Origin: a virus
Virus record (IMG/VR): IMGVR_UViG_3300022555_000009
Length of the DNA stretch: 64,000 nt
Strand: one strand, 5' to 3'
Part shown: piece by piece, positions 1-64,000 of the stretch
Numbering within the stretch: the first letter of the stretch is position 1
Layout: every line of letters begins with the position of its first letter
Notes under the pieces: generated by a model
The model's input: the letters and a program-made list of their open reading frames with translations, nothing else
Told to the model about the DNA's origin: nothing
Database searches by the model: none
Program-made: the position numbers and the translations under genes

Positions 1-1935
1 ATATTCTCTCTTAATCCTATCACCGGAAACGGCGTGACCGCCCTCGACATAGTTTTCTAGAGAAGTGTATAATGATAATAACTCTTTTGCAGAATGCTCC
101 TTTAAGGACAGAGCTAAATCATACATAGGTATGGATAAAGTTTCCGAGAGGTAAGTCAGTAGCTCATTGCGGATTGCTGTAGATTCCTGCACACCTAAGC
201 CGTCTCTTGTTGCTTCAAACATTTCCATAGCTAATTCTTTATCATCAGCTGTTATACGCTGGAATTCTTCAAAGTTACCATCCATTGCGGCGTTGCGTGC
301 TTTCGTAGCAGAGAATCCGTTGACGTCGTTTGAGTCTGGATCTCTATCTCCGGTTGAAACGACCTGAATGGAATTAAATACGTAATATCCGTGGTTAGAT
401 TGTACATCATTATACTTTTCACATTGTATCTTTAACTGAGCCACAGCATCTACGTCCTGGTAAATGATAAGATCAGTATACTTCTTATTGTAGAACCATA
501 CGAGAGCCTCGAAAATCGTAGTCACTTCAGGGTCTGCTAAGACAGTTACACCTTGAGGAACCATCCTCGATAAGAAATTGACCTTCTGTTCCCAGGATAG
601 GGGATTCTTTTTCTGATCATGAGAGTGGGTAGTCAACACATAAGCATCTGTCTGATACTTCTTAGCTGTTTCGAGAACGATATTGAAAGCCTTCATGTGC
701 CCCTTGGTAGGAGGATTGTAGCGGCCCCAAATAAAGGTAGCTTTCTTCTTAGGCTCATCTTCGACAGCTTCATCTAAGTTTTTTGATATAACCTTTCCAT
801 TAGGCCCATCTATATCAATATCGACTGATTTTCTATCTTTTCCATTGATATTGAATTTCTGAAGCATGTGAGGGTACTTTCCAGGATGAGCTACAGCGTC
901 TAAACAGAACCTAGCTGCCATCTCTAGGCCGGGCTTCAAAGCATCTTTTGCGTTGGGACCTATTTTCGCCCCATATAGAAGGGATTCAACATCCTGCTTA
1001 TCTTTTGGTGTGACTTCGAATATAAAGTCCTTAGGATCAAACCCAATTCCACCCTTGGCCCAGTATGCTTTCGCCACCCCTGGTCCTAATTCTACCCAGA
1101 TCTGATTATAATCAGGTGTCACGTATCCTTTGGTGGCTTCTCGTTTTATATTGTTCATTAGTTCCCCTGGTTCCTCTTCTTGTTCCTTAGGTGCTTCTTC
1201 TGTTGGCACACCCTCTTGTTCCATTTCTACGGGCTCGGTATTCTGCTCAGGTTCTTCTACTTGCTGCTGTTCTATAGGTTGTTCCTGCTCTTGTTCGATT
1301 GGTCGCTCTTCCTCAGGTTCTTCCAAAGGAATATTTTGAGGGACTTTCTTCAGTAGGGATTGCGCAAACTGGTTGAGGTAGAAAGATAGATTTTTAACAA
1401 CTTGATAAGTATGCTTATCAAGTAAAGTACTTCCGTGCCTTGCATTCCACTTTCGCGGAGCTATAGTAGTAGGGAATAAGGATGCGTTTTTCTGAGACAA
1501 GTTATAATTAAATCCCTGATAATGGAATGAAGGGCTGTTGGACCATAGCTTAATGCTGCATTTCTTGAAGGCGTTTACCACACCCTCTTTATTTAGCTCC
1601 CACCCATTATCATTCATCGTTTTCTGCATTGGGAAAAACCCTACCCATACTTCATATAATTCGGAAGGATCATCCTGAAGTTTAAAAGTGGCATTATCCA
1701 CGTCTTTATAGTCATATTCATCCCCATACTTATGTGTGGAGTTAACTAAAATTTTGAATATGGCTAGATCTTGATCTGCGTTGTATATTGAGCTTATGAA
1801 TTTAGAAGATTTGGTCGCCGGTCCTTCTATGGTATATCTCTCATCGGATGCCATTTGTATCGCACCAGATACTGGAGAGCTCGCGATCTGATTGAGGGAC
1901 AGGTCCTCGTAGATTAAATGCATTTTACGTGTCAT
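1..1935 (-). CDS. Large multidomain protein, truncated at the window edge, with a phage cytidylyltransferase-like (HxGH nucleotidyltransferase) domain
   Basis: Not in the ORF track because it has no stop in the window. Manual translation from ATG 1935 is open to base 1: MTRKMHLIYED...KLWSNSPSFHYQGFNY..., an E/Q/P-rich linker, then ATFIWGRYNPPTKGH...SHDQKKNPL...STGDRDPDSNDVNGFSATKARNAA (T4-like phage cytidylyltransferase motifs). ACTAATT lies just upstream. Confidence 0.8.
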   Translation of the reverse strand, partial: MTRKMHLIYEDLSLNQIASSPVSGAIQMASDERYTIEGPATKSSKFISSIYNADQDLAIFKILVNSTHKYGDEYDYKDVDNATFKLQDDPSELYEVWVGFFPMQKTMNDNGWELNKEGVVNAFKKCSIKLWSNSPSFHYQGFNYNLSQKNASLFPTTIAPRKWNARHGSTLLDKHTYQVVKNLSFYLNQFAQSLLKKVPQNIPLEEPEEERPIEQEQEQPIEQQQVEEPEQNTEPVEMEQEGVPTEEAPKEQEEEPGELMNNIKREATKGYVTPDYNQIWVELGPGVAKAYWAKGGIGFDPKDFIFEVTPKDKQDVESLLYGAKIGPNAKDALKPGLEMAARFCLDAVAHPGKYPHMLQKFNINGKDRKSVDIDIDGPNGKVISKNLDEAVEDEPKKKATFIWGRYNPPTKGHMKAFNIVLETAKKYQTDAYVLTTHSHDQKKNPLSWEQKVNFLSRMVPQGVTVLADPEVTTIFEALVWFYNKKYTDLIIYQDVDAVAQLKIQCEKYNDVQSNHGYYVFNSIQVVSTGDRDPDSNDVNGFSATKARNAAMDGNFEEFQRITADDKELAMEMFEATRDGLGVQESTAIRNELLTYLSETLSIPMYDLALSLKEHSAKELLSLYTSLENYVEGGHAVSGDRIKREY

Positions 1936-1951
1936 AGTTAATTAGTAAATT

Positions 1952-1984
1952 AAAAAAGCCCGACATAACATCGGGCTTTGTTTT
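1952..1984 (-). terminator. Intrinsic terminator
   Basis: Stem AAAGCCCGA/TCGGGCTTT with A/T tracts on both sides. Confidence 0.8.
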
Positions 1985-2157
1985 CAATCTTCTACTTTAG
2001 TCTTCTTAGATCTAAACGTTGTCTTTTTAATTTCTTTTTCGCTGCTCCACGAGTCATCTTCTTGCTTGTTCGCTAGCTCTTTTTTTAGCTTAGCTATCTT
2101 GTCTTTCCATTCTTGACTCTCTGGATCCATTTTTATTATGATAGTCTTATCACTCAT
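1984..2157 (-). CDS. Small hypothetical protein (57 aa)
   Basis: Manual ORF MSDKTIIIKMDPESQEWKDKIAKLKKEL...; SD AAGGAG 7 nt upstream. Confidence 0.7.
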   Translation of the reverse strand: MSDKTIIIKMDPESQEWKDKIAKLKKELANKQEDDSWSSEKEIKKTTFRSKKTKVED

Positions 2158-2182
2158 GTGTGAACTCCTTAAGTCGGATCAA

Positions 2183-2779
2183 TTAACCTGGTAGATTTCT
2201 CATTTGTAAAAGTGCCCAGCGCTTCCATTCTGGATTGCCTGAGGCATATACTGAACATAGTGTCTTATATAACCTAAAGGATACGCGAGGAGCGTACTTC
2301 AAATAACTTCTTAAGAATTTTAAAACTTCTTTCTTTTGTGTCATTGTAAGACTAGGCACCAGGTCAGCAAGCTGCGTCTCTATGAGGTCGGTGGCTTGCT
2401 CCTTTGTGTAGACGTATCGGATACAAGTTACACGGTCAGCTAAGGCCGTAGGAACATCCATATAGTTAGAGATAAAGATCATAAAAGATTCAAAGTAGAA
2501 CTCTACTGGAATCTCGTCATCCTCTTCAGTATCCAGATCGCTCATACCCTCGTCTTCGAATTCGCCACCACCACTAAACATATCTTCGTCATCTGGAGTT
2601 ATGGTCGCCTTCTTTTTCGGAGCTTCTATCATTCTAGATATAGAATTGCTTGGATCATGCTCTGGAAAAATCTTTTCATAGATCCGAGAAGGAACTATCT
2701 CGGATCCTGCATACTGCTCGTTTAAGTAGATATCGACGCCCCGGACATTGGCGTTTTTAATTAGGTTTACTTTCATCAT
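2183..2779 (-). CDS. C-terminal half of a phage AAA+ ATPase (sensor-1, Arg finger, lid)
   Basis: IPVEFYFESFMIFISN (sensor-1 strand), ALADR (Arg finger), helical lid ending SFRLY...W; acidic linker N-terminal to these. Confidence 0.6.
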   Translation of the reverse strand: MMKVNLIKNANVRGVDIYLNEQYAGSEIVPSRIYEKIFPEHDPSNSISRMIEAPKKKATITPDDEDMFSGGGEFEDEGMSDLDTEEDDEIPVEFYFESFMIFISNYMDVPTALADRVTCIRYVYTKEQATDLIETQLADLVPSLTMTQKKEVLKFLRSYLKYAPRVSFRLYKTLCSVYASGNPEWKRWALLQMRNLPG

Positions 2780-2796
2780 TTTAATTCAGTTCCTTT

Positions 2797-3867
2797 TTAG
2801 TGTCGTCTCATCTTGGTGTAAGATATTCGTCTGTCTTCTTTATCCGATTGAAGAGCTCCCTTGAGCATATTAGCCGCAGTCTGAACTTTCAATATAGCGT
2901 CATTATCATCCAGGATAACACAATAACCTTTTCTATAATCCCAAAGGATCTGCAATAAGCCAGTAAATCCAGCTATTCCTCCGGACTTATATACCGCCGG
3001 GCTATCTGTGCCATTGGAAGAACCCCATATACCTTCTCTTTTGAATACTTTTTTGACTGTGAAAGTCTTTCCAAGTCCAGGGTTACCATATACGAATAAT
3101 CCCTTTGGGACGTCTTCAAGCTGGGCACCTTGTATCTCACCTTTAATAGCTTTGGACATCCTAGTTAATTCATAATTATAGATATCCATATTATGCTTTG
3201 CTTCATCAGCGAAAACGGACTGTGCAAATAAATCTTCTTCCGATGGAGTTGTTACTTGCTGCGATGGACTAGATCCACCTCTAGTGACTTGGGCGCTACC
3301 TTCACCGTTACTCGATAGCCAGGCTTTTGCGTGTGTATTGAAAGCCATGCTGCTGATTTTTTTCTTGTCATTAATATCTGCCCATGCAAGATAAGACCGA
3401 TAGAGGTGTGCCATTTTTTTGCCATAGGCTTCATTACCTAAGGAGCTCAAAAACTCACCTACGTCGTCTTTTATCGACTCGCGAAGCGGGATAGTATGGA
3501 GAATATATTGCTCTTCTTGTACCTGAGCTACATAATTTTCTCCCGCGCCTTTCATAACTTCAGCTATCATATCCAGTTGATCCTGGGGATCAGTTGCGGA
3601 TAGGTCAATTCTAAAACCAGGTTTATCTAAGTCTCCGGGCTTAACCCACACAGAAACACCTACGATGTCGCCGTCAGAATTCAACTCCACTCGTATGGCC
3701 TGGGTGCCAGTATACCCGTAGTAGGAATCCTTTATACCTGTTCTATCCTTTATCTGGATAGCCACTGGTGAAAAGGATATCTCAGCACCCAGAGCTTGAG
3801 ATAACATTTGTATAAATGATTGAGCAGTCTGCGCAAATCGGTCACCCATTTCCTGAAGTTTTTTCAT
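2797..3867 (-). CDS. N-terminal half of a phage AAA+ ATPase (Walker A/B)
   Basis: GNPGLGKT (Walker A), VILDDND (Walker B), NMLKGAL...RRISY; ends before sensor-1. Confidence 0.75.
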   Translation of the reverse strand: MKKLQEMGDRFAQTAQSFIQMLSQALGAEISFSPVAIQIKDRTGIKDSYYGYTGTQAIRVELNSDGDIVGVSVWVKPGDLDKPGFRIDLSATDPQDQLDMIAEVMKGAGENYVAQVQEEQYILHTIPLRESIKDDVGEFLSSLGNEAYGKKMAHLYRSYLAWADINDKKKISSMAFNTHAKAWLSSNGEGSAQVTRGGSSPSQQVTTPSEEDLFAQSVFADEAKHNMDIYNYELTRMSKAIKGEIQGAQLEDVPKGLFVYGNPGLGKTFTVKKVFKREGIWGSSNGTDSPAVYKSGGIAGFTGLLQILWDYRKGYCVILDDNDAILKVQTAANMLKGALQSDKEDRRISYTKMRRH

Positions 3868-3891
3868 ATATCATCCTTCTATTTTAATTAG

Positions 3892-4626
3892 TTAGGCGAC
3901 GTTGGCCAGTCTATTTCTCAGCTCTAAAAGAGATAAGTTCAGTATAGATTCCTCTTCCTCCTTCAGAGAGTTCACGTAAATCTTGTAGGTGCTACTTTTC
4001 CGGATAAATTGCAGCACCCCTATTACCACTTTCATCGCTGTTTTTAACGAAGACGTAGCGAAGACATCCTGAGTTACAGTTAGAGCAGATCTGATAGCGT
4101 CGTGTTCTTTGTTGAATAAGTAGTTTGCGGGATCCTCGACAGTCTTATCGTCTCCTGGCCTAAACATATACGTAAAGTTTAAGGTTTCAGCTAGGTCACC
4201 AAGCTCTATACTATTTGACTTAGTCTCTATGATGCTGTTTAAAGAAGCTACTCTATCCTCTTTCTGAAGCTTGTCGTTATACAAAGTTTCTTTAATCTTA
4301 AAGTAAAGATATCCCGCAAAAGATCTATCAATAAGAAAGCCAGGCCTATTGTACTGAGTCATTAATTTTATAGTAGAATCCACAGCTGCAGCGTCTACTA
4401 TATCTGGTGGCAAAAATATCTTTCCTTTCGTTTGTTTCAGTATAAGTGATCTTGCGTAGGGGACCATTTTTTGAAACATTTCTTTATAAAAAGGGCTTTT
4501 ATCATAATTTACAATTCTTTGATCTCCCTCAACTGTTTCAATTTTACATTCTCTCGTCGTTAAGTACTTTTCCTGTAACTCTGATAAACACACTTCAGTC
4601 ACAGGTTTGATTGCATATCTTGCCAT
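3892..4626 (-). CDS. Divergent sigma-factor-like protein (candidate late sigma)
   Basis: Region-2-like pattern MVPYARSLI...DAAAVDSTIKLM...SFAGYLYFKIK...SLN; no clear region 4. Confidence 0.4.
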   Translation of the reverse strand: MARYAIKPVTEVCLSELQEKYLTTRECKIETVEGDQRIVNYDKSPFYKEMFQKMVPYARSLILKQTKGKIFLPPDIVDAAAVDSTIKLMTQYNRPGFLIDRSFAGYLYFKIKETLYNDKLQKEDRVASLNSIIETKSNSIELGDLAETLNFTYMFRPGDDKTVEDPANYLFNKEHDAIRSALTVTQDVFATSSLKTAMKVVIGVLQFIRKSSTYKIYVNSLKEEEESILNLSLLELRNRLANVA

Positions 4627-4638
4627 TCGCGTTTCTCC

Positions 4639-4671
4639 AAAAAATAAAGGGAACCAGAAACGGTTCCCTTT
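4639..4671 (-). terminator. Intrinsic terminator/hairpin
   Basis: AAAGGGAACC/GGTTCCCTTT stem followed by a T-rich tract on the minus strand. Confidence 0.7.
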
Positions 4672-4698
4672 TAATATAGTATCTCTTTTGAATATTAT

Positions 4699-5886
4699 TT
4701 ATCCAACGAGTTTTGCTAGATAGATTTCGAGATTACCAGCCTTAATATGAATTGCTTTCTTATCCATATCTGCTCTCAACTCCGCGGTTGTCTCCTTCTT
4801 TATCTTCCCTAAGAATTGCTTCAAAGAAGAATTAATAACGGTAACTTCGAAGTTATCAGAGTCCATTATCACAGATAACTCCCTATCAATTGAGCAAGAG
4901 CCTCCTCTCACACCAGAATCCTTTAAAAGAACTTTTAGTGTCTCCTTGTTACTCTTGTCGTATGCTAGAATAATAGGATCTAAATCTAAGGAAGAAGAAT
5001 AGAACCCGCTGAAGAAATTACTCGTGTCTCTCAGCGCGTTTACATTTATATCACATATCTTTTTCTTAGGGTATATAGCTTTGAGGTCATCTTCTGCAGG
5101 CGGCGCCACATTAGACATTGCGTTATTAAAAACACATTTCATTACGCTAGTTTCCAGGTAGGCTTTATTTCTATTTTCAAACACTATGAAATTTACCACT
5201 AAGCCACTTGAGAAGGCCTGCACAAAAACCCTCGCGATCTTTTTATGCAGAGGAATGTACTCCTTTTTAAGGACTCCTGTCTCCAAGCCCCCATAAATGT
5301 ATACGTGGGTTCTGTCATTAACAATAATCTTATCTCCGTATATACTAAGAGCATTATTCTTCTTTTCGTCAGAAGATATAAAAGGGAGGCAGGAACCAAT
5401 AGCCTCCCCGAACTCAGCCGAATTCTTTATGCTCACTAGGGACAGATCATAATTTTTGACTTTCATACTGTCTACTAACTGATCATGCAACTCTGAGATT
5501 TCAAAGAGTTGGCTGTCCTCCATAAGAATATGGGGGAGTGAAAGTTTATCCTTACCTACCTTAATATCGAAAGTCGAGTTGTCTCCATCTTGAGTTACTG
5601 CAATAGTCATTAGAGCGAGGTCATCGACTAGATAGCTATGCAGAATGTAAAAGAACTTTTGAGACTCGAGACGAATTCCTACGGGAGTCTTAAAGTCCTC
5701 AACCTCGCAGGGAATATCAAGTTCCACATATGCAGTCGAGTCCTTAACGACTAAGGTAACTGTCTTCTCATTTTGAATCCACAGGTTTAAGTTGAGAATA
5801 TCTGCTGCGTCGAATTCGAACCCACTTAGGATTTTTTCGTGATCAAACAGACCTTTAAAATCTATATTCTTTATCCTTAGGTTCAT
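4699..5886 (-). CDS. DNA polymerase sliding clamp (DnaN/beta-like)
   Basis: 395 aa with repeated alpha/beta pattern; N-terminal 'VTLVVKD..YVELDIPCEV...IRLESQKFFYIL' and C-terminal 'FEVTVINSSLKQFL...ELR...AIHI...IYLAKL' resemble the beta-clamp; replication context. Confidence 0.55.
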   Translation of the reverse strand: MNLRIKNIDFKGLFDHEKILSGFEFDAADILNLNLWIQNEKTVTLVVKDSTAYVELDIPCEVEDFKTPVGIRLESQKFFYILHSYLVDDLALMTIAVTQDGDNSTFDIKVGKDKLSLPHILMEDSQLFEISELHDQLVDSMKVKNYDLSLVSIKNSAEFGEAIGSCLPFISSDEKKNNALSIYGDKIIVNDRTHVYIYGGLETGVLKKEYIPLHKKIARVFVQAFSSGLVVNFIVFENRNKAYLETSVMKCVFNNAMSNVAPPAEDDLKAIYPKKKICDINVNALRDTSNFFSGFYSSSLDLDPIILAYDKSNKETLKVLLKDSGVRGGSCSIDRELSVIMDSDNFEVTVINSSLKQFLGKIKKETTAELRADMDKKAIHIKAGNLEIYLAKLVG

Positions 5887-5989
5887 TTGTGCTCCTTCAT
5901 TAAATGAATATATGAGTTAATACCGTTTTTTATTGCCACGACTCCTAGGACCTATCTTATATTATTTGTGAACTATAAAAGGGGAATAC

Positions 5990-6601
5990 ATGCTAGAATA
6001 TGATGTCGTGATGAAGTGCAAAGAAGGTCATAAGCCCTCTCTTCAGGCCCTATATTTTAAGTACATACCATTTATCAACAAACACTACTACAAGATGCAG
6101 AAGCAATTCTACTTCAAAATTCCCATGGAGCGAGAGGACTTCGAGGTCGAGGGGTATGCAGCTTTGGTCAAGGCTATCGAGTATGTGGACCCTGATAAGA
6201 TTACCGATAAGGAGAAGTGGCTTTTTATCGGTGTGTTCGGTTACTACCTTAACATGCTACGTAAGTCCTGTGTCATGTCATATATGCATCAGCAGGCAAA
6301 TGAAACTCCTCTTTATGTCAAGTCCAGGAGCAGCAGCGACGAGTACTGTGTAGCAGATAATTACGCGGAAAATGAAAGTCGAGATATGACCAGGGGCATT
6401 GAGGAGGAGACTTTCATAGATCAGTTTAGATCTAATCTGAATGACTTTGAGAGACTAATTCTTAGTAAGCGTTTGGAAATTAGGGAAGAGGGCAAGCCTC
6501 GATCACTGCAGTCTATAGCTGGTGAGCTCGGGTGCTCTTTTTCTAAAATTCAGTCCGCAAATAAAAGAATCGAGACTATCTATAGAACTATGAGGGAATA
6601 A
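5990..6601 (+). CDS. Sigma-70 family RNA polymerase sigma factor
   Basis: Region 2 (LYFKYIPFI...EREDFEVEGYAALVKAIE..DP) and region 4 HTH (LNDFERLIL...RSLQSIAGELGCSFSKIQ). Confidence 0.8.
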   Translation: MLEYDVVMKCKEGHKPSLQALYFKYIPFINKHYYKMQKQFYFKIPMEREDFEVEGYAALVKAIEYVDPDKITDKEKWLFIGVFGYYLNMLRKSCVMSYMHQQANETPLYVKSRSSSDEYCVADNYAENESRDMTRGIEEETFIDQFRSNLNDFERLILSKRLEIREEGKPRSLQSIAGELGCSFSKIQSANKRIETIYRTMRE

Positions 6602-7261
6602 ATGGAATGGGCGAAGAAAGTAAACCAGCTACTGGAGAAAAGATCAAAGGGATTCTTAAGATCGCAAAAACCGCCGCTGACTTCATTGGTAAGATCAAAG
6701 AATTGCCTCGTATTATTCATGCTATTATTCTTGCCGTTGCTTGCTTGGGCGCAGGCGGTGCCAGTGCCGTCTACGTTACCGAAAGAAGTGCTGATACAGA
6801 AGTTAAACGAATGCAATCAACAATTGCAAGTCTCGATAAGTCAATTGCAGACCTCCAAGCAAACAATCGACAGCTTATTGCTGACAAAGACGGACTTGTT
6901 GCAACAAATAAGTCTCTTGCAACAGAATCAGATAAACAAAGACAAACAATTACAACTCTTACAACAGAGCTTGGACAGCAGCACGGCATTATTGACCTCC
7001 TTACAGCAGAGTCAAAACGAAACCAACAAATTATTAGCGACCTTGCAGCAGCAGGAAGACAGTTTGACGAAGGACTTGGATCAGCAGGTACTGATATACA
7101 ATCAACTATTAAAAGACTCCAACTTACTCAAAGTACAATTGCAAAGCTTATCGCTCAAATTAACAGCTCTCGAATTCAGTAATAAAGTAAAAGATTATGT
7201 TCTTGTGGGTAGTGGCGTTGCTATAGTACTAGAGACCGTATATATTATACTTAGGAAGTGA
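6602..7261 (+). CDS. Signal-peptide/coiled-coil/C-terminal TM protein (spanin-like); fully overlaps the next ORF
   Basis: Hydrophobic LVLFMLLFLPLLAWA-QA (SPase I-like site), long Q/L heptad coil, C-terminal TM YVLVGSGVAIVLETVYIIL-RK. Confidence 0.6.
   Translation: MEWAKKVNQLLEKRSKGFLRSQKPPLTSLVRSKNCLVLFMLLFLPLLAWAQAVPVPSTLPKEVLIQKLNECNQQLQVSISQLQTSKQTIDSLLLTKTDLLQQISLLQQNQINKDKQLQLLQQSLDSSTALLTSLQQSQNETNKLLATLQQQEDSLTKDLDQQVLIYNQLLKDSNLLKVQLQSLSLKLTALEFSNKVKDYVLVGSGVAIVLETVYIILRK
6607..7182 (+). CDS. N-terminal membrane anchor plus coiled-coil protein (i-spanin-like), nested in an alternate frame
   Basis: IIHAIILAVACLGAGGASAVYV anchor followed by ~130 aa heptad coil; SD GAGGGA 9 nt upstream. 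Confidence 0.6.
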   Translation: MGEESKPATGEKIKGILKIAKTAADFIGKIKELPRIIHAIILAVACLGAGGASAVYVTERSADTEVKRMQSTIASLDKSIADLQANNRQLIADKDGLVATNKSLATESDKQRQTITTLTTELGQQHGIIDLLTAESKRNQQIISDLAAAGRQFDEGLGSAGTDIQSTIKRLQLTQSTIAKLIAQINSSRIQ

Positions 7262-7327
7262 ACTACCCTGAAACTAAAAAAGATTTCGAGGTTTTCTTGC
7301 GATGAAAAGTATAAATAGGAGAATACA

Positions 7328-7507
7328 ATGGATGCAGTTTCTAGTTTTAAAATGTGGATTGCTGAACAATTAGAGGAAGGCTCCCTTGTCACTTCCTGGG
7401 ATGAAAGCTTAATGGGCCTTGGCGAGGAGTATATGGTTGATGAAAGTGAAATGGATGCCGTGATACAATTCGCCGCTAGGTTGGCTCAGAGTCTTCGGCG
7501 AAAGTAA
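7328..7507 (+). CDS. Small acidic hypothetical protein (59 aa)
   Basis: Manual ORF MDAVSSFKMWIAEQLEEG...; SD AGGAG; stop sits 1 nt before the next gene. Confidence 0.65.
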   Translation: MDAVSSFKMWIAEQLEEGSLVTSWDESLMGLGEEYMVDESEMDAVIQFAARLAQSLRRK

Positions 7508-7508
7508 G

Positions 7509-8054
7509 ATGACTATTCTAATCGAAGGTGTTCCAGAGGATGCTCTAGTAACAGCTACCAGGGCTCACTCTGGACAATTTAGAAGAGGAGGCGCTCCTTA
7601 CATATCTCACCCCGCACGAGTTGCTCAGCATGTACAACGTGTGAAAGGCGACTCTCATAAAGCTGATGACTTAATAGCTGCGGCCTATCTTCACGACACC
7701 CTCGAAGATACAGATATGACCGAAAAGCAGATTCTCGATCAATTTGGTCCTAACGTCCTTAATCTCGTATTTGAATTGACTTCCGATGAGGAAGAGCTGA
7801 AACGGCTAGGTAAAACTGCATATTTACAAAAGAAGTTTTCGGGTATCAGTAGCTGGGCTTTAGTTATCAAATTGAGTGATCGCTTAGATAATGTGTCGGA
7901 TCTTCTTGACGCTGATTACGACTGGGCTCTGAAGTATGCCAAGCAAACCCAAGACATACTAATTTACTTGATCGAGCATAGAAAACTAACGAGCACACAA
8001 AAAAGATTAGTAGGAGAGATACAGGAGATTTTAGACGAATTTTATAAGAAATAA
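7509..8054 (+). CDS. Stand-alone RelA/SpoT-type HD hydrolase (small alarmone hydrolase, Mesh1-like)
   Basis: AHSGQFR..G.PYISHP, AAYLHDTLEDT, ELT, IKLSDRLDN motifs. Confidence 0.9.
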   Translation: MTILIEGVPEDALVTATRAHSGQFRRGGAPYISHPARVAQHVQRVKGDSHKADDLIAAAYLHDTLEDTDMTEKQILDQFGPNVLNLVFELTSDEEELKRLGKTAYLQKKFSGISSWALVIKLSDRLDNVSDLLDADYDWALKYAKQTQDILIYLIEHRKLTSTQKRLVGEIQEILDEFYKK

Positions 8055-8153
8055 TCAACACACTAATTATCTATAATGAAGTAAATAACGCGTTCCGTAT
8101 GGAAGCGTAGATGTATTTCAGGCCGTATAAAAGGCCACGTAAAGGAGAAGGTC

Positions 8154-8630
8154 ATGACGACTTCAAGAGGTTTCAGGGTGCGTGGAGATGACATTTTATT
8201 TCCATTGCAGGAGGTTGCAGAGACAATGAGCGGATGGTTCGATTTGCTTAGTGGTTGGGAGGCGCCGGTTTCCAAGCTTCCTCATTCCTTGGCTACAGGA
8301 TCTTCGTTCCCGCCTTGCAACTGGTATTCAGATGAACAAAATAATCTATATTATGAGTTCGCTGTGGCAGGCTTCAGTAAGGATGAAATCAATCTTTCGT
8401 TAAACGACGATCTGTTGATTCTAACAATCATTCCACTACCTGCAAAAGAAAAGGACACTAGAAAGCAACTACAGAAAGGCATCAAGCGATGTGAGTCTGT
8501 GAGCCAGTACAGAATTCCACTATCTAAGTACAATCTACAGAAGGTAGAATCAAAGCTAGAAAACGGAATTTTGTCCGTTATGATTCCTGCAAAGGAAGAC
8601 ACAAAGCCGATTAAAATAAATATCGGTTAA
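8154..8630 (+). CDS. Small heat-shock protein (Hsp20)
   Basis: FPPCN...EFAVAGFSKDEI...KGI...LENGILSVMIP...KPIKINI. Confidence 0.9.
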   Translation: MTTSRGFRVRGDDILFPLQEVAETMSGWFDLLSGWEAPVSKLPHSLATGSSFPPCNWYSDEQNNLYYEFAVAGFSKDEINLSLNDDLLILTIIPLPAKEKDTRKQLQKGIKRCESVSQYRIPLSKYNLQKVESKLENGILSVMIPAKEDTKPIKINIG

Positions 8631-8634
8631 AAAG

Positions 8635-8666
8635 AAAGCCACTCTGAAAAGAGTGGCTTTTATTTT
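8635..8666. terminator. Bidirectional intrinsic terminator
   Basis: AAAGCCACTCT-GAAA-AGAGTGGCTTT between convergent genes. Confidence 0.9.
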
Positions 8667-8668
8667 GC

Positions 8669-9376
8669 TTAAATTATTACTGCGATATCATCGGGATAAT
8701 TGCGATAAGCGTGATCTCCGAATAATTCTACGTCATGCATGTCTCTCGGTTGCCTTCTCAAGGCCCACCAGATAGCTAAAAGAGTGTTGCCCAGTACCTG
8801 CAGTACTTTTCTTGGGCCAAAATGAAGCATTTGGATACCTTTATATCCGAATAGCCTGGGCGGTACAAAGTGAACAATATCAGCACCATAATATATAGCT
8901 AAGAATCTCACTCTCTTCTCAAAGCTCTTAACAAAAGCCGCGTTGCCTACCCTCGGGGAAGAGCCTGGCAAGCAAAATATACTACATCCATCAAAATTAT
9001 ACTGCACGTCTAGGCTACATATAGTTGCCAAGGCGCCACCATACGAATGGCCGGTGACGACGACAGTACCTGCTGGTTTTCTATCGTAGAATTCTCGAGC
9101 CCGATTGAGAATCACATCTCTCACGCCACTCTGCTTGTATTGATCTAACCAACCGAAATGAATGCGAACTTTTGAGTCCGTATTATCATAAGGTATAACT
9201 GCGGTATCGAAAAGCATATGATTCCACCAATCTAATGTTGAATCAGATGATCTGAATACTACAAAAAGGGATTCCTCGTCCTCTTTAAAAATAGCCTGTA
9301 CGGTACCTTTATCAATGTCGGCCCTATCCGAAGACTCCGCAAATAATTCTTTGAAAAACTTCAGATCATATGTCAT
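8669..9376 (-). CDS. Class 3 lipase (alpha/beta hydrolase)
   Basis: VVFRSS, IHFGW, VTGHSYGGALA nucleophile elbow, SPRVGN, DIVHFVPP, DH; start moved to ATG 9376, downstream of ACTAATT and a GGGG SD. Confidence 0.85.
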   Translation of the reverse strand: MTYDLKFFKELFAESSDRADIDKGTVQAIFKEDEESLFVVFRSSDSTLDWWNHMLFDTAVIPYDNTDSKVRIHFGWLDQYKQSGVRDVILNRAREFYDRKPAGTVVVTGHSYGGALATICSLDVQYNFDGCSIFCLPGSSPRVGNAAFVKSFEKRVRFLAIYYGADIVHFVPPRLFGYKGIQMLHFGPRKVLQVLGNTLLAIWWALRRQPRDMHDVELFGDHAYRNYPDDIAVII

Positions 9377-9436
9377 TTTTATCCCCACATAATTAGTCAC
9401 TAATTTTATATCGCATGTACACAAAGGAGCTTCCCA

Positions 9437-9700
9437 ATGATGGCAATTACACTACACGACTGGAAGACTATTCGAGAACTGAGACTATGTACTGCTGCTG
9501 GTTTATTAAATCCCATGGAATTCAAGATACTGCTAGCTCCTATGGTTTTTTTGGATCAAGGAGACGCGGGCGATGATGAAGAGGATAGTATTGCTGACGA
9601 CCTACGACAAATAAAAAAGAATAAAAAAAGCTCCTCTGAAAAAGAGGAGCTTCCACCTGCTATAGGCTTTCATGTAGACTCAGAGGAAGAGGACGACTAA
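9437..9700 (+). CDS. Hypothetical acidic protein
   Basis: SD AAGGAG; ACTAATT at 9399. Confidence 0.6.
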   Translation: MMAITLHDWKTIRELRLCTAAGLLNPMEFKILLAPMVFLDQGDAGDDEEDSIADDLRQIKKNKKSSSEKEELPPAIGFHVDSEEEDD

Positions 9701-11289
9701 CATTTTGACCATCCACACATACACGTGACACATCCCTCTTTATACATAAAGCCATCTTTACTACCACAAGAGGGACATTCCATAGATGTCTTTACTTGCT
9801 CGCCGTTCTTGATGTATCCTTTAAGAACTCTCGCTAAGGATTTTGACCAGGAACCGAAACCATCGCTTTTACCTAGCTGTTCAACGATGAACTCGATAGG
9901 TGTTCCGTGCCTCAGAGCTGTACTCAGTAGACGCGTTGGTCCTTCGTACTCGTGATTGAATGTTTGGGCAATATTCTCAATTACGACCTTATCTACTCCG
10001 TTAGGAATAATGAGGTCGTAATTGCCTTTGCCCTTCTTACGAATGATACCTGTGTCTTTATCCTTTAGATAACTCCATTCTTCTCTTTGTTCAGATATGA
10101 ATGTCTCATATATGGATCCGCTGTACTTGCCGATTAGAGTTAGAAACTTTTGTCCCTTAATAGAAGTGACATAAATATCACACTCCAAGTCCTTAGGTCT
10201 TTTTGGCGCACCAGACCTCTCAATGTACTCAGGTCTCTTATAGCATACTTCTTTCTTCACTGGCTTAGTAGATAATATTCCCTTCATACTTCCCTGTGGA
10301 TTAAATGAAGTGAATCCTTTTAAGCCTTGCTTATAAGCAAACATGAAAAGATCTTTATAGGCCTCCAAAGTATATCCTTCGGGTAGGTTAGCTGTCTTAG
10401 ATATAGAGTGATCTATGTATTTTTGAAAAGCAGCCTGTACTCTTACCCCATCATAAGGATTCACTTCATTTGAAGTTATGAAGTACTCGGGAATTTTAGG
10501 TTCAAGCCCCGTCGATGTCATATGTGCTTTTGTATCATCGTAAGGGGTGTGAAGATATTCTAGCCAGGCCTTATCATACACAGTTTCTTTACGAGTCTCG
10601 TCTCCTTTTCCCGTCCTGATAGTTCTATCATACTGGAGAGCAAAGATGGGCTCAATACCTGAAGAGCAATTATTACCAACTGTCAATGAAATTGTTCCTG
10701 TTGGCGCACAAGTTAATATACCTATGTTCCTTAGACCACTTGCCCATATATCTTCATATAATTCCTCGGGGAGTGAGGTAATAAAAGAAGACTGATTAAG
10801 TCTTTTATCAAATGCAGGAAAGGTACCCTTTTCTCTCGCTAACTCAGCAGATTCACTGTATGCTTCGTCACGGAGTATTCTACCTATTCCGTCTGCAAGA
10901 TCTATACTTTCTTGGCTACCGTATTTTATTTTCATCATGGCACAGACGTCACCAAAACCCGTGAAGCCTAGTCCTATCCGCCTCCACTGTTTGGAAAAAT
11001 CTTCTATCCTCTTAAGAGGATATTTAGTTACATCTAAAACGTCATCAAGAAATCTAACTGCTGTGCGAATAGTTTTCGATAGAAGATCCTGATTAATCAT
11101 CGGGGAATCTCCAAAAGCCCCTGTCACAAAGGAAGGTAGGTTTAAGGATCCTAGACAGCATAAACTATATGCTGGCATCGAAATTTCGCCACAATTTTTA
11201 ATAACAGTGCCATTTGCATAAAAATTATGAGTATTCTCCACTGTTATATCATATACATCTTCGTTATCAGATGTTTCTATAATTAGCAT
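9697..11289 (-). CDS. nrdJ: Class II (B12) ribonucleotide reductase, C-terminal part, preceded by a 32-aa split-intein IntC (11194-11289)
   Basis: DVYDITVENTHNFYANGTVIKN|CGEI; CCLGSLNL, RRIGLG, APTGTIS, SSGIEP, SISKT; C-terminal CPSC...EGCVTCMCGWSKC. Confidence 0.93.
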   Translation of the reverse strand: MLIIETSDNEDVYDITVENTHNFYANGTVIKNCGEISMPAYSLCCLGSLNLPSFVTGAFGDSPMINQDLLSKTIRTAVRFLDDVLDVTKYPLKRIEDFSKQWRRIGLGFTGFGDVCAMMKIKYGSQESIDLADGIGRILRDEAYSESAELAREKGTFPAFDKRLNQSSFITSLPEELYEDIWASGLRNIGILTCAPTGTISLTVGNNCSSGIEPIFALQYDRTIRTGKGDETRKETVYDKAWLEYLHTPYDDTKAHMTSTGLEPKIPEYFITSNEVNPYDGVRVQAAFQKYIDHSISKTANLPEGYTLEAYKDLFMFAYKQGLKGFTSFNPQGSMKGILSTKPVKKEVCYKRPEYIERSGAPKRPKDLECDIYVTSIKGQKFLTLIGKYSGSIYETFISEQREEWSYLKDKDTGIIRKKGKGNYDLIIPNGVDKVVIENIAQTFNHEYEGPTRLLSTALRHGTPIEFIVEQLGKSDGFGSWSKSLARVLKGYIKNGEQVKTSMECPSCGSKDGFMYKEGCVTCMCGWSKC

Positions 11290-11316
11290 TTTTAAACGTC
11301 TCCTCTGTTAATTCCT

Positions 11317-12423
11317 CTAGTCATGGATTAACTCATCAGTTGGTTGAAGGTGCTGTGCTTCTACCCATCCTCTATTTTTTGTAAGTATTTTGTGATCCGG
11401 AGTACATTTGATCTGATTGCCAGTGGAGGTATCTGTTATCCTGATTATTTTCGTATTTTTTCTAGTGAGAAGAGCATTTGTTACTTTTTGGTATTCAGTT
11501 TGACGAGTCTCTTCGTTGAGAGACTTCGCAAATACTTCTTCCCCAGAAACTACCAATTCTACTAAGTCCTTCATTCTTATTTTTTGATTTACGCCCTTGA
11601 AAGAAATATCTACAACGGTATCTCCTGTTACGCAAGGATTGACCGAATCTATATTAAAGGCGTACCAGCCGTTGTTATACCTATTTACTGTATCAATATT
11701 AAAGATGCCTGGTTCATTGTGCTCGAAGGCATTCTTGGCCAGGAGATCATAAAGATACTTAGCTTTAACTATTTTATAAACTTGCCCTTCCCAAACAAGA
11801 GGCCATTCACTATCTTCTTCTACAGCCCTGATAAATTCGTCTGTGAGAACTACAGAGAGGTTGAATTGGTCTAAAGCTTTTTTCTCGTCTCCGTGTTTTA
11901 CTGTAATGAACTCTTCGATGTCAGGGTGATCTATGTTCATCAGAGCAATATGAGCAGATCGACGACCTCCTCCAGTCTGTATGACTTTTGCAGACTCGTT
12001 GAATATTTTAAGGAAAGAAATAGGCCCGGATGACTTGCCTCCCTTTTTAATAGCAGCATCTTTAGGTCTCAAGTACGAAATATTAAAGCCAACGCCTCCC
12101 CCTGAAGCACTGATCATGGCATCATCGTGGAGAGCTCCGAAAATGCCCTCCATGCTATCTCCAACAGCTATAGTATAACAATTATTATAGTACTTCATTT
12201 TAGAATCCGGACGAGCATTAGCTAGGATTCTTCCACCGGGGATAAATAAGCCTTTTTCCATAATGTCAAGAAATTCGTGTTCCCACTGAGCTCTTACTTT
12301 CGGTTTTTCAGCCATCGCTATTTCAGTCGCAACACCCCTAAATACATCCTCAGGGGTTTTTTCGCCGTTAATCATATACTTCTGGCGAAAGATTTCTTCG
12401 GAGATAGATTGAGAGAACATCAT
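11317..12423 (-). CDS. nrdJ: Class II ribonucleotide reductase, N-terminal part, ending in a 105-aa split-intein IntN (11320-11634)
   Basis: FIPGGRILAN, NNCY, GGGVG, LRP, GGGRRSA, HPDIEEFI, EPG; VNP|CVTGDT...CTPDHKILTKNRGWVEAQHL. Confidence 0.93.
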   Translation of the reverse strand: MMFSQSISEEIFRQKYMINGEKTPEDVFRGVATEIAMAEKPKVRAQWEHEFLDIMEKGLFIPGGRILANARPDSKMKYYNNCYTIAVGDSMEGIFGALHDDAMISASGGGVGFNISYLRPKDAAIKKGGKSSGPISFLKIFNESAKVIQTGGGRRSAHIALMNIDHPDIEEFITVKHGDEKKALDQFNLSVVLTDEFIRAVEEDSEWPLVWEGQVYKIVKAKYLYDLLAKNAFEHNEPGIFNIDTVNRYNNGWYAFNIDSVNPCVTGDTVVDISFKGVNQKIRMKDLVELVVSGEEVFAKSLNEETRQTEYQKVTNALLTRKNTKIIRITDTSTGNQIKCTPDHKILTKNRGWVEAQHLQPTDELIHD

Positions 12424-12457
12424 ATGGTTTTTACCTTCCTTTTATGCGTATGGCTAA

Positions 12458-12667
12458 TTAGTTGATCATCTCCTTTTTAAAGAATTTACGATAGCTCTTG
12501 AGGTAGGGCGCTAGCTTTTCGTCCATCTCCTTAAAGATAGCTGTGATTTTAGCAGCCTCCTCAGAATTCAACTTTGATAAATCGATGCCTTCGACATGAG
12601 TCTCATCATGATTCATAACAATCACCTTCCTGGGCTCGTTATGATAAGTAAACTCCATTAACTTCAT
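12458..12667 (-). CDS. Hypothetical protein
   Basis: SD AAGGAG; ATGA overlap with the upstream gene. Confidence 0.65.
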   Translation of the reverse strand: MKLMEFTYHNEPRKVIVMNHDETHVEGIDLSKLNSEEAAKITAIFKEMDEKLAPYLKSYRKFFKKEMIN

Positions 12668-13125
12668 TTTCTCTCCTTTATTAGCTGTGTATTATAGTCT
12701 TCGATTTGTTTCGGGGAAAAGTCTTTAGATGGTAAGGTGAGTTTCATCATCGTTACTAGACTCTCGAATAGTGCTATTTTCGCTGATCTATCAAGTATAG
12801 CCGTATCTTTGAGTATTGCTTTCACTGCTCTCGTCGCAAACACCCAGGCAGGAAACTCTTGTGGATGCACTGGTATAAAATTAACTTTGCCAAACTTCAA
12901 ATCTATCCAAAACCCTGAATTATAGTTCGAGGGAGCTCGAACGAGGCCGGTAGTCAAAGAGTTTATTTTACTATCATTATGCACACTGTATACAAGATCC
13001 CAATCACTGTCTGGGCGTTCCGTGCCAAACGCCCTACTTCCTGTTAGATAACACAGGTTTAAAAGGTCTTCAATTGGTATATCTTTATTTTTTTTAATAA
13101 GACCTTCGAAAAGCTCATCAAACAT
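12664..13125 (-). CDS. Pol-beta superfamily nucleotidyltransferase
   Basis: YLTGSRAFGTERPDSDWDL (GS...DxD). Confidence 0.75.
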   Translation of the reverse strand: MFDELFEGLIKKNKDIPIEDLLNLCYLTGSRAFGTERPDSDWDLVYSVHNDSKINSLTTGLVRAPSNYNSGFWIDLKFGKVNFIPVHPQEFPAWVFATRAVKAILKDTAILDRSAKIALFESLVTMMKLTLPSKDFSPKQIEDYNTQLIKERK

Positions 13126-13186
13126 GATTTTCTCCTTTTTATAATATAGCTAAACCTCTCACTAATTATGGTGAGGGACAAAAATA

Positions 13187-13639
13187 ATGCCTACACCTTC
13201 TTCTATGGAATACCTTAGTTTATTATACAAGGAATTGACTCGAAAACTGGAAACTATTCATAAATACATAGATGCCATCGACAATCAGGTCGGTGACATA
13301 TACCAGTCAGCTTATGAAGGCGTTTATATCTGTAAGCGCAAGTATGAGATCGTAGAAGACTATAAAGAAACAACTCCGAAGATTCATCCTCAAACTGAGT
13401 TCGCTTTTGAGCCGAGGCCCAATAAGCCTAAAAAAGGCGACACTGGACAGGATGTTCAGGAAACTATAGAAGACCTCAACGAAGATTTGAAATCTACCTT
13501 CGCTGAGATCAATTTCCGATTCTCTAAGCAGCAAGGAAACCTAGACAACCTAGGAAAGGTCCACTTAGAGTTACAGAATATTATTAATGAAATATTCCAA
13601 AATTGGAAAACCTTAAATGGAGATGAAGACAAGTTTTAA
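13187..13639 (+). CDS. Hypothetical coiled-coil protein
   Basis: ACTAATT at 13161; SD GAGGG. Confidence 0.6.
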   Translation: MPTPSSMEYLSLLYKELTRKLETIHKYIDAIDNQVGDIYQSAYEGVYICKRKYEIVEDYKETTPKIHPQTEFAFEPRPNKPKKGDTGQDVQETIEDLNEDLKSTFAEINFRFSKQQGNLDNLGKVHLELQNIINEIFQNWKTLNGDEDKF

Positions 13640-15768
13640 CGCTTAATTACCAGGGTATCTGTTTCCTTTAGATTCCTCGCCTTCACTTCTTCTGTCTTCT
13701 CACCCCTTTTAACTTTTACTGTCTCGTCGGCAAAGAATACATATTCTTTGCCGTCTTGATTTATAATGACTTCATTAATTTCAAATTCTTTATTCCTGCA
13801 GAAGACATTCCAACCCGTCGTACTATGTACATCAGCGTTAGGATCTGTTTTATAGGCCTTCAGAAGGAACGCATCATTACCGTCCAAAGCTGCGAGCCTT
13901 AGTTGAAGCCCACTATAATCCATGGTTACTAGTTTACAGTGTTCTATATCAGGTACACTTACAATTTCTTTGACCAGATCAGATCCCAACGAATGAGATG
14001 GCAAATTCGTCCAATTAGGTTCTCGACAAGTATTGCGCCCGGTTTCCGCACCCATGACATTATATACAGGGTGGAGTTTGGACTTACCCAGATCCTCGTG
14101 AAACTTCAAGTGTTGTCTCCAACCCATATTCGTATCTGGTAGTCCTAAGAACGTCTTCTGCAACGTCTTGTATGCTCGGAGCTTCTTAAGAATAGTCGCT
14201 TCAGGTCTTCCCAATTGTTCCCACTGAGTTAACTGCTCGTCGCCTGTTAAATAATAGCCAGACTTAGACATACCACAATTTTCCCACCCAAGCCACTTAA
14301 GTATTTCACCTAATTGCTTACCACTATTAAAATTAGACTCGGGGTCATCTTCATCCGCGCAATCATCAAAGAAGCTATGAAAATCTAGACTCATTACCTT
14401 TAGTCCATGGCCGCCTAAGAATTCTTGTACCTTCAGCTTCTCGCTCAATTCTCTTTGAAGATCCTTCATCTCCTTATCTACATCGAGAGAATTCTTATCC
14501 CAAATATCCATGTCTACTTCGATACCCTGTATTTCAACAGGCACAAACATTTTCATCGCTGGCATTCTTTTCTTTTCAAAGTACTCGCGCACAGTCCACC
14601 AACCCTCTACAGGCGGAGGCCAAGCGAGGTCAATCCAGTTTATTCTTTTCTCCATCGCTTCATACACCTGGAAATTAATGATAGCGTCCATAGTCGCGTA
14701 TTGTGATAAGATTTTTTCAGGTATGTCCAAGTACGTCTTTGGATTGTATCTTTTTTTATAGTCGTCTAAGTCTCTATCATAACCTCCAAATTGCGTATAA
14801 TAGAAAGCTAAAGACTTCAAACTATTAGATCGAGACTCATTCAAAGTCTGTGCCATGGGTAGAGTATCAATATCAATTTTCGCTGTAGATATGCCTGCAT
14901 TCAAAAGAAACTTGACATCGAATTTTAAATTTTGTCCTATCTGGATCTTATTTCTAAAAAACTCGGTAAGTAGATTCTTATCTATTAGATACCAGGGAAT
15001 ATAGAAGCCTTCCCTGCCATCAAAAGACATCGTAATGCAACCTATGCGGTCATTAACAAAATCAAACCCTGATGTTTCCAAGTCCCAGCATACCTTACAT
15101 GATACGGGAGTCCAAGCTTTAAGAAAATTATCAGCCTCATCTGCTTCCATAAGCTTGGTTATTTTTAAGCGCGTGGGACAAGGAGGTTCACTCAAGCCAT
15201 CGTAATTTTTTAAAATCTTTTTGATTTGTATTTCTGCGAAATGCATTCTAAAAGAATCTCTGGGCAAAATTCCCATTGGAGTTATTTTAAATATGTCTTC
15301 TAGAGCGTCAATAGGAAATACGTTACACTCATATTCTCTCGAGTAAAAGTATGTTTGCGTGAACACTATGTCATAAAAACTATTTATGTGAATATTAGAA
15401 TCGCCGGTTATACCATAAATGGCACGACCGGACGTTATCATGATAGTCTTGTCTGTCATGTATGAAAGAATATTCGCTGCGTTTCTCTTATAGTACTCCG
15501 CGACTCCCTCTTTTTTTATCTCTTCTGAAGTCTTGCTGTACTTCGAAAGACTCACAATTCTATAATTGTAGCCTTGAGGTATCTGCCTGTCTAACCATTT
15601 TGTAAAGGCATCCAAGTGCCTTTGATTAGGGAATGTCTCTAAGACAATAATGAGATGAGTCTCATCGTTACTATGAGCTCTCTCGTACAGAAGAGCTCCT
15701 TTTGTTTCCAAGCCGCTCCCCTTTTTAGAAGAGCCTAAAGATACATCGCCGAATGTGAATGCTGCCAT
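13636..15768 (-). CDS. polA: Family A DNA polymerase, N-terminal part (3'-5' exonuclease, thumb, motif A), ending in an intein-like 54-aa tail
   Basis: WDLETSG, GQNLKFD, YATMDA (Exo I-III); ETGRNTCREPNWTN; MDYSGLQLR (motif A); DVHSTT; motifs B and C absent. Confidence 0.9.
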   Translation of the reverse strand: MAAFTFGDVSLGSSKKGSGLETKGALLYERAHSNDETHLIIVLETFPNQRHLDAFTKWLDRQIPQGYNYRIVSLSKYSKTSEEIKKEGVAEYYKRNAANILSYMTDKTIMITSGRAIYGITGDSNIHINSFYDIVFTQTYFYSREYECNVFPIDALEDIFKITPMGILPRDSFRMHFAEIQIKKILKNYDGLSEPPCPTRLKITKLMEADEADNFLKAWTPVSCKVCWDLETSGFDFVNDRIGCITMSFDGREGFYIPWYLIDKNLLTEFFRNKIQIGQNLKFDVKFLLNAGISTAKIDIDTLPMAQTLNESRSNSLKSLAFYYTQFGGYDRDLDDYKKRYNPKTYLDIPEKILSQYATMDAIINFQVYEAMEKRINWIDLAWPPPVEGWWTVREYFEKKRMPAMKMFVPVEIQGIEVDMDIWDKNSLDVDKEMKDLQRELSEKLKVQEFLGGHGLKVMSLDFHSFFDDCADEDDPESNFNSGKQLGEILKWLGWENCGMSKSGYYLTGDEQLTQWEQLGRPEATILKKLRAYKTLQKTFLGLPDTNMGWRQHLKFHEDLGKSKLHPVYNVMGAETGRNTCREPNWTNLPSHSLGSDLVKEIVSVPDIEHCKLVTMDYSGLQLRLAALDGNDAFLLKAYKTDPNADVHSTTGWNVFCRNKEFEINEVIINQDGKEYVFFADETVKVKRGEKTEEVKARNLKETDTLVIKR

Positions 15769-15789
15769 ACGAAATTATATGTTTTTTAT

Positions 15790-15915
15790 TATGTAAATAT
15801 TCGCTTGAAGAAAGATATGAGTTTCTAGATATTTGAATTTCGCATAACTAGAGGTTCGAATTTCGCACATCTATTAATATAAAAATAAGTAATATAAAAT
15901 ATATAAATATTAAGC
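15790..15915. other. AT-rich divergent intergenic region with a direct repeat; candidate replication origin
   Basis: GAATTTCGCA at 15835 and 15858 followed by ~40 nt almost entirely A/T. Confidence 0.3.
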
Positions 15916-16139
15916 CTTGCAGGCTAATTGTAAAAAGCCAGTATTAAGACCTATCATTCTCTTCTTTTTGTATTATTATTCCGCGAAAAGGAACAGACCC
16001 GGACTTTTCGTAGGTATGATTTTTCCTATATACGCAGAAAAAAGAACAAAAGAATCCGCAAAATACTTGCCACCGAGCACACAGCAAATGCTTATATTAT
16101 ATACGTAAGCAAGAAACGAAGAACGCAAGGAGCCAAGAA

Positions 16140-16364
16140 ATGGCACGAATCGCAATCGCGACCGGCAACAAAACCACGAATCACAGGACCGCACGGTCCG
16201 TCGTCACCCAGTACGACGTGAATTCGAAGGAGTGGCAGGACCGCATTACCAATCTTAATCGGGATCTCGATCGCAAGAACGACGGCTCGATTTCCAGGCT
16301 TCCCAACGGCAATACTCCGATGGTCGTCCCCGGCTACCGGACTCGAAGCATCTCCAGTTTCTGA
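16140..16364 (+). CDS. Hypothetical early protein
   Basis: SD AAGGAG; upstream TTGCCA...TATATT promoter-like element. Confidence 0.7.
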   Translation: MARIAIATGNKTTNHRTARSVVTQYDVNSKEWQDRITNLNRDLDRKNDGSISRLPNGNTPMVVPGYRTRSISSF

Positions 16365-16392
16365 ACCTGCACTCTAAAAGGAGAGTTTATAG

Positions 16393-17031
16393 ATGTCAAT
16401 CAACGTGTGTTCCTATAAGATTACCGAGGCTGGTAGTCTTACGAATCCCGAGCCGGCTTCGTTTGCCGAGGTGTCCAAGCCCGACATGAGTCTCCGCAAG
16501 GGAATCACGGTTTACTTCGATACGAAGAAGTATACGGTTCTCGGTCAGGCGCCCATCTACGCGCTTATCAGCGAGGCAGGGGAGGACGTGGCAATTCGAG
16601 TGCGCAAGAAGCACCTCTACGTCCCGAACGACGTTCTCAACGGCACCGCGATCGTGAAGATGGCGGCTCCTGCGAAAGTCAAGGTCGCCAAGGTCAAGGT
16701 CGAGAAGGCTCCTAAGGAGCCCAAGGCTCCGAAGGCGAAGAAGACACTCATTCCTGCTGTCGTGCAGGGTGCGTTCGAGACGCGCATGGCAGAGTTCCGT
16801 ACCGACAGTGGTCGGAGCATCAAGGGCCTTCGCATCGAGAACACGGACGGTGCATCCTTCCGCGTCATTGTCGTGGATCCTACTAAGTCTGGCTGGGTTC
16901 TCATGGCCTCAGATAAGTGGGACATTGGAGCCTACAAGTTCTACAACATCGATACCATGGCGTCGAGAGATTTCGATCGCGCGGCCGATAAGCCGGGCCC
17001 TGGCGATTCCTCGATTGTGTGGCCGAAGTGA
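16393..17031 (+). CDS. Hypothetical early protein with a Lys/Ala/Pro-rich linker
   Basis: SD AAGGAG; KVKVAKVKVEKAPKEPKAPKAKK; GC-rich codons. Confidence 0.75.
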   Translation: MSINVCSYKITEAGSLTNPEPASFAEVSKPDMSLRKGITVYFDTKKYTVLGQAPIYALISEAGEDVAIRVRKKHLYVPNDVLNGTAIVKMAAPAKVKVAKVKVEKAPKEPKAPKAKKTLIPAVVQGAFETRMAEFRTDSGRSIKGLRIENTDGASFRVIVVDPTKSGWVLMASDKWDIGAYKFYNIDTMASRDFDRAADKPGPGDSSIVWPK

Positions 17032-17034
17032 AAT

Positions 17035-17060
17035 AGAGGGGGACCTTAGGTCCCCCTCTT
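17035..17060 (+). terminator. Strong hairpin (terminator-like)
   Basis: AGAGGGGGACC-TTA-GGTCCCCCTCT; weak T tract. Confidence 0.6.
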
Positions 17061-17076
17061 AGGTGGAGAACATTAA

Positions 17077-17220
17077 ATGCGTAAGACGATTGACATTACG
17101 ATGATGGACGGACAGGTGATCAAGGCTCCGCTGTGCCTGGTGTGGTGTGATATCAACGATACCCATACCGAACTCTATTTCGTATGGAAAACACCATATG
17201 GATGGATGCTTGTGTCTTAA
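17077..17220 (+). CDS. Small hypothetical protein (47 aa)
   Basis: Manual ORF MRKTIDITMMDGQVIKAPLC...; SD GGAG. Confidence 0.55.
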   Translation: MRKTIDITMMDGQVIKAPLCLVWCDINDTHTELYFVWKTPYGWMLVS

Positions 17221-17434
17221 TGAAGACAGATATCCATCCCTATGGGACCACGCCGAGCCCATCGAGTTCCCGGACGTGTGGACGTTCGGCAAGGCGTGGG
17301 ACGACGAACCAAATAATTTCGTATGGGGATATTTTAAGCTGGACGATAATGGCAATTGGTTTCGCAAGAATAAGCGGGGTTCGTGGATCAACTTCACGCC
17401 CGGCCTCCCGCCCGCGACCATAGAGGGGGAATGA
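17198..17434 (+). CDS. Hypothetical Trp-rich protein
   Basis: Frame of track ORF 17147; its stop overlaps the next ATGA. Confidence 0.5.
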   Translation: MDGCLCLNEDRYPSLWDHAEPIEFPDVWTFGKAWDDEPNNFVWGYFKLDDNGNWFRKNKRGSWINFTPGLPPATIEGE

Positions 17435-17817
17435 TGGACAGGTACACCGAGACGGCGCGGAAGATAATTGGGATTATTGACTACAACCGTGACGAAGGAA
17501 GCTACACCGATCCATCAAAAGTAGCCGCCATCCTCCGCGAGGAGTTCCCCGAGCCCGCGCAGGACGCAATGGGTGTTGCTCGGCAGATAGCGCCTATATT
17601 TTGCTATCCTGTCGATTATCCCGGTATCGACGAAGCCGCCGCCCTCATCGAAGCCTACGCTCGCAAGCGCGTGGGGGGGGCGGCGGATAGGGCAGGGACA
17701 TGGCTGAATACGCAATTCGGTGGTGGTGGGTTTGAAGATAATCCGGCAATCCAGCGGCTACGCAGCAGACAGCATATTTTCCTGCGCGCCGCGATCATCG
17801 GCAAGGAGGAAGTATGA
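17431..17817 (+). CDS. Hypothetical protein
   Basis: SD GAGGGGG; ATGA coupling at both ends. Confidence 0.6.
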   Translation: MMDRYTETARKIIGIIDYNRDEGSYTDPSKVAAILREEFPEPAQDAMGVARQIAPIFCYPVDYPGIDEAAALIEAYARKRVGGAADRAGTWLNTQFGGGGFEDNPAIQRLRSRQHIFLRAAIIGKEEV

Positions 17818-18239
17818 CCAGGGATCAGATCGACAAGGTGCGCAATGCGATTGCATACGGCAAATGTCTGTCGGAACGCGAAAATGGTGAGCGATGTACT
17901 GTTACAGAGCTTTTTACGGAGGCCCTCGCCCTCCTCGACGCTGAGGCCGCGCAGGACAACGTAGACCGACATGTCTACAAGCTGACTGTGCAGCAACGTG
18001 ATCTTGCATGGACGCAACTCAGGACAGCCGAGGTTGTGGAACGAGAGCTTGAGGCAAGAATCAAGGATTGCGAGACCCGCGAGAAGGCGCTCAGGGAGGC
18101 GCTTGACAACGCGGCGGCACAAATCGAATCACTAGCGCTATCATTTCAAAGCCACGGCATCATGGAGCATTACGACCGGGCTTTGAAATGCGCCTACGCT
18201 GCCCGTTCCGCCTTGCTCGGCCCAGGAGGCGAGGGATGA
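17814..18239 (+). CDS. Hypothetical coiled-coil protein
   Basis: SD AGGAGG; ATGA coupling. Confidence 0.65.
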   Translation: MTRDQIDKVRNAIAYGKCLSERENGERCTVTELFTEALALLDAEAAQDNVDRHVYKLTVQQRDLAWTQLRTAEVVERELEARIKDCETREKALREALDNAAAQIESLALSFQSHGIMEHYDRALKCAYAARSALLGPGGEG

Positions 18240-18260
18240 TCAGATAGATACATAACTTTC

Positions 18261-18292
18261 AAAAAGTCCTCTCTAAGAGAGGACTTTTTTTT
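18261..18292 (+). terminator. Intrinsic terminator
   Basis: AAAAAGTCCTCTC-TAA-GAGAGGACTTTTTTTT. Confidence 0.9.
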
Positions 18293-18400
18293 ATGCCCGT
18301 ATAGCTCTCCAAAGCGCCTTAGGTCCTCTCGTTATAACTCAATTTTCCTAGTAAGAAGAGAGAATTTATGCCGTTACACTAATTGATAAGGAGCCTCAGA

Positions 18401-18997
18401 ATGTATATCGATGAGTATCAACCTATGTCAGAAATGCACACATGGATGAAGGGACGTGGAGTTGATGTAAATGTATACATATGCATTCAATCGGTGCTGA
18501 GTTTGGGAGACGAACGAAAAAAAGATCTTGACGTCTTTTTAAAAACATTCGGAGGACCATTCACTCTCCAGCATAATGGATCTTTTCATGAATACGATTG
18601 GAATATTTACACGAAGCCTAGCATAGGATACTATTACAATAAATACTTAGCCAGCGGCCCAGGGTATGATAATCCCGGAAAGCTTTACACTATAGATTTA
18701 AAAGATGGATCCTATGCATCAGAGCACACGCATGTTTTTATCAAAACAGCTTTATATGAAGTTTTAAAAAGACATGAGGATCTTCATTGGTATATCGTCA
18801 ATGATTTCATGGACTCAGACTCCGGACCCTCTAATTCTAAATTCAGAGGCCATGAAGTTCTATCGACGGAAGAAGTAAAACCGTTTCTTGAAGATGAGCT
18901 GGTCAAAGCGGTTGCGTCGTGGAAGATGAGCAAAGAGAATTATAATGAAGGTGGGGCCGGACAAATGCCAAGAATGATTAAGTTAGGCCTATTATGA
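18401..18997 (+). CDS. Hypothetical protein
   Basis: ACTAATT at 18378; SD AAGGAG before ATG 18401. Confidence 0.65.
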   Translation: MYIDEYQPMSEMHTWMKGRGVDVNVYICIQSVLSLGDERKKDLDVFLKTFGGPFTLQHNGSFHEYDWNIYTKPSIGYYYNKYLASGPGYDNPGKLYTIDLKDGSYASEHTHVFIKTALYEVLKRHEDLHWYIVNDFMDSDSGPSNSKFRGHEVLSTEEVKPFLEDELVKAVASWKMSKENYNEGGAGQMPRMIKLGLL

Positions 18998-19476
18998 TTG
19001 ATGTAGATTTTCTATATGCAGTATTCCAGCCCTGCCCTCCTCGTAACATAGTATGGTATTGGTTAGACCCTCAAAAACAAAGTTACAAACGAGTATCTAA
19101 AATTGATTCTTTCATAGAATTTGTTGAGAATAAAAATAGAAAAGTGCTACCTCAGATGAAGGAGGCCCTATGCACGTACTCTTTTTGGATGTGGAATCAA
19201 GTCGACAATAGGGTGATTTTATTACATCCTTCCGATGCACAAGACCGCACCTATAGAGATCCGCTCGCCAGTTACTTTAAGAAGGGGCTAAAAGGGCAGG
19301 ACCCCTTTGCACCAGAAGAGCAAGATCCTTTGAGTCACTTATATAAACTCGGCTTTCAGATGCCCAATGAAGATGATATTAAAAATCTCAGAGTCAGAAT
19401 GACCCCTACAAAACAAAAATCTTTTTTGGCGCGCATAGGAAACATCTTACCAGGAAATACCTCGCGAAAAAAATAG
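18994..19476 (+). CDS. Hypothetical protein
   Basis: ATGA coupling to the upstream gene. Confidence 0.65.
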   Translation: MIDVDFLYAVFQPCPPRNIVWYWLDPQKQSYKRVSKIDSFIEFVENKNRKVLPQMKEALCTYSFWMWNQVDNRVILLHPSDAQDRTYRDPLASYFKKGLKGQDPFAPEEQDPLSHLYKLGFQMPNEDDIKNLRVRMTPTKQKSFLARIGNILPGNTSRKK

Positions 19477-19488
19477 CTATATTCTAGT

Positions 19489-20469
19489 ATGAGGAATCAT
19501 CCATATAGTACAGATCAAATAAAGTTAGCCCTGCGAAAACTCGGCGTCAAGTTTCCCTCGAGCATCGACTCTAAAGATAGAGCCATGGCTCATTGTCCTT
19601 TCCACTCTGACAGTACAGCTTCGATGTCTATCGATTTTACACGTGGAATCTTTCACTGCTTCTCTTGTGACGCATCCGGCTCCATCAACACCTTATCTGA
19701 AAAAATGACAGGAAGAAAACTCGATGTTCTTCTAGGCGTCGATACTTCTTTCTCCATGTTTTCAGGTCATATAAAACAAGAGTACACCCCAAAACCAATT
19801 AATGAAGAAGATGTCACGATTGATGTGCGAGGCATCGTCGCTCCTTGGACCCATGTGCCAGAAGCTATTGGGTATGTAAAATCTAGATTCATACCTCCAA
19901 GAATAGCAACGGCGATGCAAATGGGGTTCATCAAAGAAGCGTATGTGAATGGCACGTACTATGAGGATCGCTTAGTGATTCCTATCTATGGAAAATCTGG
20001 CAAGCTTATCAATCTTGAAGGTAGGGACGTGACAGGAACTCATAAACTAAAGTGCTTATATCCTCACGGTATAACGAAGACAATCTATGAATGGTATAAG
20101 CTTGACAAAGAGAAGCCTTTATATGTCGTTGAGGGACTGACGAAGATGGCTTGTCTTCGCGGCGATGATTATTTTGCGAATTCGACCACTATCTTCGGGG
20201 CATCCGTAACCGCATATCAGATGGATTTACTTAGCGAATTTAAGAAGGTCGTGTTAATACCGGACAATGATGAGCCTGGAAAAAAGGTTATCGATACCTT
20301 TAAAAATAGATTAAGAACTAAATTCGATGTTATGAGAATACAGGATACAGCAGCAAAAGATATTGATGAGATTCCTCGTAAGCTTGGTCTCGGCGTCGAG
20401 GAATACAGAAAGAAGGGCGGATTTCTCATACAAGGTTTCACTTCTTTTCTTTTCGGGGAATTTGCCTGA
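19489..20469 (+). CDS. dnaG: DNA primase (CHC2 zinc finger + TOPRIM)
   Basis: CPFHSD...S...FHCFSC; RLVIPI...GR; YVVEG; PDNDEPG; KDIDE. Confidence 0.9.
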   Translation: MRNHPYSTDQIKLALRKLGVKFPSSIDSKDRAMAHCPFHSDSTASMSIDFTRGIFHCFSCDASGSINTLSEKMTGRKLDVLLGVDTSFSMFSGHIKQEYTPKPINEEDVTIDVRGIVAPWTHVPEAIGYVKSRFIPPRIATAMQMGFIKEAYVNGTYYEDRLVIPIYGKSGKLINLEGRDVTGTHKLKCLYPHGITKTIYEWYKLDKEKPLYVVEGLTKMACLRGDDYFANSTTIFGASVTAYQMDLLSEFKKVVLIPDNDEPGKKVIDTFKNRLRTKFDVMRIQDTAAKDIDEIPRKLGLGVEEYRKKGGFLIQGFTSFLFGEFA

Positions 20470-20494
20470 CTAATTTAAATGAAGGAGATCAAAC

Positions 20495-20776
20495 ATGATC
20501 GAAGAGACTAAGATAGTCGAGCTCGTAGAGGTATTTGAGGACGCGTACGACAAACAAGAATCTGCATCCGTCTTAACCAAGGAAGCAAGAGAGGAATTAA
20601 AAAGCTACGCAGAAAATAGTGAAATGGATCCTAAAGCCATTTCAGAGATTTATTCTACTTATGCAAAATGGAGGCGAGGTAAGTTTCACTGGGGTCCAGA
20701 AGGAGACGCAGACGACTTCACAGATATTCTTGTGGCCGTAATGGACAGAGTAACTGGTGTAGATAAGGGAGTGTAA
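20495..20776 (+). CDS. Small helical protein, possibly dsDNA-binding (T4 DsbA/GapR-like)
   Basis: Size and pattern 'KEAREELKSYAE...MDPKAISEI'; ACTAATT plus SD AAGGAG. Confidence 0.35.
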   Translation: MIEETKIVELVEVFEDAYDKQESASVLTKEAREELKSYAENSEMDPKAISEIYSTYAKWRRGKFHWGPEGDADDFTDILVAVMDRVTGVDKGV

Positions 20777-20781
20777 CATAA

Positions 20782-21345
20782 ATGTTATGTGAAAAAATAG
20801 ACTCGCAATCGTATATGGAGGATTTTAAAAAGAGGTTTGTAAACTTCGTAGAAAAATCTCCTGTTAAGCTAAGCATCATAATCACACCGACTGAAGTGCA
20901 AGTCATTGATGAGTATACACAACAAGGGCACGCGTTCACCTGGGACTTCTCAATTCCGGTTAAGTCCTTTATTCACGGCATTAAGCAAATCCTAGTAGAA
21001 AGATGCTACCCGGTGATTCATAAGGTAGAACATATCGAGGTTCCTGTTTCTGAGAAGGAGCAGATTGAACTTGCAAGCAAGGGCTTGCCTCTCGATAATA
21101 TTCCTACGCGAGTATACAAAAAGAGAGTAACGGAGTATCTCATAGACAAGGTAGTTATATACAAGGATATGTTTATTCTTGTGGACCGTGCAACAGGGCA
21201 ATCCTATAGGTATAAATTAAATAAGAGCTCTGTGTTCTTCTTGAAGGATTTACGGAGTAAGAAGTTCAATAGGGAGACTGCAGGTGATTTCTTTTTTGCT
21301 AATGCAACTCTTATGAACGAGATTCACCAGAAAGAGAGTTTTTAG
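20782..21345 (+). CDS. Hypothetical protein
   Basis: Operon-continuous ORF; SD GGGAG. Confidence 0.65.
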   Translation: MLCEKIDSQSYMEDFKKRFVNFVEKSPVKLSIIITPTEVQVIDEYTQQGHAFTWDFSIPVKSFIHGIKQILVERCYPVIHKVEHIEVPVSEKEQIELASKGLPLDNIPTRVYKKRVTEYLIDKVVIYKDMFILVDRATGQSYRYKLNKSSVFFLKDLRSKKFNRETAGDFFFANATLMNEIHQKESF

Positions 21346-21752
21346 TGGTGGCAAAAAGGTCCTCACAAGATCCAAAATGGGTAGAACTAAAAAAGAAAGT
21401 ACGTAAGAGAGATAAGTCGTGTAGGTTGATGAAAATACTATCTGCAAAAGAAATGATTCTTTTGGCGAAGCATGCTCCCCGAGCTCAGCTGATGACTTGC
21501 GACACTGCTCACTGCTTTGGTGTTGGACCATACCCCCATATGTGTTACAACATAGAGAATACAGTTCTCTTAAATAGATTCAGTCATGAGTGCTTAGATT
21601 CTTTTAAGAGTCCTGTCACTGGGGAGAAGATAGAGGAAAGAGAAGTTGAGCTTTGGTGGGGTCGAATTCTTGGTGGCGGTATTTATTTAAAATTAAAAGA
21701 GGAGTCGACCTCACATAAAGTTAAGGAGACCATAAATGAGAGTGAAGCATAA
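21345..21752 (+). CDS. HNH-like endonuclease
   Basis: W..LKKKVRKRDKSCR...DTAHCF...YNIENTVLLNRFSH pattern; Zn-binding Cys partly lost. Confidence 0.55.
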   Translation: MVAKRSSQDPKWVELKKKVRKRDKSCRLMKILSAKEMILLAKHAPRAQLMTCDTAHCFGVGPYPHMCYNIENTVLLNRFSHECLDSFKSPVTGEKIEEREVELWWGRILGGGIYLKLKEESTSHKVKETINESEA

Positions 21753-22011
21753 GTTTGATGACAGCTTAGAATTAGAAGCGAGGCGGTATGCCGGCGGGGA
21801 GTTCGAGCCTGGCTTTCCCAAAGAATGGGTGCGCCTAGGTAATTTTGATTTTGGTCTAGATGGATCATATCTAATAGCGCCTGTATTCAATGGCAATATA
21901 AGAGTAGAGAAAGGAGATTGGATTCTTCACAATAGGGATGGTAATTTTCTTTTTATGACGGATAGCGAATTCAAATTGCAGCACAATGAGGTAATGTATG
22001 GAACAGATTAA
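21736..22011 (+). CDS. Hypothetical phage protein (GDW/YI-type)
   Basis: G.IRVEKGDWIL...G.F....SEF motif. Confidence 0.55.
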   Translation: MRVKHKFDDSLELEARRYAGGEFEPGFPKEWVRLGNFDFGLDGSYLIAPVFNGNIRVEKGDWILHNRDGNFLFMTDSEFKLQHNEVMYGTD

Positions 22012-22147
22012 AGAAACAGTGGTCCTTGACAATAAGGAAGTCACTAAGGACGAGCTTCAGGAAGCCAAAAAGCAAGATACTCCCACTCAGAAAATCTTGG
22101 AAGTGAACCCAGGTACCTTCAAGACTCTGAAGAGACTTCAGGAATAA
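21998..22147 (+). CDS. Small hypothetical protein (49 aa)
   Basis: Manual ORF MEQIKETVVLDNKEVTKDEL...; SD GAGG. Confidence 0.55.
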   Translation: MEQIKETVVLDNKEVTKDELQEAKKQDTPTQKILEVNPGTFKTLKRLQE

Positions 22148-22178
22148 CCGCTCATATAATATCATATATTATAGTTAA

Positions 22179-23144
22179 ATGATATTATATGATGTGTTAA
22201 TTTTCGACAGTTTAAATTTTCTGTACCGAGTGAGAAGTGATAAGAATGTAGACTGCAGCAATCTTGTGAAGATAAGCAATAAGGTTGTTATGGTTGATCT
22301 CATTAGAGCCTACCTCGATACAGTCTTTTACTTAGAACAAAAATACCTGGCCTCTGATGGTCGGGTATTTTTGTTGTTTGATAATGCCACTAGTAGGGAC
22401 GAACTCAAGAAGATGTTCGCTCCTCTTGCGCCCACTAAGTCAAGAAAAGAAGTAGATAATGCCTACAAGGAAAATAGAATGACGGAGTCGAGAGAGTTTT
22501 ATAATACTCTCGATTTAATCAAATACTATTACATGGTGTCTTCTTCAAAGTATCGTACGGCTCGCATACAGGGACTGGAAGCAGATGACTTAGTTAAGCC
22601 TTGTATTGATTCTATTCCCAATAGTAAAATTTTAATGATTACTAATGACTCTGATTGGGCGAGATACTTAGATAGCAACACCCATTATCTTCCTCACACA
22701 TTCGAGCCTCCTGTAACTGATGTGATGTTTCAAGCTAAGCGAGGGTTCTATCCAACTGAGGAGAAGATTATTTTAGATAAGATTCTTTTCGGTGACTCCG
22801 CTGATAATGTAAAAGAGGTCTTGCCTGAGCTACCGAAGGCTCTGAGAGAACAGATTCGCAGCGATTTCGATTGCATTCAAAATTTTATTCTAAATTATGA
22901 ATTATATACACCGTTAAAAGAATACGTGACCTTAGTGAGAGATAGACTACCAGAATTGCGAATCGCATATCAGATGGTGGCTACAATTCCTGTAAGTGAC
23001 AAGCACTTTTTTTACAGTTGTTCAATAGGCCGGGATTCTAAGGTTCAGCGAACAGCTATAGAATCTGTCTTGAAGATAAACAATGTTAATGTCACATTTG
23101 AGTTCGGCGATATAAAGGTTCCGAGGGTTAATCCAGTTGGGTAA
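22179..23144 (+). CDS. 5'-3' exonuclease / flap nuclease (T4 RNase H-like)
   Basis: IFDS.N, LLFD, YKENR, EADDL, TNDSDW, GDSADN. Confidence 0.85.
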   Translation: MILYDVLIFDSLNFLYRVRSDKNVDCSNLVKISNKVVMVDLIRAYLDTVFYLEQKYLASDGRVFLLFDNATSRDELKKMFAPLAPTKSRKEVDNAYKENRMTESREFYNTLDLIKYYYMVSSSKYRTARIQGLEADDLVKPCIDSIPNSKILMITNDSDWARYLDSNTHYLPHTFEPPVTDVMFQAKRGFYPTEEKIILDKILFGDSADNVKEVLPELPKALREQIRSDFDCIQNFILNYELYTPLKEYVTLVRDRLPELRIAYQMVATIPVSDKHFFYSCSIGRDSKVQRTAIESVLKINNVNVTFEFGDIKVPRVNPVG

Positions 23145-24123
23145 GATAGTATGTTTTGGCGATCTTCATCTTAGCGATAATAGACCGTGGTCTTTGGATG
23201 TTGCCAAAGAAATAGTGAAGTATTTATGCTCCCTGGAACATAATAATGAAGATAACACCGGTGTCTTTTTAGGTGACATGACAGAGTCCGTTATCAACTC
23301 GGGTGAGGTAGTACAGCAATTATTAGAGCTCTTAACTTGTTTAAGGCTCAAAGAAACGTATGTTATCATGGGTAACCATGATCTTAAAATGAAGAAAGGT
23401 AAGATGACCTCGCCTCTGTCTTTCCTGAATGAGAAGGGTTTAGTACCTAAGAATATTCACCTTGTTAGAACCATGAGCACTGTGGTACTAGAAGGAATGA
23501 CAGTTCTTATGTTACCACATATTCATAATGACGGCATTCATTCAGTAAAAGATTATGAAGACATTACCGCGTCAGTGCCTGTCGATATTGTCATGGGCCA
23601 TTTTGCGGACGAGTCTGACAAGGCTATGAGGGAAATCCTAGTAAATATTAGCAATATAAATCCTAAGTATAGGTGTTTGGGGCACATACACTCCGCTATA
23701 ACGCCTTCGTACACCGGGTCTTTAGTACCTAACTCTGTGTCCGAGAAAGGTAGAAATCGACATATTAGAATTTATGAGAAAGACAGGGAGCCTATCAATG
23801 AAGCTATACCTGTCATATGTGACTACTATGATGTAGAATATCCTAAAGCACTGCCGAAAGTAGATGCTATTATACCTATATGGACTGTTTATAAATGTAA
23901 GGACCCCTTCATAGCAAGACAAACTTACGGAGATATTTTCATCAGAAAATGTGTATATGATATAGGAATTGATCTCACGAATTTCCATGAGTACTGTTCT
24001 TTAGGAAAATCCACGAATAAGAAAACAGTTAAGGATCTCATAGAATCCTTCCTGGACGAAAATCCCGAGGAAACTCCGGACGAAATAAAAGCAAAAATCC
24101 TGGAGTACTGTCCCACATACTAA
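23137..24123 (+). CDS. SbcD/Mre11/gp47-like nuclease
   Basis: GDLHL, LGD, GNHD, GH, GHIH, YTGS metallophosphoesterase motifs. Confidence 0.85.
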   Translation: MGKIVCFGDLHLSDNRPWSLDVAKEIVKYLCSLEHNNEDNTGVFLGDMTESVINSGEVVQQLLELLTCLRLKETYVIMGNHDLKMKKGKMTSPLSFLNEKGLVPKNIHLVRTMSTVVLEGMTVLMLPHIHNDGIHSVKDYEDITASVPVDIVMGHFADESDKAMREILVNISNINPKYRCLGHIHSAITPSYTGSLVPNSVSEKGRNRHIRIYEKDREPINEAIPVICDYYDVEYPKALPKVDAIIPIWTVYKCKDPFIARQTYGDIFIRKCVYDIGIDLTNFHEYCSLGKSTNKKTVKDLIESFLDENPEETPDEIKAKILEYCPTY

Positions 24124-24132
24124 CTATGAATA

Positions 24133-25209
24133 ATGGAAATCGTTGCCGATAGATTCTTTGATCAATCTAAATTCGCCAGTACTATTGCCATAGTAAGAAT
24201 GAACCTCGAACAATTCCTCGCAAATAATATCTTGCGAGAGGATGGTTCGAGGATTTTTTATGCATCGAAGTCCTGGGCTTTTCGACAGAGAATCAATCTG
24301 CTGAATATGAACTCTAGTCCTGACTACTCCTCCCTGAATTTTCCTTTTTGTGCTTATTACCGGAATGGTAATTGGACAGTAGGTCCTGAAGTAGCGCCAG
24401 GCGTACCGGCAGCAGATGCTGCTATACTGGGCACAACCGATCTAGGACCTAATGTACGATTCTTCAATGCTCAGTTCCCTTTCAGCGTCGTCTTCTTTTT
24501 TAACAGAGAAGACGACGCTCAATTAGCCTACGAGGCCTTAATGTGGATTAAGCATCCTAGGCCTATTCAAACAACAGCCCCTGGCTTGGTGTATAAGGAC
24601 ACAGCTATTGATATACCTATACGATATAAGATAGAAGATATTCAATTTGCTCCCGAGTATAAAGAAAAAAATTGGCTGGAAATGAATCGCGTATTCCCTA
24701 TTGAGGTCTCCTTGAAGGTAGACTCAGTAATAATACGAGCTCAGCCTCAGACTCCGAATGCTTTATATCCTACAGACGACGATACTATTTACATTACGAA
24801 GAAGGTCATTTTAGATTTCTTGTCCTTCAAAAACGATATGCTAGTGGATTCGGATGGGGTACAAGAGATTCTTTTGGGCTCTTTCATTCCAGACCCCGAT
24901 TTAAATGGAACCTTCACAGCAGGAGTCTCAACAGACACAAGCGTAACTCTACATTGGACCTATAATCCTCTGTGTACGGCCCTGTATGAGCCGAATGTGA
25001 CTATTCTTTGCAATAATGGTACTTCTGTGCAAGTTCCAAAGACAGCGCTGACTGCAACCATAAGTGGATTGAATTTAGGCTCCACATATACATTTAAAAT
25101 TCAATTTTTTGCTTTATCAGGAGCCATAAATCAATACTCAGTAACTGCGCTCACAACTGGTAGTCAATCCAATCTCAATCTCAAGGGAATGATAGGATAC
25201 ACCTGGTAA
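24133..25209 (+). CDS. Putative tail terminator/neck protein with a C-terminal FN3-like domain
   Basis: Directly upstream of the sheath; C-terminal TSVTLHW...ATISGLNLGSTYTFKI (FN3 signature). Confidence 0.45.
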   Translation: MEIVADRFFDQSKFASTIAIVRMNLEQFLANNILREDGSRIFYASKSWAFRQRINLLNMNSSPDYSSLNFPFCAYYRNGNWTVGPEVAPGVPAADAAILGTTDLGPNVRFFNAQFPFSVVFFFNREDDAQLAYEALMWIKHPRPIQTTAPGLVYKDTAIDIPIRYKIEDIQFAPEYKEKNWLEMNRVFPIEVSLKVDSVIIRAQPQTPNALYPTDDDTIYITKKVILDFLSFKNDMLVDSDGVQEILLGSFIPDPDLNGTFTAGVSTDTSVTLHWTYNPLCTALYEPNVTILCNNGTSVQVPKTALTATISGLNLGSTYTFKIQFFALSGAINQYSVTALTTGSQSNLNLKGMIGYTW

Positions 25210-25264
25210 TAGCCAGAAGACTAATTAGATATGGTGTTATTTACTATAATAGAGAGGCTGCAAG

Positions 25265-27400
25265 GTGGAAAGTAATAGACTTATATTCACTACAGTTGAT
25301 ACAAGTGTATCAACGACCCAGAGTTCTAATAAAACGGGGTTGACAGTAGTTAAAGCTCCCAAGGGAACCTCGACTCCTATATTCTTTTCGAAGAATTCGT
25401 CTGACGCAATACAGTCAGTGATTGGATCCCCTTCTTCTACGTACCCGGGCATAAGAGAAGCCATAGAATTCAATCAAAATTATGGCTTATGGATTTCTGC
25501 TCCTGAAGGGGCAAAGACAAGTTACTCAAATTACTACGGCGGCGTTTATTTTATCGCTCCTGGAATTATTAAGCCCTTCTACCAGGTGACGGATCCTACA
25601 ACTCCGAATTTCTTGACTGAGGCTTTTTGTGCAGGAACCTCCCTTTTAGAGTCTACATACAATGGCTCCGGCGTTATCACATCAACTGCTCAAGCTACTG
25701 TGACAGGAGCTTCTCCTAACACAGTAATTACTACCAGCAATGTGCCCACAGCCTACTTCACAAAGTATACTCCTCTTTACGTCAATCTTTATTATCCAGG
25801 GAACGGAACAACAGTTCCCTCCGCGGGAAGAGTTTCTTTGAAATGCGTAGCCAATGGGCCGGACTGGATTCTTAAGACTCCAACAAACAATATCGTAGTC
25901 GGATCCATTACAACAAGCACAGCAACTATTCAGATAACCGGCACTACTACAAACCAGTCAGACCCTGAGGTTATGGTGGTTGGGTGGAATTTTAATGCTG
26001 CCTTAAATACTTATATCAAGTCAGGCACGGGAGGAGCTTTCACAGACAAGCTCTCCGGAGTCCCCGGAGCCACACTCAGCTGGGTACTACAAACTCAAAC
26101 TGATACTCTGATGACCTTGTATCAGACTTCCCCCAGATCAAATGTTACCACTTTAACAGTAACCGATGTAAATGTTTTAGTGTCGCCTAATAACTTATTG
26201 TTTAACTCCGTAACATTCTCCATGTCAGAGACGGCTTACAGTAATGTCATAAGGACACAAACTTTCACAGTAAGCCCAGACGTAAATGCGGTAGATGGTT
26301 ACAACTCTTCATTGTATGTAGAAAACGTTCTATCAGGAAACTACTTCATTAACGGACTGTCTTACGGTAACTTCACAAGGACCTCAGGTTCCAGCCCAGG
26401 ATATGATCCCTGGGAGCTTATTAACGGCTTGACAGGAGCTACTCCATTCATTATAAGCCCCTATGGTTCACGGGTAATGGACGCCATAGTCTCAACAAAT
26501 GATAGCGCAAGCCTAATAACGTCTCTTCTATCCGGCTGGACAGCTAGCTCTACTAGCTTATTCTCTGACGTATCGATATTCTTTAATCCAGAGTTGACAA
26601 TGGGTGATTTCCAGATTGCTACGCAAATGGGAAATATGAGAACATCTACGTTCAAGAGAGCAACCTATATAGCAGGCTTGCGAGTAGCTGCTTCAGACGC
26701 CATTACTGCTATGAGTCAGTACGTAACGGCAAGATCATCTCTACCTAAGATAACTGGCTTGGCATTCTACATCAATGAGTTCCTGGTTCAGACAGGAAGC
26801 ACGAAGTTCTGGACAGTACCTATTGGTTCCGTAGCTACAATGCTTTGTCAGATTATGGACATCAAGAGAGGCGGCGCTGCTCCCATGTGGGTCAACACCT
26901 CCGACGGATTAGGCGGCCAGATTAATACTTCAGTGTTGAAGGCAAAATACGACTTTACAGCCGATCAGCTAGACACTTTAGATTTAACTCTAGGACTTAA
27001 TCCTATCATTAAGGATAACACATACGGTTTGATGATCACTAGTCAGCGAACCGCACAAGATCCTCTAATGTTGACGGATTGGTCTAAGCTAGGTCATCAG
27101 ATGTCCTTCGATCTCTTCATGAAGGACGTCAAGACAAATGTTATGACGCCTCAGATCGGCAAGCCTATCAACGCGGATTACATGCGCTTGAGGAAACGAC
27201 AAACTCAAGATATTCTTTCTCTAAGATTATCAGGGCCTACAGCAATATGGGATTCTGGCAAGGTACTTGTTGAGGAAGTCAATACTGATATAACAAGGGC
27301 AGCTAATACGTTCGTTATTAAGGTTCGGGTAAAAGTAAATCCATTTGCCGAGTACGTTGAATTAATTTTTCAAAATGTAAGTCAGTCGGATACGGTGTAA
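25265..27400 (+). CDS. Contractile tail sheath protein
   Basis: 711 aa; C-terminal APMW...G.I, DQLDTL...GLNPI...YG...SQRT, N.F...VRVK...AEYVELIF. Confidence 0.85.
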   Translation: MESNRLIFTTVDTSVSTTQSSNKTGLTVVKAPKGTSTPIFFSKNSSDAIQSVIGSPSSTYPGIREAIEFNQNYGLWISAPEGAKTSYSNYYGGVYFIAPGIIKPFYQVTDPTTPNFLTEAFCAGTSLLESTYNGSGVITSTAQATVTGASPNTVITTSNVPTAYFTKYTPLYVNLYYPGNGTTVPSAGRVSLKCVANGPDWILKTPTNNIVVGSITTSTATIQITGTTTNQSDPEVMVVGWNFNAALNTYIKSGTGGAFTDKLSGVPGATLSWVLQTQTDTLMTLYQTSPRSNVTTLTVTDVNVLVSPNNLLFNSVTFSMSETAYSNVIRTQTFTVSPDVNAVDGYNSSLYVENVLSGNYFINGLSYGNFTRTSGSSPGYDPWELINGLTGATPFIISPYGSRVMDAIVSTNDSASLITSLLSGWTASSTSLFSDVSIFFNPELTMGDFQIATQMGNMRTSTFKRATYIAGLRVAASDAITAMSQYVTARSSLPKITGLAFYINEFLVQTGSTKFWTVPIGSVATMLCQIMDIKRGGAAPMWVNTSDGLGGQINTSVLKAKYDFTADQLDTLDLTLGLNPIIKDNTYGLMITSQRTAQDPLMLTDWSKLGHQMSFDLFMKDVKTNVMTPQIGKPINADYMRLRKRQTQDILSLRLSGPTAIWDSGKVLVEEVNTDITRAANTFVIKVRVKVNPFAEYVELIFQNVSQSDTV

Positions 27401-27413
27401 GGAGTTTTAGAAA

Positions 27414-28079
27414 ATGGGTACAGGAATGATAACAACGCTCCTAAGTTCCGGAGCTGATACTTTTACTAATCTGTTTGATGTTGAGGTAACCTTCCCTACC
27501 TTCTTAGCGGACGATCCTATTATTATAGGGAATACGACGAATGCCATCACAATGTCTGTCAGGGCCCAGGGATTTACTCCTCCAACGGGATTTACGGTAC
27601 CGGAATATGAAGTCAAGTATAAAGCAGTAACTATAAAAAAGCCCGGCGCGACCATACAAGGCGACAGAACATTTTCTTTAAAATTCAGGGCCAACGCGAC
27701 TCTGGGGCTATACGATTCTTTCATGAAATGGAAACATTTATTAGTTGATCCTTCGGGCGAAAGCAATCTAGCTTTAAATATTTTTTATACCAATCAATCC
27801 GGCGATGCTCGGGGGGGGAAGTACGTAGGTCACGTAGAAGTCAAAGCTCTTTTTCCAGATGACACTGCTTTTACAAGTGATCCTAATACCAGTGATTCCT
27901 GGATCTTTAGTAAAGTTCTTGTTTTAGATGTTACCTTAGATCCCTTCTCCAGGGATGGAGGAAATACGCCTCAAACTTTTGATGTTAAATTTATGTATGT
28001 GTATATGTCTGAGCCTGGGCATAATCCCGATGTTAATGTAGATGATACCGTAGTTCCGGTCGTAGCTCTGAACTCCTAA
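27414..28079 (+). CDS. Tail tube protein (gp19-like)
   Basis: Follows the sheath; NLFDV.V.FP, KKPG...FSLKFR...YDSFMKW...FDVKF.Y. Confidence 0.7.
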   Translation: MGTGMITTLLSSGADTFTNLFDVEVTFPTFLADDPIIIGNTTNAITMSVRAQGFTPPTGFTVPEYEVKYKAVTIKKPGATIQGDRTFSLKFRANATLGLYDSFMKWKHLLVDPSGESNLALNIFYTNQSGDARGGKYVGHVEVKALFPDDTAFTSDPNTSDSWIFSKVLVLDVTLDPFSRDGGNTPQTFDVKFMYVYMSEPGHNPDVNVDDTVVPVVALNS

Positions 28080-28097
28080 TTAGAAACTTTTAAAAGT

Positions 28098-28134
28098 AAA
28101 TAACCCGAAGATGAATTTCTTCGGGTTATTTTTT
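28098..28134 (+). terminator. Intrinsic terminator
   Basis: AAATAACCCGAAGA/TCTTCGGGTTATTTTTT. Confidence 0.9.
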
Positions 28135-28146
28135 GACTAATTAACT

Positions 28147-28677
28147 ATGGCGATAGCAGCTCTCAAAAACGAAACTTATAGTGTGGTAGGTAAGCTATCC
28201 ACACTTATGTCCTGGAAGCCATCCTGGTCTAATTTATTTACGGTAGATATAGATCCAAATAATACTGGCATAGCGGGGCTCCTAGTAAAGTCTATAGATT
28301 TTGGTGGATACTCCTTGGAATGGGAGTACAATCAGGCGATGAGAAAACATGCTTTGAAGCTAGCAAAGTATGACACTGAAGCTACTATGACGATACGAGA
28401 AACAGACGTATATGACGTCAAAAAATACTTCTATGATTGGTTTAGTCTTTTTTGGAACAATGGAATTTATCAGGCAGGAGATTCGGGGCCTTTAAAAAAG
28501 AAAAGAGACATAGAGATATATACTCCTAAAGGTGGAGTCTACGTCGCTTTCGCGAAATTGAATGGCTGTGTAATGACAAAGCAGCCAACACCGAAATTTT
28601 CCTGGGACAGCTCGGCTCCTATTGAATATACAATCTCTTTAAAAGTAGATTCTCAAACTTGGGAAACTTTAGCATGA
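28147..28677 (+). CDS. Tail tube-like / tube initiator protein
   Basis: Tube-fold pattern NLFTVDI...TMTIRE...YFYDW...FSWD...YTISL. Confidence 0.55.
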   Translation: MAIAALKNETYSVVGKLSTLMSWKPSWSNLFTVDIDPNNTGIAGLLVKSIDFGGYSLEWEYNQAMRKHALKLAKYDTEATMTIRETDVYDVKKYFYDWFSLFWNNGIYQAGDSGPLKKKRDIEIYTPKGGVYVAFAKLNGCVMTKQPTPKFSWDSSAPIEYTISLKVDSQTWETLA

Positions 28678-29087
28678 TATATACTTATTTAAATACTCTT
28701 GTAGATTATGGAGATATCCATTACAAAGGGTATCTGACAACAGGTGGCACAACTCCCGATGGCCAACCATTCTTTCTTCAGCAAGAAGATGCAATTAATA
28801 ACGCACTCAAGTTATACCTACTGAGCAAAAAAGGGGATTACGGTAGGTATGTGTCTAAAGGCGGCCCTCTCTTCGAGATCTTAAATTCTCCAGCAGACTT
28901 AAACACACAGGCTAAAATCAAAGAAGTTATTATAAAATCTTTGGCAATATACTCCAATATTCAAGTACAAGATGTCATTGTGACTACGGATGTCACTGGT
29001 GAAAAATGGAAAATTAAGGTTCAGTATATAGACCTTTATCATAAGATGACATCATCCACTTCGATTACCCTAGTACAGAGGACTTAA
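28674..29087 (+). CDS. Baseplate wedge protein (gp25-like)
   Basis: DAINNALKLYLLSKKGD...GG.L..IL; ATGA coupling. Confidence 0.7.
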   Translation: MIYTYLNTLVDYGDIHYKGYLTTGGTTPDGQPFFLQQEDAINNALKLYLLSKKGDYGRYVSKGGPLFEILNSPADLNTQAKIKEVIIKSLAIYSNIQVQDVIVTTDVTGEKWKIKVQYIDLYHKMTSSTSITLVQRT

Positions 29088-29090
29088 ATA

Positions 29091-31205
29091 ATGAAGCAAT
29101 TTGATCAAGCCAGCATTCAAACCAGACTTGAAACCTTTCTTAAAGCACAGCCCGGATTTGCCCAGGTACTGAAGGACTCTGCAGTAGAAAGTGTTCTTTA
29201 CTCCGTATCGGAGTCCGAGGCAGAACTAGCCCGTTACTTTGAGTACCTTTTTCAAGAATCGAAGTGGGAAACCGCTCAGAATGTATCCTCACTTATTTCT
29301 GCAGGTAAATTCCTAGGATACTCTCCTAAACGTCAGATAAGTGCTATGGGAAATATTTATATATCCCATGATTCCTTATTGAGCCAAGCGGGAACCTCTC
29401 TCATATTTGATTCTTCTGATCTTGCAAATGCAGGCTTATCTTCTTACCCCAATACAAGCTTTCTTATTCCCGCTCTAACAGCCGTAGTGTCATCCACAGG
29501 AATCCAATTCGTAACAATGTCTGACACCACGTATTATGGGCCAAATGACTTGTCTGGAAACGCAGCCTCAAAGTACGTAGAAGTACCAGTCATACAAGGT
29601 ATCATACGAACTTTCAGGACCACATCTGGAGCAACTAGCACTGCATTTGAATCTATTAAGATTCCTAATCCCGGGATCGAGGCCGCATACACTTCCCTAT
29701 CATCTCCGTTTTTTCAGGTGACCATATATCCCTCAGGAAACTCCAATCTAAATTATGCCTTGACCGAAGCTGCTGGAGATGTGGTCAGATACTCTGATAT
29801 TAGACTGGCATCCGAAACAGAGTATGCCTACGACATTACTACCTTAGACGATTACTCCGGAGTCATTATTCGATTCGGCGACGGGAATTCTGGTAGACTT
29901 CTGCCTCCAGGAGCTCTAGTAGCTGTTCGCTACTTGGAAACTTTAGGAACTAGTGGAAATCTTAATCAGAGATACTCCACAACGAGATTCGTAGTGCCCC
30001 TCTCCTCCACTCAAACTTTCTATGTTACCAATCTAGATCCTATTTTAGGTGGATTAGGTAATGAGGGCATTGAAGAAATAAGAGTCAACGCTCCTAACGA
30101 GTATCTCATAGGTGGAAGCGTCATTACTACTGCTGACTACAAAGCCACCTTGAAACAAATTCCTAATATCCTAAAATCAAATGCTTACGCAGGAGATTAT
30201 ACGGGGTCTGATAGTATAACTAGAAGAGTTATCTACTTGACAGCTTTGGATTCCACACAGAATATTCCAGACGCAGCTACGTTAAATCAGAATATTTTAA
30301 ATATTATTCTCGATAATAAATCTCCTTTGGATTTACTACAAGTTATAGACCCCAGTATCATAGAGTTAAAGCTACAAGCCAAAATAACATCTTCTGCTGA
30401 TCAAGCATCCTTTTCTAATTTAGCAACAACTTTGGAAACAAGCACACTTAATTCCTTCGGAGTTCCTGCCTTTGATTTCACAAAGAGCTTCTATTCCTCT
30501 GATTTTATTACCTTGTTGAAGAACAATAAGACAGTACAGCAAGTATCACCCCTCCTCGAATCCGTTATAAATATCAAACCCAGTACCTTCCTTTCATCAG
30601 GAACTCACCCAGGATACTACTTCACTAACTTCACTTTTAATCCTATTCTGAGTCCTTTGTTAGATTTAAGTGGAACACGAAGCGACGGATACTGTTTAAA
30701 AATTAATATAATCTTTAATTGCGTAGCCTGCGAAGGTAGTAGTAGAACTTTAATGGTTAGACAGGATCCGCTGCATCCTGGAGTTCCCATAGATATGCAA
30801 GCTTATTCTGCAGGAACTCATGGAGGACTCGTCCTTAAACAGTACGCGCACATCTCAAGTATAACAGACCAGAGTTTCATAACAAATTCAATTGACACTT
30901 CAATAGTCCCTGAAATATTGTCATCTGCAGGCGCAACATACATTCCATTCCTTCTAGACTTTACTTACTCCAATTTATCTAATTCTAGTAACTTAGGGCA
31001 TGGAACTTTATACATTCCTCTCTACAAGAGCGACGGCACTTTGTATGCCGGCTTCACTTCTTTAGATTCTGTAACCTTGGATGAAACCATAACAGTGGAA
31101 ATCATAGCTCAGCCAAGCTCAGCAAATATTACGCCTCAGAATGAAAATGAATTTATAAAAGTAGGAACAAATGACGTTAGCGTTGAGGTGTATACAACAC
31201 TATGA
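29091..31205 (+). CDS. Baseplate wedge protein (gp6/J-like)
   Basis: TAQN..S....LGY.P; IRFGDG..G..P; GG...EGIEEIR.NAP; IT..DY. Confidence 0.85.
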   Translation: MKQFDQASIQTRLETFLKAQPGFAQVLKDSAVESVLYSVSESEAELARYFEYLFQESKWETAQNVSSLISAGKFLGYSPKRQISAMGNIYISHDSLLSQAGTSLIFDSSDLANAGLSSYPNTSFLIPALTAVVSSTGIQFVTMSDTTYYGPNDLSGNAASKYVEVPVIQGIIRTFRTTSGATSTAFESIKIPNPGIEAAYTSLSSPFFQVTIYPSGNSNLNYALTEAAGDVVRYSDIRLASETEYAYDITTLDDYSGVIIRFGDGNSGRLLPPGALVAVRYLETLGTSGNLNQRYSTTRFVVPLSSTQTFYVTNLDPILGGLGNEGIEEIRVNAPNEYLIGGSVITTADYKATLKQIPNILKSNAYAGDYTGSDSITRRVIYLTALDSTQNIPDAATLNQNILNIILDNKSPLDLLQVIDPSIIELKLQAKITSSADQASFSNLATTLETSTLNSFGVPAFDFTKSFYSSDFITLLKNNKTVQQVSPLLESVINIKPSTFLSSGTHPGYYFTNFTFNPILSPLLDLSGTRSDGYCLKINIIFNCVACEGSSRTLMVRQDPLHPGVPIDMQAYSAGTHGGLVLKQYAHISSITDQSFITNSIDTSIVPEILSSAGATYIPFLLDFTYSNLSNSSNLGHGTLYIPLYKSDGTLYAGFTSLDSVTLDETITVEIIAQPSSANITPQNENEFIKVGTNDVSVEVYTTL

Positions 31206-34200
31206 GTAATTACGTTTGGTTAGAACCTAATAGTCTTTACGTCCCTGTAATCTCCGGTAGCGTTAATATTGCTAACACGTCTAGCATTGCCTGGACCCTA
31301 ACTCTTACTATGGCCAACGCAACTGTTTATAATTTAGGCATTGCTGCTGCCTCTACTGGAGCCGGTATTGTATCTCAAATAAATAGCGCTCTAAGTGGAG
31401 CTTTATTAAATAAGTATATTGCGGCCTCTCTTACTGCAACAACTAATCATTTAACTTTTACAGGGACTACCTTAGGTTTAGTAGATAGTATTTATGGCTA
31501 TGACCCGGTGACTACAATATCCACTGGTATAACTTTAACGGGAACAAACTTAAGTGCTTTGATGGATAATACTCCTGGTCCGTGGTTGTTATATGGTATT
31601 GCTACAGCTACGGATATAGAATTGTACTCCGTAGATGTCGTGGATGATAACACAAGGAACTTTACGACAGGCTTCGAATTCTACCCCACTATAAAAGGAC
31701 CCGTCGAGAATCTGCACTCAATAATGCAAACTACGTTTTATAAACAATTGATGGATTCTTTTAGAGAAGAATATCAGACATTCATAGATTATGTTCAACA
31801 ATTGGGATCTTTATTTAAATTAGAGAACTTCCTGGGCGACTTAAATGAATTCAATTCTCGAACAGGAAATATATCAAATTATATGGCTTTCGAAGTTCCG
31901 CTAGCTTTAAAAAATTACTTCCTTGATATAACTAGAGGTAATAATTGGGTAAGAGGTATCTTAGAATCTTTAGGCAAGCAAAGACAATGGGCCGGAAGTT
32001 CTTTAGCATACAGAATGCTACCGCATCTTCTTTTTAAGAGAGGATCTTATTTCTTAAAGTCAGTATATCCTACGGTAGCAGGATCATTGTATAGTGGTCA
32101 ATCCTTCAAATATATTAATGGCGGAACGATTCCTAGAATTCTGCCTGGCACAGTGGACTCCATATACCCTACAAGCTCTACTATCTTTGGATGGCAAGAT
32201 TTTAACATACTGCCTCCTAGTTATTATAAGTTCGATACGTTACATAAATTTGATGAGTGGGTAAATCCACCTACGAATACTGTTCATAGTAAATTCGATA
32301 CTGGTTTACCTATTCTCGACGCCGGCAAAGGACTTTTGGTTGAGTTAACTTTGGACGAAATTTTAACGCACTATAATACTATAGCCACACATAGTTGTCT
32401 GATGGATTTACCTTGGTTAACTACGCTCGGTAACTTGACAGAAACTGTTGCCAGAGCCTCTGATAGAATATCCATAGGATCTCAGTTGAATCTCGTAGCA
32501 TTAAACACAGGTTACTACAATCAAGCTGGCGATAATGCAACTTATACTCACCCCAATATTCAGGCTAACTTTAGACAATTTAGAAGCAACTACTCTCCTT
32601 CAAGCGCTTCGTATGTAAAAGTAGGTACGGGAACTCTCAGTTCCCCTACCCAGTATTCCTCTACATTGAAAGATAATTCAAGCCAGGGGAATAACGGAAC
32701 TTTAGTGGGGATGTCATCTGCTTCTATAGTGCCCAGAGGAGCCAATGCCTGCCTATATAGCCCAGGAGGGAAAAAAGTTACGTTGCCTGCTGCTCTCAAT
32801 AGAACCACGGCTTCTGCCTGGTCCGTGAGTATTTGGTTAAAAACAAACGCTTTAGGAAGCTTGCAATTCTTTCTCGGAGGAGCAGGAGACGGGTCTCATG
32901 GGGCTCTCTTAATAGATGCCTCCGGAGTTTTAAAATTCAGAGCAACAGGGGGAACTTACGCAACTCTCGGACCTCCAGTCACGGCACTGACCTGGAATCA
33001 TGTTGTTGTGAATTGCGATGCAGCCGGGAATATGACGGGGTATTTAAATGGGACGCTTGGATCTACAGTCGCCGTAGGGACTACTGATACGATATTTACT
33101 ACACTATTTCAAGGATACCTCAGCGGCACACTATATGAATTCATAGGATACTTAGACGAATTTAGATTATACAACAGAGTTCTGACATCCGCTGAGATAA
33201 CTTCTCTGTATGCTATGTCTGACTTTACTTCGTCCGGAAATGGTCTCTTGGCGTGGTACTCAATGGATTTTGTCCCCACTGATATTGCAGCTCCAAAATT
33301 GAAGGCGGGTGTCGGCTCCTATGATACCTTTATAAACGGCCAGTTCTTAGGGATAACACCAGTAGTACATTCATTACAGTCAACTTTAGCCATAACATCC
33401 CCTGTAACTTTGAATCCCAATTATTTCATAGGAGATAAAACCACAACTCCTCCTCAGACTACTATAGATCTCAATGGAAAAAATTTGTCCCCAGGCACAC
33501 TGTCAGCAACTATAACCTTCAGCACGGGAACTACAACTCCAGGAAATATTATACCTCGAAGACTGGTGGTAGGAGAGAAACTCAACGTAGCTTTAAGCTT
33601 ATATGATCCTGTGATATCTTTATACGCTCAAACAGTTCCTCTTGTATCGGTGGCTTGGTCCTCTCCAACTGTATACAATGTTGGCGACGAAGTAGTATAT
33701 TCTCCCACAGGAGTTTACTATACCTGCCTCATATACCATACATCCGGAACCTTTGCAACAGATTTGACAACTCACAAGTACTGGACAGAGTCTACCTGGT
33801 GGCCAACTCCATTTAGAAATTTCACGGATTATATCCAGACAACTGCTGATTATACCTTACCTACAGAAAATTATATGCCATATATCTCTGGAGCAGGTCT
33901 AGATTTTCTTACGCTCTCAGGTAAATATGACTCTAATGGAAATAATCCGGTTGTGTACTTAGATAGAGCAAACGGTCTTTTGTATCTATCAATGCGTATC
34001 AGTTCTGACGGCGCTTTTCAAAATTTCGTCGCTATAGGTGGACCTAATTACGGAGACACATATCAATATAACGCCTCATTTTCATACTATTTAAATAGCA
34101 ATAATAAAGGACAACATGTGGCTTTGACTGAGATCGGCCTATTTGATGTAAATGACAACATGATGGCTTACGGAACCTTTCCACCTATCATATATGATTC

Positions 34201-34243
34201 TTATGTAAATCATTTATCCACGAATTTATTCTTGCAGATGTAA
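31202..34243 (+). CDS. Baseplate/tail-fibre attachment protein with LamG-like and carbohydrate-binding inserts
   Basis: LamG (WSVSIW...WNHVVV...YLNG...F.GYLDEFRLYNRVLTSAEI); W....VYNVGDEV...YTC..HTS; C-terminal TEIGLFD..D.MMAY..FPPI. Confidence 0.7.
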   Translation: MSNYVWLEPNSLYVPVISGSVNIANTSSIAWTLTLTMANATVYNLGIAAASTGAGIVSQINSALSGALLNKYIAASLTATTNHLTFTGTTLGLVDSIYGYDPVTTISTGITLTGTNLSALMDNTPGPWLLYGIATATDIELYSVDVVDDNTRNFTTGFEFYPTIKGPVENLHSIMQTTFYKQLMDSFREEYQTFIDYVQQLGSLFKLENFLGDLNEFNSRTGNISNYMAFEVPLALKNYFLDITRGNNWVRGILESLGKQRQWAGSSLAYRMLPHLLFKRGSYFLKSVYPTVAGSLYSGQSFKYINGGTIPRILPGTVDSIYPTSSTIFGWQDFNILPPSYYKFDTLHKFDEWVNPPTNTVHSKFDTGLPILDAGKGLLVELTLDEILTHYNTIATHSCLMDLPWLTTLGNLTETVARASDRISIGSQLNLVALNTGYYNQAGDNATYTHPNIQANFRQFRSNYSPSSASYVKVGTGTLSSPTQYSSTLKDNSSQGNNGTLVGMSSASIVPRGANACLYSPGGKKVTLPAALNRTTASAWSVSIWLKTNALGSLQFFLGGAGDGSHGALLIDASGVLKFRATGGTYATLGPPVTALTWNHVVVNCDAAGNMTGYLNGTLGSTVAVGTTDTIFTTLFQGYLSGTLYEFIGYLDEFRLYNRVLTSAEITSLYAMSDFTSSGNGLLAWYSMDFVPTDIAAPKLKAGVGSYDTFINGQFLGITPVVHSLQSTLAITSPVTLNPNYFIGDKTTTPPQTTIDLNGKNLSPGTLSATITFSTGTTTPGNIIPRRLVVGEKLNVALSLYDPVISLYAQTVPLVSVAWSSPTVYNVGDEVVYSPTGVYYTCLIYHTSGTFATDLTTHKYWTESTWWPTPFRNFTDYIQTTADYTLPTENYMPYISGAGLDFLTLSGKYDSNGNNPVVYLDRANGLLYLSMRISSDGAFQNFVAIGGPNYGDTYQYNASFSYYLNSNNKGQHVALTEIGLFDVNDNMMAYGTFPPIIYDSYVNHLSTNLFLQM

Positions 34244-34253
34244 AGGAACAAAG

Positions 34254-35894
34254 ATGCCCACATATACAACTAATCTAGGCTCTCAGCAAGTAACCATATC
34301 ATACCAGGAAGACATCACCGCTATAAATGCAAACCAATTATTCTTGGGTATGTCCCCGAAGGCAGATTCCTCTGGGCTTCCAAAATCTTTTGTACCAGCC
34401 TCAAGTATATCTGTGACAGTAGATACATCTAATATTAATGTCAGTATAAATGCTGGAACGACAATGATGTTCTTTAATACTGTCTCCTCCCAGCCCTTCT
34501 TGACAAAAGTATATCTCAATTCAACGGCCACTTTAACTTTATCTAAAACCAATTATCTAGGTCAAGGCCCAATGAATATTTCGTCGGCAATAAATATTCT
34601 TGCCGACTGGGGATACTCCTCGGTTGATTCTACTGCCCATTATGCGGGATTCAGTGCTGTAGATGATGCTACAGCCGTGACAAGCATTTTAGCCGGCCAA
34701 GTTCTTCTCGGTAGATTTTTGAATCAAGGCGCTATGGTAGCAGACTATGTGGCGAATGGAATATCAAGCACATTAAATGTTTACCGAGCAGACTATTCAA
34801 CAGTTGTCGGATTAAATACAGTAACTAATTCTAATGTTTCCCTACAGAATCTAAGGCCAGAGTTCAGAGGCGACGGAGCCGGGATTAATTTAACAGCCGG
34901 TAATCTCTGGATATCAGATACTGTATGCTATTGGGCAGCAACAGGCAATCAGAGTTACGCTACTTTAATACCCCCTCCTCCAAAACTGGGAGGAGCTGGA
35001 ACTTACCAAGTAGACTTACTCAGACTTTACCTGGATGAAACTTCCAGTACTTACTTTACCGCTGGGTGGTCTTCAAACGTAATTACCACAGGGAATACTT
35101 GGAACTTTGATTCTATGAATTTCTCTAGGGACGCTCTCATGTCATTTCTGAGCGGACAAGAGTTGAGTACATCCATAAGATATGGAATGATAGGAATAAC
35201 ACAATTCTCTGCTGTCGGTACAGCAATAACTGCAACCTCTGCCGCAGGATCAACATATACAGTAGGTGACTCTATTATATTGTCAGGATTCGTAGGCACA
35301 GAGCAGATCAAGCTTAATGGGCTATCTACGACTATTACTGCTGTCGGTACAGGAACATTTTCATTCGTAGCTGGATCTTCTCTGGCAACTAATACATACA
35401 CAACAGGAATGGGTGGATGCCTAAGATTGATGTCGGGTGGTACTATAGGAATAACTAATTACACCGTTTCTTCCACGGGAATCACAGTAACTGCTAATAC
35501 TCCTTCTAATGAAGTATCAGTAGGAGATGTAATTACTATATCAGGAGCAGTGGGAACAGAGCAGGCCAAACTAAATGGCGTATGGTCCGTAACCGCTACC
35601 GGAACTAATACTTTCACCTTCTTAGTTAATACTCAGGTGACCTCAGGAACCTACAACTCTGCTTTAGGTACTTGTGTTAAATCAGTTCCTCTTGTTTCTG
35701 GGCCAGGGTATACTGTTCTCGTCGAAGTGAGATCGTGTAACAGTAACCCGGGCTCGGGTGATTACTTCATACCTGGAGTATGGCCTCAGAATACTTATGC
35801 CCCTGAAACTTTTACGCCCCGCATAGGGGAAGTAGAGCGATTAGCTAAATTCAAACTGCCAGCATACGCCGGCATCACTACACAAGGAGCATAA
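34254..35894 (+). CDS. Baseplate/fibre protein with two tandem beta-barrel repeats
   Basis: Two ~78-aa repeats (VGD.I.ISG..GTEQ.KLNG...T..GT.TF.F). Confidence 0.6.
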   Translation: MPTYTTNLGSQQVTISYQEDITAINANQLFLGMSPKADSSGLPKSFVPASSISVTVDTSNINVSINAGTTMMFFNTVSSQPFLTKVYLNSTATLTLSKTNYLGQGPMNISSAINILADWGYSSVDSTAHYAGFSAVDDATAVTSILAGQVLLGRFLNQGAMVADYVANGISSTLNVYRADYSTVVGLNTVTNSNVSLQNLRPEFRGDGAGINLTAGNLWISDTVCYWAATGNQSYATLIPPPPKLGGAGTYQVDLLRLYLDETSSTYFTAGWSSNVITTGNTWNFDSMNFSRDALMSFLSGQELSTSIRYGMIGITQFSAVGTAITATSAAGSTYTVGDSIILSGFVGTEQIKLNGLSTTITAVGTGTFSFVAGSSLATNTYTTGMGGCLRLMSGGTIGITNYTVSSTGITVTANTPSNEVSVGDVITISGAVGTEQAKLNGVWSVTATGTNTFTFLVNTQVTSGTYNSALGTCVKSVPLVSGPGYTVLVEVRSCNSNPGSGDYFIPGVWPQNTYAPETFTPRIGEVERLAKFKLPAYAGITTQGA

Positions 35895-35900
35895 TTAATC

Positions 35901-36833
35901 ATGTCAAACCCCACTCCGATATGGAAATATACTTGGAACACGTCAGGATATGAGCCCGTAGCTGTAACTCTCAATACCCTAAACAATCAGATATCTGATG
36001 TTATAAAACTACCTCACTCCTTTTTTAAACAAGAAGGTTTCCAGGCATCGTACTTAACATCAGAGGGATTTTATGCTCCTTTGTCAGTGGGAGTGGAGGA
36101 TTCTTTATCTAGAGTAGATATTCTTTTATTCGGATTAGAGTCGGAATTATCTAGACTAGCGGGAGCCCAGATTTATTCTCGAATAAAACTTAATTCTCCT
36201 TTAGCTATAAACGCTAGCTTACAGATTTCCGTAGTGTATGTAGCAGACGCATTTGATCCCGCTGAATTTAATCAATCTCTAAACCAAGAAGCGAACGTTA
36301 CTCATAAATCATTAACGGTATCTGACAGAATTATGACTTCGGAAATGGTAGCCGATAGTGCAGAGGTAGACGAATTTATCGGAAGCTTCGGGAAAATAAA
36401 CGCCACAGAGATTAATTTCATAAGTGGTAAGGCCTCTTTCGCAGGAGCACAGTTCTCGGAAGAAGGATGTTCAATACCAGGTTCTAAGTGGTCTTTTGGT
36501 ACCATTAATTTACGAGCCAATCAGTACGGAAGATTGACAGTCGAAGACCCTAATAATCATATATTTAAACCTTACGTTACTCTAGAGGAGATGAAAGACA
36601 CTTCGTATATTCCTGTCGTTACAGCCAATAATCCTACTTCTTTGGCAGACAGTGGATTCATGTCGGTGGACTTGGATAATAAAAGAATATATGTAAACTC
36701 TATGCAAGTTAATCAAATTGTGTTGAGCGACGGAACATCTGGAATAGAGTTTACTAAAGCTTTACTAGTATCTCTTTTGGATAGAATAGCTTCTTTAGAA
36801 CAGAAAGTCTTAGCTCTAGAGTCTAAGCAATAA
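35901..36833 (+). CDS. Putative short tail fibre / structural protein
   Basis: Tail operon; C-terminal coiled coil. Confidence 0.45.
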   Translation: MSNPTPIWKYTWNTSGYEPVAVTLNTLNNQISDVIKLPHSFFKQEGFQASYLTSEGFYAPLSVGVEDSLSRVDILLFGLESELSRLAGAQIYSRIKLNSPLAINASLQISVVYVADAFDPAEFNQSLNQEANVTHKSLTVSDRIMTSEMVADSAEVDEFIGSFGKINATEINFISGKASFAGAQFSEEGCSIPGSKWSFGTINLRANQYGRLTVEDPNNHIFKPYVTLEEMKDTSYIPVVTANNPTSLADSGFMSVDLDNKRIYVNSMQVNQIVLSDGTSGIEFTKALLVSLLDRIASLEQKVLALESKQ

Positions 36834-36846
36834 AAAAGGATAGCGT

Positions 36847-38868
36847 ATGAGCTTATTATACTCCGACTTAAAAGTCCCAACATCCGCCTACAATCTAGAT
36901 ACTCCTACCACCTTAACCATAAGTGGTACTACAGTATCCAGAGCCACTATGGCAGGCACTGTAGCTTCTACTCCCCCTTTAACAGGGCAACAAATACACG
37001 ATAACTTTTTAGTTGTTGCCTATGGAGTCAAGGCCGTAGAAACTCGAGCCACTGCCTTGGAAGCTTTGGGGCAAGTAACAGGGGCGGCTGCAACTGGATA
37101 TTTAAAGTATAATGGCTTAGTGGATCTCGATGGAGCTATGTTCGGGGGATCTCCTTGGTCAGTCACAGGTTCAGTCGCTATAACTGGGGGCGCTCTTACT
37201 GTAGCTTCTGCTTTAAGTACCCAAGTTCAAGTGAACGGAGGTACTGTACTTGCCACCTTATACTTGCCTGCAGCTACGTACTCAAGTACGGCAAACTATA
37301 TTTCTAGTATATGGCTCAAAGGATCCTCAGTAAGCGTGACGGACGCCAATACCTTTACGATGACAGGAACTGTAAACTTATCTGGCGTAACAAAGACGGC
37401 CGGCTGGACTTTTACTGTATCTGTGAACGGCGGCGTTGCTACTACAGTGACTGTTACACTTTCGTCAGGCAGTGGAGCTACTAATATTGCCTCGGATATT
37501 CAATCGGCTATCACCGCCGCAGGAGCTGGAGTTAGTTCCTATCTATCGTGCGCTGCTTCAACAAACTTTATTAAGTTTACCGGTGCTGGAGGGGCGTATA
37601 CAGTATCTATAGCGGGTACTGGAACTATACAAACAGTTATCAATGGAATAGCCGGGCCTTGGAACCTCTGGGACTTATCCTCTAGAATAACATTCTCAAA
37701 TCCCTCAGCGAATTATGTGGCGATAAGCGGTTATGCTACGGTATCCTCTAACTTCATATTCACCAAGCCTGGCTCTAATGATTTGATGACAGCAATAGGT
37801 ACTGTGGCTGGAATGGGATTCGTAGGAAATGTCACGCCGACAATTTATCATACTGTGAGGCTTGTTTCCTCCTCCACGAATCTAAACTTCAAAGCTAACT
37901 TATACGCGCCTTCGATAACTACGAATACGCTAACAATATCTTCTTTGGCTATTACAGGCGGTCTCGCAGTAACCGGAAACGTTGTAGTAACAGGCGCAAT
38001 ATCTGCTACAACGGATATATCCGCTTCAGGCAACGTAACTGTAGGAGCATCTGTTTCTACTACTACACAGGTAACAGGATTATTTAAAGTCAAGTACCCC
38101 GGTTTCAACAATATTATTTCTGCAGACGCTTCTGGAAACTTAATTGTCGTAGATATATACGCAGCAGCAACGTATGGTTCCTTTATTGTTCAGCCTGGTT
38201 ACTGGGGAGCCTTACCTTCATTATCTGTAGACGCTGCCGGAACTTTGAATGTTGGAAGCATAGGTGGGGTACCTGCAATGACAGTAAATGGTGCTGGATT
38301 ACTGAAGACTAAAAATATTCAAGTCTTATCAGCTACTCCCTTAGCGGGAACTTCTTGCTTATTTCTCGCCACATCATACGCTGGTGCGGGATGGGCCGGG
38401 AGCTCTGATATCTTAGGATACTCTGGAGGTATTAAAGCAAATACCTTAGCTTCTGTATCTAACGCAACCTTCGGGGGCGTAACTACTCTTGGCGGTGGTT
38501 TAGTAGCGGCTACTCTTGGCACAGCTACTACTGGCACGACTCTCATTGTTGACGGCTCAGGAAATATTAGACCAACAAGTTCTGATATTCGATTAAAGAA
38601 GAATATACAGCCTATCAATTATGGGCTGAAAGACTTATTAAATATCCGCGGAGTAACCTTTAATTGGAAAGATCCTACTGAAGGGCAGGAAACTTTAAGG
38701 AACTTGGGTTTTATTGCTCAGGAAGTTAGAGAGATATTCCCTGAAGTAGTATTCGGAGATGAAAGTAAAGAGATGCTTTCTATTAACGCTACTTACCTCA
38801 TTCCCGTCATTGTCGAGGCAATAAAAACACTAAATAATAAGATTGAAGAGCTAAAAAGCCTTCAGTAA
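36847..38868 (+). CDS. Tail fibre with C-terminal intramolecular chaperone (peptidase S74)
   Basis: G/T/A/S-rich; TSSDIRLKKNI...GFIAQEV...PEVV...LIPVIVEAIK. Confidence 0.85.
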   Translation: MSLLYSDLKVPTSAYNLDTPTTLTISGTTVSRATMAGTVASTPPLTGQQIHDNFLVVAYGVKAVETRATALEALGQVTGAAATGYLKYNGLVDLDGAMFGGSPWSVTGSVAITGGALTVASALSTQVQVNGGTVLATLYLPAATYSSTANYISSIWLKGSSVSVTDANTFTMTGTVNLSGVTKTAGWTFTVSVNGGVATTVTVTLSSGSGATNIASDIQSAITAAGAGVSSYLSCAASTNFIKFTGAGGAYTVSIAGTGTIQTVINGIAGPWNLWDLSSRITFSNPSANYVAISGYATVSSNFIFTKPGSNDLMTAIGTVAGMGFVGNVTPTIYHTVRLVSSSTNLNFKANLYAPSITTNTLTISSLAITGGLAVTGNVVVTGAISATTDISASGNVTVGASVSTTTQVTGLFKVKYPGFNNIISADASGNLIVVDIYAAATYGSFIVQPGYWGALPSLSVDAAGTLNVGSIGGVPAMTVNGAGLLKTKNIQVLSATPLAGTSCLFLATSYAGAGWAGSSDILGYSGGIKANTLASVSNATFGGVTTLGGGLVAATLGTATTGTTLIVDGSGNIRPTSSDIRLKKNIQPINYGLKDLLNIRGVTFNWKDPTEGQETLRNLGFIAQEVREIFPEVVFGDESKEMLSINATYLIPVIVEAIKTLNNKIEELKSLQ

Positions 38869-38887
38869 GTAACACATCGGAGATATA

Positions 38888-41800
38888 ATGGCCTACGTTC
38901 CCGAAAACCAAGATGTCTGGTTAGATACTAACAGAGCTCATATGCGCTACAGATTAGGAAGTACCAATTATGGTATTACTCCTAACGTCTGGTATACTGT
39001 ATGCTCAAAAGCGGGCTCCTCTGTTGCAGCCGGAGACATTTTAAGCGTCATAGACCAGGGATGGGCAACTTCCCTGGGAAGCTCCACTTATGCTGGGCAA
39101 GTCTTGCAGACTGATAACACAGTAATTGGCGCCACTATAGGAGTGGCTCTTCACGCAGCTACTGCTGGACAGCCTGTTGAAGTTCAAACAAGCGGAATGT
39201 ATACCTGGCCTTCAGGAAAAGATACAGACTTAGGAACCTCCGATATAGGAAAAGTAGTTTATGTTCTCAATAATACTTCAACTACGAGCACGATCTTAGG
39301 ATTAACAACTGATAGAAATATTGCTGGAGCCGTGGGTGCCCCTATCATTCTCGGAAAGATTATAGCATGCACACCTTCAATGGCCGGACCACTTACTATC
39401 ATCCTAGATCCCACGGGAGACAGCAGAGCTGCTTCTAGTCTTTCTCAGGCTATCTACATCGCCGGAGAAGCTATAACAATAACTGCTGCACAGGGATTTC
39501 CTGTAGTTTCAGAAGATGCCACGGATGGTAAAATATACGTAGCCGATAGAAGAAAGTCTCCTATGTCTTTCTTTGTGTCTGCGACAGGAACTGTAGGCAC
39601 AATTTCTGGAGGTGGTCCTTGGACAGCAACTGTTTCAGGTTTAACTAACGTAACTAATATATCAATCGGCGCTACCCTTTCGGCTACAGCTGGAGTTGGT
39701 ACTCTTTATGGTGGATCTCCAACTTCAGTAGCTGTAACAGGATTTACTTCGACGTCAATAACTTACCAGGTAACAGGCGGAACCACTCCTACTGCAGGAA
39801 GTATCACCAATCTAACTGCCACCGACTATAAAAATCGACACAGAGTAGTAGGTTTCTGTATCGCGAACTCTACAGTTCCTCAAACCACATATCCTATTAC
39901 CATAACTGCAGGTCAGCAAGTCGTAGTTGAAAGACTAGGCCCTATTACCCTAGGAACAGGAATTACTCTCACCTCCGGAAAGCAGCTATACGTAGATACG
40001 CTAGGAGCCGTTGTTCAGGATGACTCAACTTTCTCTGCTACAGACTGGAGATTAATAGTAGGTATTGCTACTTCTCCCTTAGGAACAGCAACTACAAACC
40101 CAGGCACAGCTTTAGTTCAAATAGCTCCACCAGCGACACCCTTGCCTGACGCCGTTCCTGTGGGCACTGTACAGGCTATTGGAAATTATGGTTGGGCATA
40201 CGATTATGGTTTCTACCCTTGTATCACGAATGGTTCCGGAGGTTTAGTAGTAACGGGTTCAGGAGCTAATCAAGCGGGACAGCTATCTGCATATAATCCC
40301 GCAACAGTAGTAACTGCGCCAACCTCAAATCCCGCGGCTAACGGTACTTTTGATTTTACTACCTTATACCAAGCTATAAATACAACGTATGGAGGATATA
40401 CAGTTTGGTACGTAGCTGGAGCAGGCACTGCATCTGGGACCGTAAAGATCAACGGTGTAACCTACACGATGGCAGGCACAGAAAATTCTACCTCCCTAGT
40501 AGCAGCAAGAATCCAGTCTCAAATGGCATCTACGCAGGCAGGCTATGTTTGTTATAATCCCTCAACATTCTATGTAGCTATATCTAATGATAGCTCTCAT
40601 GCTCCTCCTCTTATCGACGCTTCCGGTTTAGTTAATTACACTGTGAATGCGACAACTGCTTCTACCAATGGAGGAGCTAACGCCGGCGTCAGCAATATTT
40701 GCTCTACTTTTAGTCTTCCAAGTCTTTACACAGTAAATCCCCACATTCAAATCAAGTACAAGAATTGGCAGTATCTACCTCTATCCAATGGAGCTCAATT
40801 AATAAAGACCACTCCTGTGGATTGGACACCATGGTCTAGTAACCCCGGACTGAATTGGACTAACACGTCATTACAGAATATTTTGACGAATACTACTTGG
40901 GCTAATACTCCTCCGAATGGTATTGAGGACCTTGTATTTTCTCTCTATGTCAGGAGCAACGCTACTCCAAGTAAAGTATGGAAAATAGAGCCTCTGCCTT
41001 CTTCTCATTATTCCGGCGGAGAAACTTTATACGGTTACCAGTGCTACATAGACACGTCAACCCAGTATCTCTATATTAACTTCATGCCCGGTGGATTGGC
41101 AATCTTTGACACCCCCGGCTCAGGACCAACTGTTATTCCTACGAATTCAACTTGGTCTTGGAAATTCGTCGTACAGAAGACAGACAGGTTCAATCGCTTT
41201 ATAGATTACTCTTCTGATGATAAGAATCTACAGGCTTGGAAAGTTCTATATGGCGACTCCTCTTCTTACTCAATCAATTATGATCCTCTTACGGCAGTAA
41301 CTGCAGGAAGATTCAATAGGCAGGTGTCAACAGCCCCTCTCATTGGAAATACTACTAGGTTAAATTACGAAGGTGACTTGTATGTTACTGATCTCGTAGT
41401 AACTAATAACGTAACTAACACAGGTGTCGCTAATGTTTCCGGCAAAGCAGATGGATCAGGATACAATAGAATTCGTGGTTCCTTGAATCTAAGAAACACT
41501 GCGGATGGCGCAGACGTAATTTATACTGACAATACTGGTAATCTTACTATGGTGGGAACTCTCACTGTAGGCGCGTCTGGCAATTCGTACATTAGAACAG
41601 CTCAAGCCGCAGGATCTTTGTTTGATACAGTTGCTACCACAATAAATATTGGTGGCGTTGTCGCAAGTACCACTCTTAATTTATTAGGATCTACTGCAAC
41701 TGGGGTCGTGAATGTAAATTCTACTTTAGATGCATCAAGCACAATTGCAGCTGGATTCGTAGTCAAGGGCGGAGTAGGTGTTGCAGGTAAGATGTACGTT

Positions 41801-44764
41801 GGAACAGGGACGGGAGTCTTATACGTAGGAGCTACTGCAGGAACAATAGATACTACTGGAGGAGCAAGCACCGCGTACCTGTTTAATACTAACGCCACGA
41901 CAATCAATGCTTTCGGCGCAACCACGACTCTTCAAGCAGGTACATCTGCCCAAGGCTTCGGGTATACTGGAACAACGACAAACATAGCGAATTCCACAAC
42001 TGCCCAAATAATCAATATTGGAACAGGTGCCACAACTTCTACATCTGTGAAAGAAATAAACATTGGCACTAACACCGGCGCCAATGCCTTTACGAATGTT
42101 ACCATTGGAAGTTCCACCGGTACAACCACAATAACTTTTAACGGGCCTACTTCTTTCACTAACACAAATAGTATTTATATAATCAGCCCTGTAACAGGGG
42201 GCAATGGAGTCACAGGAGTTGCTAACTCTTTCGGTACCCTTCACATAACTCCTTACGCCTACCTTAAGGTTATAAATAGCACAGGAACAAATACAAACGT
42301 CGCTAAGTTCAATCTATCTACCTTGCCAACTGATGGCTGGTCCATAGGAACTACGGATAGTACGGGAACCAACGCAAGAACTTTATCCCTGACAACAGGA
42401 CACATAGCTCTCACAGGCAACGCTTCTACGTTCATAACCTCAGCGACGGGAACAGTAGGTTCTATTACTACTCTCGACACTGCTATCTGGTCCGCTATAG
42501 TATCTGGCTTATCAAGCACAGCAGGAGTTGTCGTAGGATCTACTATTTCGGCAACAACAGGAGCAGGAACCTTATACGGCGGCTCTCCTACCTCTGTAAC
42601 GGTTATAAGTTTTACATCAAACACTATTACCTACAGAGTTGTCGGTGGCACTATTCCTACAGCAGGTTCTGTAACTAATATTACTGTTTCTGGATCTACG
42701 CTAGTTCTTCCCACAGGATCATTGACTCTACCGGCTCTTGCTGCAATCGGAGATATCCCTTATGCTTCGTCAACAACTGTTCTAAGTAAAATAACTGCTG
42801 TCGCAGTTGGTAACGCCTTTATTTCCCGCGGAGTCGGCACTGTCCCTGCATGGAGTAAAATCGGTCTAGATACATCAGGAACAGAAAGCGTCAAGCATGT
42901 CGATGGAGTCTTGCAGATTGTAAATGGCGGCTTAGGATTATCCTCAACTGTAGCCAACACCGTTTATAAAACTAATGCAGGCAATACTGCTTTTGTAGCA
43001 TCTAATATAACAGACGACGGCAATATACACTTCAATAGCGTTTCTCTAGATACTATAAAGTCTGTGACGATTCCTTATGTTTCTGGTGTAACTAATCAAA
43101 TCAATATTACCAACACGGACACCATTAATAACACCACTGCTATTAATATCAGTAAAACGAATTCGCCAGGTGGTGCGTACAATGTTTATGGTTTGCAGGT
43201 TGCTCTCAATACAACAGGCGGTACAAACGCTTACGGAACTTACTATAACGTCATTGGTACAGTAACTAACAAGTATGCTATATACATTGCGGCAGGTTTA
43301 ATCAATTCGGCTGACGCAACGGAAGCTAGTCAAGGCGCAGGATCGCTGATCCTAGCTGGCGGTATGTACATCGTTAAGAAAGCATATTGTGACGGCGGCG
43401 TATATCTACTAAACAATGCCGCGTACTACACAGCATTGGTTGGAGCCTCTGGAGCTTCCGGTCAATCTACAATAACTCTTAACGCCAATAGTGGAAGCAG
43501 AACAATTTCTCTATCAGGAAGCTTAACGGTAGGCACCGGCGGAATCACATTAACTCCTAATGCGGCAGGGACCACATTAAGTATTACTAATACTGCGTTG
43601 ACTTTCAATTCTACTTTAGGTAACACAGGAGTTCTCATTGCTTCTTCCGCAAATACTATAGACACAGAAGCTCAACTATCGATAACTCGAGGCGGAACAG
43701 GCACAAGCACTTTCACGGGAACCGGTAAAAATGTATTCGACAATGGCCCTATATTGATTACTCCCACTCTCGGGGTTGCATCCGCAACCTCTATCAACGG
43801 ATTAACTATATCATCATCTACAGGAACCTTGACGATAACAAATCTTAAAACACTCTCTGTAAGTAATACGCTTACTCTAGCTGGAACTGATGGTAAAGCA
43901 GCAACATTCAATGATAACTTTACCACAGGAACTTTAACTAGCGGCTATGTCATATACGCTTCAGCAGCGAATACAATTGCATCGGAAGCGATTTTATCTA
44001 CTTCTCGGGGTGGAACTGGAAACGGATTTACTAAATTCTCTGGTCCTGCGTCAGCAGAAAAAACAAAAACTTTGAGAGACGCCTCTGATACTATTCTTGA
44101 ATTGGGAGGCTCTTATACCCCAACAGGAACTTGGAATTGGGGCAGTGCCACTATTTCAAACCTAACAGCTAGTGCTGTCGGCGCGGCCAATATCACAGGA
44201 ACAACCTTGTCCTCAACGGTTACGTCGTCTAGCTTGACGTCCTTTGGAGCTTCAATTGCTCTAGGCACTCCAGCTTCGGGCACTCTAACTAACTGCTCAT
44301 TCCCAACATTAAATCAAAGCACTACAGGTCAGGCAGGCAGCGTGGCTAATAACTTGAATTTTACCAATACCTTTTCCTCCGGAGGAACAACTGCTTACAA
44401 TGGTGCTGCAGTTCGAACAATATATGTTCCAGGACAAAACTTAGAGACAGGGGCTACGGTGACATTCTCTACAGTTACCGCCGCTTCCTTCAACTCAACT
44501 TCCTTGAGGGCATTGAAGAAAAATATCAATGATTTTACTCAGTCCTCCTTAGATATTATTGACACAGTGAAGGTAGTGTCCTTCAATATGAAAGACGACG
44601 ATGTCTATCACGTAGGCTTTATCGCTGACGATACACATGAGTACTTAGCAACTAGGGATCACAACAAGATGGATTTGGGAAACTCAGTAGGTTTGTTGAT
44701 AAAAGGTATGCAAGAGCTTAGGGAAGAAAATAGAAAATTAAAGTCACTATTAGGAGTGGTGTAA
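38888..44764 (+). CDS. Long tail fibre (1958 aa) with S74-like chaperone
   Basis: G/T-rich beta repeats; tail-collar-like VPVGTV; STSLRALKKNI...GFIADD...GLLIKGMQEL. Confidence 0.85.
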   Translation: MAYVPENQDVWLDTNRAHMRYRLGSTNYGITPNVWYTVCSKAGSSVAAGDILSVIDQGWATSLGSSTYAGQVLQTDNTVIGATIGVALHAATAGQPVEVQTSGMYTWPSGKDTDLGTSDIGKVVYVLNNTSTTSTILGLTTDRNIAGAVGAPIILGKIIACTPSMAGPLTIILDPTGDSRAASSLSQAIYIAGEAITITAAQGFPVVSEDATDGKIYVADRRKSPMSFFVSATGTVGTISGGGPWTATVSGLTNVTNISIGATLSATAGVGTLYGGSPTSVAVTGFTSTSITYQVTGGTTPTAGSITNLTATDYKNRHRVVGFCIANSTVPQTTYPITITAGQQVVVERLGPITLGTGITLTSGKQLYVDTLGAVVQDDSTFSATDWRLIVGIATSPLGTATTNPGTALVQIAPPATPLPDAVPVGTVQAIGNYGWAYDYGFYPCITNGSGGLVVTGSGANQAGQLSAYNPATVVTAPTSNPAANGTFDFTTLYQAINTTYGGYTVWYVAGAGTASGTVKINGVTYTMAGTENSTSLVAARIQSQMASTQAGYVCYNPSTFYVAISNDSSHAPPLIDASGLVNYTVNATTASTNGGANAGVSNICSTFSLPSLYTVNPHIQIKYKNWQYLPLSNGAQLIKTTPVDWTPWSSNPGLNWTNTSLQNILTNTTWANTPPNGIEDLVFSLYVRSNATPSKVWKIEPLPSSHYSGGETLYGYQCYIDTSTQYLYINFMPGGLAIFDTPGSGPTVIPTNSTWSWKFVVQKTDRFNRFIDYSSDDKNLQAWKVLYGDSSSYSINYDPLTAVTAGRFNRQVSTAPLIGNTTRLNYEGDLYVTDLVVTNNVTNTGVANVSGKADGSGYNRIRGSLNLRNTADGADVIYTDNTGNLTMVGTLTVGASGNSYIRTAQAAGSLFDTVATTINIGGVVASTTLNLLGSTATGVVNVNSTLDASSTIAAGFVVKGGVGVAGKMYVGTGTGVLYVGATAGTIDTTGGASTAYLFNTNATTINAFGATTTLQAGTSAQGFGYTGTTTNIANSTTAQIINIGTGATTSTSVKEINIGTNTGANAFTNVTIGSSTGTTTITFNGPTSFTNTNSIYIISPVTGGNGVTGVANSFGTLHITPYAYLKVINSTGTNTNVAKFNLSTLPTDGWSIGTTDSTGTNARTLSLTTGHIALTGNASTFITSATGTVGSITTLDTAIWSAIVSGLSSTAGVVVGSTISATTGAGTLYGGSPTSVTVISFTSNTITYRVVGGTIPTAGSVTNITVSGSTLVLPTGSLTLPALAAIGDIPYASSTTVLSKITAVAVGNAFISRGVGTVPAWSKIGLDTSGTESVKHVDGVLQIVNGGLGLSSTVANTVYKTNAGNTAFVASNITDDGNIHFNSVSLDTIKSVTIPYVSGVTNQINITNTDTINNTTAINISKTNSPGGAYNVYGLQVALNTTGGTNAYGTYYNVIGTVTNKYAIYIAAGLINSADATEASQGAGSLILAGGMYIVKKAYCDGGVYLLNNAAYYTALVGASGASGQSTITLNANSGSRTISLSGSLTVGTGGITLTPNAAGTTLSITNTALTFNSTLGNTGVLIASSANTIDTEAQLSITRGGTGTSTFTGTGKNVFDNGPILITPTLGVASATSINGLTISSSTGTLTITNLKTLSVSNTLTLAGTDGKAATFNDNFTTGTLTSGYVIYASAANTIASEAILSTSRGGTGNGFTKFSGPASAEKTKTLRDASDTILELGGSYTPTGTWNWGSATISNLTASAVGAANITGTTLSSTVTSSSLTSFGASIALGTPASGTLTNCSFPTLNQSTTGQAGSVANNLNFTNTFSSGGTTAYNGAAVRTIYVPGQNLETGATVTFSTVTAASFNSTSLRALKKNINDFTQSSLDIIDTVKVVSFNMKDDDVYHVGFIADDTHEYLATRDHNKMDLGNSVGLLIKGMQELREENRKLKSLLGVV

Positions 44765-45889
44765 ATGTCAGAAGGATTTAAGACATATATATCAGGTTCT
44801 TACTGGGTATTAAGTACAGTATTTGAGCCTAAGAATGCAGACGCCACTACACCAAACTCCACTATTGGTAATCATTTTATGGATGGAGGATCCCCTATAT
44901 ACAACCTCTATTTAGCAAGGAATACAGCATCAGTAGGCGATAGTGTGGGTCTGGTTCAAGCAGCTAATGTAGGGTTCACTTATCAAGGCACTGATATTTC
45001 CGCTTATTTTCAAAAAGTGGGGTATGGCCCCGGAACCACCATTGTTCATCAAGCTACCTCTGCTGGTTCCACCGTCTATTCCTGTCCCGGGCCCGGGCCC
45101 GGAACAAATAAAAAAGTTCGCCATGCCTTTTTCATTGCGGGTGGAGGAGGTGGAGGTGGGGCAGGTGGTGATAATGCTGGAACCTATGGAGGTGGAGGTG
45201 GAGGTGGAGGTGGGGCTGCGGGATATTATAATTCTGGTGTAGTTGACTTACCCAGCGGTAGTATTAGTATTACTGTAGGTGCTGCCGGTACTGGGGGGAC
45301 CACGCCCTCAGCAACGGGGGTAGCTGGGGGGTATTCAGCTATAGAAGGATACTATAATGTAAATGGGGGAACTGGAGGCGTGGGAGGCTATAGTGGACTT
45401 CCGGGTAGTGGGGGATATGGTGGAGTTGGAGGGTTTGGTGGTGGTCTAGGAAATTACATTGCATATGATACCTCACAATCTAGGGCTGTTCAAGGACAAC
45501 CATCCTCTACAACTAATACAGCAACAATAACTGTAAGGAACTCAGCTACCATTACCAATACCTCTGGGGTTGGAGGACTTGGAGGCCAGAATGGAAGAGG
45601 AACCATTGTTATAATACAAGAGTCTGAGGCTTATAGAACTCCGGGGGGAGGAGGGGGGGGAGGAGGGGGAGGATGCCTTGTTGGCTCAAACTCTGGTGGT
45701 GCTGGTGGGGCTGGGGGTAATGATAGATTTAATGGGCCGTGGGGGTCATCCACAGGAGGAGCAGGAGGTACACCTACTAACTTTGGAGGAGGTGGAGGAG
45801 GTGGAGGGGGTGCAGGAGATGATCCTTCTCGTCGATATGGTGGTAATGGCGGGAATGGATATTGTGGATGTGTATACATATATTACTAA
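44765..45889 (+). CDS. Glycine-rich fibre-tip/adhesin protein
   Basis: Multiple poly-Gly loops (AGGGGGG, ITVGAAG.GG), C-terminal G.VYIYY; directly follows the long fibre. Confidence 0.65.
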   Translation: MSEGFKTYISGSYWVLSTVFEPKNADATTPNSTIGNHFMDGGSPIYNLYLARNTASVGDSVGLVQAANVGFTYQGTDISAYFQKVGYGPGTTIVHQATSAGSTVYSCPGPGPGTNKKVRHAFFIAGGGGGGGAGGDNAGTYGGGGGGGGGAAGYYNSGVVDLPSGSISITVGAAGTGGTTPSATGVAGGYSAIEGYYNVNGGTGGVGGYSGLPGSGGYGGVGGFGGGLGNYIAYDTSQSRAVQGQPSSTTNTATITVRNSATITNTSGVGGLGGQNGRGTIVIIQESEAYRTPGGGGGGGGGGCLVGSNSGGAGGAGGNDRFNGPWGSSTGGAGGTPTNFGGGGGGGGGAGDDPSRRYGGNGGNGYCGCVYIYY

Positions 45890-45910
45890 CTAAAAATAGG
45901 AGAGAATAAA

Positions 45911-46324
45911 TTGGCATTATTGGCGTATAGTTTTGATACAGGCTATGCAGAAAAACTTGATAATATCTATCTAAAGATAGTTAATATCTCTTTTAACTCA
46001 TATAATACCCAAGTTCTTATTGATATGCAAGCTTGGCTAACTAAAGAATCTAGAGAACAGGCTAAAAAAGTTGATGAAATAGAACTAAGATTAAAGTTAG
46101 GAAAAAAAGAAAATCAGACAGACGAAGAATGGATAGAATTTGAGAACAATGCAAAGATAATGTATAGGCCTCAACCACTAGCTACTTGGCAGACGGGGTG
46201 TAGAGCGGTAGATATAGATGTACACTCTATTGATTTACTTGATCCTAACAGTATGTTAAGTTCTGCTTATCAATATTTAAAAGATAATTTCAAACCTGAG
46301 ATACATAATTTTAAGGATGTTTAA
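45911..46324 (+). CDS. Hypothetical fibre-associated protein
   Basis: SD AGGAG with TTG start; YLKI...AYQYLK...F.DV pattern typical of fibre-adjacent small proteins. Confidence 0.5.
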   Translation: MALLAYSFDTGYAEKLDNIYLKIVNISFNSYNTQVLIDMQAWLTKESREQAKKVDEIELRLKLGKKENQTDEEWIEFENNAKIMYRPQPLATWQTGCRAVDIDVHSIDLLDPNSMLSSAYQYLKDNFKPEIHNFKDV

Positions 46325-47046
46325 TGTCTATTTCCATTATAATTCCCTGTTATAATCAAAGTGAGTTTTTATTAGAAGCAATAAATAGTTGTATTAATCA
46401 ATCTAAGAAAGCTGATGAAATCATTGTTTTATTAATGGACAAAAGAAGTTGGGAATTAAAGGAATATCTGGAATCACTTAACATAATATGTATAGTAAGC
46501 CCTCAATTATCTCTTACTAAGGCAAGAAATATGCTTATTGCAAATACAAAATCTACATATATCATACCATTAGATGCTGATGATTATCTTCCTTTGAATT
46601 TCATTGAGGAGACATCTAAAATAGATAGTGACATTGTCTATGTGGATAGCAGGGTGCTAGGTAATGGTATGGATATAATCACTAGGACTCCTGATATTGT
46701 TCAAAAAAGGCATTTTACTTCAAAGCATCCATTAATACGAACTACAGCACTTTTTAAGAAAACTGTATGGTTTGATATCGGTGGTTATAATGAAGATTTT
46801 ACTTATGGACACGAATGCTGGGAATTTTGGTATAGAGCATTTTTTCTAGGAAAATCTTTTAAAAAATGCCATACTACTTATTATATATATAAACAATATC
46901 CTACTAACGGAAGAGCTTATATCGCTCGTGATAATTTTCAGATAATAAGAAAACAATTAAAAGAATTGTATCCCGGAGATTTTGAAGTGATCAGCCGTAG
47001 AAATATCCCACCAAAAGAAAGAAAGAATTTCGCGAATCTAAAGTAA
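46324..47046 (+). CDS. Glycosyltransferase family 2
   Basis: ISIIIPCYNQ, ARN, LDADD, IGGYNE. Confidence 0.9.
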   Translation: MSISIIIPCYNQSEFLLEAINSCINQSKKADEIIVLLMDKRSWELKEYLESLNIICIVSPQLSLTKARNMLIANTKSTYIIPLDADDYLPLNFIEETSKIDSDIVYVDSRVLGNGMDIITRTPDIVQKRHFTSKHPLIRTTALFKKTVWFDIGGYNEDFTYGHECWEFWYRAFFLGKSFKKCHTTYYIYKQYPTNGRAYIARDNFQIIRKQLKELYPGDFEVISRRNIPPKERKNFANLK

Positions 47047-47089
47047 GCAGTATACATAGGACTAATTTCTAATAGAGAGGAATACTCCA

Positions 47090-47788
47090 TTGGATTTTAT
47101 AGGCCTCACCTTTTTTATACCTTCCACCTTGTTAGTTATATGGGGAACCTTTATAGCTACCAAGTATTACCTGTCGGAGAAGACGCGATTTGAAGACTAT
47201 TATCTTCTCCTGGCGATAGCGAGTTTTTTTGGCAAATTTTTACTGCAATCTTTCATCCTAGTAACTAATAATTTAAGTCCCAGCCTCGTTTTCATGGTCC
47301 AGGCTTTACAAACTTGGACCTATTGGTTTTTGTTGATCTTCCTATTCAAAAGAAATTTTTTCGAAGCCAAATTAAAAAGAGTCTTATGGATTCTTTTGAC
47401 CTTGATTATAGTGATAGGTAGCACCATCCTCATAGCCAGCAGTTCTTTCCAAATAGATCCCGTCGTATACGTAGCGAAGTATCCAACTCTAATGAAGATG
47501 GACTATCTCTTAGATGATAGCTTTGTTAATACAACTCAGTACTTAAGAGTATTCATGCTAGGCCTTTGCGTGTGGTTCTCTTGGAGACTACTGAAAAAGC
47601 CATCCTGGATGTTTTTCGGCGCCTCCTTTCTTTTTCTAGTTGAACTTTTTACATTCTATAATAATCTACCCTGGAAATTTCTTCCTTCATGCTTTATATT
47701 CAGAATAATCCAAGTATTTGAATTAATTTCTATCATATGCATATCTTTAGATATGAAGTTATATTTTGGTAAAAGAGATTCTAAATGA
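47090..47788 (+). CDS. Polytopic membrane protein (~7 TM)
   Basis: About seven hydrophobic segments; ACTAATT plus SD GAGG with TTG start. Confidence 0.65.
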   Translation: MDFIGLTFFIPSTLLVIWGTFIATKYYLSEKTRFEDYYLLLAIASFFGKFLLQSFILVTNNLSPSLVFMVQALQTWTYWFLLIFLFKRNFFEAKLKRVLWILLTLIIVIGSTILIASSSFQIDPVVYVAKYPTLMKMDYLLDDSFVNTTQYLRVFMLGLCVWFSWRLLKKPSWMFFGASFLFLVELFTFYNNLPWKFLPSCFIFRIIQVFELISIICISLDMKLYFGKRDSK

Positions 47789-48813
47789 CTGAAGCTCCTG
47801 CTAGTGCAGTAACGCCTGCTGTCGTGTCTTTATTACACGACATAATCAGCAAACCTTTTTGGGAATCCGCTGTGCTGATAGTCCTAGCAGGTCTTGTGAC
47901 ATTTTTTGTTGTAGGCGGTCTTGCGTTCGCCCTATCGCGAATTCGAGGGGAGGTAGATATAGATTTCTTATCTTTGTTCCGTATAGGTAAGAAAAGAGAA
48001 GAACTAACTTCTAGAAATGATATCAATATCGTAGTAAATAATACCCCACCCTCAACTTCCGCTGAATTCGTTAAAGAGGAGAATAAGCTTTTGAATGAAA
48101 TGATAGGGGCAGAAGACATGGTTGAAAAAGATGAGATTATCGCGGAGAAAACTCCTGGTGATCCCGATAACGTCTTGCTTATGGTTATTAGCAAGAGCGT
48201 TAGATTCGGATCGGATATCTCCAAATACAAAGAAGTGTACTTAATAAAATCTCAGATGGCTGCTGCGGAGTTGAGGTCGAATATTATTGAAAATATTCTT
48301 ATAAAAGATTACATGGAGGTAATATATAAGAAAAATTCAAAAATCAACATTCAAGATGACCAGTCCTATCGAATCTTTGAAGAGATAGTCCATAACCAGG
48401 CCCATAGAAATATCTTAGCAGTCTTGCGTAGATTGTTCAAAGACAATCATTTAACTCAATACGACGAAGAAGGCTTCAATGAGTACTCAAGTGTACAATG
48501 CGAAAGAATAATAACGCAAATGAAGTTATCTATAAATGGGTCTATTCCTAGTTTTCTTGATCCGGGTCGAGAAGCAGTAAATATAATCCTTGATCGCTCG
48601 AATCAAGCGCTCTTAGAAACCTTCAAAGATATTTTTTCTGAAGCCCGTGTTTTAGCTTTCAGAACAGAGTCAGTTATACGTAAAAAAGAAAAAGACTTCG
48701 ACGATGAGATAAAGAAGCTCACGGGAATTTCAGAAGCTCATAAAAGGGCTGATATCGCTTCTGAAGATCCCTATGCTATAAACTATAAAACAAGGGAATT
48801 AAAATATGAGTGA
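47785..48813 (+). CDS. N-terminal TM protein with a large helical soluble domain (possible holin/antiholin partner)
   Basis: TM SAVLIVLAGLVTFFVVGGLAFAL; ATGA coupling. Confidence 0.5.
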   Translation: MTEAPASAVTPAVVSLLHDIISKPFWESAVLIVLAGLVTFFVVGGLAFALSRIRGEVDIDFLSLFRIGKKREELTSRNDINIVVNNTPPSTSAEFVKEENKLLNEMIGAEDMVEKDEIIAEKTPGDPDNVLLMVISKSVRFGSDISKYKEVYLIKSQMAAAELRSNIIENILIKDYMEVIYKKNSKINIQDDQSYRIFEEIVHNQAHRNILAVLRRLFKDNHLTQYDEEGFNEYSSVQCERIITQMKLSINGSIPSFLDPGREAVNIILDRSNQALLETFKDIFSEARVLAFRTESVIRKKEKDFDDEIKKLTGISEAHKRADIASEDPYAINYKTRELKYE

Positions 48814-49102
48814 TACTACTGTAGTAAATACAAGCGTTACTGTAAATACAAAGCCTTTGGGATTCTTTAGAGACCCCTCAGGAGACTTGAGTTCAGGAAG
48901 GCTTGTAAAGATAGGCTCTTTTTTCGCAGCCATTGTTATTGGCTTAGCAGGATTAGGTGTATTAAGTTACGCCGCAATCTATCCTGCGGCAACAGTTAAC
49001 GCAGCCTTGACACCACTTTCCAGCTACTGCTTAGGAATTGCTGGAATGTTTTTAGGCGTCGCCGGCGGATCTGAGATCGTACAGAAAGTTACTAAAAGTT
49101 AA
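48806..49102 (+). CDS. Putative holin (2 TM)
   Basis: 98 aa; FFRDPSGDLSSGRL followed by two TM segments and a basic tail. Confidence 0.5.
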   Translation: MSDTTVVNTSVTVNTKPLGFFRDPSGDLSSGRLVKIGSFFAAIVIGLAGLGVLSYAAIYPAATVNAALTPLSSYCLGIAGMFLGVAGGSEIVQKVTKS

Positions 49103-49171
49103 GTCCCACTGGAGGACACACACTAATTATAGAGTTAGGAGCCTCATAGAGGTAAATACAAAGGAGATCAT

Positions 49172-51028
49172 ATGGCAACTATTAAGAAATCCCTGAAGAA
49201 GGGCGGCGAGGCTCGTTGGACGTTCCGAGGAGCTCAGTCGGGAGATTTTTTCACAATTCCAAACGGATTCCGAGTCGCTACCGACGGCGTTGTTTTAGAG
49301 AACAATACAACCGTTCCAGTAGAAGGAACCATTTCTATCGGTAAGGGCAGCGTTCCTATTTTTGGAGCTTATGCCTTCACACTCAGCACTCTTACGACTG
49401 CTACCACAGGTACTATTACTGCTGGTGGTGCGTTGAGCTTCACCACAGCTCTGACTGCTGCTCAGGTTACCGCAGTTAACGCTCTCGGTAACACAGCGGC
49501 TGGATTAGCTCTCTTCGCATCTTCTCTTGTAGGTAATATCAATGCAACAGCGGCAGGAGCGGCTGCAGCAGCAGCAGCAACTACCAATCCTGGATACCTA
49601 TCCCCTTGGACAGTATCTTCTTCTGGTGCAGTTATTACCTTCGTGGCCCCTGTTCCAGGCACTGTCAACACAGCACCTACCTTCACGGGCTCAGCTGGTG
49701 TAACAATCAGTGCAGCTGTTAACACGGCAGTTGGAGCAAACGACGTTTCTGTTCTATCTGGTTACTCTGTAGCCTCCTTGGCCCCAGGAGCAATAACTCA
49801 GGTTACTTTGCCTGCGCCTATCTACAACGACGTGGCTACCGGTGGAAGACTTAATACTGTTTTCACAGGTACAACTTCAGGCTCTGCGGGATCATATGTT
49901 CTCTGTGGAAAGACAGTAAGTATTCCAACATCTACCACGGCCCTTCAAACCGGAGTCGTACTAGGCGGACGTTCTATTTATGTCTCTACGATATCTGGTT
50001 ACGTAGGTACAGCAGGTATCACTGTTAACGGCGTCGCTGTTACGGCTCTTGCTTCTTCTCTCGCCGGTATCGTTAACGGCATCGCAAATACTAACGTTCC
50101 AGGATGGACTATATTCTCTGACGGCGCAACAATCTTTACAATGATTGCTAACTTGCCCGGTCCGACATCAATGCCTGTTATAGTGACTGCAGGTCAGTTC
50201 ACTAACACACCATCTACCCAGACTGTGGGCTTCAATCTTCCTGGTTATATCGCTGACACTTCTACTCCGATCGCAACTACAATTACTTTAAACGGTAACG
50301 CTGGTGCATTAGCTTCTGCTGTAATCGGTGGAAATTATGTCGCAGCTCCTTATCTCGCTGCATTGACTTATACTCCTACTATAATGGCCCCCGTCTTTGC
50401 TGGATGTGCGTGGTACCAGGGAGTTATGACTGGTGCGCCAACTGCAACTACTCAGATAGTTATTGATGGTGTTTCTTCGATCGCTTGTGGTGCAACTTCT
50501 CTAGCTTCCCTGATGACTGCCATGGCTGGTCTATCAGGCGTTAACTGGATTATCACAAACGTAGCAGGCGGCTCCTTCCTGATGGTTAACACCGTCCCAG
50601 GATATCACGCTCCTCCTGTGATTTCTTTCACCAACAACAACAACGCTGCTGTGGGTACTATTACTTCTGGTCCAGGATTTACTCTTTCTGGCTACACCCA
50701 GACTTACACGGCAACGACCGCAGTGTTTACTTCTCAGGCTACTACTTATGCGCCTGGAATGTCTTTCTACCCCGTGGTAGCTCCTACTACTCAGACTTGG
50801 ATTAAGAATGCGGCTTACAGCGGCTCTACTGGTGGCGTTATTGTATCTAACGATATTGTAAACACCGTGGGCTACTCGGCTCCAACTCTCACAGTAGGAA
50901 GTACAATCGGTACTCAGACCTATGTGAATACCCTCACTTCAACTGATACTCCTTACTTCTTTACCTTCTCTCGTTCTGAGATGCATGGTAAGACCAATGT
51001 GTCAGTTCTTCTAAAGAAGTGGTCGTAA
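49172..51028 (+). CDS. Abundant virion structural protein (decoration/fibre-like)
   Basis: Own ACTAATT promoter, SD AAGGAG and terminator; T/A/G/V-rich. Confidence 0.5.
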   Translation: MATIKKSLKKGGEARWTFRGAQSGDFFTIPNGFRVATDGVVLENNTTVPVEGTISIGKGSVPIFGAYAFTLSTLTTATTGTITAGGALSFTTALTAAQVTAVNALGNTAAGLALFASSLVGNINATAAGAAAAAAATTNPGYLSPWTVSSSGAVITFVAPVPGTVNTAPTFTGSAGVTISAAVNTAVGANDVSVLSGYSVASLAPGAITQVTLPAPIYNDVATGGRLNTVFTGTTSGSAGSYVLCGKTVSIPTSTTALQTGVVLGGRSIYVSTISGYVGTAGITVNGVAVTALASSLAGIVNGIANTNVPGWTIFSDGATIFTMIANLPGPTSMPVIVTAGQFTNTPSTQTVGFNLPGYIADTSTPIATTITLNGNAGALASAVIGGNYVAAPYLAALTYTPTIMAPVFAGCAWYQGVMTGAPTATTQIVIDGVSSIACGATSLASLMTAMAGLSGVNWIITNVAGGSFLMVNTVPGYHAPPVISFTNNNNAAVGTITSGPGFTLSGYTQTYTATTAVFTSQATTYAPGMSFYPVVAPTTQTWIKNAAYSGSTGGVIVSNDIVNTVGYSAPTLTVGSTIGTQTYVNTLTSTDTPYFFTFSRSEMHGKTNVSVLLKKWS

Positions 51029-51050
51029 TTTAAACGAATTTTCGAAAAAT

Positions 51051-51076
51051 AAAGGAGGCTGAAAAGCCTCCTTTTT
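51051..51076 (+). terminator. Intrinsic terminator
   Basis: AAAGGAGGCT-GAAA-AGCCTCCTTTTT. Confidence 0.9.
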
Positions 51077-51107
51077 AATTTAATTAGAGATGTACTAATT
51101 TGGAACG

Positions 51108-51551
51108 ATGTACCAAAACCCCAGAACTCTATTTCAGCAGCGTATAAATGGTCTTCTAAAAGATCCGGAATGTTCTCCTATGTTTGAGGATATCTTTAAA
51201 TTGCTGCAGTTATATGCCTTAGAAAAATTAACGCCCAATAAGCCTGATGAGTCAAACTGGAAAACTCTGTTGCTTATGTACGAAGAACTAGGCCCATCTG
51301 GGATGGCTAAGCTCGTGTCCTTGGCTAAAGGCAAAGCCATAACTTTCCCTACAGAAGAAGAGTTTCAAGACTCTGTAATAACTACTTTAAGTTATTACTA
51401 TAAGGAAGTAGAGAATAAGAATTGGGACGAAATTAAAAAGATACTGAATCAGCCGGATCTGAATACTATTAAGTTCGGCATTCGCGTACGGAATTTCTCG
51501 ACGTTTATAAATGAACAGTTGTTGAAAAAATTCAAGAAGGTAGAAATATGA
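51108..51551 (+). CDS. Hypothetical protein (possibly Mor-like)
   Basis: ELG...MAKLVSLAKGKAITFP resembles the Mor-family N-terminal motif. Confidence 0.4.
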   Translation: MYQNPRTLFQQRINGLLKDPECSPMFEDIFKLLQLYALEKLTPNKPDESNWKTLLLMYEELGPSGMAKLVSLAKGKAITFPTEEEFQDSVITTLSYYYKEVENKNWDEIKKILNQPDLNTIKFGIRVRNFSTFINEQLLKKFKKVEI

Positions 51552-52024
51552 AAAACAAAGATTTAGAGGACGCAAAAAACATGTTAACTGCTACGTTGGT
51601 GGAATCCACTAAAACACCAACCTTATACGACCCTTCTACAGAAGTAGAGAGATCATTATCTAGCTTTCTTCAACATAGGCTGACCAAATTGCAGGAGGAC
51701 GCTTCAAGAGAAGAAACTATATGGGAGGCTATAACAGAGAGAGTCTCTGAGTTCAATCCTGATCAGCTAATGAGGCTTCTAAATATTCTACAAGAGAATA
51801 GTAACTCAGGCGTTGAAAAAATCCTGAGTCCTTTCATTCCGAGAGCAGGGGAAAGAATTCCCCTCTTGCCTGACAACTCAAAGAAGAGTAAGGATATCGT
51901 CGAAGAGACAATATTCAATGAGTCTGGTAAAGATTTGATGGAGGCCTTTTCCGAATTGAACTCCCTAGTGAGGGAAATGGCTAAGACAAGAGAAACTGAG
52001 GATATAAAGAAAGTACTGTCGTAA
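51548..52024 (+). CDS. Hypothetical helical protein
   Basis: ATGA coupling. Confidence 0.6.
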   Translation: MKNKDLEDAKNMLTATLVESTKTPTLYDPSTEVERSLSSFLQHRLTKLQEDASREETIWEAITERVSEFNPDQLMRLLNILQENSNSGVEKILSPFIPRAGERIPLLPDNSKKSKDIVEETIFNESGKDLMEAFSELNSLVREMAKTRETEDIKKVLS

Positions 52025-52041
52025 AATATACTTTTCTGTAT

Positions 52042-52071
52042 CTTTAGAAAGGAGGTGATCCTAATCTAAAG
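52042..52071 (+). promoter_or_regulatory. Hairpin containing a 16-nt perfect complement of the 16S rRNA 3' end
   Basis: AGAAAGGAGGTGATCC at 52046-52061 inside CTTTAGA...TCTAAAG and AGGA/TCCT stems. Confidence 0.6.
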
Positions 52072-52110
52072 GTGACGAAAATGTACAAAAATAAAAGGTA
52101 GGAATATGCT

Positions 52111-52142
52111 AAGAGGCTCTCTGAAAAGAGAGCCTCTTTTTT
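52111..52142. terminator. Intrinsic terminator between convergent genes
   Basis: AAGAGGCTCTCT-GAAA-AGAGAGCCTCTTTTTT. Confidence 0.9.
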
Positions 52143-53958
52143 ATACACTACTCATCTCAAATATCATCTTCGCTGTATTACGATCTAAGTACTGTTGAGT
52201 ACCGAACTTTTTAGTTGTGAAGTCCTTATCTTCCAAATTCATATCTCGAACACAATCTAAGGAGTTATCAATAATTAGGAGATAGGTGTACACCGTCTTC
52301 TGTTGCCCAATACGATGAATACGAAATATAGATTGGTTATACTCTGTATAATTCCAGGTTCTATCAAAGTAAATAGCTATATTAGCCTCAACAATAGTCA
52401 CGCTGCTATTAAGAACCTGTATGCCCGCAATAAGAATATTGCGATCTTTCGAGGCTTGAAAATCTGCTATGATATCTGCCTTGAATTCATCCAGGGTCCT
52501 CCCCTTCGGTACTTTGACTTCCCCGTTGATGAGATAGGGCTGCCTCTTTTCTAAGATTACCGCCAGTTCTTGACCGACTGTAGGATGAGAGCACCATATA
52601 ATAATTTTTTCGTTAGGATGCTTTTCTAAGAGATCATCCAAAGCTCCCATCTTACAGTGATTAGAGAACTTAAATTTTTCGACCTTGCGAATAAGATTGT
52701 CTGGTAACTTTGTTTCATGGTTTAAAAGTAAGCTTGGATTATCGATGGCTAAGGAGAGATAGGGGAAAGAATTAAACACAGCTCGAGAGTCTATGCCTCC
52801 GTAAAATTCTTGTATGGCTCGTAGTTTTTCTACAACGATTCCTTGGTAGATTTCCTTCTGCTCATCAGATAGCTCCACATAAATCTTCTGTATGAAGTGC
52901 TCAGGCAACTCCAAAACGTCGTCAGCAAATCTTCGAGTAGACACTGATTTTACAATATCAGCCATCTCTATAAGTTTATTGGGTTTGAAGTAATTGATAG
53001 CATATAAAGAAAATCTATTGCCAGTATCTGCATACTCTTGTAGCCACTCGAAGTAAGAGAAATTCTTTACTAAGGCGGGATCTAAGAACTTCAGCTGTGA
53101 GTAGTACTTCTCTTCTCTGTCTGCAGGAGTTCCTGTTGCAATGTATCTATACTGAAAGAAGGGAGCGGCAAGGTGTATGGCCTTAGATTGCCTGGCTTGA
53201 GGATTCGCGATATTATGTGATTCGTCCAGGATAATGATGCCAACATCTCCCTGAAGCCAATCTCGAAAGGGAATAGGACACTTACGATAATTCTTTGAAT
53301 TGGATATCTCTTCCTGATACTCATCAGATACTAAGAGGAAAGATCGGTAGCTGCAGATGACAACATGAGATTTCACGTCGTCAAAAGGTCGCCGGTTTTT
53401 AATTCCCCCAACTCTAACATCTGATGAGTCATAGTTAGAAAATCTCCCCAGTTCTCTCTTGATATTGTAAGTGCCAGACCCTGAGGTAATGATAAGTACT
53501 TTTCTGACGTCTTTGTATTTACGGAGTAATTCAAGGGTGTTACATAGTATCCAGCTCTTCCCGGTACCTTGTTCATTAAAAAGAGCATATCGGTTGTAAC
53601 TGGAGCATTTAGATAGGTCTTCGAGTTGGAAATATTCATGCGGCGCCTTCCCCATAATGGGTTGTACTTTTAAATCATCTTTAGTAAAAGGAATTCTTTG
53701 AAATTCGATCGATCTCTTGGGAGTCTTCAATATCTCTATCTGAGACCATACTTCGTTTGTAATATAAAGTTCTTCTACGTCTCCCAAAGCGTCTATGACA
53801 GAGTCATAAACAGACGTCGGAATACACCACTGTTTACTCTTTGGTTCAAACTGACATCGATATCTCTTATATATAGTAAGATCTGTATCGAAGGCGTTGA
53901 CCGAGAATAATTGACTGGCATATATTTTATCGTCGCGAACTAGAATCTGAATGCTCAT
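52141..53958 (-). CDS. SNF2-family helicase
   Basis: EQGTGKS, ILDESH, TGTP, QSIFRIHRIGQ. Confidence 0.9.
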   Translation of the reverse strand: MSIQILVRDDKIYASQLFSVNAFDTDLTIYKRYRCQFEPKSKQWCIPTSVYDSVIDALGDVEELYITNEVWSQIEILKTPKRSIEFQRIPFTKDDLKVQPIMGKAPHEYFQLEDLSKCSSYNRYALFNEQGTGKSWILCNTLELLRKYKDVRKVLIITSGSGTYNIKRELGRFSNYDSSDVRVGGIKNRRPFDDVKSHVVICSYRSFLLVSDEYQEEISNSKNYRKCPIPFRDWLQGDVGIIILDESHNIANPQARQSKAIHLAAPFFQYRYIATGTPADREEKYYSQLKFLDPALVKNFSYFEWLQEYADTGNRFSLYAINYFKPNKLIEMADIVKSVSTRRFADDVLELPEHFIQKIYVELSDEQKEIYQGIVVEKLRAIQEFYGGIDSRAVFNSFPYLSLAIDNPSLLLNHETKLPDNLIRKVEKFKFSNHCKMGALDDLLEKHPNEKIIIWCSHPTVGQELAVILEKRQPYLINGEVKVPKGRTLDEFKADIIADFQASKDRNILIAGIQVLNSSVTIVEANIAIYFDRTWNYTEYNQSIFRIHRIGQQKTVYTYLLIIDNSLDCVRDMNLEDKDFTTKKFGTQQYLDRNTAKMIFEMSSV

Positions 53959-54752
53959 TGGAGATTATGCTCCTTGAAATATTTTCTCCAGTCTACGCCG
54001 CCTTTATAGTACTCCCCCTCACGAGGATCTGCGATAACAATATCTACTGTCAAAGGAACACCCTTCTGCCAGGGTTCCATTCTTTCAAATATTTCTTTGA
54101 TCTTGGCTATCACCTCTTTCATTTCATTATCCCAGATAATGAAATCTACAGAGTCGTGAACCATACCTTGTATATAGGATTTAATATTATTGGCTTCTTT
54201 CCAGATTTGGAAATCGACCATGCAACCCATTACTTTACAAGCCTCATCATTTTGAATAGTCGTGTTGGCTAAGATATTATAAAGGCCCGCTACTTCTTTT
54301 CTATCCTCATCCTTACCTTTTAGCATAAGAACTGGCGTTCTGCGAATTGCTCCGTGGTAAGAACGAACATATCCCTGCTCCTCGCCTATCTGCTTATTAC
54401 GCTCAATGCGATCAGCAAGTCCTTTATATGTCTTAAAGAATTGGTCTCGAATATAATCAGCGACCGTAATGTAGCCCCACATTTTAGGTTCTACATCTTT
54501 ATACTTCTTAGCAATATTAAATTTCTTGTCGTAGAGCTGAAATTCCTCTATGAAGTCGTCGACCTGCTCTTGCGTCCATTTTACAGATAAAGTAGTCTCG
54601 GCGAATGTTATGGAAGCCATACCGAATAAAAATCCGAAGTTAACTGCTTTCGCCATTTGTCTGTATACATCGTAAATGTTATCTTTCTGGCGCAGTCTCT
54701 TAAATTCAATTTCTGTTATGGGCCTCATGACTTTTCTATGTGTGATTTTCAT
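53955..54752 (-). CDS. polA: Family A DNA polymerase, C-terminal part (motifs B and C)
   Basis: RQMAKAVNFGFLFG (motif B), GYVRSYHG..RR, NTTIQ, MVHDS (motif C); start moved to ATG 54752 (MKITHRK), 6 nt after TATATT. Confidence 0.9.
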   Translation of the reverse strand: MKITHRKVMRPITEIEFKRLRQKDNIYDVYRQMAKAVNFGFLFGMASITFAETTLSVKWTQEQVDDFIEEFQLYDKKFNIAKKYKDVEPKMWGYITVADYIRDQFFKTYKGLADRIERNKQIGEEQGYVRSYHGAIRRTPVLMLKGKDEDRKEVAGLYNILANTTIQNDEACKVMGCMVDFQIWKEANNIKSYIQGMVHDSVDFIIWDNEMKEVIAKIKEIFERMEPWQKGVPLTVDIVIADPREGEYYKGGVDWRKYFKEHNLQ

Positions 54753-54793
54753 ATAGAGAATATATGAATCAGCCTTTGTATATATTGGTCCAT

Positions 54794-56881
54794 ATGACAA
54801 TACTAAAACTTGAGCTTGAAAACTTCATGAACATAGCTAAAGCCGACCTAGATTTTAAAAACGGCATAAATGTTATTTCGGGAAAAAATGGAGCAGGAAA
54901 AAGTGCTGTGCTTGAAGCTATCGCTTTCTGCATGGTTGAACGCAGAAGAGGGGACTCTTGGAAAGACTACATCAGGTCCGGAACAACAGGATTTAAAATC
55001 CACCTACTCATACAAAAGAGTGCGGCAAAAGCGGATGTCGTTGAATTCAGATATGAAGGTAATATAAAGCAAGGCGCGACCAGTAAGCAAATTATCTACC
55101 AGGGTAAGACCTATGTGAATTCGGAGTGCTCTGATTTTATAAAGGACACCTTTGACTCCGAAATGTTGGAGAATATTATTTTTACCCTACAGGATAGTAA
55201 ACCAGTCACTCACCAGACTCCTCTGGAGCGTAGGACCATATTTAAGAAAATATTCAATTCTAATTTCACAACCGCTGTTGAGAAAATTAAAGCGGATATT
55301 GAACAAAAAGAGGCTGAAAGCACAACCTTAGCATACGAGATAAATGCCATTAAATCCAAAACTTATCCTAAGGTGAGATTAGAGAGTATGGATCCTCAGG
55401 AATTGAGTGTCTATCTTACAGAGCAATCTAAGATAGAAGATAAGATGAAAGAATCTACGTTCGATAATGAATTTAATACCCTCTACCTGAGCAACCGAGA
55501 AGTCTTCGAAAAGTATGTGTTGCCTTCGTACCTAAATACTAGGGATGATGTAACGAAGCTTGAGAAAGAAATCGGAGATTCTCTAGTGAAAACAGAATTC
55601 TGCGAACGCGACATACGAGCTGGTGAAGCACGGCTTAATACTTTAGATATAAATATCAGTGGGCTCAAGCTCAAAATAGAAGCTCTTGAAAAATCTCTGG
55701 ACTCTGAGAGTGATTCTATAGGAGACCTTGAAAAAACTTTACAAGGTTTGAGAGCCCGTATCCGGGAAGCTCAGGTGCTTAGGTCCATCTCCAATACACA
55801 TTTGGAAACACATAAGAAAGGTAAGTGCGATGCTTGTGGGCAAGATTGTGATATAACAAGGATCCAGGAGTTAGAGACCGGGGTTAAAGTTATTTCTAGG
55901 CACATTCAGGATTTAATTTCTGATGAAAATCAGGTTACGGCCCAGCATACTTCCTGTGTAGCGCGTGTTAAAGAGATCGGTAAAACCTTAGATGACTTAA
56001 GGAATACTCTTTATCGTGAGAATGTGGGGGTCGAGAAAACAACAAAAAATCTTGAAAATAATCGACGTGAAATTACCCAGGATAGGCTATCTACGCAGAG
56101 TCTACAAACGATTTTACAAGAGAAAACAAGAGAATTATGTAGAATAGAACCCGAGGTCGATCAGAAAGAAACATGGCTCAAAGAGAACGAATCTCGATGG
56201 CAGGCCTTAGAAACTTCTGATCCAGCTATTTATGAAGAACAACTGAAAGGCATACGCGCTAAGATTCAGGATTATAATCAAAGATTGACATCTAGGTTAG
56301 AGCGAGAAGCTTTCAACAAGAAGCTAGATGAGCAGATTCAAAAAGATTCTGACCAGGTGCAAAAGCTATCTGAGAAGATAAATACTCTAGACTTAGAAAT
56401 CAAAAATCTCGAGTTCGTTAAGATGTTCTACGAGACTACGTTTCCCAATTTTATCAACTCAAAGGCCTGTACCTTACTGGAGTCTTATATGAATAACTTC
56501 CTCAGCACAACTAAGGAGGGATTCCAATTTAAACTTTTGTCCACGAAGAAAGGTATAGACTTTTTATATAAGGCAGACCCCGCGTCAGAATGGTTGAATG
56601 TTAAGTTAGCCTCTGGTTTTGAAACTTCGGTATCTAATCTAGCTTTTAAATGTGCCGTGGCTTTTTCATACCAGTCTGGACTTTTGGTTCTCGACGAGCC
56701 TGACGCATACAGTTCTGAGTCTAATAGCGAGCGGTTATTTGAAACCTTGACCAGTATTAACGACGGATTTGAGCAGATGATTATCATTACGCATAAGACT
56801 CAGGCTATGGAATTCTTAAAGGAGAACGGCGCCAATATTTATAAAGTTACTGATGGAGTCTTCGAGCAATCTGCTGACTAA
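54794..56881 (+). CDS. SbcC/Rad50/gp46-like ATPase
   Basis: LENFMN, GKNGAGKS, coiled coil with CDAC zinc hook, ASGFE signature, LVLDEP, IITH. Confidence 0.9.
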   Translation: MTILKLELENFMNIAKADLDFKNGINVISGKNGAGKSAVLEAIAFCMVERRRGDSWKDYIRSGTTGFKIHLLIQKSAAKADVVEFRYEGNIKQGATSKQIIYQGKTYVNSECSDFIKDTFDSEMLENIIFTLQDSKPVTHQTPLERRTIFKKIFNSNFTTAVEKIKADIEQKEAESTTLAYEINAIKSKTYPKVRLESMDPQELSVYLTEQSKIEDKMKESTFDNEFNTLYLSNREVFEKYVLPSYLNTRDDVTKLEKEIGDSLVKTEFCERDIRAGEARLNTLDINISGLKLKIEALEKSLDSESDSIGDLEKTLQGLRARIREAQVLRSISNTHLETHKKGKCDACGQDCDITRIQELETGVKVISRHIQDLISDENQVTAQHTSCVARVKEIGKTLDDLRNTLYRENVGVEKTTKNLENNRREITQDRLSTQSLQTILQEKTRELCRIEPEVDQKETWLKENESRWQALETSDPAIYEEQLKGIRAKIQDYNQRLTSRLEREAFNKKLDEQIQKDSDQVQKLSEKINTLDLEIKNLEFVKMFYETTFPNFINSKACTLLESYMNNFLSTTKEGFQFKLLSTKKGIDFLYKADPASEWLNVKLASGFETSVSNLAFKCAVAFSYQSGLLVLDEPDAYSSESNSERLFETLTSINDGFEQMIIITHKTQAMEFLKENGANIYKVTDGVFEQSAD

Positions 56882-56979
56882 TTAAATAACGCGAGCGAGT
56901 TAGCTCTATAATAAACGTAATCAAGGGTATAGTTACCCATTTGATAAAAAGTACCGTAGTGTACAAAAAGGAGAAATGT

Positions 56980-58266
56980 ATGGCAGTTTCAGATGATGCA
57001 TTCAAGCAGTTTGCAGTAAAAACCGAACAGGAAGAAAGGGATCGCGCAGCTAAAGCCTCTAGCGGGGGCTATCAGCGAGATTTTGAAAATGTAAAATATT
57101 CCGGCCTTGAGAAAGGCGTAATGAAGATCATTCGTGGTCTCGGCGGAGTTCCTAATTCAGGCCAAGATAAGTTTACTTCTCGCACTGTGAGACATTCTCA
57201 GATCGTTGCAGATGATGGTAAGCGCATTCGAGTCATTCTTCCTCTCAAGACAGAGAACCCAGCTTTTATTCTATGGAAGATCATAGATAGGGTTACTGAG
57301 GTTGAGTGGGTCAATAAGGCGAAGGTATTCGTTAACGAGAGGAAGCATTCTGATATCTTTAGGATGGTGTCTGTTAATGGGTACGCAGAGGGAACTAATC
57401 AGGCTAAGTACGACAAGGGTTGGGCTGGTCGCGATTACTTCGTGATGAATTGTATCGATCGTTCGATGATGGATTGGCACAAGGAAAATAAGCATTCAGT
57501 TATTCTTTCGAAGCAGATCAACACAGTAAATACCGATGACGGTAAGGTACTGGAGTTTGCTGAAGAAGGTGTACCTGCTTATGGTTTCACTAATCTCTTG
57601 GCTTTGAATATCTTCAAGTTCTACGGTGATTGGTGTAATTATGATCTTGGCGTGGAGAAGCTCGGTCTTATGCAGAGCCCATTCCGACTCATTAATGCTT
57701 CGAAGCATGAGGAAGAGGTGCCTGAGGATCTTCGCGATCTCATTAAGTCTGGTCCTTTGACTGATGAAGAGAAGTCTTGGGAGTTGTACGACCTCGATAA
57801 GATTTTCGGTGTAACTTCGTACACAAAGCTTTTCAATAAGCTGAAGTTGTCAATCGCAAAGATTGATATGGCCCTCGGTAGTCATTACCTAGATGAGCTG
57901 AAGAGTCTCGCAGACCTAGAGGCTGCAAAGAGGAAGGAGCAGAATGAGCAAGCTGAAGCGGAGAAGGGTGCGAAAGATCCAGATGGATCCGAGTCAGCGG
58001 GTCTTAATCCTGATCCTGTACCGGAAGCTCGTCCGGCGAAGCGCCCACAGATGCAGGATGTGCCTGCTGATGTAGTTGAGCCTAAAGGATTTGCTACATT
58101 AACTCCTTCTGAGCTAAGTGGAATCACTAGTTGGGTTCCTGTAGACGGAAAGAAGTGGAATATCAAGTATAACGTTCCTGGAAAGCAGTATGAGTGTCCC
58201 CAGTGTGAAACTCCTGCCCCCGAAACTTATGCTCATTGCCCTGGTTGCGGCATGTCTTTTGCGTGA
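56980..58266 (+). CDS. Putative single-stranded DNA-binding protein (gp32-like) with C-terminal zinc ribbon
   Basis: SD AAGGAG; KIIRGLG, YFVMNCIDR, NYDL, YDLD; acidic linker; CPQC...CPGC. Confidence 0.5.
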   Translation: MAVSDDAFKQFAVKTEQEERDRAAKASSGGYQRDFENVKYSGLEKGVMKIIRGLGGVPNSGQDKFTSRTVRHSQIVADDGKRIRVILPLKTENPAFILWKIIDRVTEVEWVNKAKVFVNERKHSDIFRMVSVNGYAEGTNQAKYDKGWAGRDYFVMNCIDRSMMDWHKENKHSVILSKQINTVNTDDGKVLEFAEEGVPAYGFTNLLALNIFKFYGDWCNYDLGVEKLGLMQSPFRLINASKHEEEVPEDLRDLIKSGPLTDEEKSWELYDLDKIFGVTSYTKLFNKLKLSIAKIDMALGSHYLDELKSLADLEAAKRKEQNEQAEAEKGAKDPDGSESAGLNPDPVPEARPAKRPQMQDVPADVVEPKGFATLTPSELSGITSWVPVDGKKWNIKYNVPGKQYECPQCETPAPETYAHCPGCGMSFA

Positions 58267-58281
58267 GAAGGATAATCACAA

Positions 58282-58527
58282 ATGAGAGTATACGATAGAA
58301 ACAATAAAGAGATTACTGTAGGCACAGAGATTGTGTGGGCTTCAAAGCACGGTTGTCGGGCGGTATTGAAGCGAGGAATCGTCGAACAGATATCTATGGA
58401 GGGTATCAAGGCGAGAATCTCTAATTTCTCCTGGGGGAGAAATGAGGGAGTATATCTTGCCAGACTTCCTTTCTCTCTATGGCGTAAGCCTGAGGATGAT
58501 ATTCGTACCGAAGCCGAAGTGATCTAA
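58282..58527 (+). CDS. Hypothetical SH3/YopX-like small protein
   Basis: DRNNKEITVG..IV motif. Confidence 0.5.
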   Translation: MRVYDRNNKEITVGTEIVWASKHGCRAVLKRGIVEQISMEGIKARISNFSWGRNEGVYLARLPFSLWRKPEDDIRTEAEVI

Positions 58528-58548
58528 AGAGAAATAAAGACTTTTACA

Positions 58549-58580
58549 ATAGCCGTTCGAAAGAACGGCTATATTTATTT
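58549..58580 (+). terminator. Hairpin/terminator
   Basis: ATAGCCGTTC-GAAA-GAACGGCTAT plus A/T tract. Confidence 0.7.
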
Positions 58581-58589
58581 ATAAGAGAG

Positions 58590-60461
58590 GTGTCGACAAT
58601 GGAGTTGAATGTAGCTGAGATGTTCGGTCCCGTGCTTCAGGGAGAAGGCAAGTCTCTCGGCGAGCCAGCTTTCTTTCTGAGGCTATCGAATTGTAATCTT
58701 ATGTCCATAGGGTATAATCGAGGAATTTCTCAGCCAAAGATATGGATGAATAAAGGTGGAGAGAAAAATATACAAGATGTAAAGCCTGATGATGTAATCT
58801 GGGCCACAAATGAAAACGGAAATCTCGTTGAAACAAAAGTTCTATCAGTATTCGAATACGACATCAAAGATAGAGTTGAGCTAATAGTCGAAGGGATAGA
58901 TCACCCTGTTTACTGCTCAGGGGAGCACCCCTGGCTAACAAATCAAGGGTGGAAGAGAGCTGACGAGCTTCTTAAAGACGATGAAATAATGCATTTTTCT
59001 AAGAAGCAGATTCAATCAGAAAGAATGAAAAAGTATAACCCTATTCATGATCCAGATACTATGAAAAGACATATTGAAAATACGAACTGGACAACTCAGG
59101 GAGAAAAAATTAAAGGTGATATTCAAAGAAGGAAAGCTGCAGACACTTATGTAGACGCCGTTACTTCCATGAGACGCAATAATCCAGAAAAGTATGCAGA
59201 GATGAATAAAAATACCTCAGTAAGAATGACAACTAATAATCCAATGTTTAATCAGGAAGTAGTTAAAAAAAGTAGAGGGACCCACCAGAATATAAATCAA
59301 TATTACCCCTTTATGTCCAAATCAGAGAAAGATTTTTCTAATATTGCTATGAAAATGGGGCTGCCAGTTAAGTATATTGGAAGATTTGATCTTCAGATTA
59401 AACACAAGAGTAAAACATACTACCCTGATTTTATAATTGAGGGGACAAATAGACTTCTGGAAATATACTACTCAAAAGGGAAATTATATTCTCACAGGAA
59501 TGAACAGTGGAAAAAAGAAAGGCTGGAGGCCTTCGAGGCTAATGGCTATTCCTGCACGTTTGTAAATTGTTCCGAGAGCAATATTAATGATATTAAAGAT
59601 TTAATATCCACCGAAATAAAAATGCAGAACGGGGTAAAGATTATATCTGTAACAAAAGTTAATCAATTTAAAACCCATTATGAGGGAGAAAAATCGTTAT
59701 CTAATTCCGATACCCAGTTCAATATTACCACTAAGCCGATGAGAGCAATTGATATTATGTGTTACCCTTATCATAATTTCATAGTTGATGGAATGGTTAC
59801 GCATAATTGCGGCGGTCATAACGGTGAGAAAGTTCGCGATGGGTCCGCTACTTGGTGGTGTGACTCTGAAAAGATTTGGCGAGAAAGTAAATCGTATACT
59901 CCTGGTGAAATTATTGAATATATTAAGGACGCGGGTGAGCTTGATAATATTAGATCTGGATCTACTCACTTAGTTATTACTGGCGGCGAGCCTCTCTTAC
60001 GCAGGAATATCGATCCGCTAAAACTACTTATTGAAATGCTGAGGTATGATAATCTCGCAGATCAGACATTCTATCCTTATATTGAGGTTGAGACGAACGG
60101 CACTTGCTCAACAGAAGACTTCTTGGATACGTATGTTGATCAGGTTAATTGTAGCCCTAAACTAGCTAATAGTGGTGTGCCTCGAGAGCAAAGAATTAAG
60201 CAGGATGCTATTGAGGAGATAAAGAATCATCTTAACTCTTGGTTCAAATTCGTTGTTAGCAAACCTGAAGATTGGAATGAGATCGAGAAAGATTTCTTGC
60301 CACTTATATTTAAGGATCAGATCATACTGATGCCTGCGGGAGCATCTCGCGAGGATCTTTTAGTTACGAGTCCTATTGTATGGGAGATGGCTTGCAAGCA
60401 TAACGTCAAGGCTACAACAAGACTGCAGACCATAACTTGGGATAAGAGAGTTGGCGTATGA
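58590..60461 (+). CDS. queE: 7-carboxy-7-deazaguanine synthase (radical SAM) interrupted by an intein
   Basis: EMFGPVLQGEG...FLRLSNCNL, WWCDS, VITGGEPLL, IEVETNG, CSPKL, FKFVV, LMP, RLQ. Confidence 0.9.
   Translation: MSTMELNVAEMFGPVLQGEGKSLGEPAFFLRLSNCNLMSIGYNRGISQPKIWMNKGGEKNIQDVKPDDVIWATNENGNLVETKVLSVFEYDIKDRVELIVEGIDHPVYCSGEHPWLTNQGWKRADELLKDDEIMHFSKKQIQSERMKKYNPIHDPDTMKRHIENTNWTTQGEKIKGDIQRRKAADTYVDAVTSMRRNNPEKYAEMNKNTSVRMTTNNPMFNQEVVKKSRGTHQNINQYYPFMSKSEKDFSNIAMKMGLPVKYIGRFDLQIKHKSKTYYPDFIIEGTNRLLEIYYSKGKLYSHRNEQWKKERLEAFEANGYSCTFVNCSESNINDIKDLISTEIKMQNGVKIISVTKVNQFKTHYEGEKSLSNSDTQFNITTKPMRAIDIMCYPYHNFIVDGMVTHNCGGHNGEKVRDGSATWWCDSEKIWRESKSYTPGEIIEYIKDAGELDNIRSGSTHLVITGGEPLLRRNIDPLKLLIEMLRYDNLADQTFYPYIEVETNGTCSTEDFLDTYVDQVNCSPKLANSGVPREQRIKQDAIEEIKNHLNSWFKFVVSKPEDWNEIEKDFLPLIFKDQIILMPAGASREDLLVTSPIVWEMACKHNVKATTRLQTITWDKRVGV
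58704..59807 (+). mobile_element. Contiguous 368-aa intein with a Vsr/DUF559-like endonuclease
   Basis: Ser1; KNIQDVKPDD; SGEHPWLTNQGWKRADEL; NP-containing repeats; YYPDF...LLEI; HNFIVDGMVTHN|C. Confidence 0.85.
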
Positions 60462-60856
60462 TATTGGACAACGTATTCGTATTACCTATCATTCGAAGAA
60501 ATTATCCCTCTTCCATAAAGGGAGAACTTTCACAAGAATTTCCTATTCAGGAGGACACTCGAGTTTTCTTGGGAGACTTTGCTTACGATAGAATGGAGAT
60601 TTCTGGAGGATGGTATCATTCTTTCCTGAAGGGATGGAAATGGGATCCCTGGCAACTAATCAATGTAAAAGGGAAAGTTTCTAGATATGAGTCTAAGGGA
60701 TTATTTAATCTAATACCAACTACTTTAACGTCCACAGAAATTATTGACACTTGTGATTCTATCGCCGACGAGCTCCCAGAGCCTATTCGTATTGCCTGGG
60801 AGCTTCGATGCGAAGTGTATAACAATGCACATCCGGAGATAAAGATAAATGAGTAA
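60458..60856 (+). CDS. Hypothetical protein
   Basis: ATGA coupling; N-terminal LPIIRRNYP. Confidence 0.6.
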   Translation: MILDNVFVLPIIRRNYPSSIKGELSQEFPIQEDTRVFLGDFAYDRMEISGGWYHSFLKGWKWDPWQLINVKGKVSRYESKGLFNLIPTTLTSTEIIDTCDSIADELPEPIRIAWELRCEVYNNAHPEIKINE

Positions 60857-61082
60857 AATGATGGGTTTCGAATGCGTTGTGCGCGGCTTACGTATCGAGA
60901 GGCTGATGAAGAGAACATCGTGGCCAGATAATATATACATTACTTTCAAAGATAAAGAAGTTCGTCAGTATGCTATTCAGGAAGATGGGCATGATATGCA
61001 TCAGCAATATATGGCATCTGGAGAAGATATATTAGCTACAGACTGGGAGATTTCTCCACGTGATCCTAGTTACAGAGGTTAA
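60849..61082 (+). CDS. DUF2829 / Tad2-like protein
   Basis: MGF.....L......R.SW...Y.AS.EDILATDWEI pattern. Confidence 0.65.
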   Translation: MSKMMGFECVVRGLRIERLMKRTSWPDNIYITFKDKEVRQYAIQEDGHDMHQQYMASGEDILATDWEISPRDPSYRG

Positions 61083-61859
61083 ATGAAAGACTTCATACAA
61101 TGCAGAACATGCGCAAAAAAGCCTGGACCTAAAAATATGCCAGGCTTTTTTTACGTAGACTTAGAAAATGGACAGCAAGCCATAGCAGAGTGTTCTTGCC
61201 ACAAGAGATTTGTCAAGGAAGAACTTAATAGAATCAAAGCAAGTAAGGCTGGGCTTTGGTACTCTGATTATACTCCGGCGAATGATTATGTGGGAACTAA
61301 AAGTTTACAGAATGTAGAACACTTAGAAGAGTATATCAGATTTTTTAAATCTCCTGCCTACTCTAGTTCCATCATATATATGCACGGCCCCAATGGATCC
61401 CAAAAGACGACGTTAGCTCAGTGGGTCGGTTTGAGCCTTCTTCGTAAGGGATTTAAGGTCAAATATATTCTTATGCAGTATCTTGTATCGAAGTTAGCTA
61501 ACGAGAACTTTGAGACTGATGAAGAGGCTATTAAAGAACTCGAGGATCTGAAGAATGTAGATTGTCTCATTATAGACGAGGCCTTAGATAAAAATAAGGT
61601 GACCCTGTATAAGTCAGGATACCAGTTGCCCTTCTTGGAGTCTTTCATTAGAGATAGAGTAGATTATAGGAAAAAAGGCATTGTATTCGTTAGCAACGTA
61701 GCGCCTAGTGATATTGAGAGCCAAGGATTCGGCAAATCTATACAAGACTTTATAGTTAGGAACACTGTTCCCAAAGAAACAGATCTTTTATTTAAAGATG
61801 TGTATCATCAGGTTAAGTCCTCTTTTGATGTTGATAAGTTGTTTAAGGGGAATAAATGA
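61083..61859 (+). CDS. DnaC/IstB-like helicase loader
   Basis: C..C...CSC zinc site, GPNGSQKT, LIIDE, FVSN; adjacent to dnaB. Confidence 0.75.
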   Translation: MKDFIQCRTCAKKPGPKNMPGFFYVDLENGQQAIAECSCHKRFVKEELNRIKASKAGLWYSDYTPANDYVGTKSLQNVEHLEEYIRFFKSPAYSSSIIYMHGPNGSQKTTLAQWVGLSLLRKGFKVKYILMQYLVSKLANENFETDEEAIKELEDLKNVDCLIIDEALDKNKVTLYKSGYQLPFLESFIRDRVDYRKKGIVFVSNVAPSDIESQGFGKSIQDFIVRNTVPKETDLLFKDVYHQVKSSFDVDKLFKGNK

Positions 61860-63247
61860 AAAGATCTAATCAAGACTTCATAGTACCGGCAGAATTTCAA
61901 GTACTGAAAATCCTTATTGACAACGAAGTCGATTGCCAGATTCTAAATGAGGGAATGTTTCCTCATGAGGAAGCTAAAGCTCTCTTTCAGTCAGTAATGA
62001 AATTGAAAGACAAGGGCGAGTCTATAACTGAAGGATCTTTACTACGAGAAGCTAACTTCCTCAACGACGATATCGACTTGCCTATGATCAAGAGTCTGAT
62101 GGATCATAAGGCCGACCTCTCTAATTGGTTTCCGGCTATAGAGACCTTGCGGAAAGCTAGTATTAAGTATCAGTTGAACTTAGCTTTCAATAAGTTAGCC
62201 GAGACGACTAGTTTACCGGACGACTTAGAGTCTACTGGTATAAGTAACTCTCTATACGAAGCTCAACAGGTTTTGTCTCGCGGTAGTAAAGCTACTGAGT
62301 CTAAGACTTTGGAAGAATGCTTAGACGATTATAAAGACGTTCTGGAAATGAGACGTTTAGGAAAGTACTATCCTTTCGGCGATCAGTTCCTTGATTCTCA
62401 TTTGACGAAGAAGGCAGCGCCCGGGCAAGTCATCATGGTTGCTGGTTCGACAGGCACAGGTAAATCAGCGTACGCTTTAAATATTCTAAATGGTATGATT
62501 AACTTAGGTCAGCCATGTATGTACTTCTCCTTGGAAATGGATACGGAGTCGACCTTCGATAGACTATTAGCAATGAGAACTAGCGTGCCTGTTGAAGGCT
62601 GGTATACATCTGGCAATCAAATAAATCCTCTTCTGCGAAAGCTTGAAGAGGAGCGAAAGCTCTTAGAGAATAAGCCGTTCAGGTTTATCGATGATCCCAA
62701 TGTCGATCTCGGTACTATACAATCTCTCATTCGAGAATTCAAGATGGTATATAGGGTCGATTACATTTTTGTCGTTATTGACTTGGTGACTATGGTGAAG
62801 GAATTCTCTATGATGACCGGACAAAAGTCTTTAGCGAATGCTATAGAATTCGCGGTTAATAGGCTGAATGCTATGGCCAAGACAGAGAACGTGTGTTTCA
62901 TGTGTGTGGCTCAGATGAATAGAGAGGCGGATAAAGAAAAGATAACTGAAATTGAAGATATTGATAAATTGAAGCCTACGCTAAACCATATCAAGAATAG
63001 TAATGCTATGGCAGAGCGAGCGAGAACAGTGCTATCTATATTTAGGGGCAAGTATTACGCGGACAGATATTTTCCAGATGACGAGGCAGTAGAGTATATG
63101 GACGATATCATGGAAGTATCTATTTTGAAGCAAAGCCAAGGAAGAGTTGGCTCTATAGGTAAGTATTTGTTCGAAGGTGAGTGTTTTCAATTGAAGCCTT
63201 ACATAGAAGCAGACCACATTGATACTAATTCTGTAGGCGAATACTGA
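61856..63247 (+). CDS. dnaB: Replicative DNA helicase
   Basis: GSTGTGKS, FSLEM, VIDL, AQMNR, ILKQSQG. Confidence 0.9.
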   Translation: MKRSNQDFIVPAEFQVLKILIDNEVDCQILNEGMFPHEEAKALFQSVMKLKDKGESITEGSLLREANFLNDDIDLPMIKSLMDHKADLSNWFPAIETLRKASIKYQLNLAFNKLAETTSLPDDLESTGISNSLYEAQQVLSRGSKATESKTLEECLDDYKDVLEMRRLGKYYPFGDQFLDSHLTKKAAPGQVIMVAGSTGTGKSAYALNILNGMINLGQPCMYFSLEMDTESTFDRLLAMRTSVPVEGWYTSGNQINPLLRKLEEERKLLENKPFRFIDDPNVDLGTIQSLIREFKMVYRVDYIFVVIDLVTMVKEFSMMTGQKSLANAIEFAVNRLNAMAKTENVCFMCVAQMNREADKEKITEIEDIDKLKPTLNHIKNSNAMAERARTVLSIFRGKYYADRYFPDDEAVEYMDDIMEVSILKQSQGRVGSIGKYLFEGECFQLKPYIEADHIDTNSVGEY

Positions 63248-63316
63248 AAAAATCAGCAAAATAAGCGCCACCTAAGCGCTTCTTCGCCGTATATTATATA
63301 CGTACGAGGTGACAAG

Positions 63317-63811
63317 ATGCGGTGGTGGTTGTGGAAAGGATTCCCTTTCAGACGGTTCGAGTGCTGGCCAGGTCAGTACGCCGCTACCGAAGAGCGCTGG
63401 CCTGGTGAGATTGGCCGGTTTCCGGAAAGTCCTGCGGAAAAACAGGCCAGAATGGAAAGTCACACCTATCGTTGCGACGATGGAACAATTTACGTATACG
63501 GGGTGTACCAGGGTAGGTGGAAGCCAGCGGAAACCAAGAAAGAGGAGCCCAGGCCGTCATTTACCTATTCCTACAGCGAGAAACCTCGCCCCTCGGAATC
63601 TAAGATTCTAGCCCAGTACCGGGAGGATTACGCTAATCTCGGCCTATCTTACGGTGCGTCGTATAATCAGGCCCACGAGGCCTACAGGGCTCTCTTGAAG
63701 CGCTACCATCCCGATGTCAATCCTGGAAAGGGTTCTACGGAAATGACGCAAAAAATAAATACTTCCTGGAGGAATATAGAGAGGTACTTAAAAAGTTACC
63801 AAGCAGCCTGA
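63317..63811 (+). CDS. J-domain (DnaJ-like) protein
   Basis: YANLGL...AYRALLKRYHPDVN...TQKIN. Confidence 0.8.
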   Translation: MRWWLWKGFPFRRFECWPGQYAATEERWPGEIGRFPESPAEKQARMESHTYRCDDGTIYVYGVYQGRWKPAETKKEEPRPSFTYSYSEKPRPSESKILAQYREDYANLGLSYGASYNQAHEAYRALLKRYHPDVNPGKGSTEMTQKINTSWRNIERYLKSYQAA

Positions 63812-63830
63812 TCTGAATCTCAAATAACCC

Positions 63831-63863
63831 AATAGCCGGTTTGATCGACCGGCTATTATTTTT
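63831..63863 (+). terminator. Intrinsic terminator
   Basis: AATAGCCGGT/ACCGGCTATT plus T tract. Confidence 0.75.
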
Positions 63864-63882
63864 ATGTTCGAAGGAGAATTTT

Positions 63883-64000
63883 ATGTTGAAAAAAGTAGCA
63901 ATTTTAAGTTATGTTTTTTTTGTTCTAGTCGCTAATGTTTATGCTGTGCCGCCCGGGTTTGATCCTCATCTTTTAGGATACATAGATTCTGTGTGTGCTA
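63883..64000 (+). CDS. Signal-peptide protein, truncated at the window edge
   Basis: SD AAGGAG; MLKKVAILSYVFFVLVANVYA-VP. Confidence 0.6.
   Translation, partial: MLKKVAILSYVFFVLVANVYAVPPGFDPHLLGYIDSVCA

Follow-up and report, generated by a model that had tools for sequence, protein, structure and literature searches.

How can one stretch of phage DNA carry two membrane-anchored coiled-coil proteins in different reading frames, and what would such a pair do? The question is raised by a locus within 64,000 nucleotides of viral DNA (IMG/VR record IMGVR_UViG_3300022555_000009), the whole of which we call the window and which belongs to a genome of about 170 kb. An earlier note on this DNA had described two fully overlapped coiled-coil membrane proteins sharing one initiation region, and had taken them for an atypical spanin-like pair.

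Two reading frames behind one ribosome-binding site

At the end of a sigma-70-like gene (5990..6601, plus strand; TIGR02937, E 2e-7; phrog_351), the sequence reads GAGGGA (6592-6597), A, TAA (6599-6601), ATG (6602), GA, ATG (6607), exactly the GAGGGAA-TAA-ATG-GA-ATG layout noted earlier. The TAA ends the sigma-like gene, and the ATG of ORF B directly abuts it (TAAATG). ORF B (6602..7261, plus strand, a 660-base stretch) encodes 219 aa in the +1 frame relative to ORF A (6607..7182, plus strand, 191 aa), a frame relationship that holds in all loci examined. A single Shine-Dalgarno, GAGGGA (6592..6597, plus strand), is common to both, lying 4 nt 5' of the B ATG and 9 nt 5' of the A ATG, so the shared initiation region is present as described. 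The pattern recurs in 9/9 related loci, each with one purine-rich Shine-Dalgarno and then a pair of start codons that lie 2-7 nt from one another and belong to different frames; in five distant loci B starts with ATG and A has only GTG. The B frame covers all of A and runs 79 nt past its end, a double stop (TAATAA) beyond which the B tail is single-coded. We propose that one mRNA with one Shine-Dalgarno gives rise to two proteins in different frames, from starts 5 nt apart.

No terminator-like site was found in 5800-7600, and because none separates the sigma-like gene from the pair, co-transcription of the two and translational coupling of B are likely. No sigma-70-like promoter of note lies between them either. 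An ACTAATT at 6454 had been suggested to drive late expression. The motif is indeed there (6454-6460, within the sigma-like ORF), but its count in the window, 20, is not above the chance value of 16.2 +/- 4.3, and we rejected this intragenic copy as a promoter of the pair. The sequencing runs that contain the stretch are lake or freshwater DNA runs that may be its source, with no RNA run listed.

To what extent are both frames used as protein-coding sequence? Over the 573-nt shared span neither the A frame nor the B frame holds a stop codon, as the earlier note had it, whereas the third frame holds 16. In nine loci both frames are free of stops over 399-576 shared nt, against 8-23 in the third. 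Recoding protein A with the codon usage of the window left the B frame with 16 stops on average, and recoding protein B put 13.6 in the A frame; the partner frame stayed open in 0 of 1500 trials in either direction. Recoding with phage codon usage predicts 12-19 partner-frame stops, whereas the four homologues of 52-62% identity have none, which bears out both frames under the conservation check that the note had proposed.

Substitution patterns point the same way. At sites where the amino acid is identical, codon identity is 80-88% for A and 65-76% for B, against baselines from within-gene synonymous shuffling of about 48% and 40%, respectively. Within the coil 0.18-0.33 differences occur at every codon position and none is free; the third position of A in the N-terminal part shows 0.47-0.65. 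OLGenie-style distances (dNN 0.18, dSN 0.35, dNS 0.75) yield omega_A of 0.52 (p 3e-4) and omega_B of 0.25 (p 3e-14), indicating constraint on the synonymous sites of either frame, with B the more constrained of the two. In the single-coded membrane tail of B, third-position differences climb to 0.62-0.67 and the codons GTA, ATA and CTA reappear. An indel of 28 residues, or four heptads, is common to both frames. Every member of a deep phage family keeps the two frames free of stops and shows purifying selection on both; from these patterns we regard dual coding of A and B as nearly certain. That translation is confined to one frame, with the other kept open by the amino-acid and codon make-up of a coiled coil, is very improbable: in a heptad repeat of NTT codons the +1 frame is indeed rich in Leu and poor in stops, the sequence of B is a Leu/Gln-rich one of low complexity, and gene finders never called B in the window clade, but the missing partner-frame stops in nine loci, the constraint on synonymous sites in both frames, the conserved transmembrane helix in the B tail past A, and the homology of A-type and B-type proteins, each across clades at about 30% identity, all speak against it.

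The shared coiled coil and the predicted proteins

The dual-coded coiled-coil region (6790..7173, plus strand) corresponds to residues 62-189 of A and 64-191 of B, with heptads unbroken and in the same phase. In A and B alike the hydrophobic residues occupy index mod 7 = 3 and 6, and for 24/31 core residues of A the overlapping B codon also specifies a hydrophobic residue (Fisher p 4e-9). The heptads in both frames, together with the transmembrane segments described below, agree with the earlier description of two coiled-coil membrane proteins. Underlying this is a recurring tetranucleotide, NTT+R, which A reads as CTT or ATT and B as TTG or TTA. One such tetranucleotide per heptad position would give both coils their hydrophobic core together; the out-of-frame heptad is therefore almost automatic, and gene birth by overprinting is directly visible. 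AlphaFold2 models each protein as a single long helix (pLDDT 85-97; 93-97 for A helix 62-189), and on these models the helices would measure about 19-21 nm if extended, which matches the width of the periplasm. Complex prediction for A(58-191) with B(52-197) gave a score of 0.11, from which we conclude nothing either way.

Overprinted genes of small viruses are similar in that +0 and +1 frames share one DNA, synonymous variation is suppressed and, as with B here, one frame is the more constrained. They differ in that A and B lie in a large dsDNA phage with no obvious genome-size pressure, have the same type of fold, share the nucleotides of their hydrophobic cores and are kept as a pair to about 30% identity. 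To our knowledge, the A/B overlap would be among the longest and deepest same-strand overlaps in a dsDNA phage.

Protein A consists of an amphipathic N-terminus, a transmembrane helix (residues 36-58; 6712..6780, plus strand; by hydropathy) and then a single helix about 128 residues long. The N-terminal anchor posited earlier is thus present, and the same DNA encodes the signal-peptide core of B. A hydrophobic segment of 21-23 residues with basic flanks is kept in nine family members, and within it Ala-Cys-x-Gly-Ala-Gly is invariant in four clade members. From charge distribution only, A is predicted to be a type II inner-membrane protein with a cytoplasmic N-terminus and its long helix in the periplasm. 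Its sole cysteine, C46, lies within the transmembrane helix, leaving no periplasmic cysteine. The same residue had been read as part of a lipobox-like AVA-C; being in the middle of the membrane segment, with the PROSITE-type lipoprotein pattern failing in three other clade members, it gives no ground for that reading, and we rejected A as a lipoprotein.

In PHROG, A family members match Rz-like families weakly: phrog_739, the main Rz-like i-spanin family, is matched by 6/9, phrog_89 by 4/9 and phrog_312 by 1/9, at E-values of only 1.8e-5 to 1e-2, much of which could be explained by a composition of transmembrane helix plus coiled coil. Pfam and NCBIfam searches of A and B returned only sub-threshold coiled-coil noise (e.g. 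DUF3450, SMC, CENP-F, Cbp1), among which the single match to TIGR03495 (phage_LysB; E 0.065) is the only lysis family. A precomputed PF28422 assignment on P0001 is probably noise as well, because the neighbouring PF28420 is a eukaryotic coiled-coil family. In the ESM Atlas no look-alike of A reaches 0.9; viral hypothetical proteins score 0.83-0.85 and a cluster named 'Rz lytic protein' 0.75, and we count these only as leads. We infer from these weak matches that A may be a remote relative of Rz-type i-spanins. The coil of A is one continuous helix, unlike that of Rz, which is two coils joined by a linker.

From its N-terminus, protein B runs through a basic extension, a Sec-type signal and a Pro-rich linker into a helix of about 138 residues, and a transmembrane helix closes the C-terminus. 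The hydrophobic core and c-region of the signal (residues 35-50; 6704..6751, plus strand; by hydropathy) end at a predicted signal peptidase I site after A-W-A, and all four clade members retain [AV]-W-[AG] at -3/-1; in distant homologues the signal stands at the extreme N-terminus. The C-terminal helix (residues 199-217, then Arg-Lys; 7196..7252, plus strand; by hydropathy) is coded by B alone, and the B tail with its G-E-T-x-Y motif is conserved in L001, L005, P0004, P0005 and P0012. Both elements agree with the cleavable-looking signal (AWA-QA) and C-terminal anchor of the earlier description. B would be exported through its Sec signal peptide, apparently cleavable by signal peptidase I, and held in the inner membrane by its C-terminal helix. 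The mature protein, of about 169 residues, is modelled by AlphaFold2 as one long helix plus the transmembrane helix, and its Pro-rich stretch amounts to only about 10 residues after the signal. Cys71 (6812..6814, plus strand) lies close to the distal tip of the periplasmic part, in the motif L-x-x-C-x-Q-Q-L; it is invariant in the four-sequence alignment A4 and strictly aligned in 8/10 family B sequences, with the cysteine of P0004 and P0008 a few columns off, and we count it as conserved in 9/10, P0008 being the one in which it is shifted.

No lipobox, PROSITE-type or strict, was found in B of the window, L001, L004, L005, L006 or L007, and hence no outer-membrane link is visible for window B. 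A lipoprotein pattern does occur in B of L008 (C30), L009 (C25) and L010 (C15), giving these three a unimolecular-spanin topology by pattern; 6/10 B proteins are without a lipobox. Searches against PHROG spanin families revealed no similarity of B, only scattered coiled-coil noise. The anchoring of the pair had been called opposite. This is true along the sequence, N-terminal in A and C-terminal in B, but for the window clade the prediction places both anchors in the inner membrane, leaving no outer-membrane tether visible.

Relatives and genomic setting

Relatives of B were found by exhaustive HMM search with a B profile, which recovers P0004-P0010 and P0012, gene-caller proteins in distant metagenomic phages (best profile E 9e-23, for P0004; BLASTP 2e-19). 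A signal peptide, a coiled coil containing a conserved cysteine and a C-terminal transmembrane helix are common to all of them, and on this evidence B is a real protein family. In the six such loci with DNA (L006-L010, L012), a homologue of A is encoded by an uninterrupted A frame in every case (BLASTP of window A with A of L006, 3e-17), and A is open and conserved in eleven of eleven loci when all are counted, those with a lipobox on B included. The paired arrangement is conserved across the whole uncultured phage family, down to about 30% protein identity. Gene callers report just one gene of the pair in every locus, and the family is therefore half-invisible in databases.

Among the isolated phages of INPHARED there was no DNA or protein match to the locus, A, B, P0004 or P0007. 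Queries with A, alignment A1 and alignment A7 drew no relatives from IMG/VR, those with alignment A8 and P0008 drew no prophage copies from GTDB genomes, and a word-based search of a 5.8-billion-protein set with the B profile found nothing. We found no described equivalent of the A/B pair in the literature either; the pair has no published description that we could find and is absent from the isolated phages searched.

The window pair lies outside any lysis cassette. Upstream is the sigma-like gene; 3' of the pair come a 59-aa ORF and an HD-phosphohydrolase gene, and an Hsp20 gene also follows. A gene for a 98-aa, two-transmembrane holin-like protein is found 42 kb away (48806..49102, plus strand) and is homologous to the gene directly upstream of the pair in L007 (BLASTP E 3e-8). 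Small multi-transmembrane holin-like genes stand directly 5' of the pair at six loci (L001/L002, L006, L007, L009, L011, L012). The L009 cluster also encodes a YkuD-domain protein above the Pfam cut-off, and a 7.4-kb contig has a Peptidase_M23 gene two genes downstream. Other upstream neighbours, across L008, L010 and L005, are a Zn-ribbon protein, a Gly-rich 573-aa protein and a soluble 95-aa protein. A six-frame scan of the 64-kb window for a canonical small lipoprotein ORF returned only antisense or out-of-frame junk.

A candidate spanin and its alternatives

What might the pair do? We give about an even chance to its being a spanin, assuming a diderm host: A and B are predicted to form a coiled-coil complex that crosses the periplasm and disrupts the outer membrane at lysis. 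The two proteins would assemble with one another, and the complex would act at the last step, after holin and endolysin. The earlier term spanin-like is apt insofar as A resembles Rz-type i-spanins, B is in the +1 frame and relatives sit behind holin-like genes. The pair may be a variant of the two-component spanin with a full-length +1-frame partner whose topology is like that of a unimolecular spanin (u-spanin); in some relatives, B with a lipoprotein signal could bridge both membranes alone. Neither A nor B of the window has a recognisable outer-membrane anchor, which speaks against the inner-to-outer-membrane bridge that defines a spanin.

Several features recall two-component spanins. As in lambda Rz/Rz1 and P2 LysB/LysC, A has an N-terminal transmembrane helix and a periplasmic coiled coil, and B occupies the +1 frame of A, overrunning its stop as in P2. 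The embedded Rz1 gene of lambda is likewise in the +1 frame and has 60 codons. A periplasmic cysteine is present in one partner (here B, not A), and in relatives the pair comes last, behind holin-like genes. The differences are equally clear. The A/B overlap is near-total, 573 nt or about three times the length of the lambda Rz1 gene, and starts 5 nt from the partner's start; both genes use one ribosome-binding site; window B lacks a lipobox; and the periplasmic cysteine that marks i-spanin covalent homodimers is missing from A. B is helical, heptad-patterned and ends in a transmembrane helix, whereas an Rz1-type o-spanin is a short, Pro-rich lipoprotein, a departure that the earlier note had already recognised. 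A survey of spanins describes embedded and overlapped two-component gene architectures and periplasmic cysteines in two-component spanins, and found no spanin in 91/677 phage genomes (PMC6139136).

With u-spanins of the T1 gp11 type, B shares an N-terminal export signal and a C-terminal transmembrane helix with the periplasmic domain between them. The lipoprotein-pattern signals of L008, L009 and L010 add to the likeness, and the A-W-A of the window recalls the AWAC lipobox of PB1-type u-spanins (PMC6139136). However, B of the window clade has no lipoylated cysteine, and its periplasmic domain, an alpha-helical coiled coil, contains the conserved Cys71; the 58 surveyed u-spanins, in contrast, have a beta-rich periplasmic domain and in no case a periplasmic cysteine (PMC6139136). 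B is also always co-encoded with an i-spanin-like A, never alone.

The earlier note went further and proposed a SNARE-like fusion mechanism, which for A/B would be pure inference by analogy. Coiled-coil zippering or collapse that joins two membranes is a model also proposed for Rz/Rz1. SNAREs and class I viral fusion proteins have, like A and B, long heptad helices ending in a membrane anchor, a functional analogy only; they are not homologous, and for A and B two different target membranes and an A-B interaction would have to be assumed.

Because the pair could be dual-coded without being a spanin, other late or lysis-associated envelope modules have to be weighed, such as a holin regulator or lysis-timing device (a periplasmic sensor, for instance), or a superinfection-exclusion or membrane-tethering complex confined to the inner membrane. 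Taken together we judge these somewhat unlikely. They would suit the two predicted inner-membrane anchors, the missing outer-membrane signal on window B, a window locus that adjoins regulatory and stress genes instead of lysis genes, the weakness of the PHROG matches of A, and an upstream context that varies among relatives (L008, L010, L005). They sit poorly with the holin-like genes directly upstream in six loci, the consistency with which A matches Rz-like families and nothing else, the lipobox-type signals on B in three relatives and a helix length that fits the periplasm.

We think it distinctly unlikely that B alone is the effector, a helical u-spanin, with A an accessory or regulatory protein overprinted on the coiled-coil gene of B. 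The stronger constraint on B, its ATG where A has only GTG in five distant loci, its u-spanin topology with a lipobox in three loci, and the ease with which NTT+R pairs generate an out-of-frame heptad are all consistent with this. Yet none of the eleven loci lacks an open, conserved A, even where B has a lipobox; it is A, not B, that resembles known spanin families; most B proteins (6/10) have no lipobox; and known u-spanins are of the beta-rich, cysteine-free kind noted above.

If the pair is a spanin, an o-spanin-position gene with u-spanin topology that still overlaps an i-spanin-like gene bears on the origin of u-spanins, whose derivation from an extended o-spanin was left as speculation (PMC6139136). 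We tentatively raise the possibility that the family is a third spanin class, a living intermediate between the two-component and unimolecular types, in which the +1 partner gained the C-terminal anchor of a u-spanin and acquired a lipid anchor in some lineages while dispensing with it in others. Such a class would provide a route to outer-membrane disruption that needs no lipoprotein.

Two open frames behind one ribosome-binding site

The sigma-70-like gene at 5990-6601 ends in a TAA that directly precedes the ATG of ORF B (6602-7261, 219 aa), which is read in the +1 frame of ORF A (6607-7182, 191 aa). The junction reads GAGGGA-A-TAA-ATG-GA-ATG (6592-6609), as the earlier note had described it, with a Shine-Dalgarno (SD) site, two near-adjacent starts and two open frames. 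Over the 573 shared bases the A and B frames contain no stops and the third frame contains 16. B's ATG adjoins the upstream stop (TAAATG) only 4 nt from the SD, while A's ATG sits at the ideal 9-nt spacing. Judging from this layout, B may be translated in part via termination-reinitiation.

To gauge chance, we generated 1500 re-codings of protein A that followed codon usage in the window's long ORFs (14,915 codons). The B frame acquired a mean of 16 stops and was open in none; when B was re-coded, the A frame acquired a mean of 13.6 stops and was likewise never open. Re-coding always closes the partner frame because A's coil codons depart from phage-wide usage. Leu is encoded by CTT or CTC only and Ile by ATT in 12 of 14 cases, whereas phage-wide TTA makes up 29% of Leu, ATA 38% of Ile and GTA 36% of Val.

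A consists of an amphipathic N-terminus, a transmembrane (TM) helix at residues 36-58 and a single helix modelled by AlphaFold2 at residues 62-189 (pLDDT 93-97). B has a hydrophobic core (residues 35-50) ending in A-W-A, then a disordered Pro-rich segment and one modelled helix (60-218) that merges into a TM tail (199-217), in agreement with the AWA-ended segment and C-terminal TM noted earlier. The -3/-1 pattern [AV]-W-[AG] is maintained across the window clade, that is, the window and loci L001, L004 and L005. The lipobox-like AVA-C proposed for A did not hold up; it lies in mid-membrane and A's relatives fail the pattern, and a lipoprotein A was rejected. The heptad pattern is unbroken in both coils and identical in phase. 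A hydrophobic B residue is co-encoded at 24 of 31 A core residues (p 4e-9), the recurring unit being NTT plus a purine, which gives Leu or Ile in A and Leu (TTG or TTA) in B.

Constraint on both frames across the family

Searching 5.8 billion proteins and 241 million metagenome records yielded only three relatives of A, at 52-58% identity: P0003 (from L001, equivalent to L002 and L003), P0002 (L004) and one in L005. The +1 frame is uninterrupted in all three, beginning no more than 7 nt from A's start, so that the conservation of both frames in homologues, which the earlier note had made a test, is borne out. On the contigs that are long enough (L001, L005), it continues beyond A's stop, where it encodes a hydrophobic tail that is also conserved.

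Within the coil, pairwise differences at A codon positions 1, 2 and 3 are 0.29-0.33, 0.18-0.22 and 0.23-0.29, leaving no position free; at A's third position in the first 35 codons they reach 0.47-0.65. Where amino acids are identical, codons are identical at 80-88% of sites in A and 65-76% in B. When synonymous codons are shuffled within each gene, the expected values are about 48% and 40%, respectively, which is 5-8 standard deviations lower. OLGenie-style site classes (dNN 0.18, dSN 0.35, dNS 0.75) give omega_A 0.52 and omega_B 0.25, with p 3e-4 and 3e-14, respectively, on two independent pairs. In the single-coded tail of B, differences at third positions climb to 0.62-0.67, and GTA, ATA and CTA, the codons otherwise avoided, return. 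A's double stop TAATAA (7178-7183) falls within the Ser-Asn-Lys codons of B's conserved L-E-[FL]-S-N-K motif, whose conservation may thus partly serve A's termination.

A profile built from four B proteins, searched exhaustively against 1.84 billion representatives, matched nine proteins (best E 9e-23). Eight are family members (P0004-P0010 plus P0012, a fragment) and are genes called in their own right; B matches P0004 at E 2e-19. The ninth, P0011 (802 aa), was left out of the family assignment. Complete distant B proteins share a short signal peptide, a Pro/Ser-rich stretch, a Cys-containing coiled coil (L-x-x-C-x-Q-Q-L in most), an L-K-L-x-A-L-E-L-x-N-K motif, a C-terminal TM helix, often with G-E-T-x-Y within it, and a basic end. 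P0009 is the exception, with an A-type N-terminus. In six of the distant loci (L006-L010 and L012), the A frame is open for ~135-156 codons and the third frame is closed. That A frame encodes an N-terminal TM helix and a coil homologous to A (BLASTP E 3e-17 for the window's A against that of L006), so dual coding characterises the entire family, even at about 30% identity. We regard dual coding of A and B as very nearly certain. In no clade are both genes called: one has only A and the others only B.

Every locus has one purine-rich SD and two starts. B's ATG precedes A's by 5 nt in the window, L001 and L009; A's precedes B's by 7 nt in L004 and L005; and in L006, L007, L008, L010 and L012 an ATGTGG places A's GTG 2 nt after B's ATG. 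Both N-termini are longer by about 30 residues in the window clade, where B's extension is poorly kept in sequence and always strongly basic (+7 to +10). The clades differ in length by 28 residues (four heptads, 84 nt), at matching positions of the two proteins. In alignments A5 and A6 of family members, the window clade is the longer relative to the P0004-P0008 clade (window ~6900-6985). Being common to both frames, the insertion lengthens both coils together, by about 4 nm.

The A-type N-terminus of P0009 results from a single-base indel in L011 that swaps the two frames, both of which remain open beyond it. The product (L011:4960-5560) is a chimera whose N-terminus and TM helix are of the A type and whose coil and TM tail are of the B type. 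The indel is probably an assembly error, since the contig naming suggests long-read assembly. If it were real, P0009 would represent a naturally fused protein, bounded on either side by a TM helix.

Relation to spanins and the lysis programme

In a survey of 677 phages, two-component spanins, which disrupt the outer membrane during lysis, were embedded, overlapped or separated, and a lipoprotein signal was required in all classes (PMC6139136). A fits the i-spanin definition by topology, coil and +1-frame partner. B does not fit that of an o-spanin, as in the window it is long and helical with a TM tail, and a pattern check found no lipobox. Nor is it a u-spanin there; u-spanins are beta-rich and Cys-free (PMC6139136), whereas B lacks the lipobox, is helical, has Cys and never occurs alone. 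However, the B proteins of L008, L009 and L010 fit the lipoprotein pattern and so match the defining u-spanin topology of lipoprotein signal plus C-terminal TM domain. B's periplasmic Cys is typical of two-component spanins (PMC6139136). A literature search found no description of an equivalent pair, and no family member occurs among 50,697 genomes of isolated phages.

A proteins hit Rz-like spanin PHROGs (phrog_739 in 6 of 9, phrog_89 in 4, phrog_312 in 1), which speaks for a spanin-like role, although the matches are weak; B proteins return nothing beyond scattered noise (tape-measure, SbcC). Gene context in relatives also speaks for that role: the pair is immediately preceded by small multi-TM holin-like genes in L001/L002, L006, L007, L009 (two genes), L011 and L012. 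The L009 cluster also encodes a YkuD-domain protein (26.2 bits, cut-off 23.4), and a 7.4-kb contig carries a Peptidase_M23 gene two genes downstream. Against that role, besides the missing lipobox of B and the failed one of A, the pair's neighbours in the window, a myovirus sequence from lake water, are not lysis genes. The gene that immediately precedes the pair in L007 has a homologue in the window (E 3e-8), a holin-like protein of 98 aa with two TM helices, encoded at 48806-49102; the phage thus has the L007-type partner, although 42 kb away. Its gene closes a cluster that also encodes a multi-TM protein (47090-47788) and a protein of 342 aa whose N-terminal part includes a hydrophobic segment (47785-48813). 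Taken together, A and B are quite probably both proteins of the envelope with a link to the lysis programme, while for true spanin function we consider the case evenly balanced.

Other features of the window

ACTAATT is not over-represented in the window (20 copies, e.g. at 13161, 18378, 25220, 28136, 47061, 49122 and 51094; 16.2 +/- 4.3 expected). Many copies nevertheless lie just 5' of gene starts and point into the genes.

The ribonucleotide reductase large subunit is apparently split into two adjacent ORFs on the - strand (9697-12423). Against phrog_84, ORF 11317-12423 aligns with positions 204-494 and ORF 9697-11289 with positions 488-973. Roughly 85 residues at the C-terminal end of the former match unrelated helicase and head-protein PHROGs and may be left over from an intein or homing element.

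Follow-up and report, generated by a model that had tools for sequence, protein, structure and literature searches.

Two genes for one DNA polymerase

The window, a stretch of 64,000 nucleotides (64 kb) from the genome (at least 170 kb) of a large, uncultivated phage, encodes a family A DNA polymerase in two minus-strand genes that lie 38 kb apart, with the C-terminal half first in the direction of transcription. PolA-N (positions 13636–15768, 710 residues) comprises, in order, an N-terminal domain, a 3′–5′ exonuclease with Exo I–III, the thumb, palm motif A, the first half of the fingers, and a C-terminal tail. Its Pfam matches are DNA_pol_A_exo1 (PF01612) and positions 29–198 of the 381 in DNA_pol_A (PF00476), and an alignment of 52 homologues shows D229, E231, D284, Y357, D361, and the catalytic motif A residue, D617, to be invariant. 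PolA-C (53955–54752, 265 residues) begins with a short head, MKITHRKVMR, continues PITEIEF...RQMAKAVNFG through the remaining fingers with motif B (R31 and K35), and then reaches palm motif C (H199 and D200). These four residues are invariant in its 18 aligned homologues, and the chain matches DNA_pol_A from about position 200 to 376. The start is assigned to the ATG at 54752, not to an upstream TTG at 54800, because the 18 homologues keep the former. ORF calls and Pfam agree with a preliminary description of this DNA on the placing of both genes and their motifs, and the 54-residue non-polymerase tail that it reported after ...DVHSTTGWNVF in PolA-N is present at 13800–13639.

Each chain carries one catalytic aspartate, that of motif A on PolA-N and that of motif C on PolA-C, and the defining features of a family A DNA polymerase (Exo I–III, motifs A, B, and C, and the catalytic carboxylates) are found only in the two chains taken together. 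The cut falls between motifs A and B, in the catalytic polymerase domain itself, at the fingers loop immediately before the O-helix (motif B) and within a β module of ~64 residues. Cis-splicing, frameshifting, and translational bypass were considered as routes to a single product and rejected, because 38 kb separate the halves and the strand carries the C-terminal half first. Since the window spans just 64 kb of at least 170 kb, a second polymerase may be encoded elsewhere in this genome. The best tblastn matches among 50,697 phage records share ~25% identity or less, so the phage has no cultured close relative in that set.

A −10-like element adjoins both start codons, as CATATAAT-N5-ATG at PolA-N (15766–15781, minus strand) and as CATATATT-N6-ATG at PolA-C (54750–54766, minus strand), the latter within the 5′ end of a divergent SbcC-like gene that starts at 54764. 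The general form, CATATAWT-N4-8-ATG, also adjoins the start codon of a 5′–3′ exonuclease gene and occurs five times in all against 0.72 expected. A scan with the σ70 consensus found no −35/−10 promoter at either PolA start. Of the matching −10 promoters proposed in the preliminary description, what stands is a shared and enriched sequence, best regarded as a putative −10-like box only. A gene for an SNF2-family helicase (52141–53958, minus strand) is probably cotranscribed with PolA-C, because its ATG overlaps the PolA-C stop codon (ATGA). In a fractured gene, which combines a split intein with a free-standing homing endonuclease, the halves adjoin the endonuclease gene that separates them. 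In the window, neither of the distant PolA halves has an endonuclease gene as neighbor; in one relative, a SegE-like GIY-YIG gene lies directly upstream of the C-half, an observation that fits descent from such an arrangement.

The window also holds a gene for the ribonucleotide reductase NrdJ that is interrupted by a true split intein (9697–12423, minus strand), which serves here for comparison. The two NrdJ genes are 27 nt apart. The IntN (11634–11320) has Cys1 and a block B TPDH and ends in ...TPDHKILTKNRGWVEAQHLQPTDELIHD, whereas the IntC (11289–11194) ends in KN followed by a +1 Cys.

Conservation and age of the split

The break is common to a large and diverged group of phages. Approximately 70 clusters of N-halves, 680–730 residues long and as little as 26% identical, end in a common tail of ~50 residues, and ~20 clusters of C-halves (~262 residues) begin with a common basic head of 10 residues. 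Loci of this kind were found in IMG/VR with an alignment as query; a single N-half sequence gave no match. One relative, whose 305,833-bp genome is complete and has terminal repeats, encodes a single N-half and, 208 kb away on the other strand, a single C-half; it has no intact polA. In two further relatives, the halves are separated by 33 kb and 83 kb. The recurrence of the same break in relatives, for which the preliminary description had called, is thus extensive, and these comparisons indicate that the split is real, old, and under selection.

The separation of the halves and their order on the strand might also be explained if the ORFs were the decaying remains of a defunct polymerase gene or the product of faulty assembly. 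The latter would have been fatal to the proposal, but it is contradicted by the identical 710-residue PolA-N protein on 22 contigs from independent assemblies and by a stop position that recurs in dozens of diverged relatives. Decay, in turn, is difficult to reconcile with the invariance of the catalytic residues, with chain ends that dozens of clusters share, and with a complete relative that has no other polA. Of all the explanations weighed here, this one is the least probable.

Contiguous alleles were also sought, and two natural forms (P0056 and P0150) were found. Both retain the module and are nested inside the split clade; in P0056, the head directly follows the tail and the module is in frame. 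The nearest unsplit polymerases read VF-RND-VSVEEF with no module in between, and sequence comparison thus marks the module as an insertion that they lack.

Evidence for intein ancestry of the tail and head

The tail of PolA-N (Cys657–Arg710, positions 13639–13800, minus strand) is predicted to form a four-stranded remnant of a HINT fold and is followed directly by TAA. Its best conserved columns among 55 homologues are G36 (54 of 55), A43 (53 of 55), and D50 (all 55). The basic head of PolA-C (54723–54752, minus strand) keeps the pattern M-x-I-x(6)-R in 18 homologues, with R10 invariant. An initial alignment that combined tails with heads put the tail ends onto the polymerase helix, and two later alignments replaced it. 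In profiles and models, the tail corresponds to the block B/N4 half of an IntN, and the head to the first β-strand of an IntC with neither block F nor block G behind it. Together, they make up about half of a HINT fold, as the preliminary description had proposed.

Profile searches bring out this relationship. When the tail profile was run against 177,635 PDB sequences, two inteins ranked first, NrdJ-1 (8ubs, E 0.027) and 9hth (E 0.3). Alignment by hhalign of the 55 tails with five inteins, a set made up of those found during this analysis, gave a probability of 95.5% and a P value of 1.4e-8 over a span from block B to N4, compared with P values of 0.089 for a reversed control and 0.19 for the best of 30 column shuffles. 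Among 1.84 billion representative proteins, at least 82 match the tail profile at E ≤ 0.001, including many true, TxxH-bearing IntN fragments on ribonucleotide reductase (RNR) and terminase (P0139, E 2.6e-8), and where checked, the matched stretch lies in the IntN portion of Pfam Intein_splicing. Tails of the same type are also found where other, unrelated enzymes are broken. Within the window, the tail HMM has a single match besides PolA-N among 933 ORFs, and this match (E 1.9e-6) falls exactly on the end of the NrdJ IntN, in agreement with the likeness noted in the preliminary description.

Structural comparisons, in which all structures are predictions, lead to the same families. For the AlphaFold2 (AF2) model of the window's tail (pLDDT 84.8), HINT proteins take each of the first 24 places among 48,161 PDB chains (Z 5.8–2.7). 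For a natural contiguous tail-plus-head (pLDDT 81.8), an exhaustive PDB search returned inteins as its top 10 chains (Z 4.1–2.9), and ~22 of the 28 chains at Z ≥ 2 are HINT; in the model of the contiguous P0056, the head strand comprises residues 48–56. A search of the ESM Atlas ranked PT-HINT first (TM 0.72), followed by Intein_splicing and Hedgehog Hint, and in BFVD, the leading places go to phage proteins labeled as intein regions, large terminases, DnaB, and RNR. Inteins are thus the top matches of the tail and tail-plus-head models in four structure libraries. Foldseek E-values (0.18 at best for PDB and 0.12 for BFVD) are not significant alone, and only the filling of the top ranks by inteins is therefore used here.

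The module could be an ordinary, lineage-specific insertion in the fingers that was later cut, its likeness to HINT proteins being convergence of small β folds. Such an origin would suit the existence of a contiguous form, structural Z-scores that are low in absolute terms (≤5.8), and a Pfam scan (E ≤ 10) in which PF14890, PF01079, and PF07591 recognized none of 52 N-halves; PF14890 does recognize the NrdJ N-half of this phage. Single-sequence HMM scans are, however, too insensitive for a relationship that profile searches recovered, and an ordinary insertion would leave unexplained the significant library-wide matches to true IntN fragments in homologous register, the clean hhalign controls, the HINT proteins that occupy the top ranks in four independent structure libraries, and the presence of the same tail type on other fractured enzymes. 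We therefore consider this origin very unlikely. Profile and structure together place the module in the HINT superfamily, for about half of the fold.

Loss of the splicing determinants

The features needed for splicing are missing from the module. The first ~45 residues of an IntN, including block A, are absent from the tail. In the hhalign register, the Thr column of block B TxxH holds Phe, Leu, or Tyr, and the His column reads Glu in 41, Gln in 9, Asp in 3, and Lys in 1 of the 55 tails, with His in none. The head, ~10 residues long, ends in the invariant Arg; a variable residue comes next, and native polymerase sequence resumes. Neither block F nor block G is present, nor is there a terminal Asn (or Gln) or a +1 Cys, Ser, or Thr. 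These alignment columns bear out what the preliminary description had read from the sequence, that TxxH is replaced, that most of block A is gone, and that neither a block F nor a splice junction follows.

Two features of the window might nevertheless suggest a minimal, atypical split intein that still joins the halves in trans: the first residue of the tail is Cys, and the head is followed by Thr/Ser. Inteins that lack cysteine or are split in atypical ways are also known (9hth). The first tail column, however, reads Ala in 23, Cys in 16, Val in 4, and Tyr in 4 of 55 homologues, and the Cys after VF is therefore no relic nucleophile under selection. The Thr/Ser, three residues past the head, is native extein sequence that also occurs in unsplit relatives without the module. 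In P0056, the module stays in frame. With ~64 residues in total, the module has half as many as the smallest functional inteins. Trans-splicing is accordingly even less plausible than an ordinary insertion, and the alignments indicate that the module is not an intein.

Docking of the two chains

The explanation that we favor, with a probability of about 0.68, is that PolA consists of two noncovalently assembled chains joined via a dead half-intein module. The replicative family A polymerase of the phage would be made as two polypeptides from unlinked genes, which would assemble without a covalent bond. The module would be what remains of the docking core of a split intein, with ~54 residues from the second half of IntN on PolA-N and the first IntC strand, ~10 residues long, on PolA-C. 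The catalytic elements are gone or have given way to other sequence: block A with its nucleophile, the Thr and His of block B, block F, block G, the terminal Asn, and the +1 nucleophile. The acidic tail would capture the basic head and complete a small β-sheet, which would pin the two halves of the fingers together and thereby allow the motif A and motif C aspartates to form one active site. Both the docking of the halves by the module and the dependence of activity on this docking are inferred.

Charge is consistent with such a capture step. The tails have a mean net charge of −4.8 and 91% are negative, whereas the heads carry +2 to +4; the window's own tail, unlike those of most relatives, has a net charge of 0. 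The same polarity characterizes split inteins, for which a passage of PMC11766414, citing Shah 2013, describes "capture" of a cationic IntC by an anionic IntN. A complex prediction for tail residues 652–710 with head residues 1–30 gave an ipSAE of 0.41, compared with 0.02 for the best control; at least 84% of the contacts recur between runs, and the partner pLDDT is at least 59. This score is rated "weak support," a mark that 58 of 80 solved complexes and 2 of 110 mismatched pairs attain; at ≤0.60, those attaining it are just 7 of the 80 together with both passing mismatches. Charge complementarity and this prediction suggest that the module is most likely a noncovalent heterodimerization clasp.

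Alternatively, the module may be intein-derived and conserved while the interface of the split polymerase fold itself holds the halves together, leaving the tail and head to serve in positioning of the fingers, in binding of a replisome protein (such as the cotranscribed SNF2 helicase), or in higher-order assembly. The weak complex prediction for tail and head leaves room for this possibility, and the one precedent put to experiment is the NrdA of Aeromonas phage Aeh1, whose tails are essential, yet do not hold the two halves together (Crona et al. 2010, PMC3045599): upon their deletion, the halves still bind and higher-order assembly is blocked. Because the contiguous P0056 and P0150 keep the module with no need of a clasp, either they are recent re-fusions or the module may have another role. 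The nesting of P0056 within the split clade allows for the former. In every split relative, moreover, the break falls within the module and leaves one of its strands on the partner chain, and the charge complementarity matches that of split-intein docking. We thus regard a role other than docking as unlikely, albeit a more serious contender than those considered above.

Wider implications

The clasp may extend beyond PolA. We tentatively suggest, at slightly less than even odds, that acidic half-HINT tails and basic heads are widespread and portable modules for noncovalent docking, descended from the "capture" half of split inteins, by which phages keep many fractured essential genes working. 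Such a class would cover PolA (with at least two break sites), a family B polymerase, DnaE, an SF2 helicase, RNA ligase, and RNR. If so, these modules would be natural split-protein connectors that leave two chains unjoined. The PolA clasp by itself would add a third fate of inteins to persistence and precise loss, in which the catalytic parts decay and the docking core becomes a permanent subunit interface. Crona et al. 2010 voiced this fate as speculation for a single phage, without a fold or homology. It would explain how a replicative polymerase tolerates a cut in its catalytic domain while its genes drift tens to hundreds of kilobases apart. In annotation of large-phage genomes, such halves are easily labeled truncated or partial polymerases. 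The ~50-residue tail and ~10-residue head, with their many diverged natural variants, would also be a candidate source of orthogonal, noncovalent split-protein tags.

Comparison with known systems

No published description of such a half-intein clasp for PolA was found in the literature, and the closest parallels each share only part of the arrangement. Two-gene phage polymerases are known. The T7-like PolA of the S-SBP1 type is likewise a family A enzyme made from two genes, but these are adjacent, and the split falls between the exonuclease and polymerase domains with no added module (Czernecki et al. 2023, PMC10201439). In PhiKZ, as in the present case, a replicative jumbo-phage polymerase is encoded by two distant genes and split within an insertion, there a large one, and its chains, gp82 and gp50, form a stable, active complex (bioRxiv 10.64898/2026.09.30.755723). 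This enzyme belongs to family B, however, and is split in the palm, with no intein or HINT relationship reported in the preprint, where the word "intein" does not occur.

The closest relatives of the tail in sequence and structure are the split inteins of fractured genes, gp41-1, NrdJ-1, and IMPDH-1 (Dassa et al. 2009, PMC2677866), with NrdJ-1 (8ubs) first among PDB sequences. These inteins and the unlinked cyanobacterial DnaE split intein share with the PolA module the polarity of charge and a fold that is broken at the same place, behind block N4. In the model of Dassa et al., the endonuclease is expected to be lost and the halves to become uncoupled in the genome. Split inteins nonetheless splice to leave a seamless protein, whereas the PolA module, which has neither TxxH nor the nucleophiles and is devoid of blocks A, F, and G, has to stay in the mature enzyme.

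In Aeh1, nrdA-a and nrdA-b flank the homing-endonuclease gene mobE and likewise encode an essential replication-related enzyme as two separately translated chains. The products bear oppositely charged C- and N-terminal tails that come from a mobile element and are lacking in intact homologues, just as the PolA tail and head are absent from unsplit relatives, and neither RNA nor protein splicing takes place. Crona et al. 2010 speculated that these tails might be degenerate intein remnants. The two systems differ in the spacing of the halves, 38 kb for PolA and up to 208 kb in its relatives, and in the polarity of charge, which in Aeh1 is opposite to the acidic N-half tail and basic C-half head of PolA. 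The Aeh1 tails, moreover, come from a single phage and have no demonstrated fold or homology, in contrast to the half-HINT tails of ~70 PolA clusters. The assembly tails of Aeh1 NrdA are nevertheless the nearest precedent for the PolA module.

A family-A DNA polymerase in two genes

Taken together, two minus-strand ORFs in the window are predicted to encode a single family-A DNA polymerase. PolA-N (15768-13636, 710 aa) contains a 3'-5' exonuclease domain and positions 29-198 of the 381 in the DNA_pol_A profile, and PolA-C (54752-53955, 265 aa) covers positions from about 200 to 376. Past ...DVHSTTGWNVF, PolA-N continues for 54 residues foreign to any polymerase (the tail) before a TAA stop; the first residues of PolA-C are MKITHRKVMR (the head), with polymerase sequence returning at PITEIEF...RQMAKAVNFG. 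The motif A aspartate (D617) lies in the N-half, and motif B (R31, K35) and motif C (H199, D200) lie in the C-half. Because these residues are divided between the chains and are all invariant in the family alignments of both halves, neither protein is expected to be active alone.

The 38 kb separating the genes hold primase, 5'-3' exonuclease, metallophosphatase, baseplate and tail-fibre genes. The start of a SNF2-family helicase gene overlaps the PolA-C stop, a divergent SbcC-like gene lies 11 nt from the PolA-C start, and no homing endonuclease was detected among the window genes adjoining either half. A motif scan found CATATAWT-N4-8-ATG five times in the window versus 0.72 expected (5898-5914, 15766-15781, 22163-22181, 54750-54766 and 60999-61013). 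The element abuts the starts of PolA-N, PolA-C and the 5'-3' exonuclease gene at 22179, as would be expected if the three shared a class of promoter with a very short leader or none. The preliminary description had assigned both halves matching leaderless -10 promoters; the shared element is indeed present at both starts, while a sigma-70 scan of them revealed no -35/-10 pair. Elsewhere, the interval 16001-18000 has a G+C content of 0.54 versus about 0.40 in the rest of the window, and the ORF at 16393-17031 contains a lysine/alanine/proline-rich repeat stretch and has no family match. In a 623-aa protein encoded at 58590-60461 (plus strand), the final 200 residues contain a QueE-like radical-SAM domain, a hint of 7-deazaguanine DNA modification.

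Conservation of the split

An identical 710-aa PolA-N turns up on 22 independently assembled contigs, up to 170.6 kb long, which argues against assembly error as the source of the break. The same break recurs in related phages: N-halves of 680-730 aa form about 70 clusters (26-64% identity) with the same end point and tail type, and C-halves of roughly 262 aa form about 20 clusters that start M-x-I-x(6)-R and then I-T/S-x-x-E-F. Within the tail, G36 (54/55), A43 (53/55) and D50 (55/55) stand out in the homologue alignment, and conservation of the tail equals that of the enzyme itself. In IMG/VR relatives, the partner gene is found 4-6 kb downstream, directly upstream, or outside the 10-kb flanks. 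In whole-record searches, a complete, terminally repeated genome of 305,833 bp proved to have a single N-half and a single C-half, on opposite strands and separated by 208 kb; in two fragmentary records the halves lie 33 kb and 83 kb from each other. An intact polA, which would have undercut the two-gene reading, was not found in the complete record, that of a relative rather than of the window phage itself. Best matches in cultured phages are only about 25% identical. The shared ends, the conservation and the one-of-each content of the complete relative argue that each half is a gene in its own right, the pair coding for the two subunits of one enzyme across a clade of large, uncultivated phages.

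The tail and head as half a HINT fold

The closest unsplit relatives, of about 850 aa, read VF-RND-VSVEEF across the site, marking tail plus head (the module) as an insertion of about 64 aa in the loop of the fingers that precedes the O-helix. When a profile built from 16 tails was searched against 177,635 PDB sequences, inteins ranked first and second (NrdJ-1 8ubs, E 0.027; 9hth, E 0.3), both aligned directly past block B. Comparison by hhalign of 55 tails with five inteins (the IntN, or N-terminal split-intein fragment, of the window's NrdJ and four motif-B inteins of the PolA family) gave a probability of 95.5% and P 1.4e-8, in a register that sets the tail on TxxH...AxxLxxxDxL; the reversed control reached P 0.089, and 30 column shuffles reached P 0.19 at best. 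Among 1.84 billion representative proteins, the tail profile has 82 matches at library-wide E <= 0.001, including PolA tails and many bona fide TxxH-bearing IntN fragments on RNR or terminase proteins (for example P0139, E 2.6e-8), where the match, in the cases checked, lies in the IntN portion of Pfam Intein_splicing. In the window itself the tail HMM has just two matches, to PolA-N and to the closing part of the phage's NrdJ IntN, the very stretch to which the preliminary description had likened the tail.

That NrdJ gene (9697-12423, minus strand) is divided by a canonical split intein, with an IntN of 105 aa (Cys1, TPDH) and an IntC of 32 aa that ends KN before a +1 Cys; its halves lie 27 nt apart without an endonuclease gene between them. 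Tail-profile matches at library-wide E <= 0.001 also occur at the extreme C-termini of N-fragments of other enzymes (P0184, P0193, P0192, P0157, P0168), namely a family-B DNA polymerase, DnaE (Pol III alpha), an SF2 helicase and a T4-type RNA ligase. None of these five has a TxxH or a Pfam intein match, so that a tail of the half-HINT type seems common to fractured phage genes in general.

The 989-aa relative P0056 carries the module contiguously, which allowed tail and head to be modelled as a single chain. That model (pLDDT 81.8) comprises strands, a short helix and then the head strand. When it was aligned exhaustively with 48,161 PDB chains, inteins took all of the top ten places (Z 4.1-2.9) and about 22 of the 28 chains at Z >= 2 are HINT proteins, matched in the middle of the intein (residues 37-105 of gp41-1, for example). 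The ESM Atlas returned PT-HINT (TM 0.72), Intein_splicing and Hedgehog Hint; top ranks in BFVD are phage proteins annotated as intein regions, large terminases, DnaB and RNR; and Foldseek against the PDB placed NrdJ-1 and RecA inteins first, with non-significant E-values. The window's own tail, modelled alone (pLDDT 84.8), has only HINT proteins among its top 24 matches (Z 5.8-2.7). Absolute Z-scores are modest, in keeping with half of a small domain, and the weight of the structural case resides in near-exclusive HINT enrichment together with agreement with the sequence statistics. The half-HINT fold originally proposed is thus upheld by predicted structures and profile comparison alike.

Loss of splicing determinants

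The module itself is not an intein. Block A and N2, the first roughly 45 residues of an IntN, are missing from the tail; the Cys that opens the window's tail falls in a column with A in 23/55 and C in 16/55 homologues, and at block B the Thr position is occupied by F/L/Y and the His position by E/Q/D/K, with His in 0 of 55. Blocks F and G, the terminal Asn and the +1 nucleophile are absent because the head stops after one strand, and the Thr/Ser soon after it is native polymerase sequence common to unsplit relatives. Pfam intein models matched none of 52 tails. The remnant is therefore as splicing-dead as the preliminary description had claimed. True inteins of the same PolA family occupy another site, after motif B RQxAK, where they are split (P0061 with P0100; L012) or contiguous (P0115, L028) and give a picture of the working element in these genes. 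Working-looking examples at RQxAK/C are seen in P0061, P0100, P0115 and L012:4359-6683, and at least two motif-B inteins end Gly-Gln, not His-Asn, before the +1 Cys.

History of the split

A quick maximum-likelihood tree was built from the N-half core, leaving out the module columns. Nearly all members of one 58-row clade (SH-aLRT 97) have the split at the fingers-loop site, and its sister clade is mostly unsplit and without the module. P0056 falls deep among the split forms (supports 99 and 100) and is most simply a re-fusion; P0150 is a second contiguous protein with the module. Modules occur sporadically in the sister clade (P0064, L028), and in locus L009 a SegE-like GIY-YIG endonuclease gene (15080-15805) lies just upstream of the PolA-C gene. 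Both observations fit descent of the split from a mobile "fractured gene" element, after which, in line with the Dassa model (PMC2677866), the endonuclease may have been lost and the halves may have become unlinked. The L009 halves are 4 kb apart, with an SPFH/Band-7 gene also between them.

Further fragmentation is seen in a relative with PolA in apparently three pieces (L028:9716-13525 with L027, P0145). There, a break before motif A has its own AxDLxEGDEL-type tail and M-I-T-S-I-K-K head, alongside a contiguous fingers module and a true intein at motif B (RTTAKF/C...VVPN/C). In L022-L025 and L029 (P0070, P0071), the N-half ends before motif A and the C-half gene is directly upstream; a search of the surrounding 10 kb turned up no motif-A piece, an indication that phages of this subclade keep a third polymerase piece elsewhere. 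L032 has a motif-A-like stretch immediately past the N ORF.

A proposed docking role

According to the account in PMC11766414, citing Shah et al. 2013, an anionic, disordered IntN captures a cationic IntC before the fold collapses, and the part kept in PolA matches the part to which that account assigns recognition. Net charge averages -4.8 over the tails, of which 91% are negative (the window's own is neutral), and heads, in 18/18 cases, carry +2 to +4 across ten residues. For the non-covalent clasp of the preliminary description, complex prediction on tail 652-710 and head 1-30 without the polymerase body gave an ipSAE of 0.41 (best control 0.02), rated "weak support" by a tool whose mark was reached by 58/80 solved complexes and 2/110 mismatches, with 7/80 solved complexes and both passing mismatches at 0.60 or under. 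Contact agreement between runs was at least 84%, with partner pLDDT of at least 59. Charge complementarity, this prediction and the likeness to split-intein capture together suggest that acidic tail and basic head would dock and so clasp the two chains at the tip of the fingers. Some different role has a precedent in Aeh1 NrdA, whose tails are essential, yet dispensable for binding of its two halves (PMC3045599); for PolA such a role seems unlikely, though not remote.

Comparison with known systems

In our full-text literature searches on split PolA and on inteins that are degenerate or do not splice, no account of such a split PolA with tails came to light. The sole split reported in a 2023 PolA reclassification separates exo and pol into adjacent genes (PMC10201439), and the PhiKZ family-B polymerase is split within a palm insertion, in a preprint that leaves inteins unmentioned (bioRxiv 10.64898/2026.09.30.755723). 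The nearest published analogue is the pair of tails on Aeh1 nrdA-a/nrdA-b, for which a degenerate intein origin was guessed by the authors (PMC3045599). PolA-N and PolA-C would belong to a known kind of arrangement, in which tails derived from a genetic element rescue an essential gene that has been fragmented. The PolA case adds three new points: its tails can be shown to be half a HINT fold, they are conserved widely, and the enzyme that bears them is PolA.
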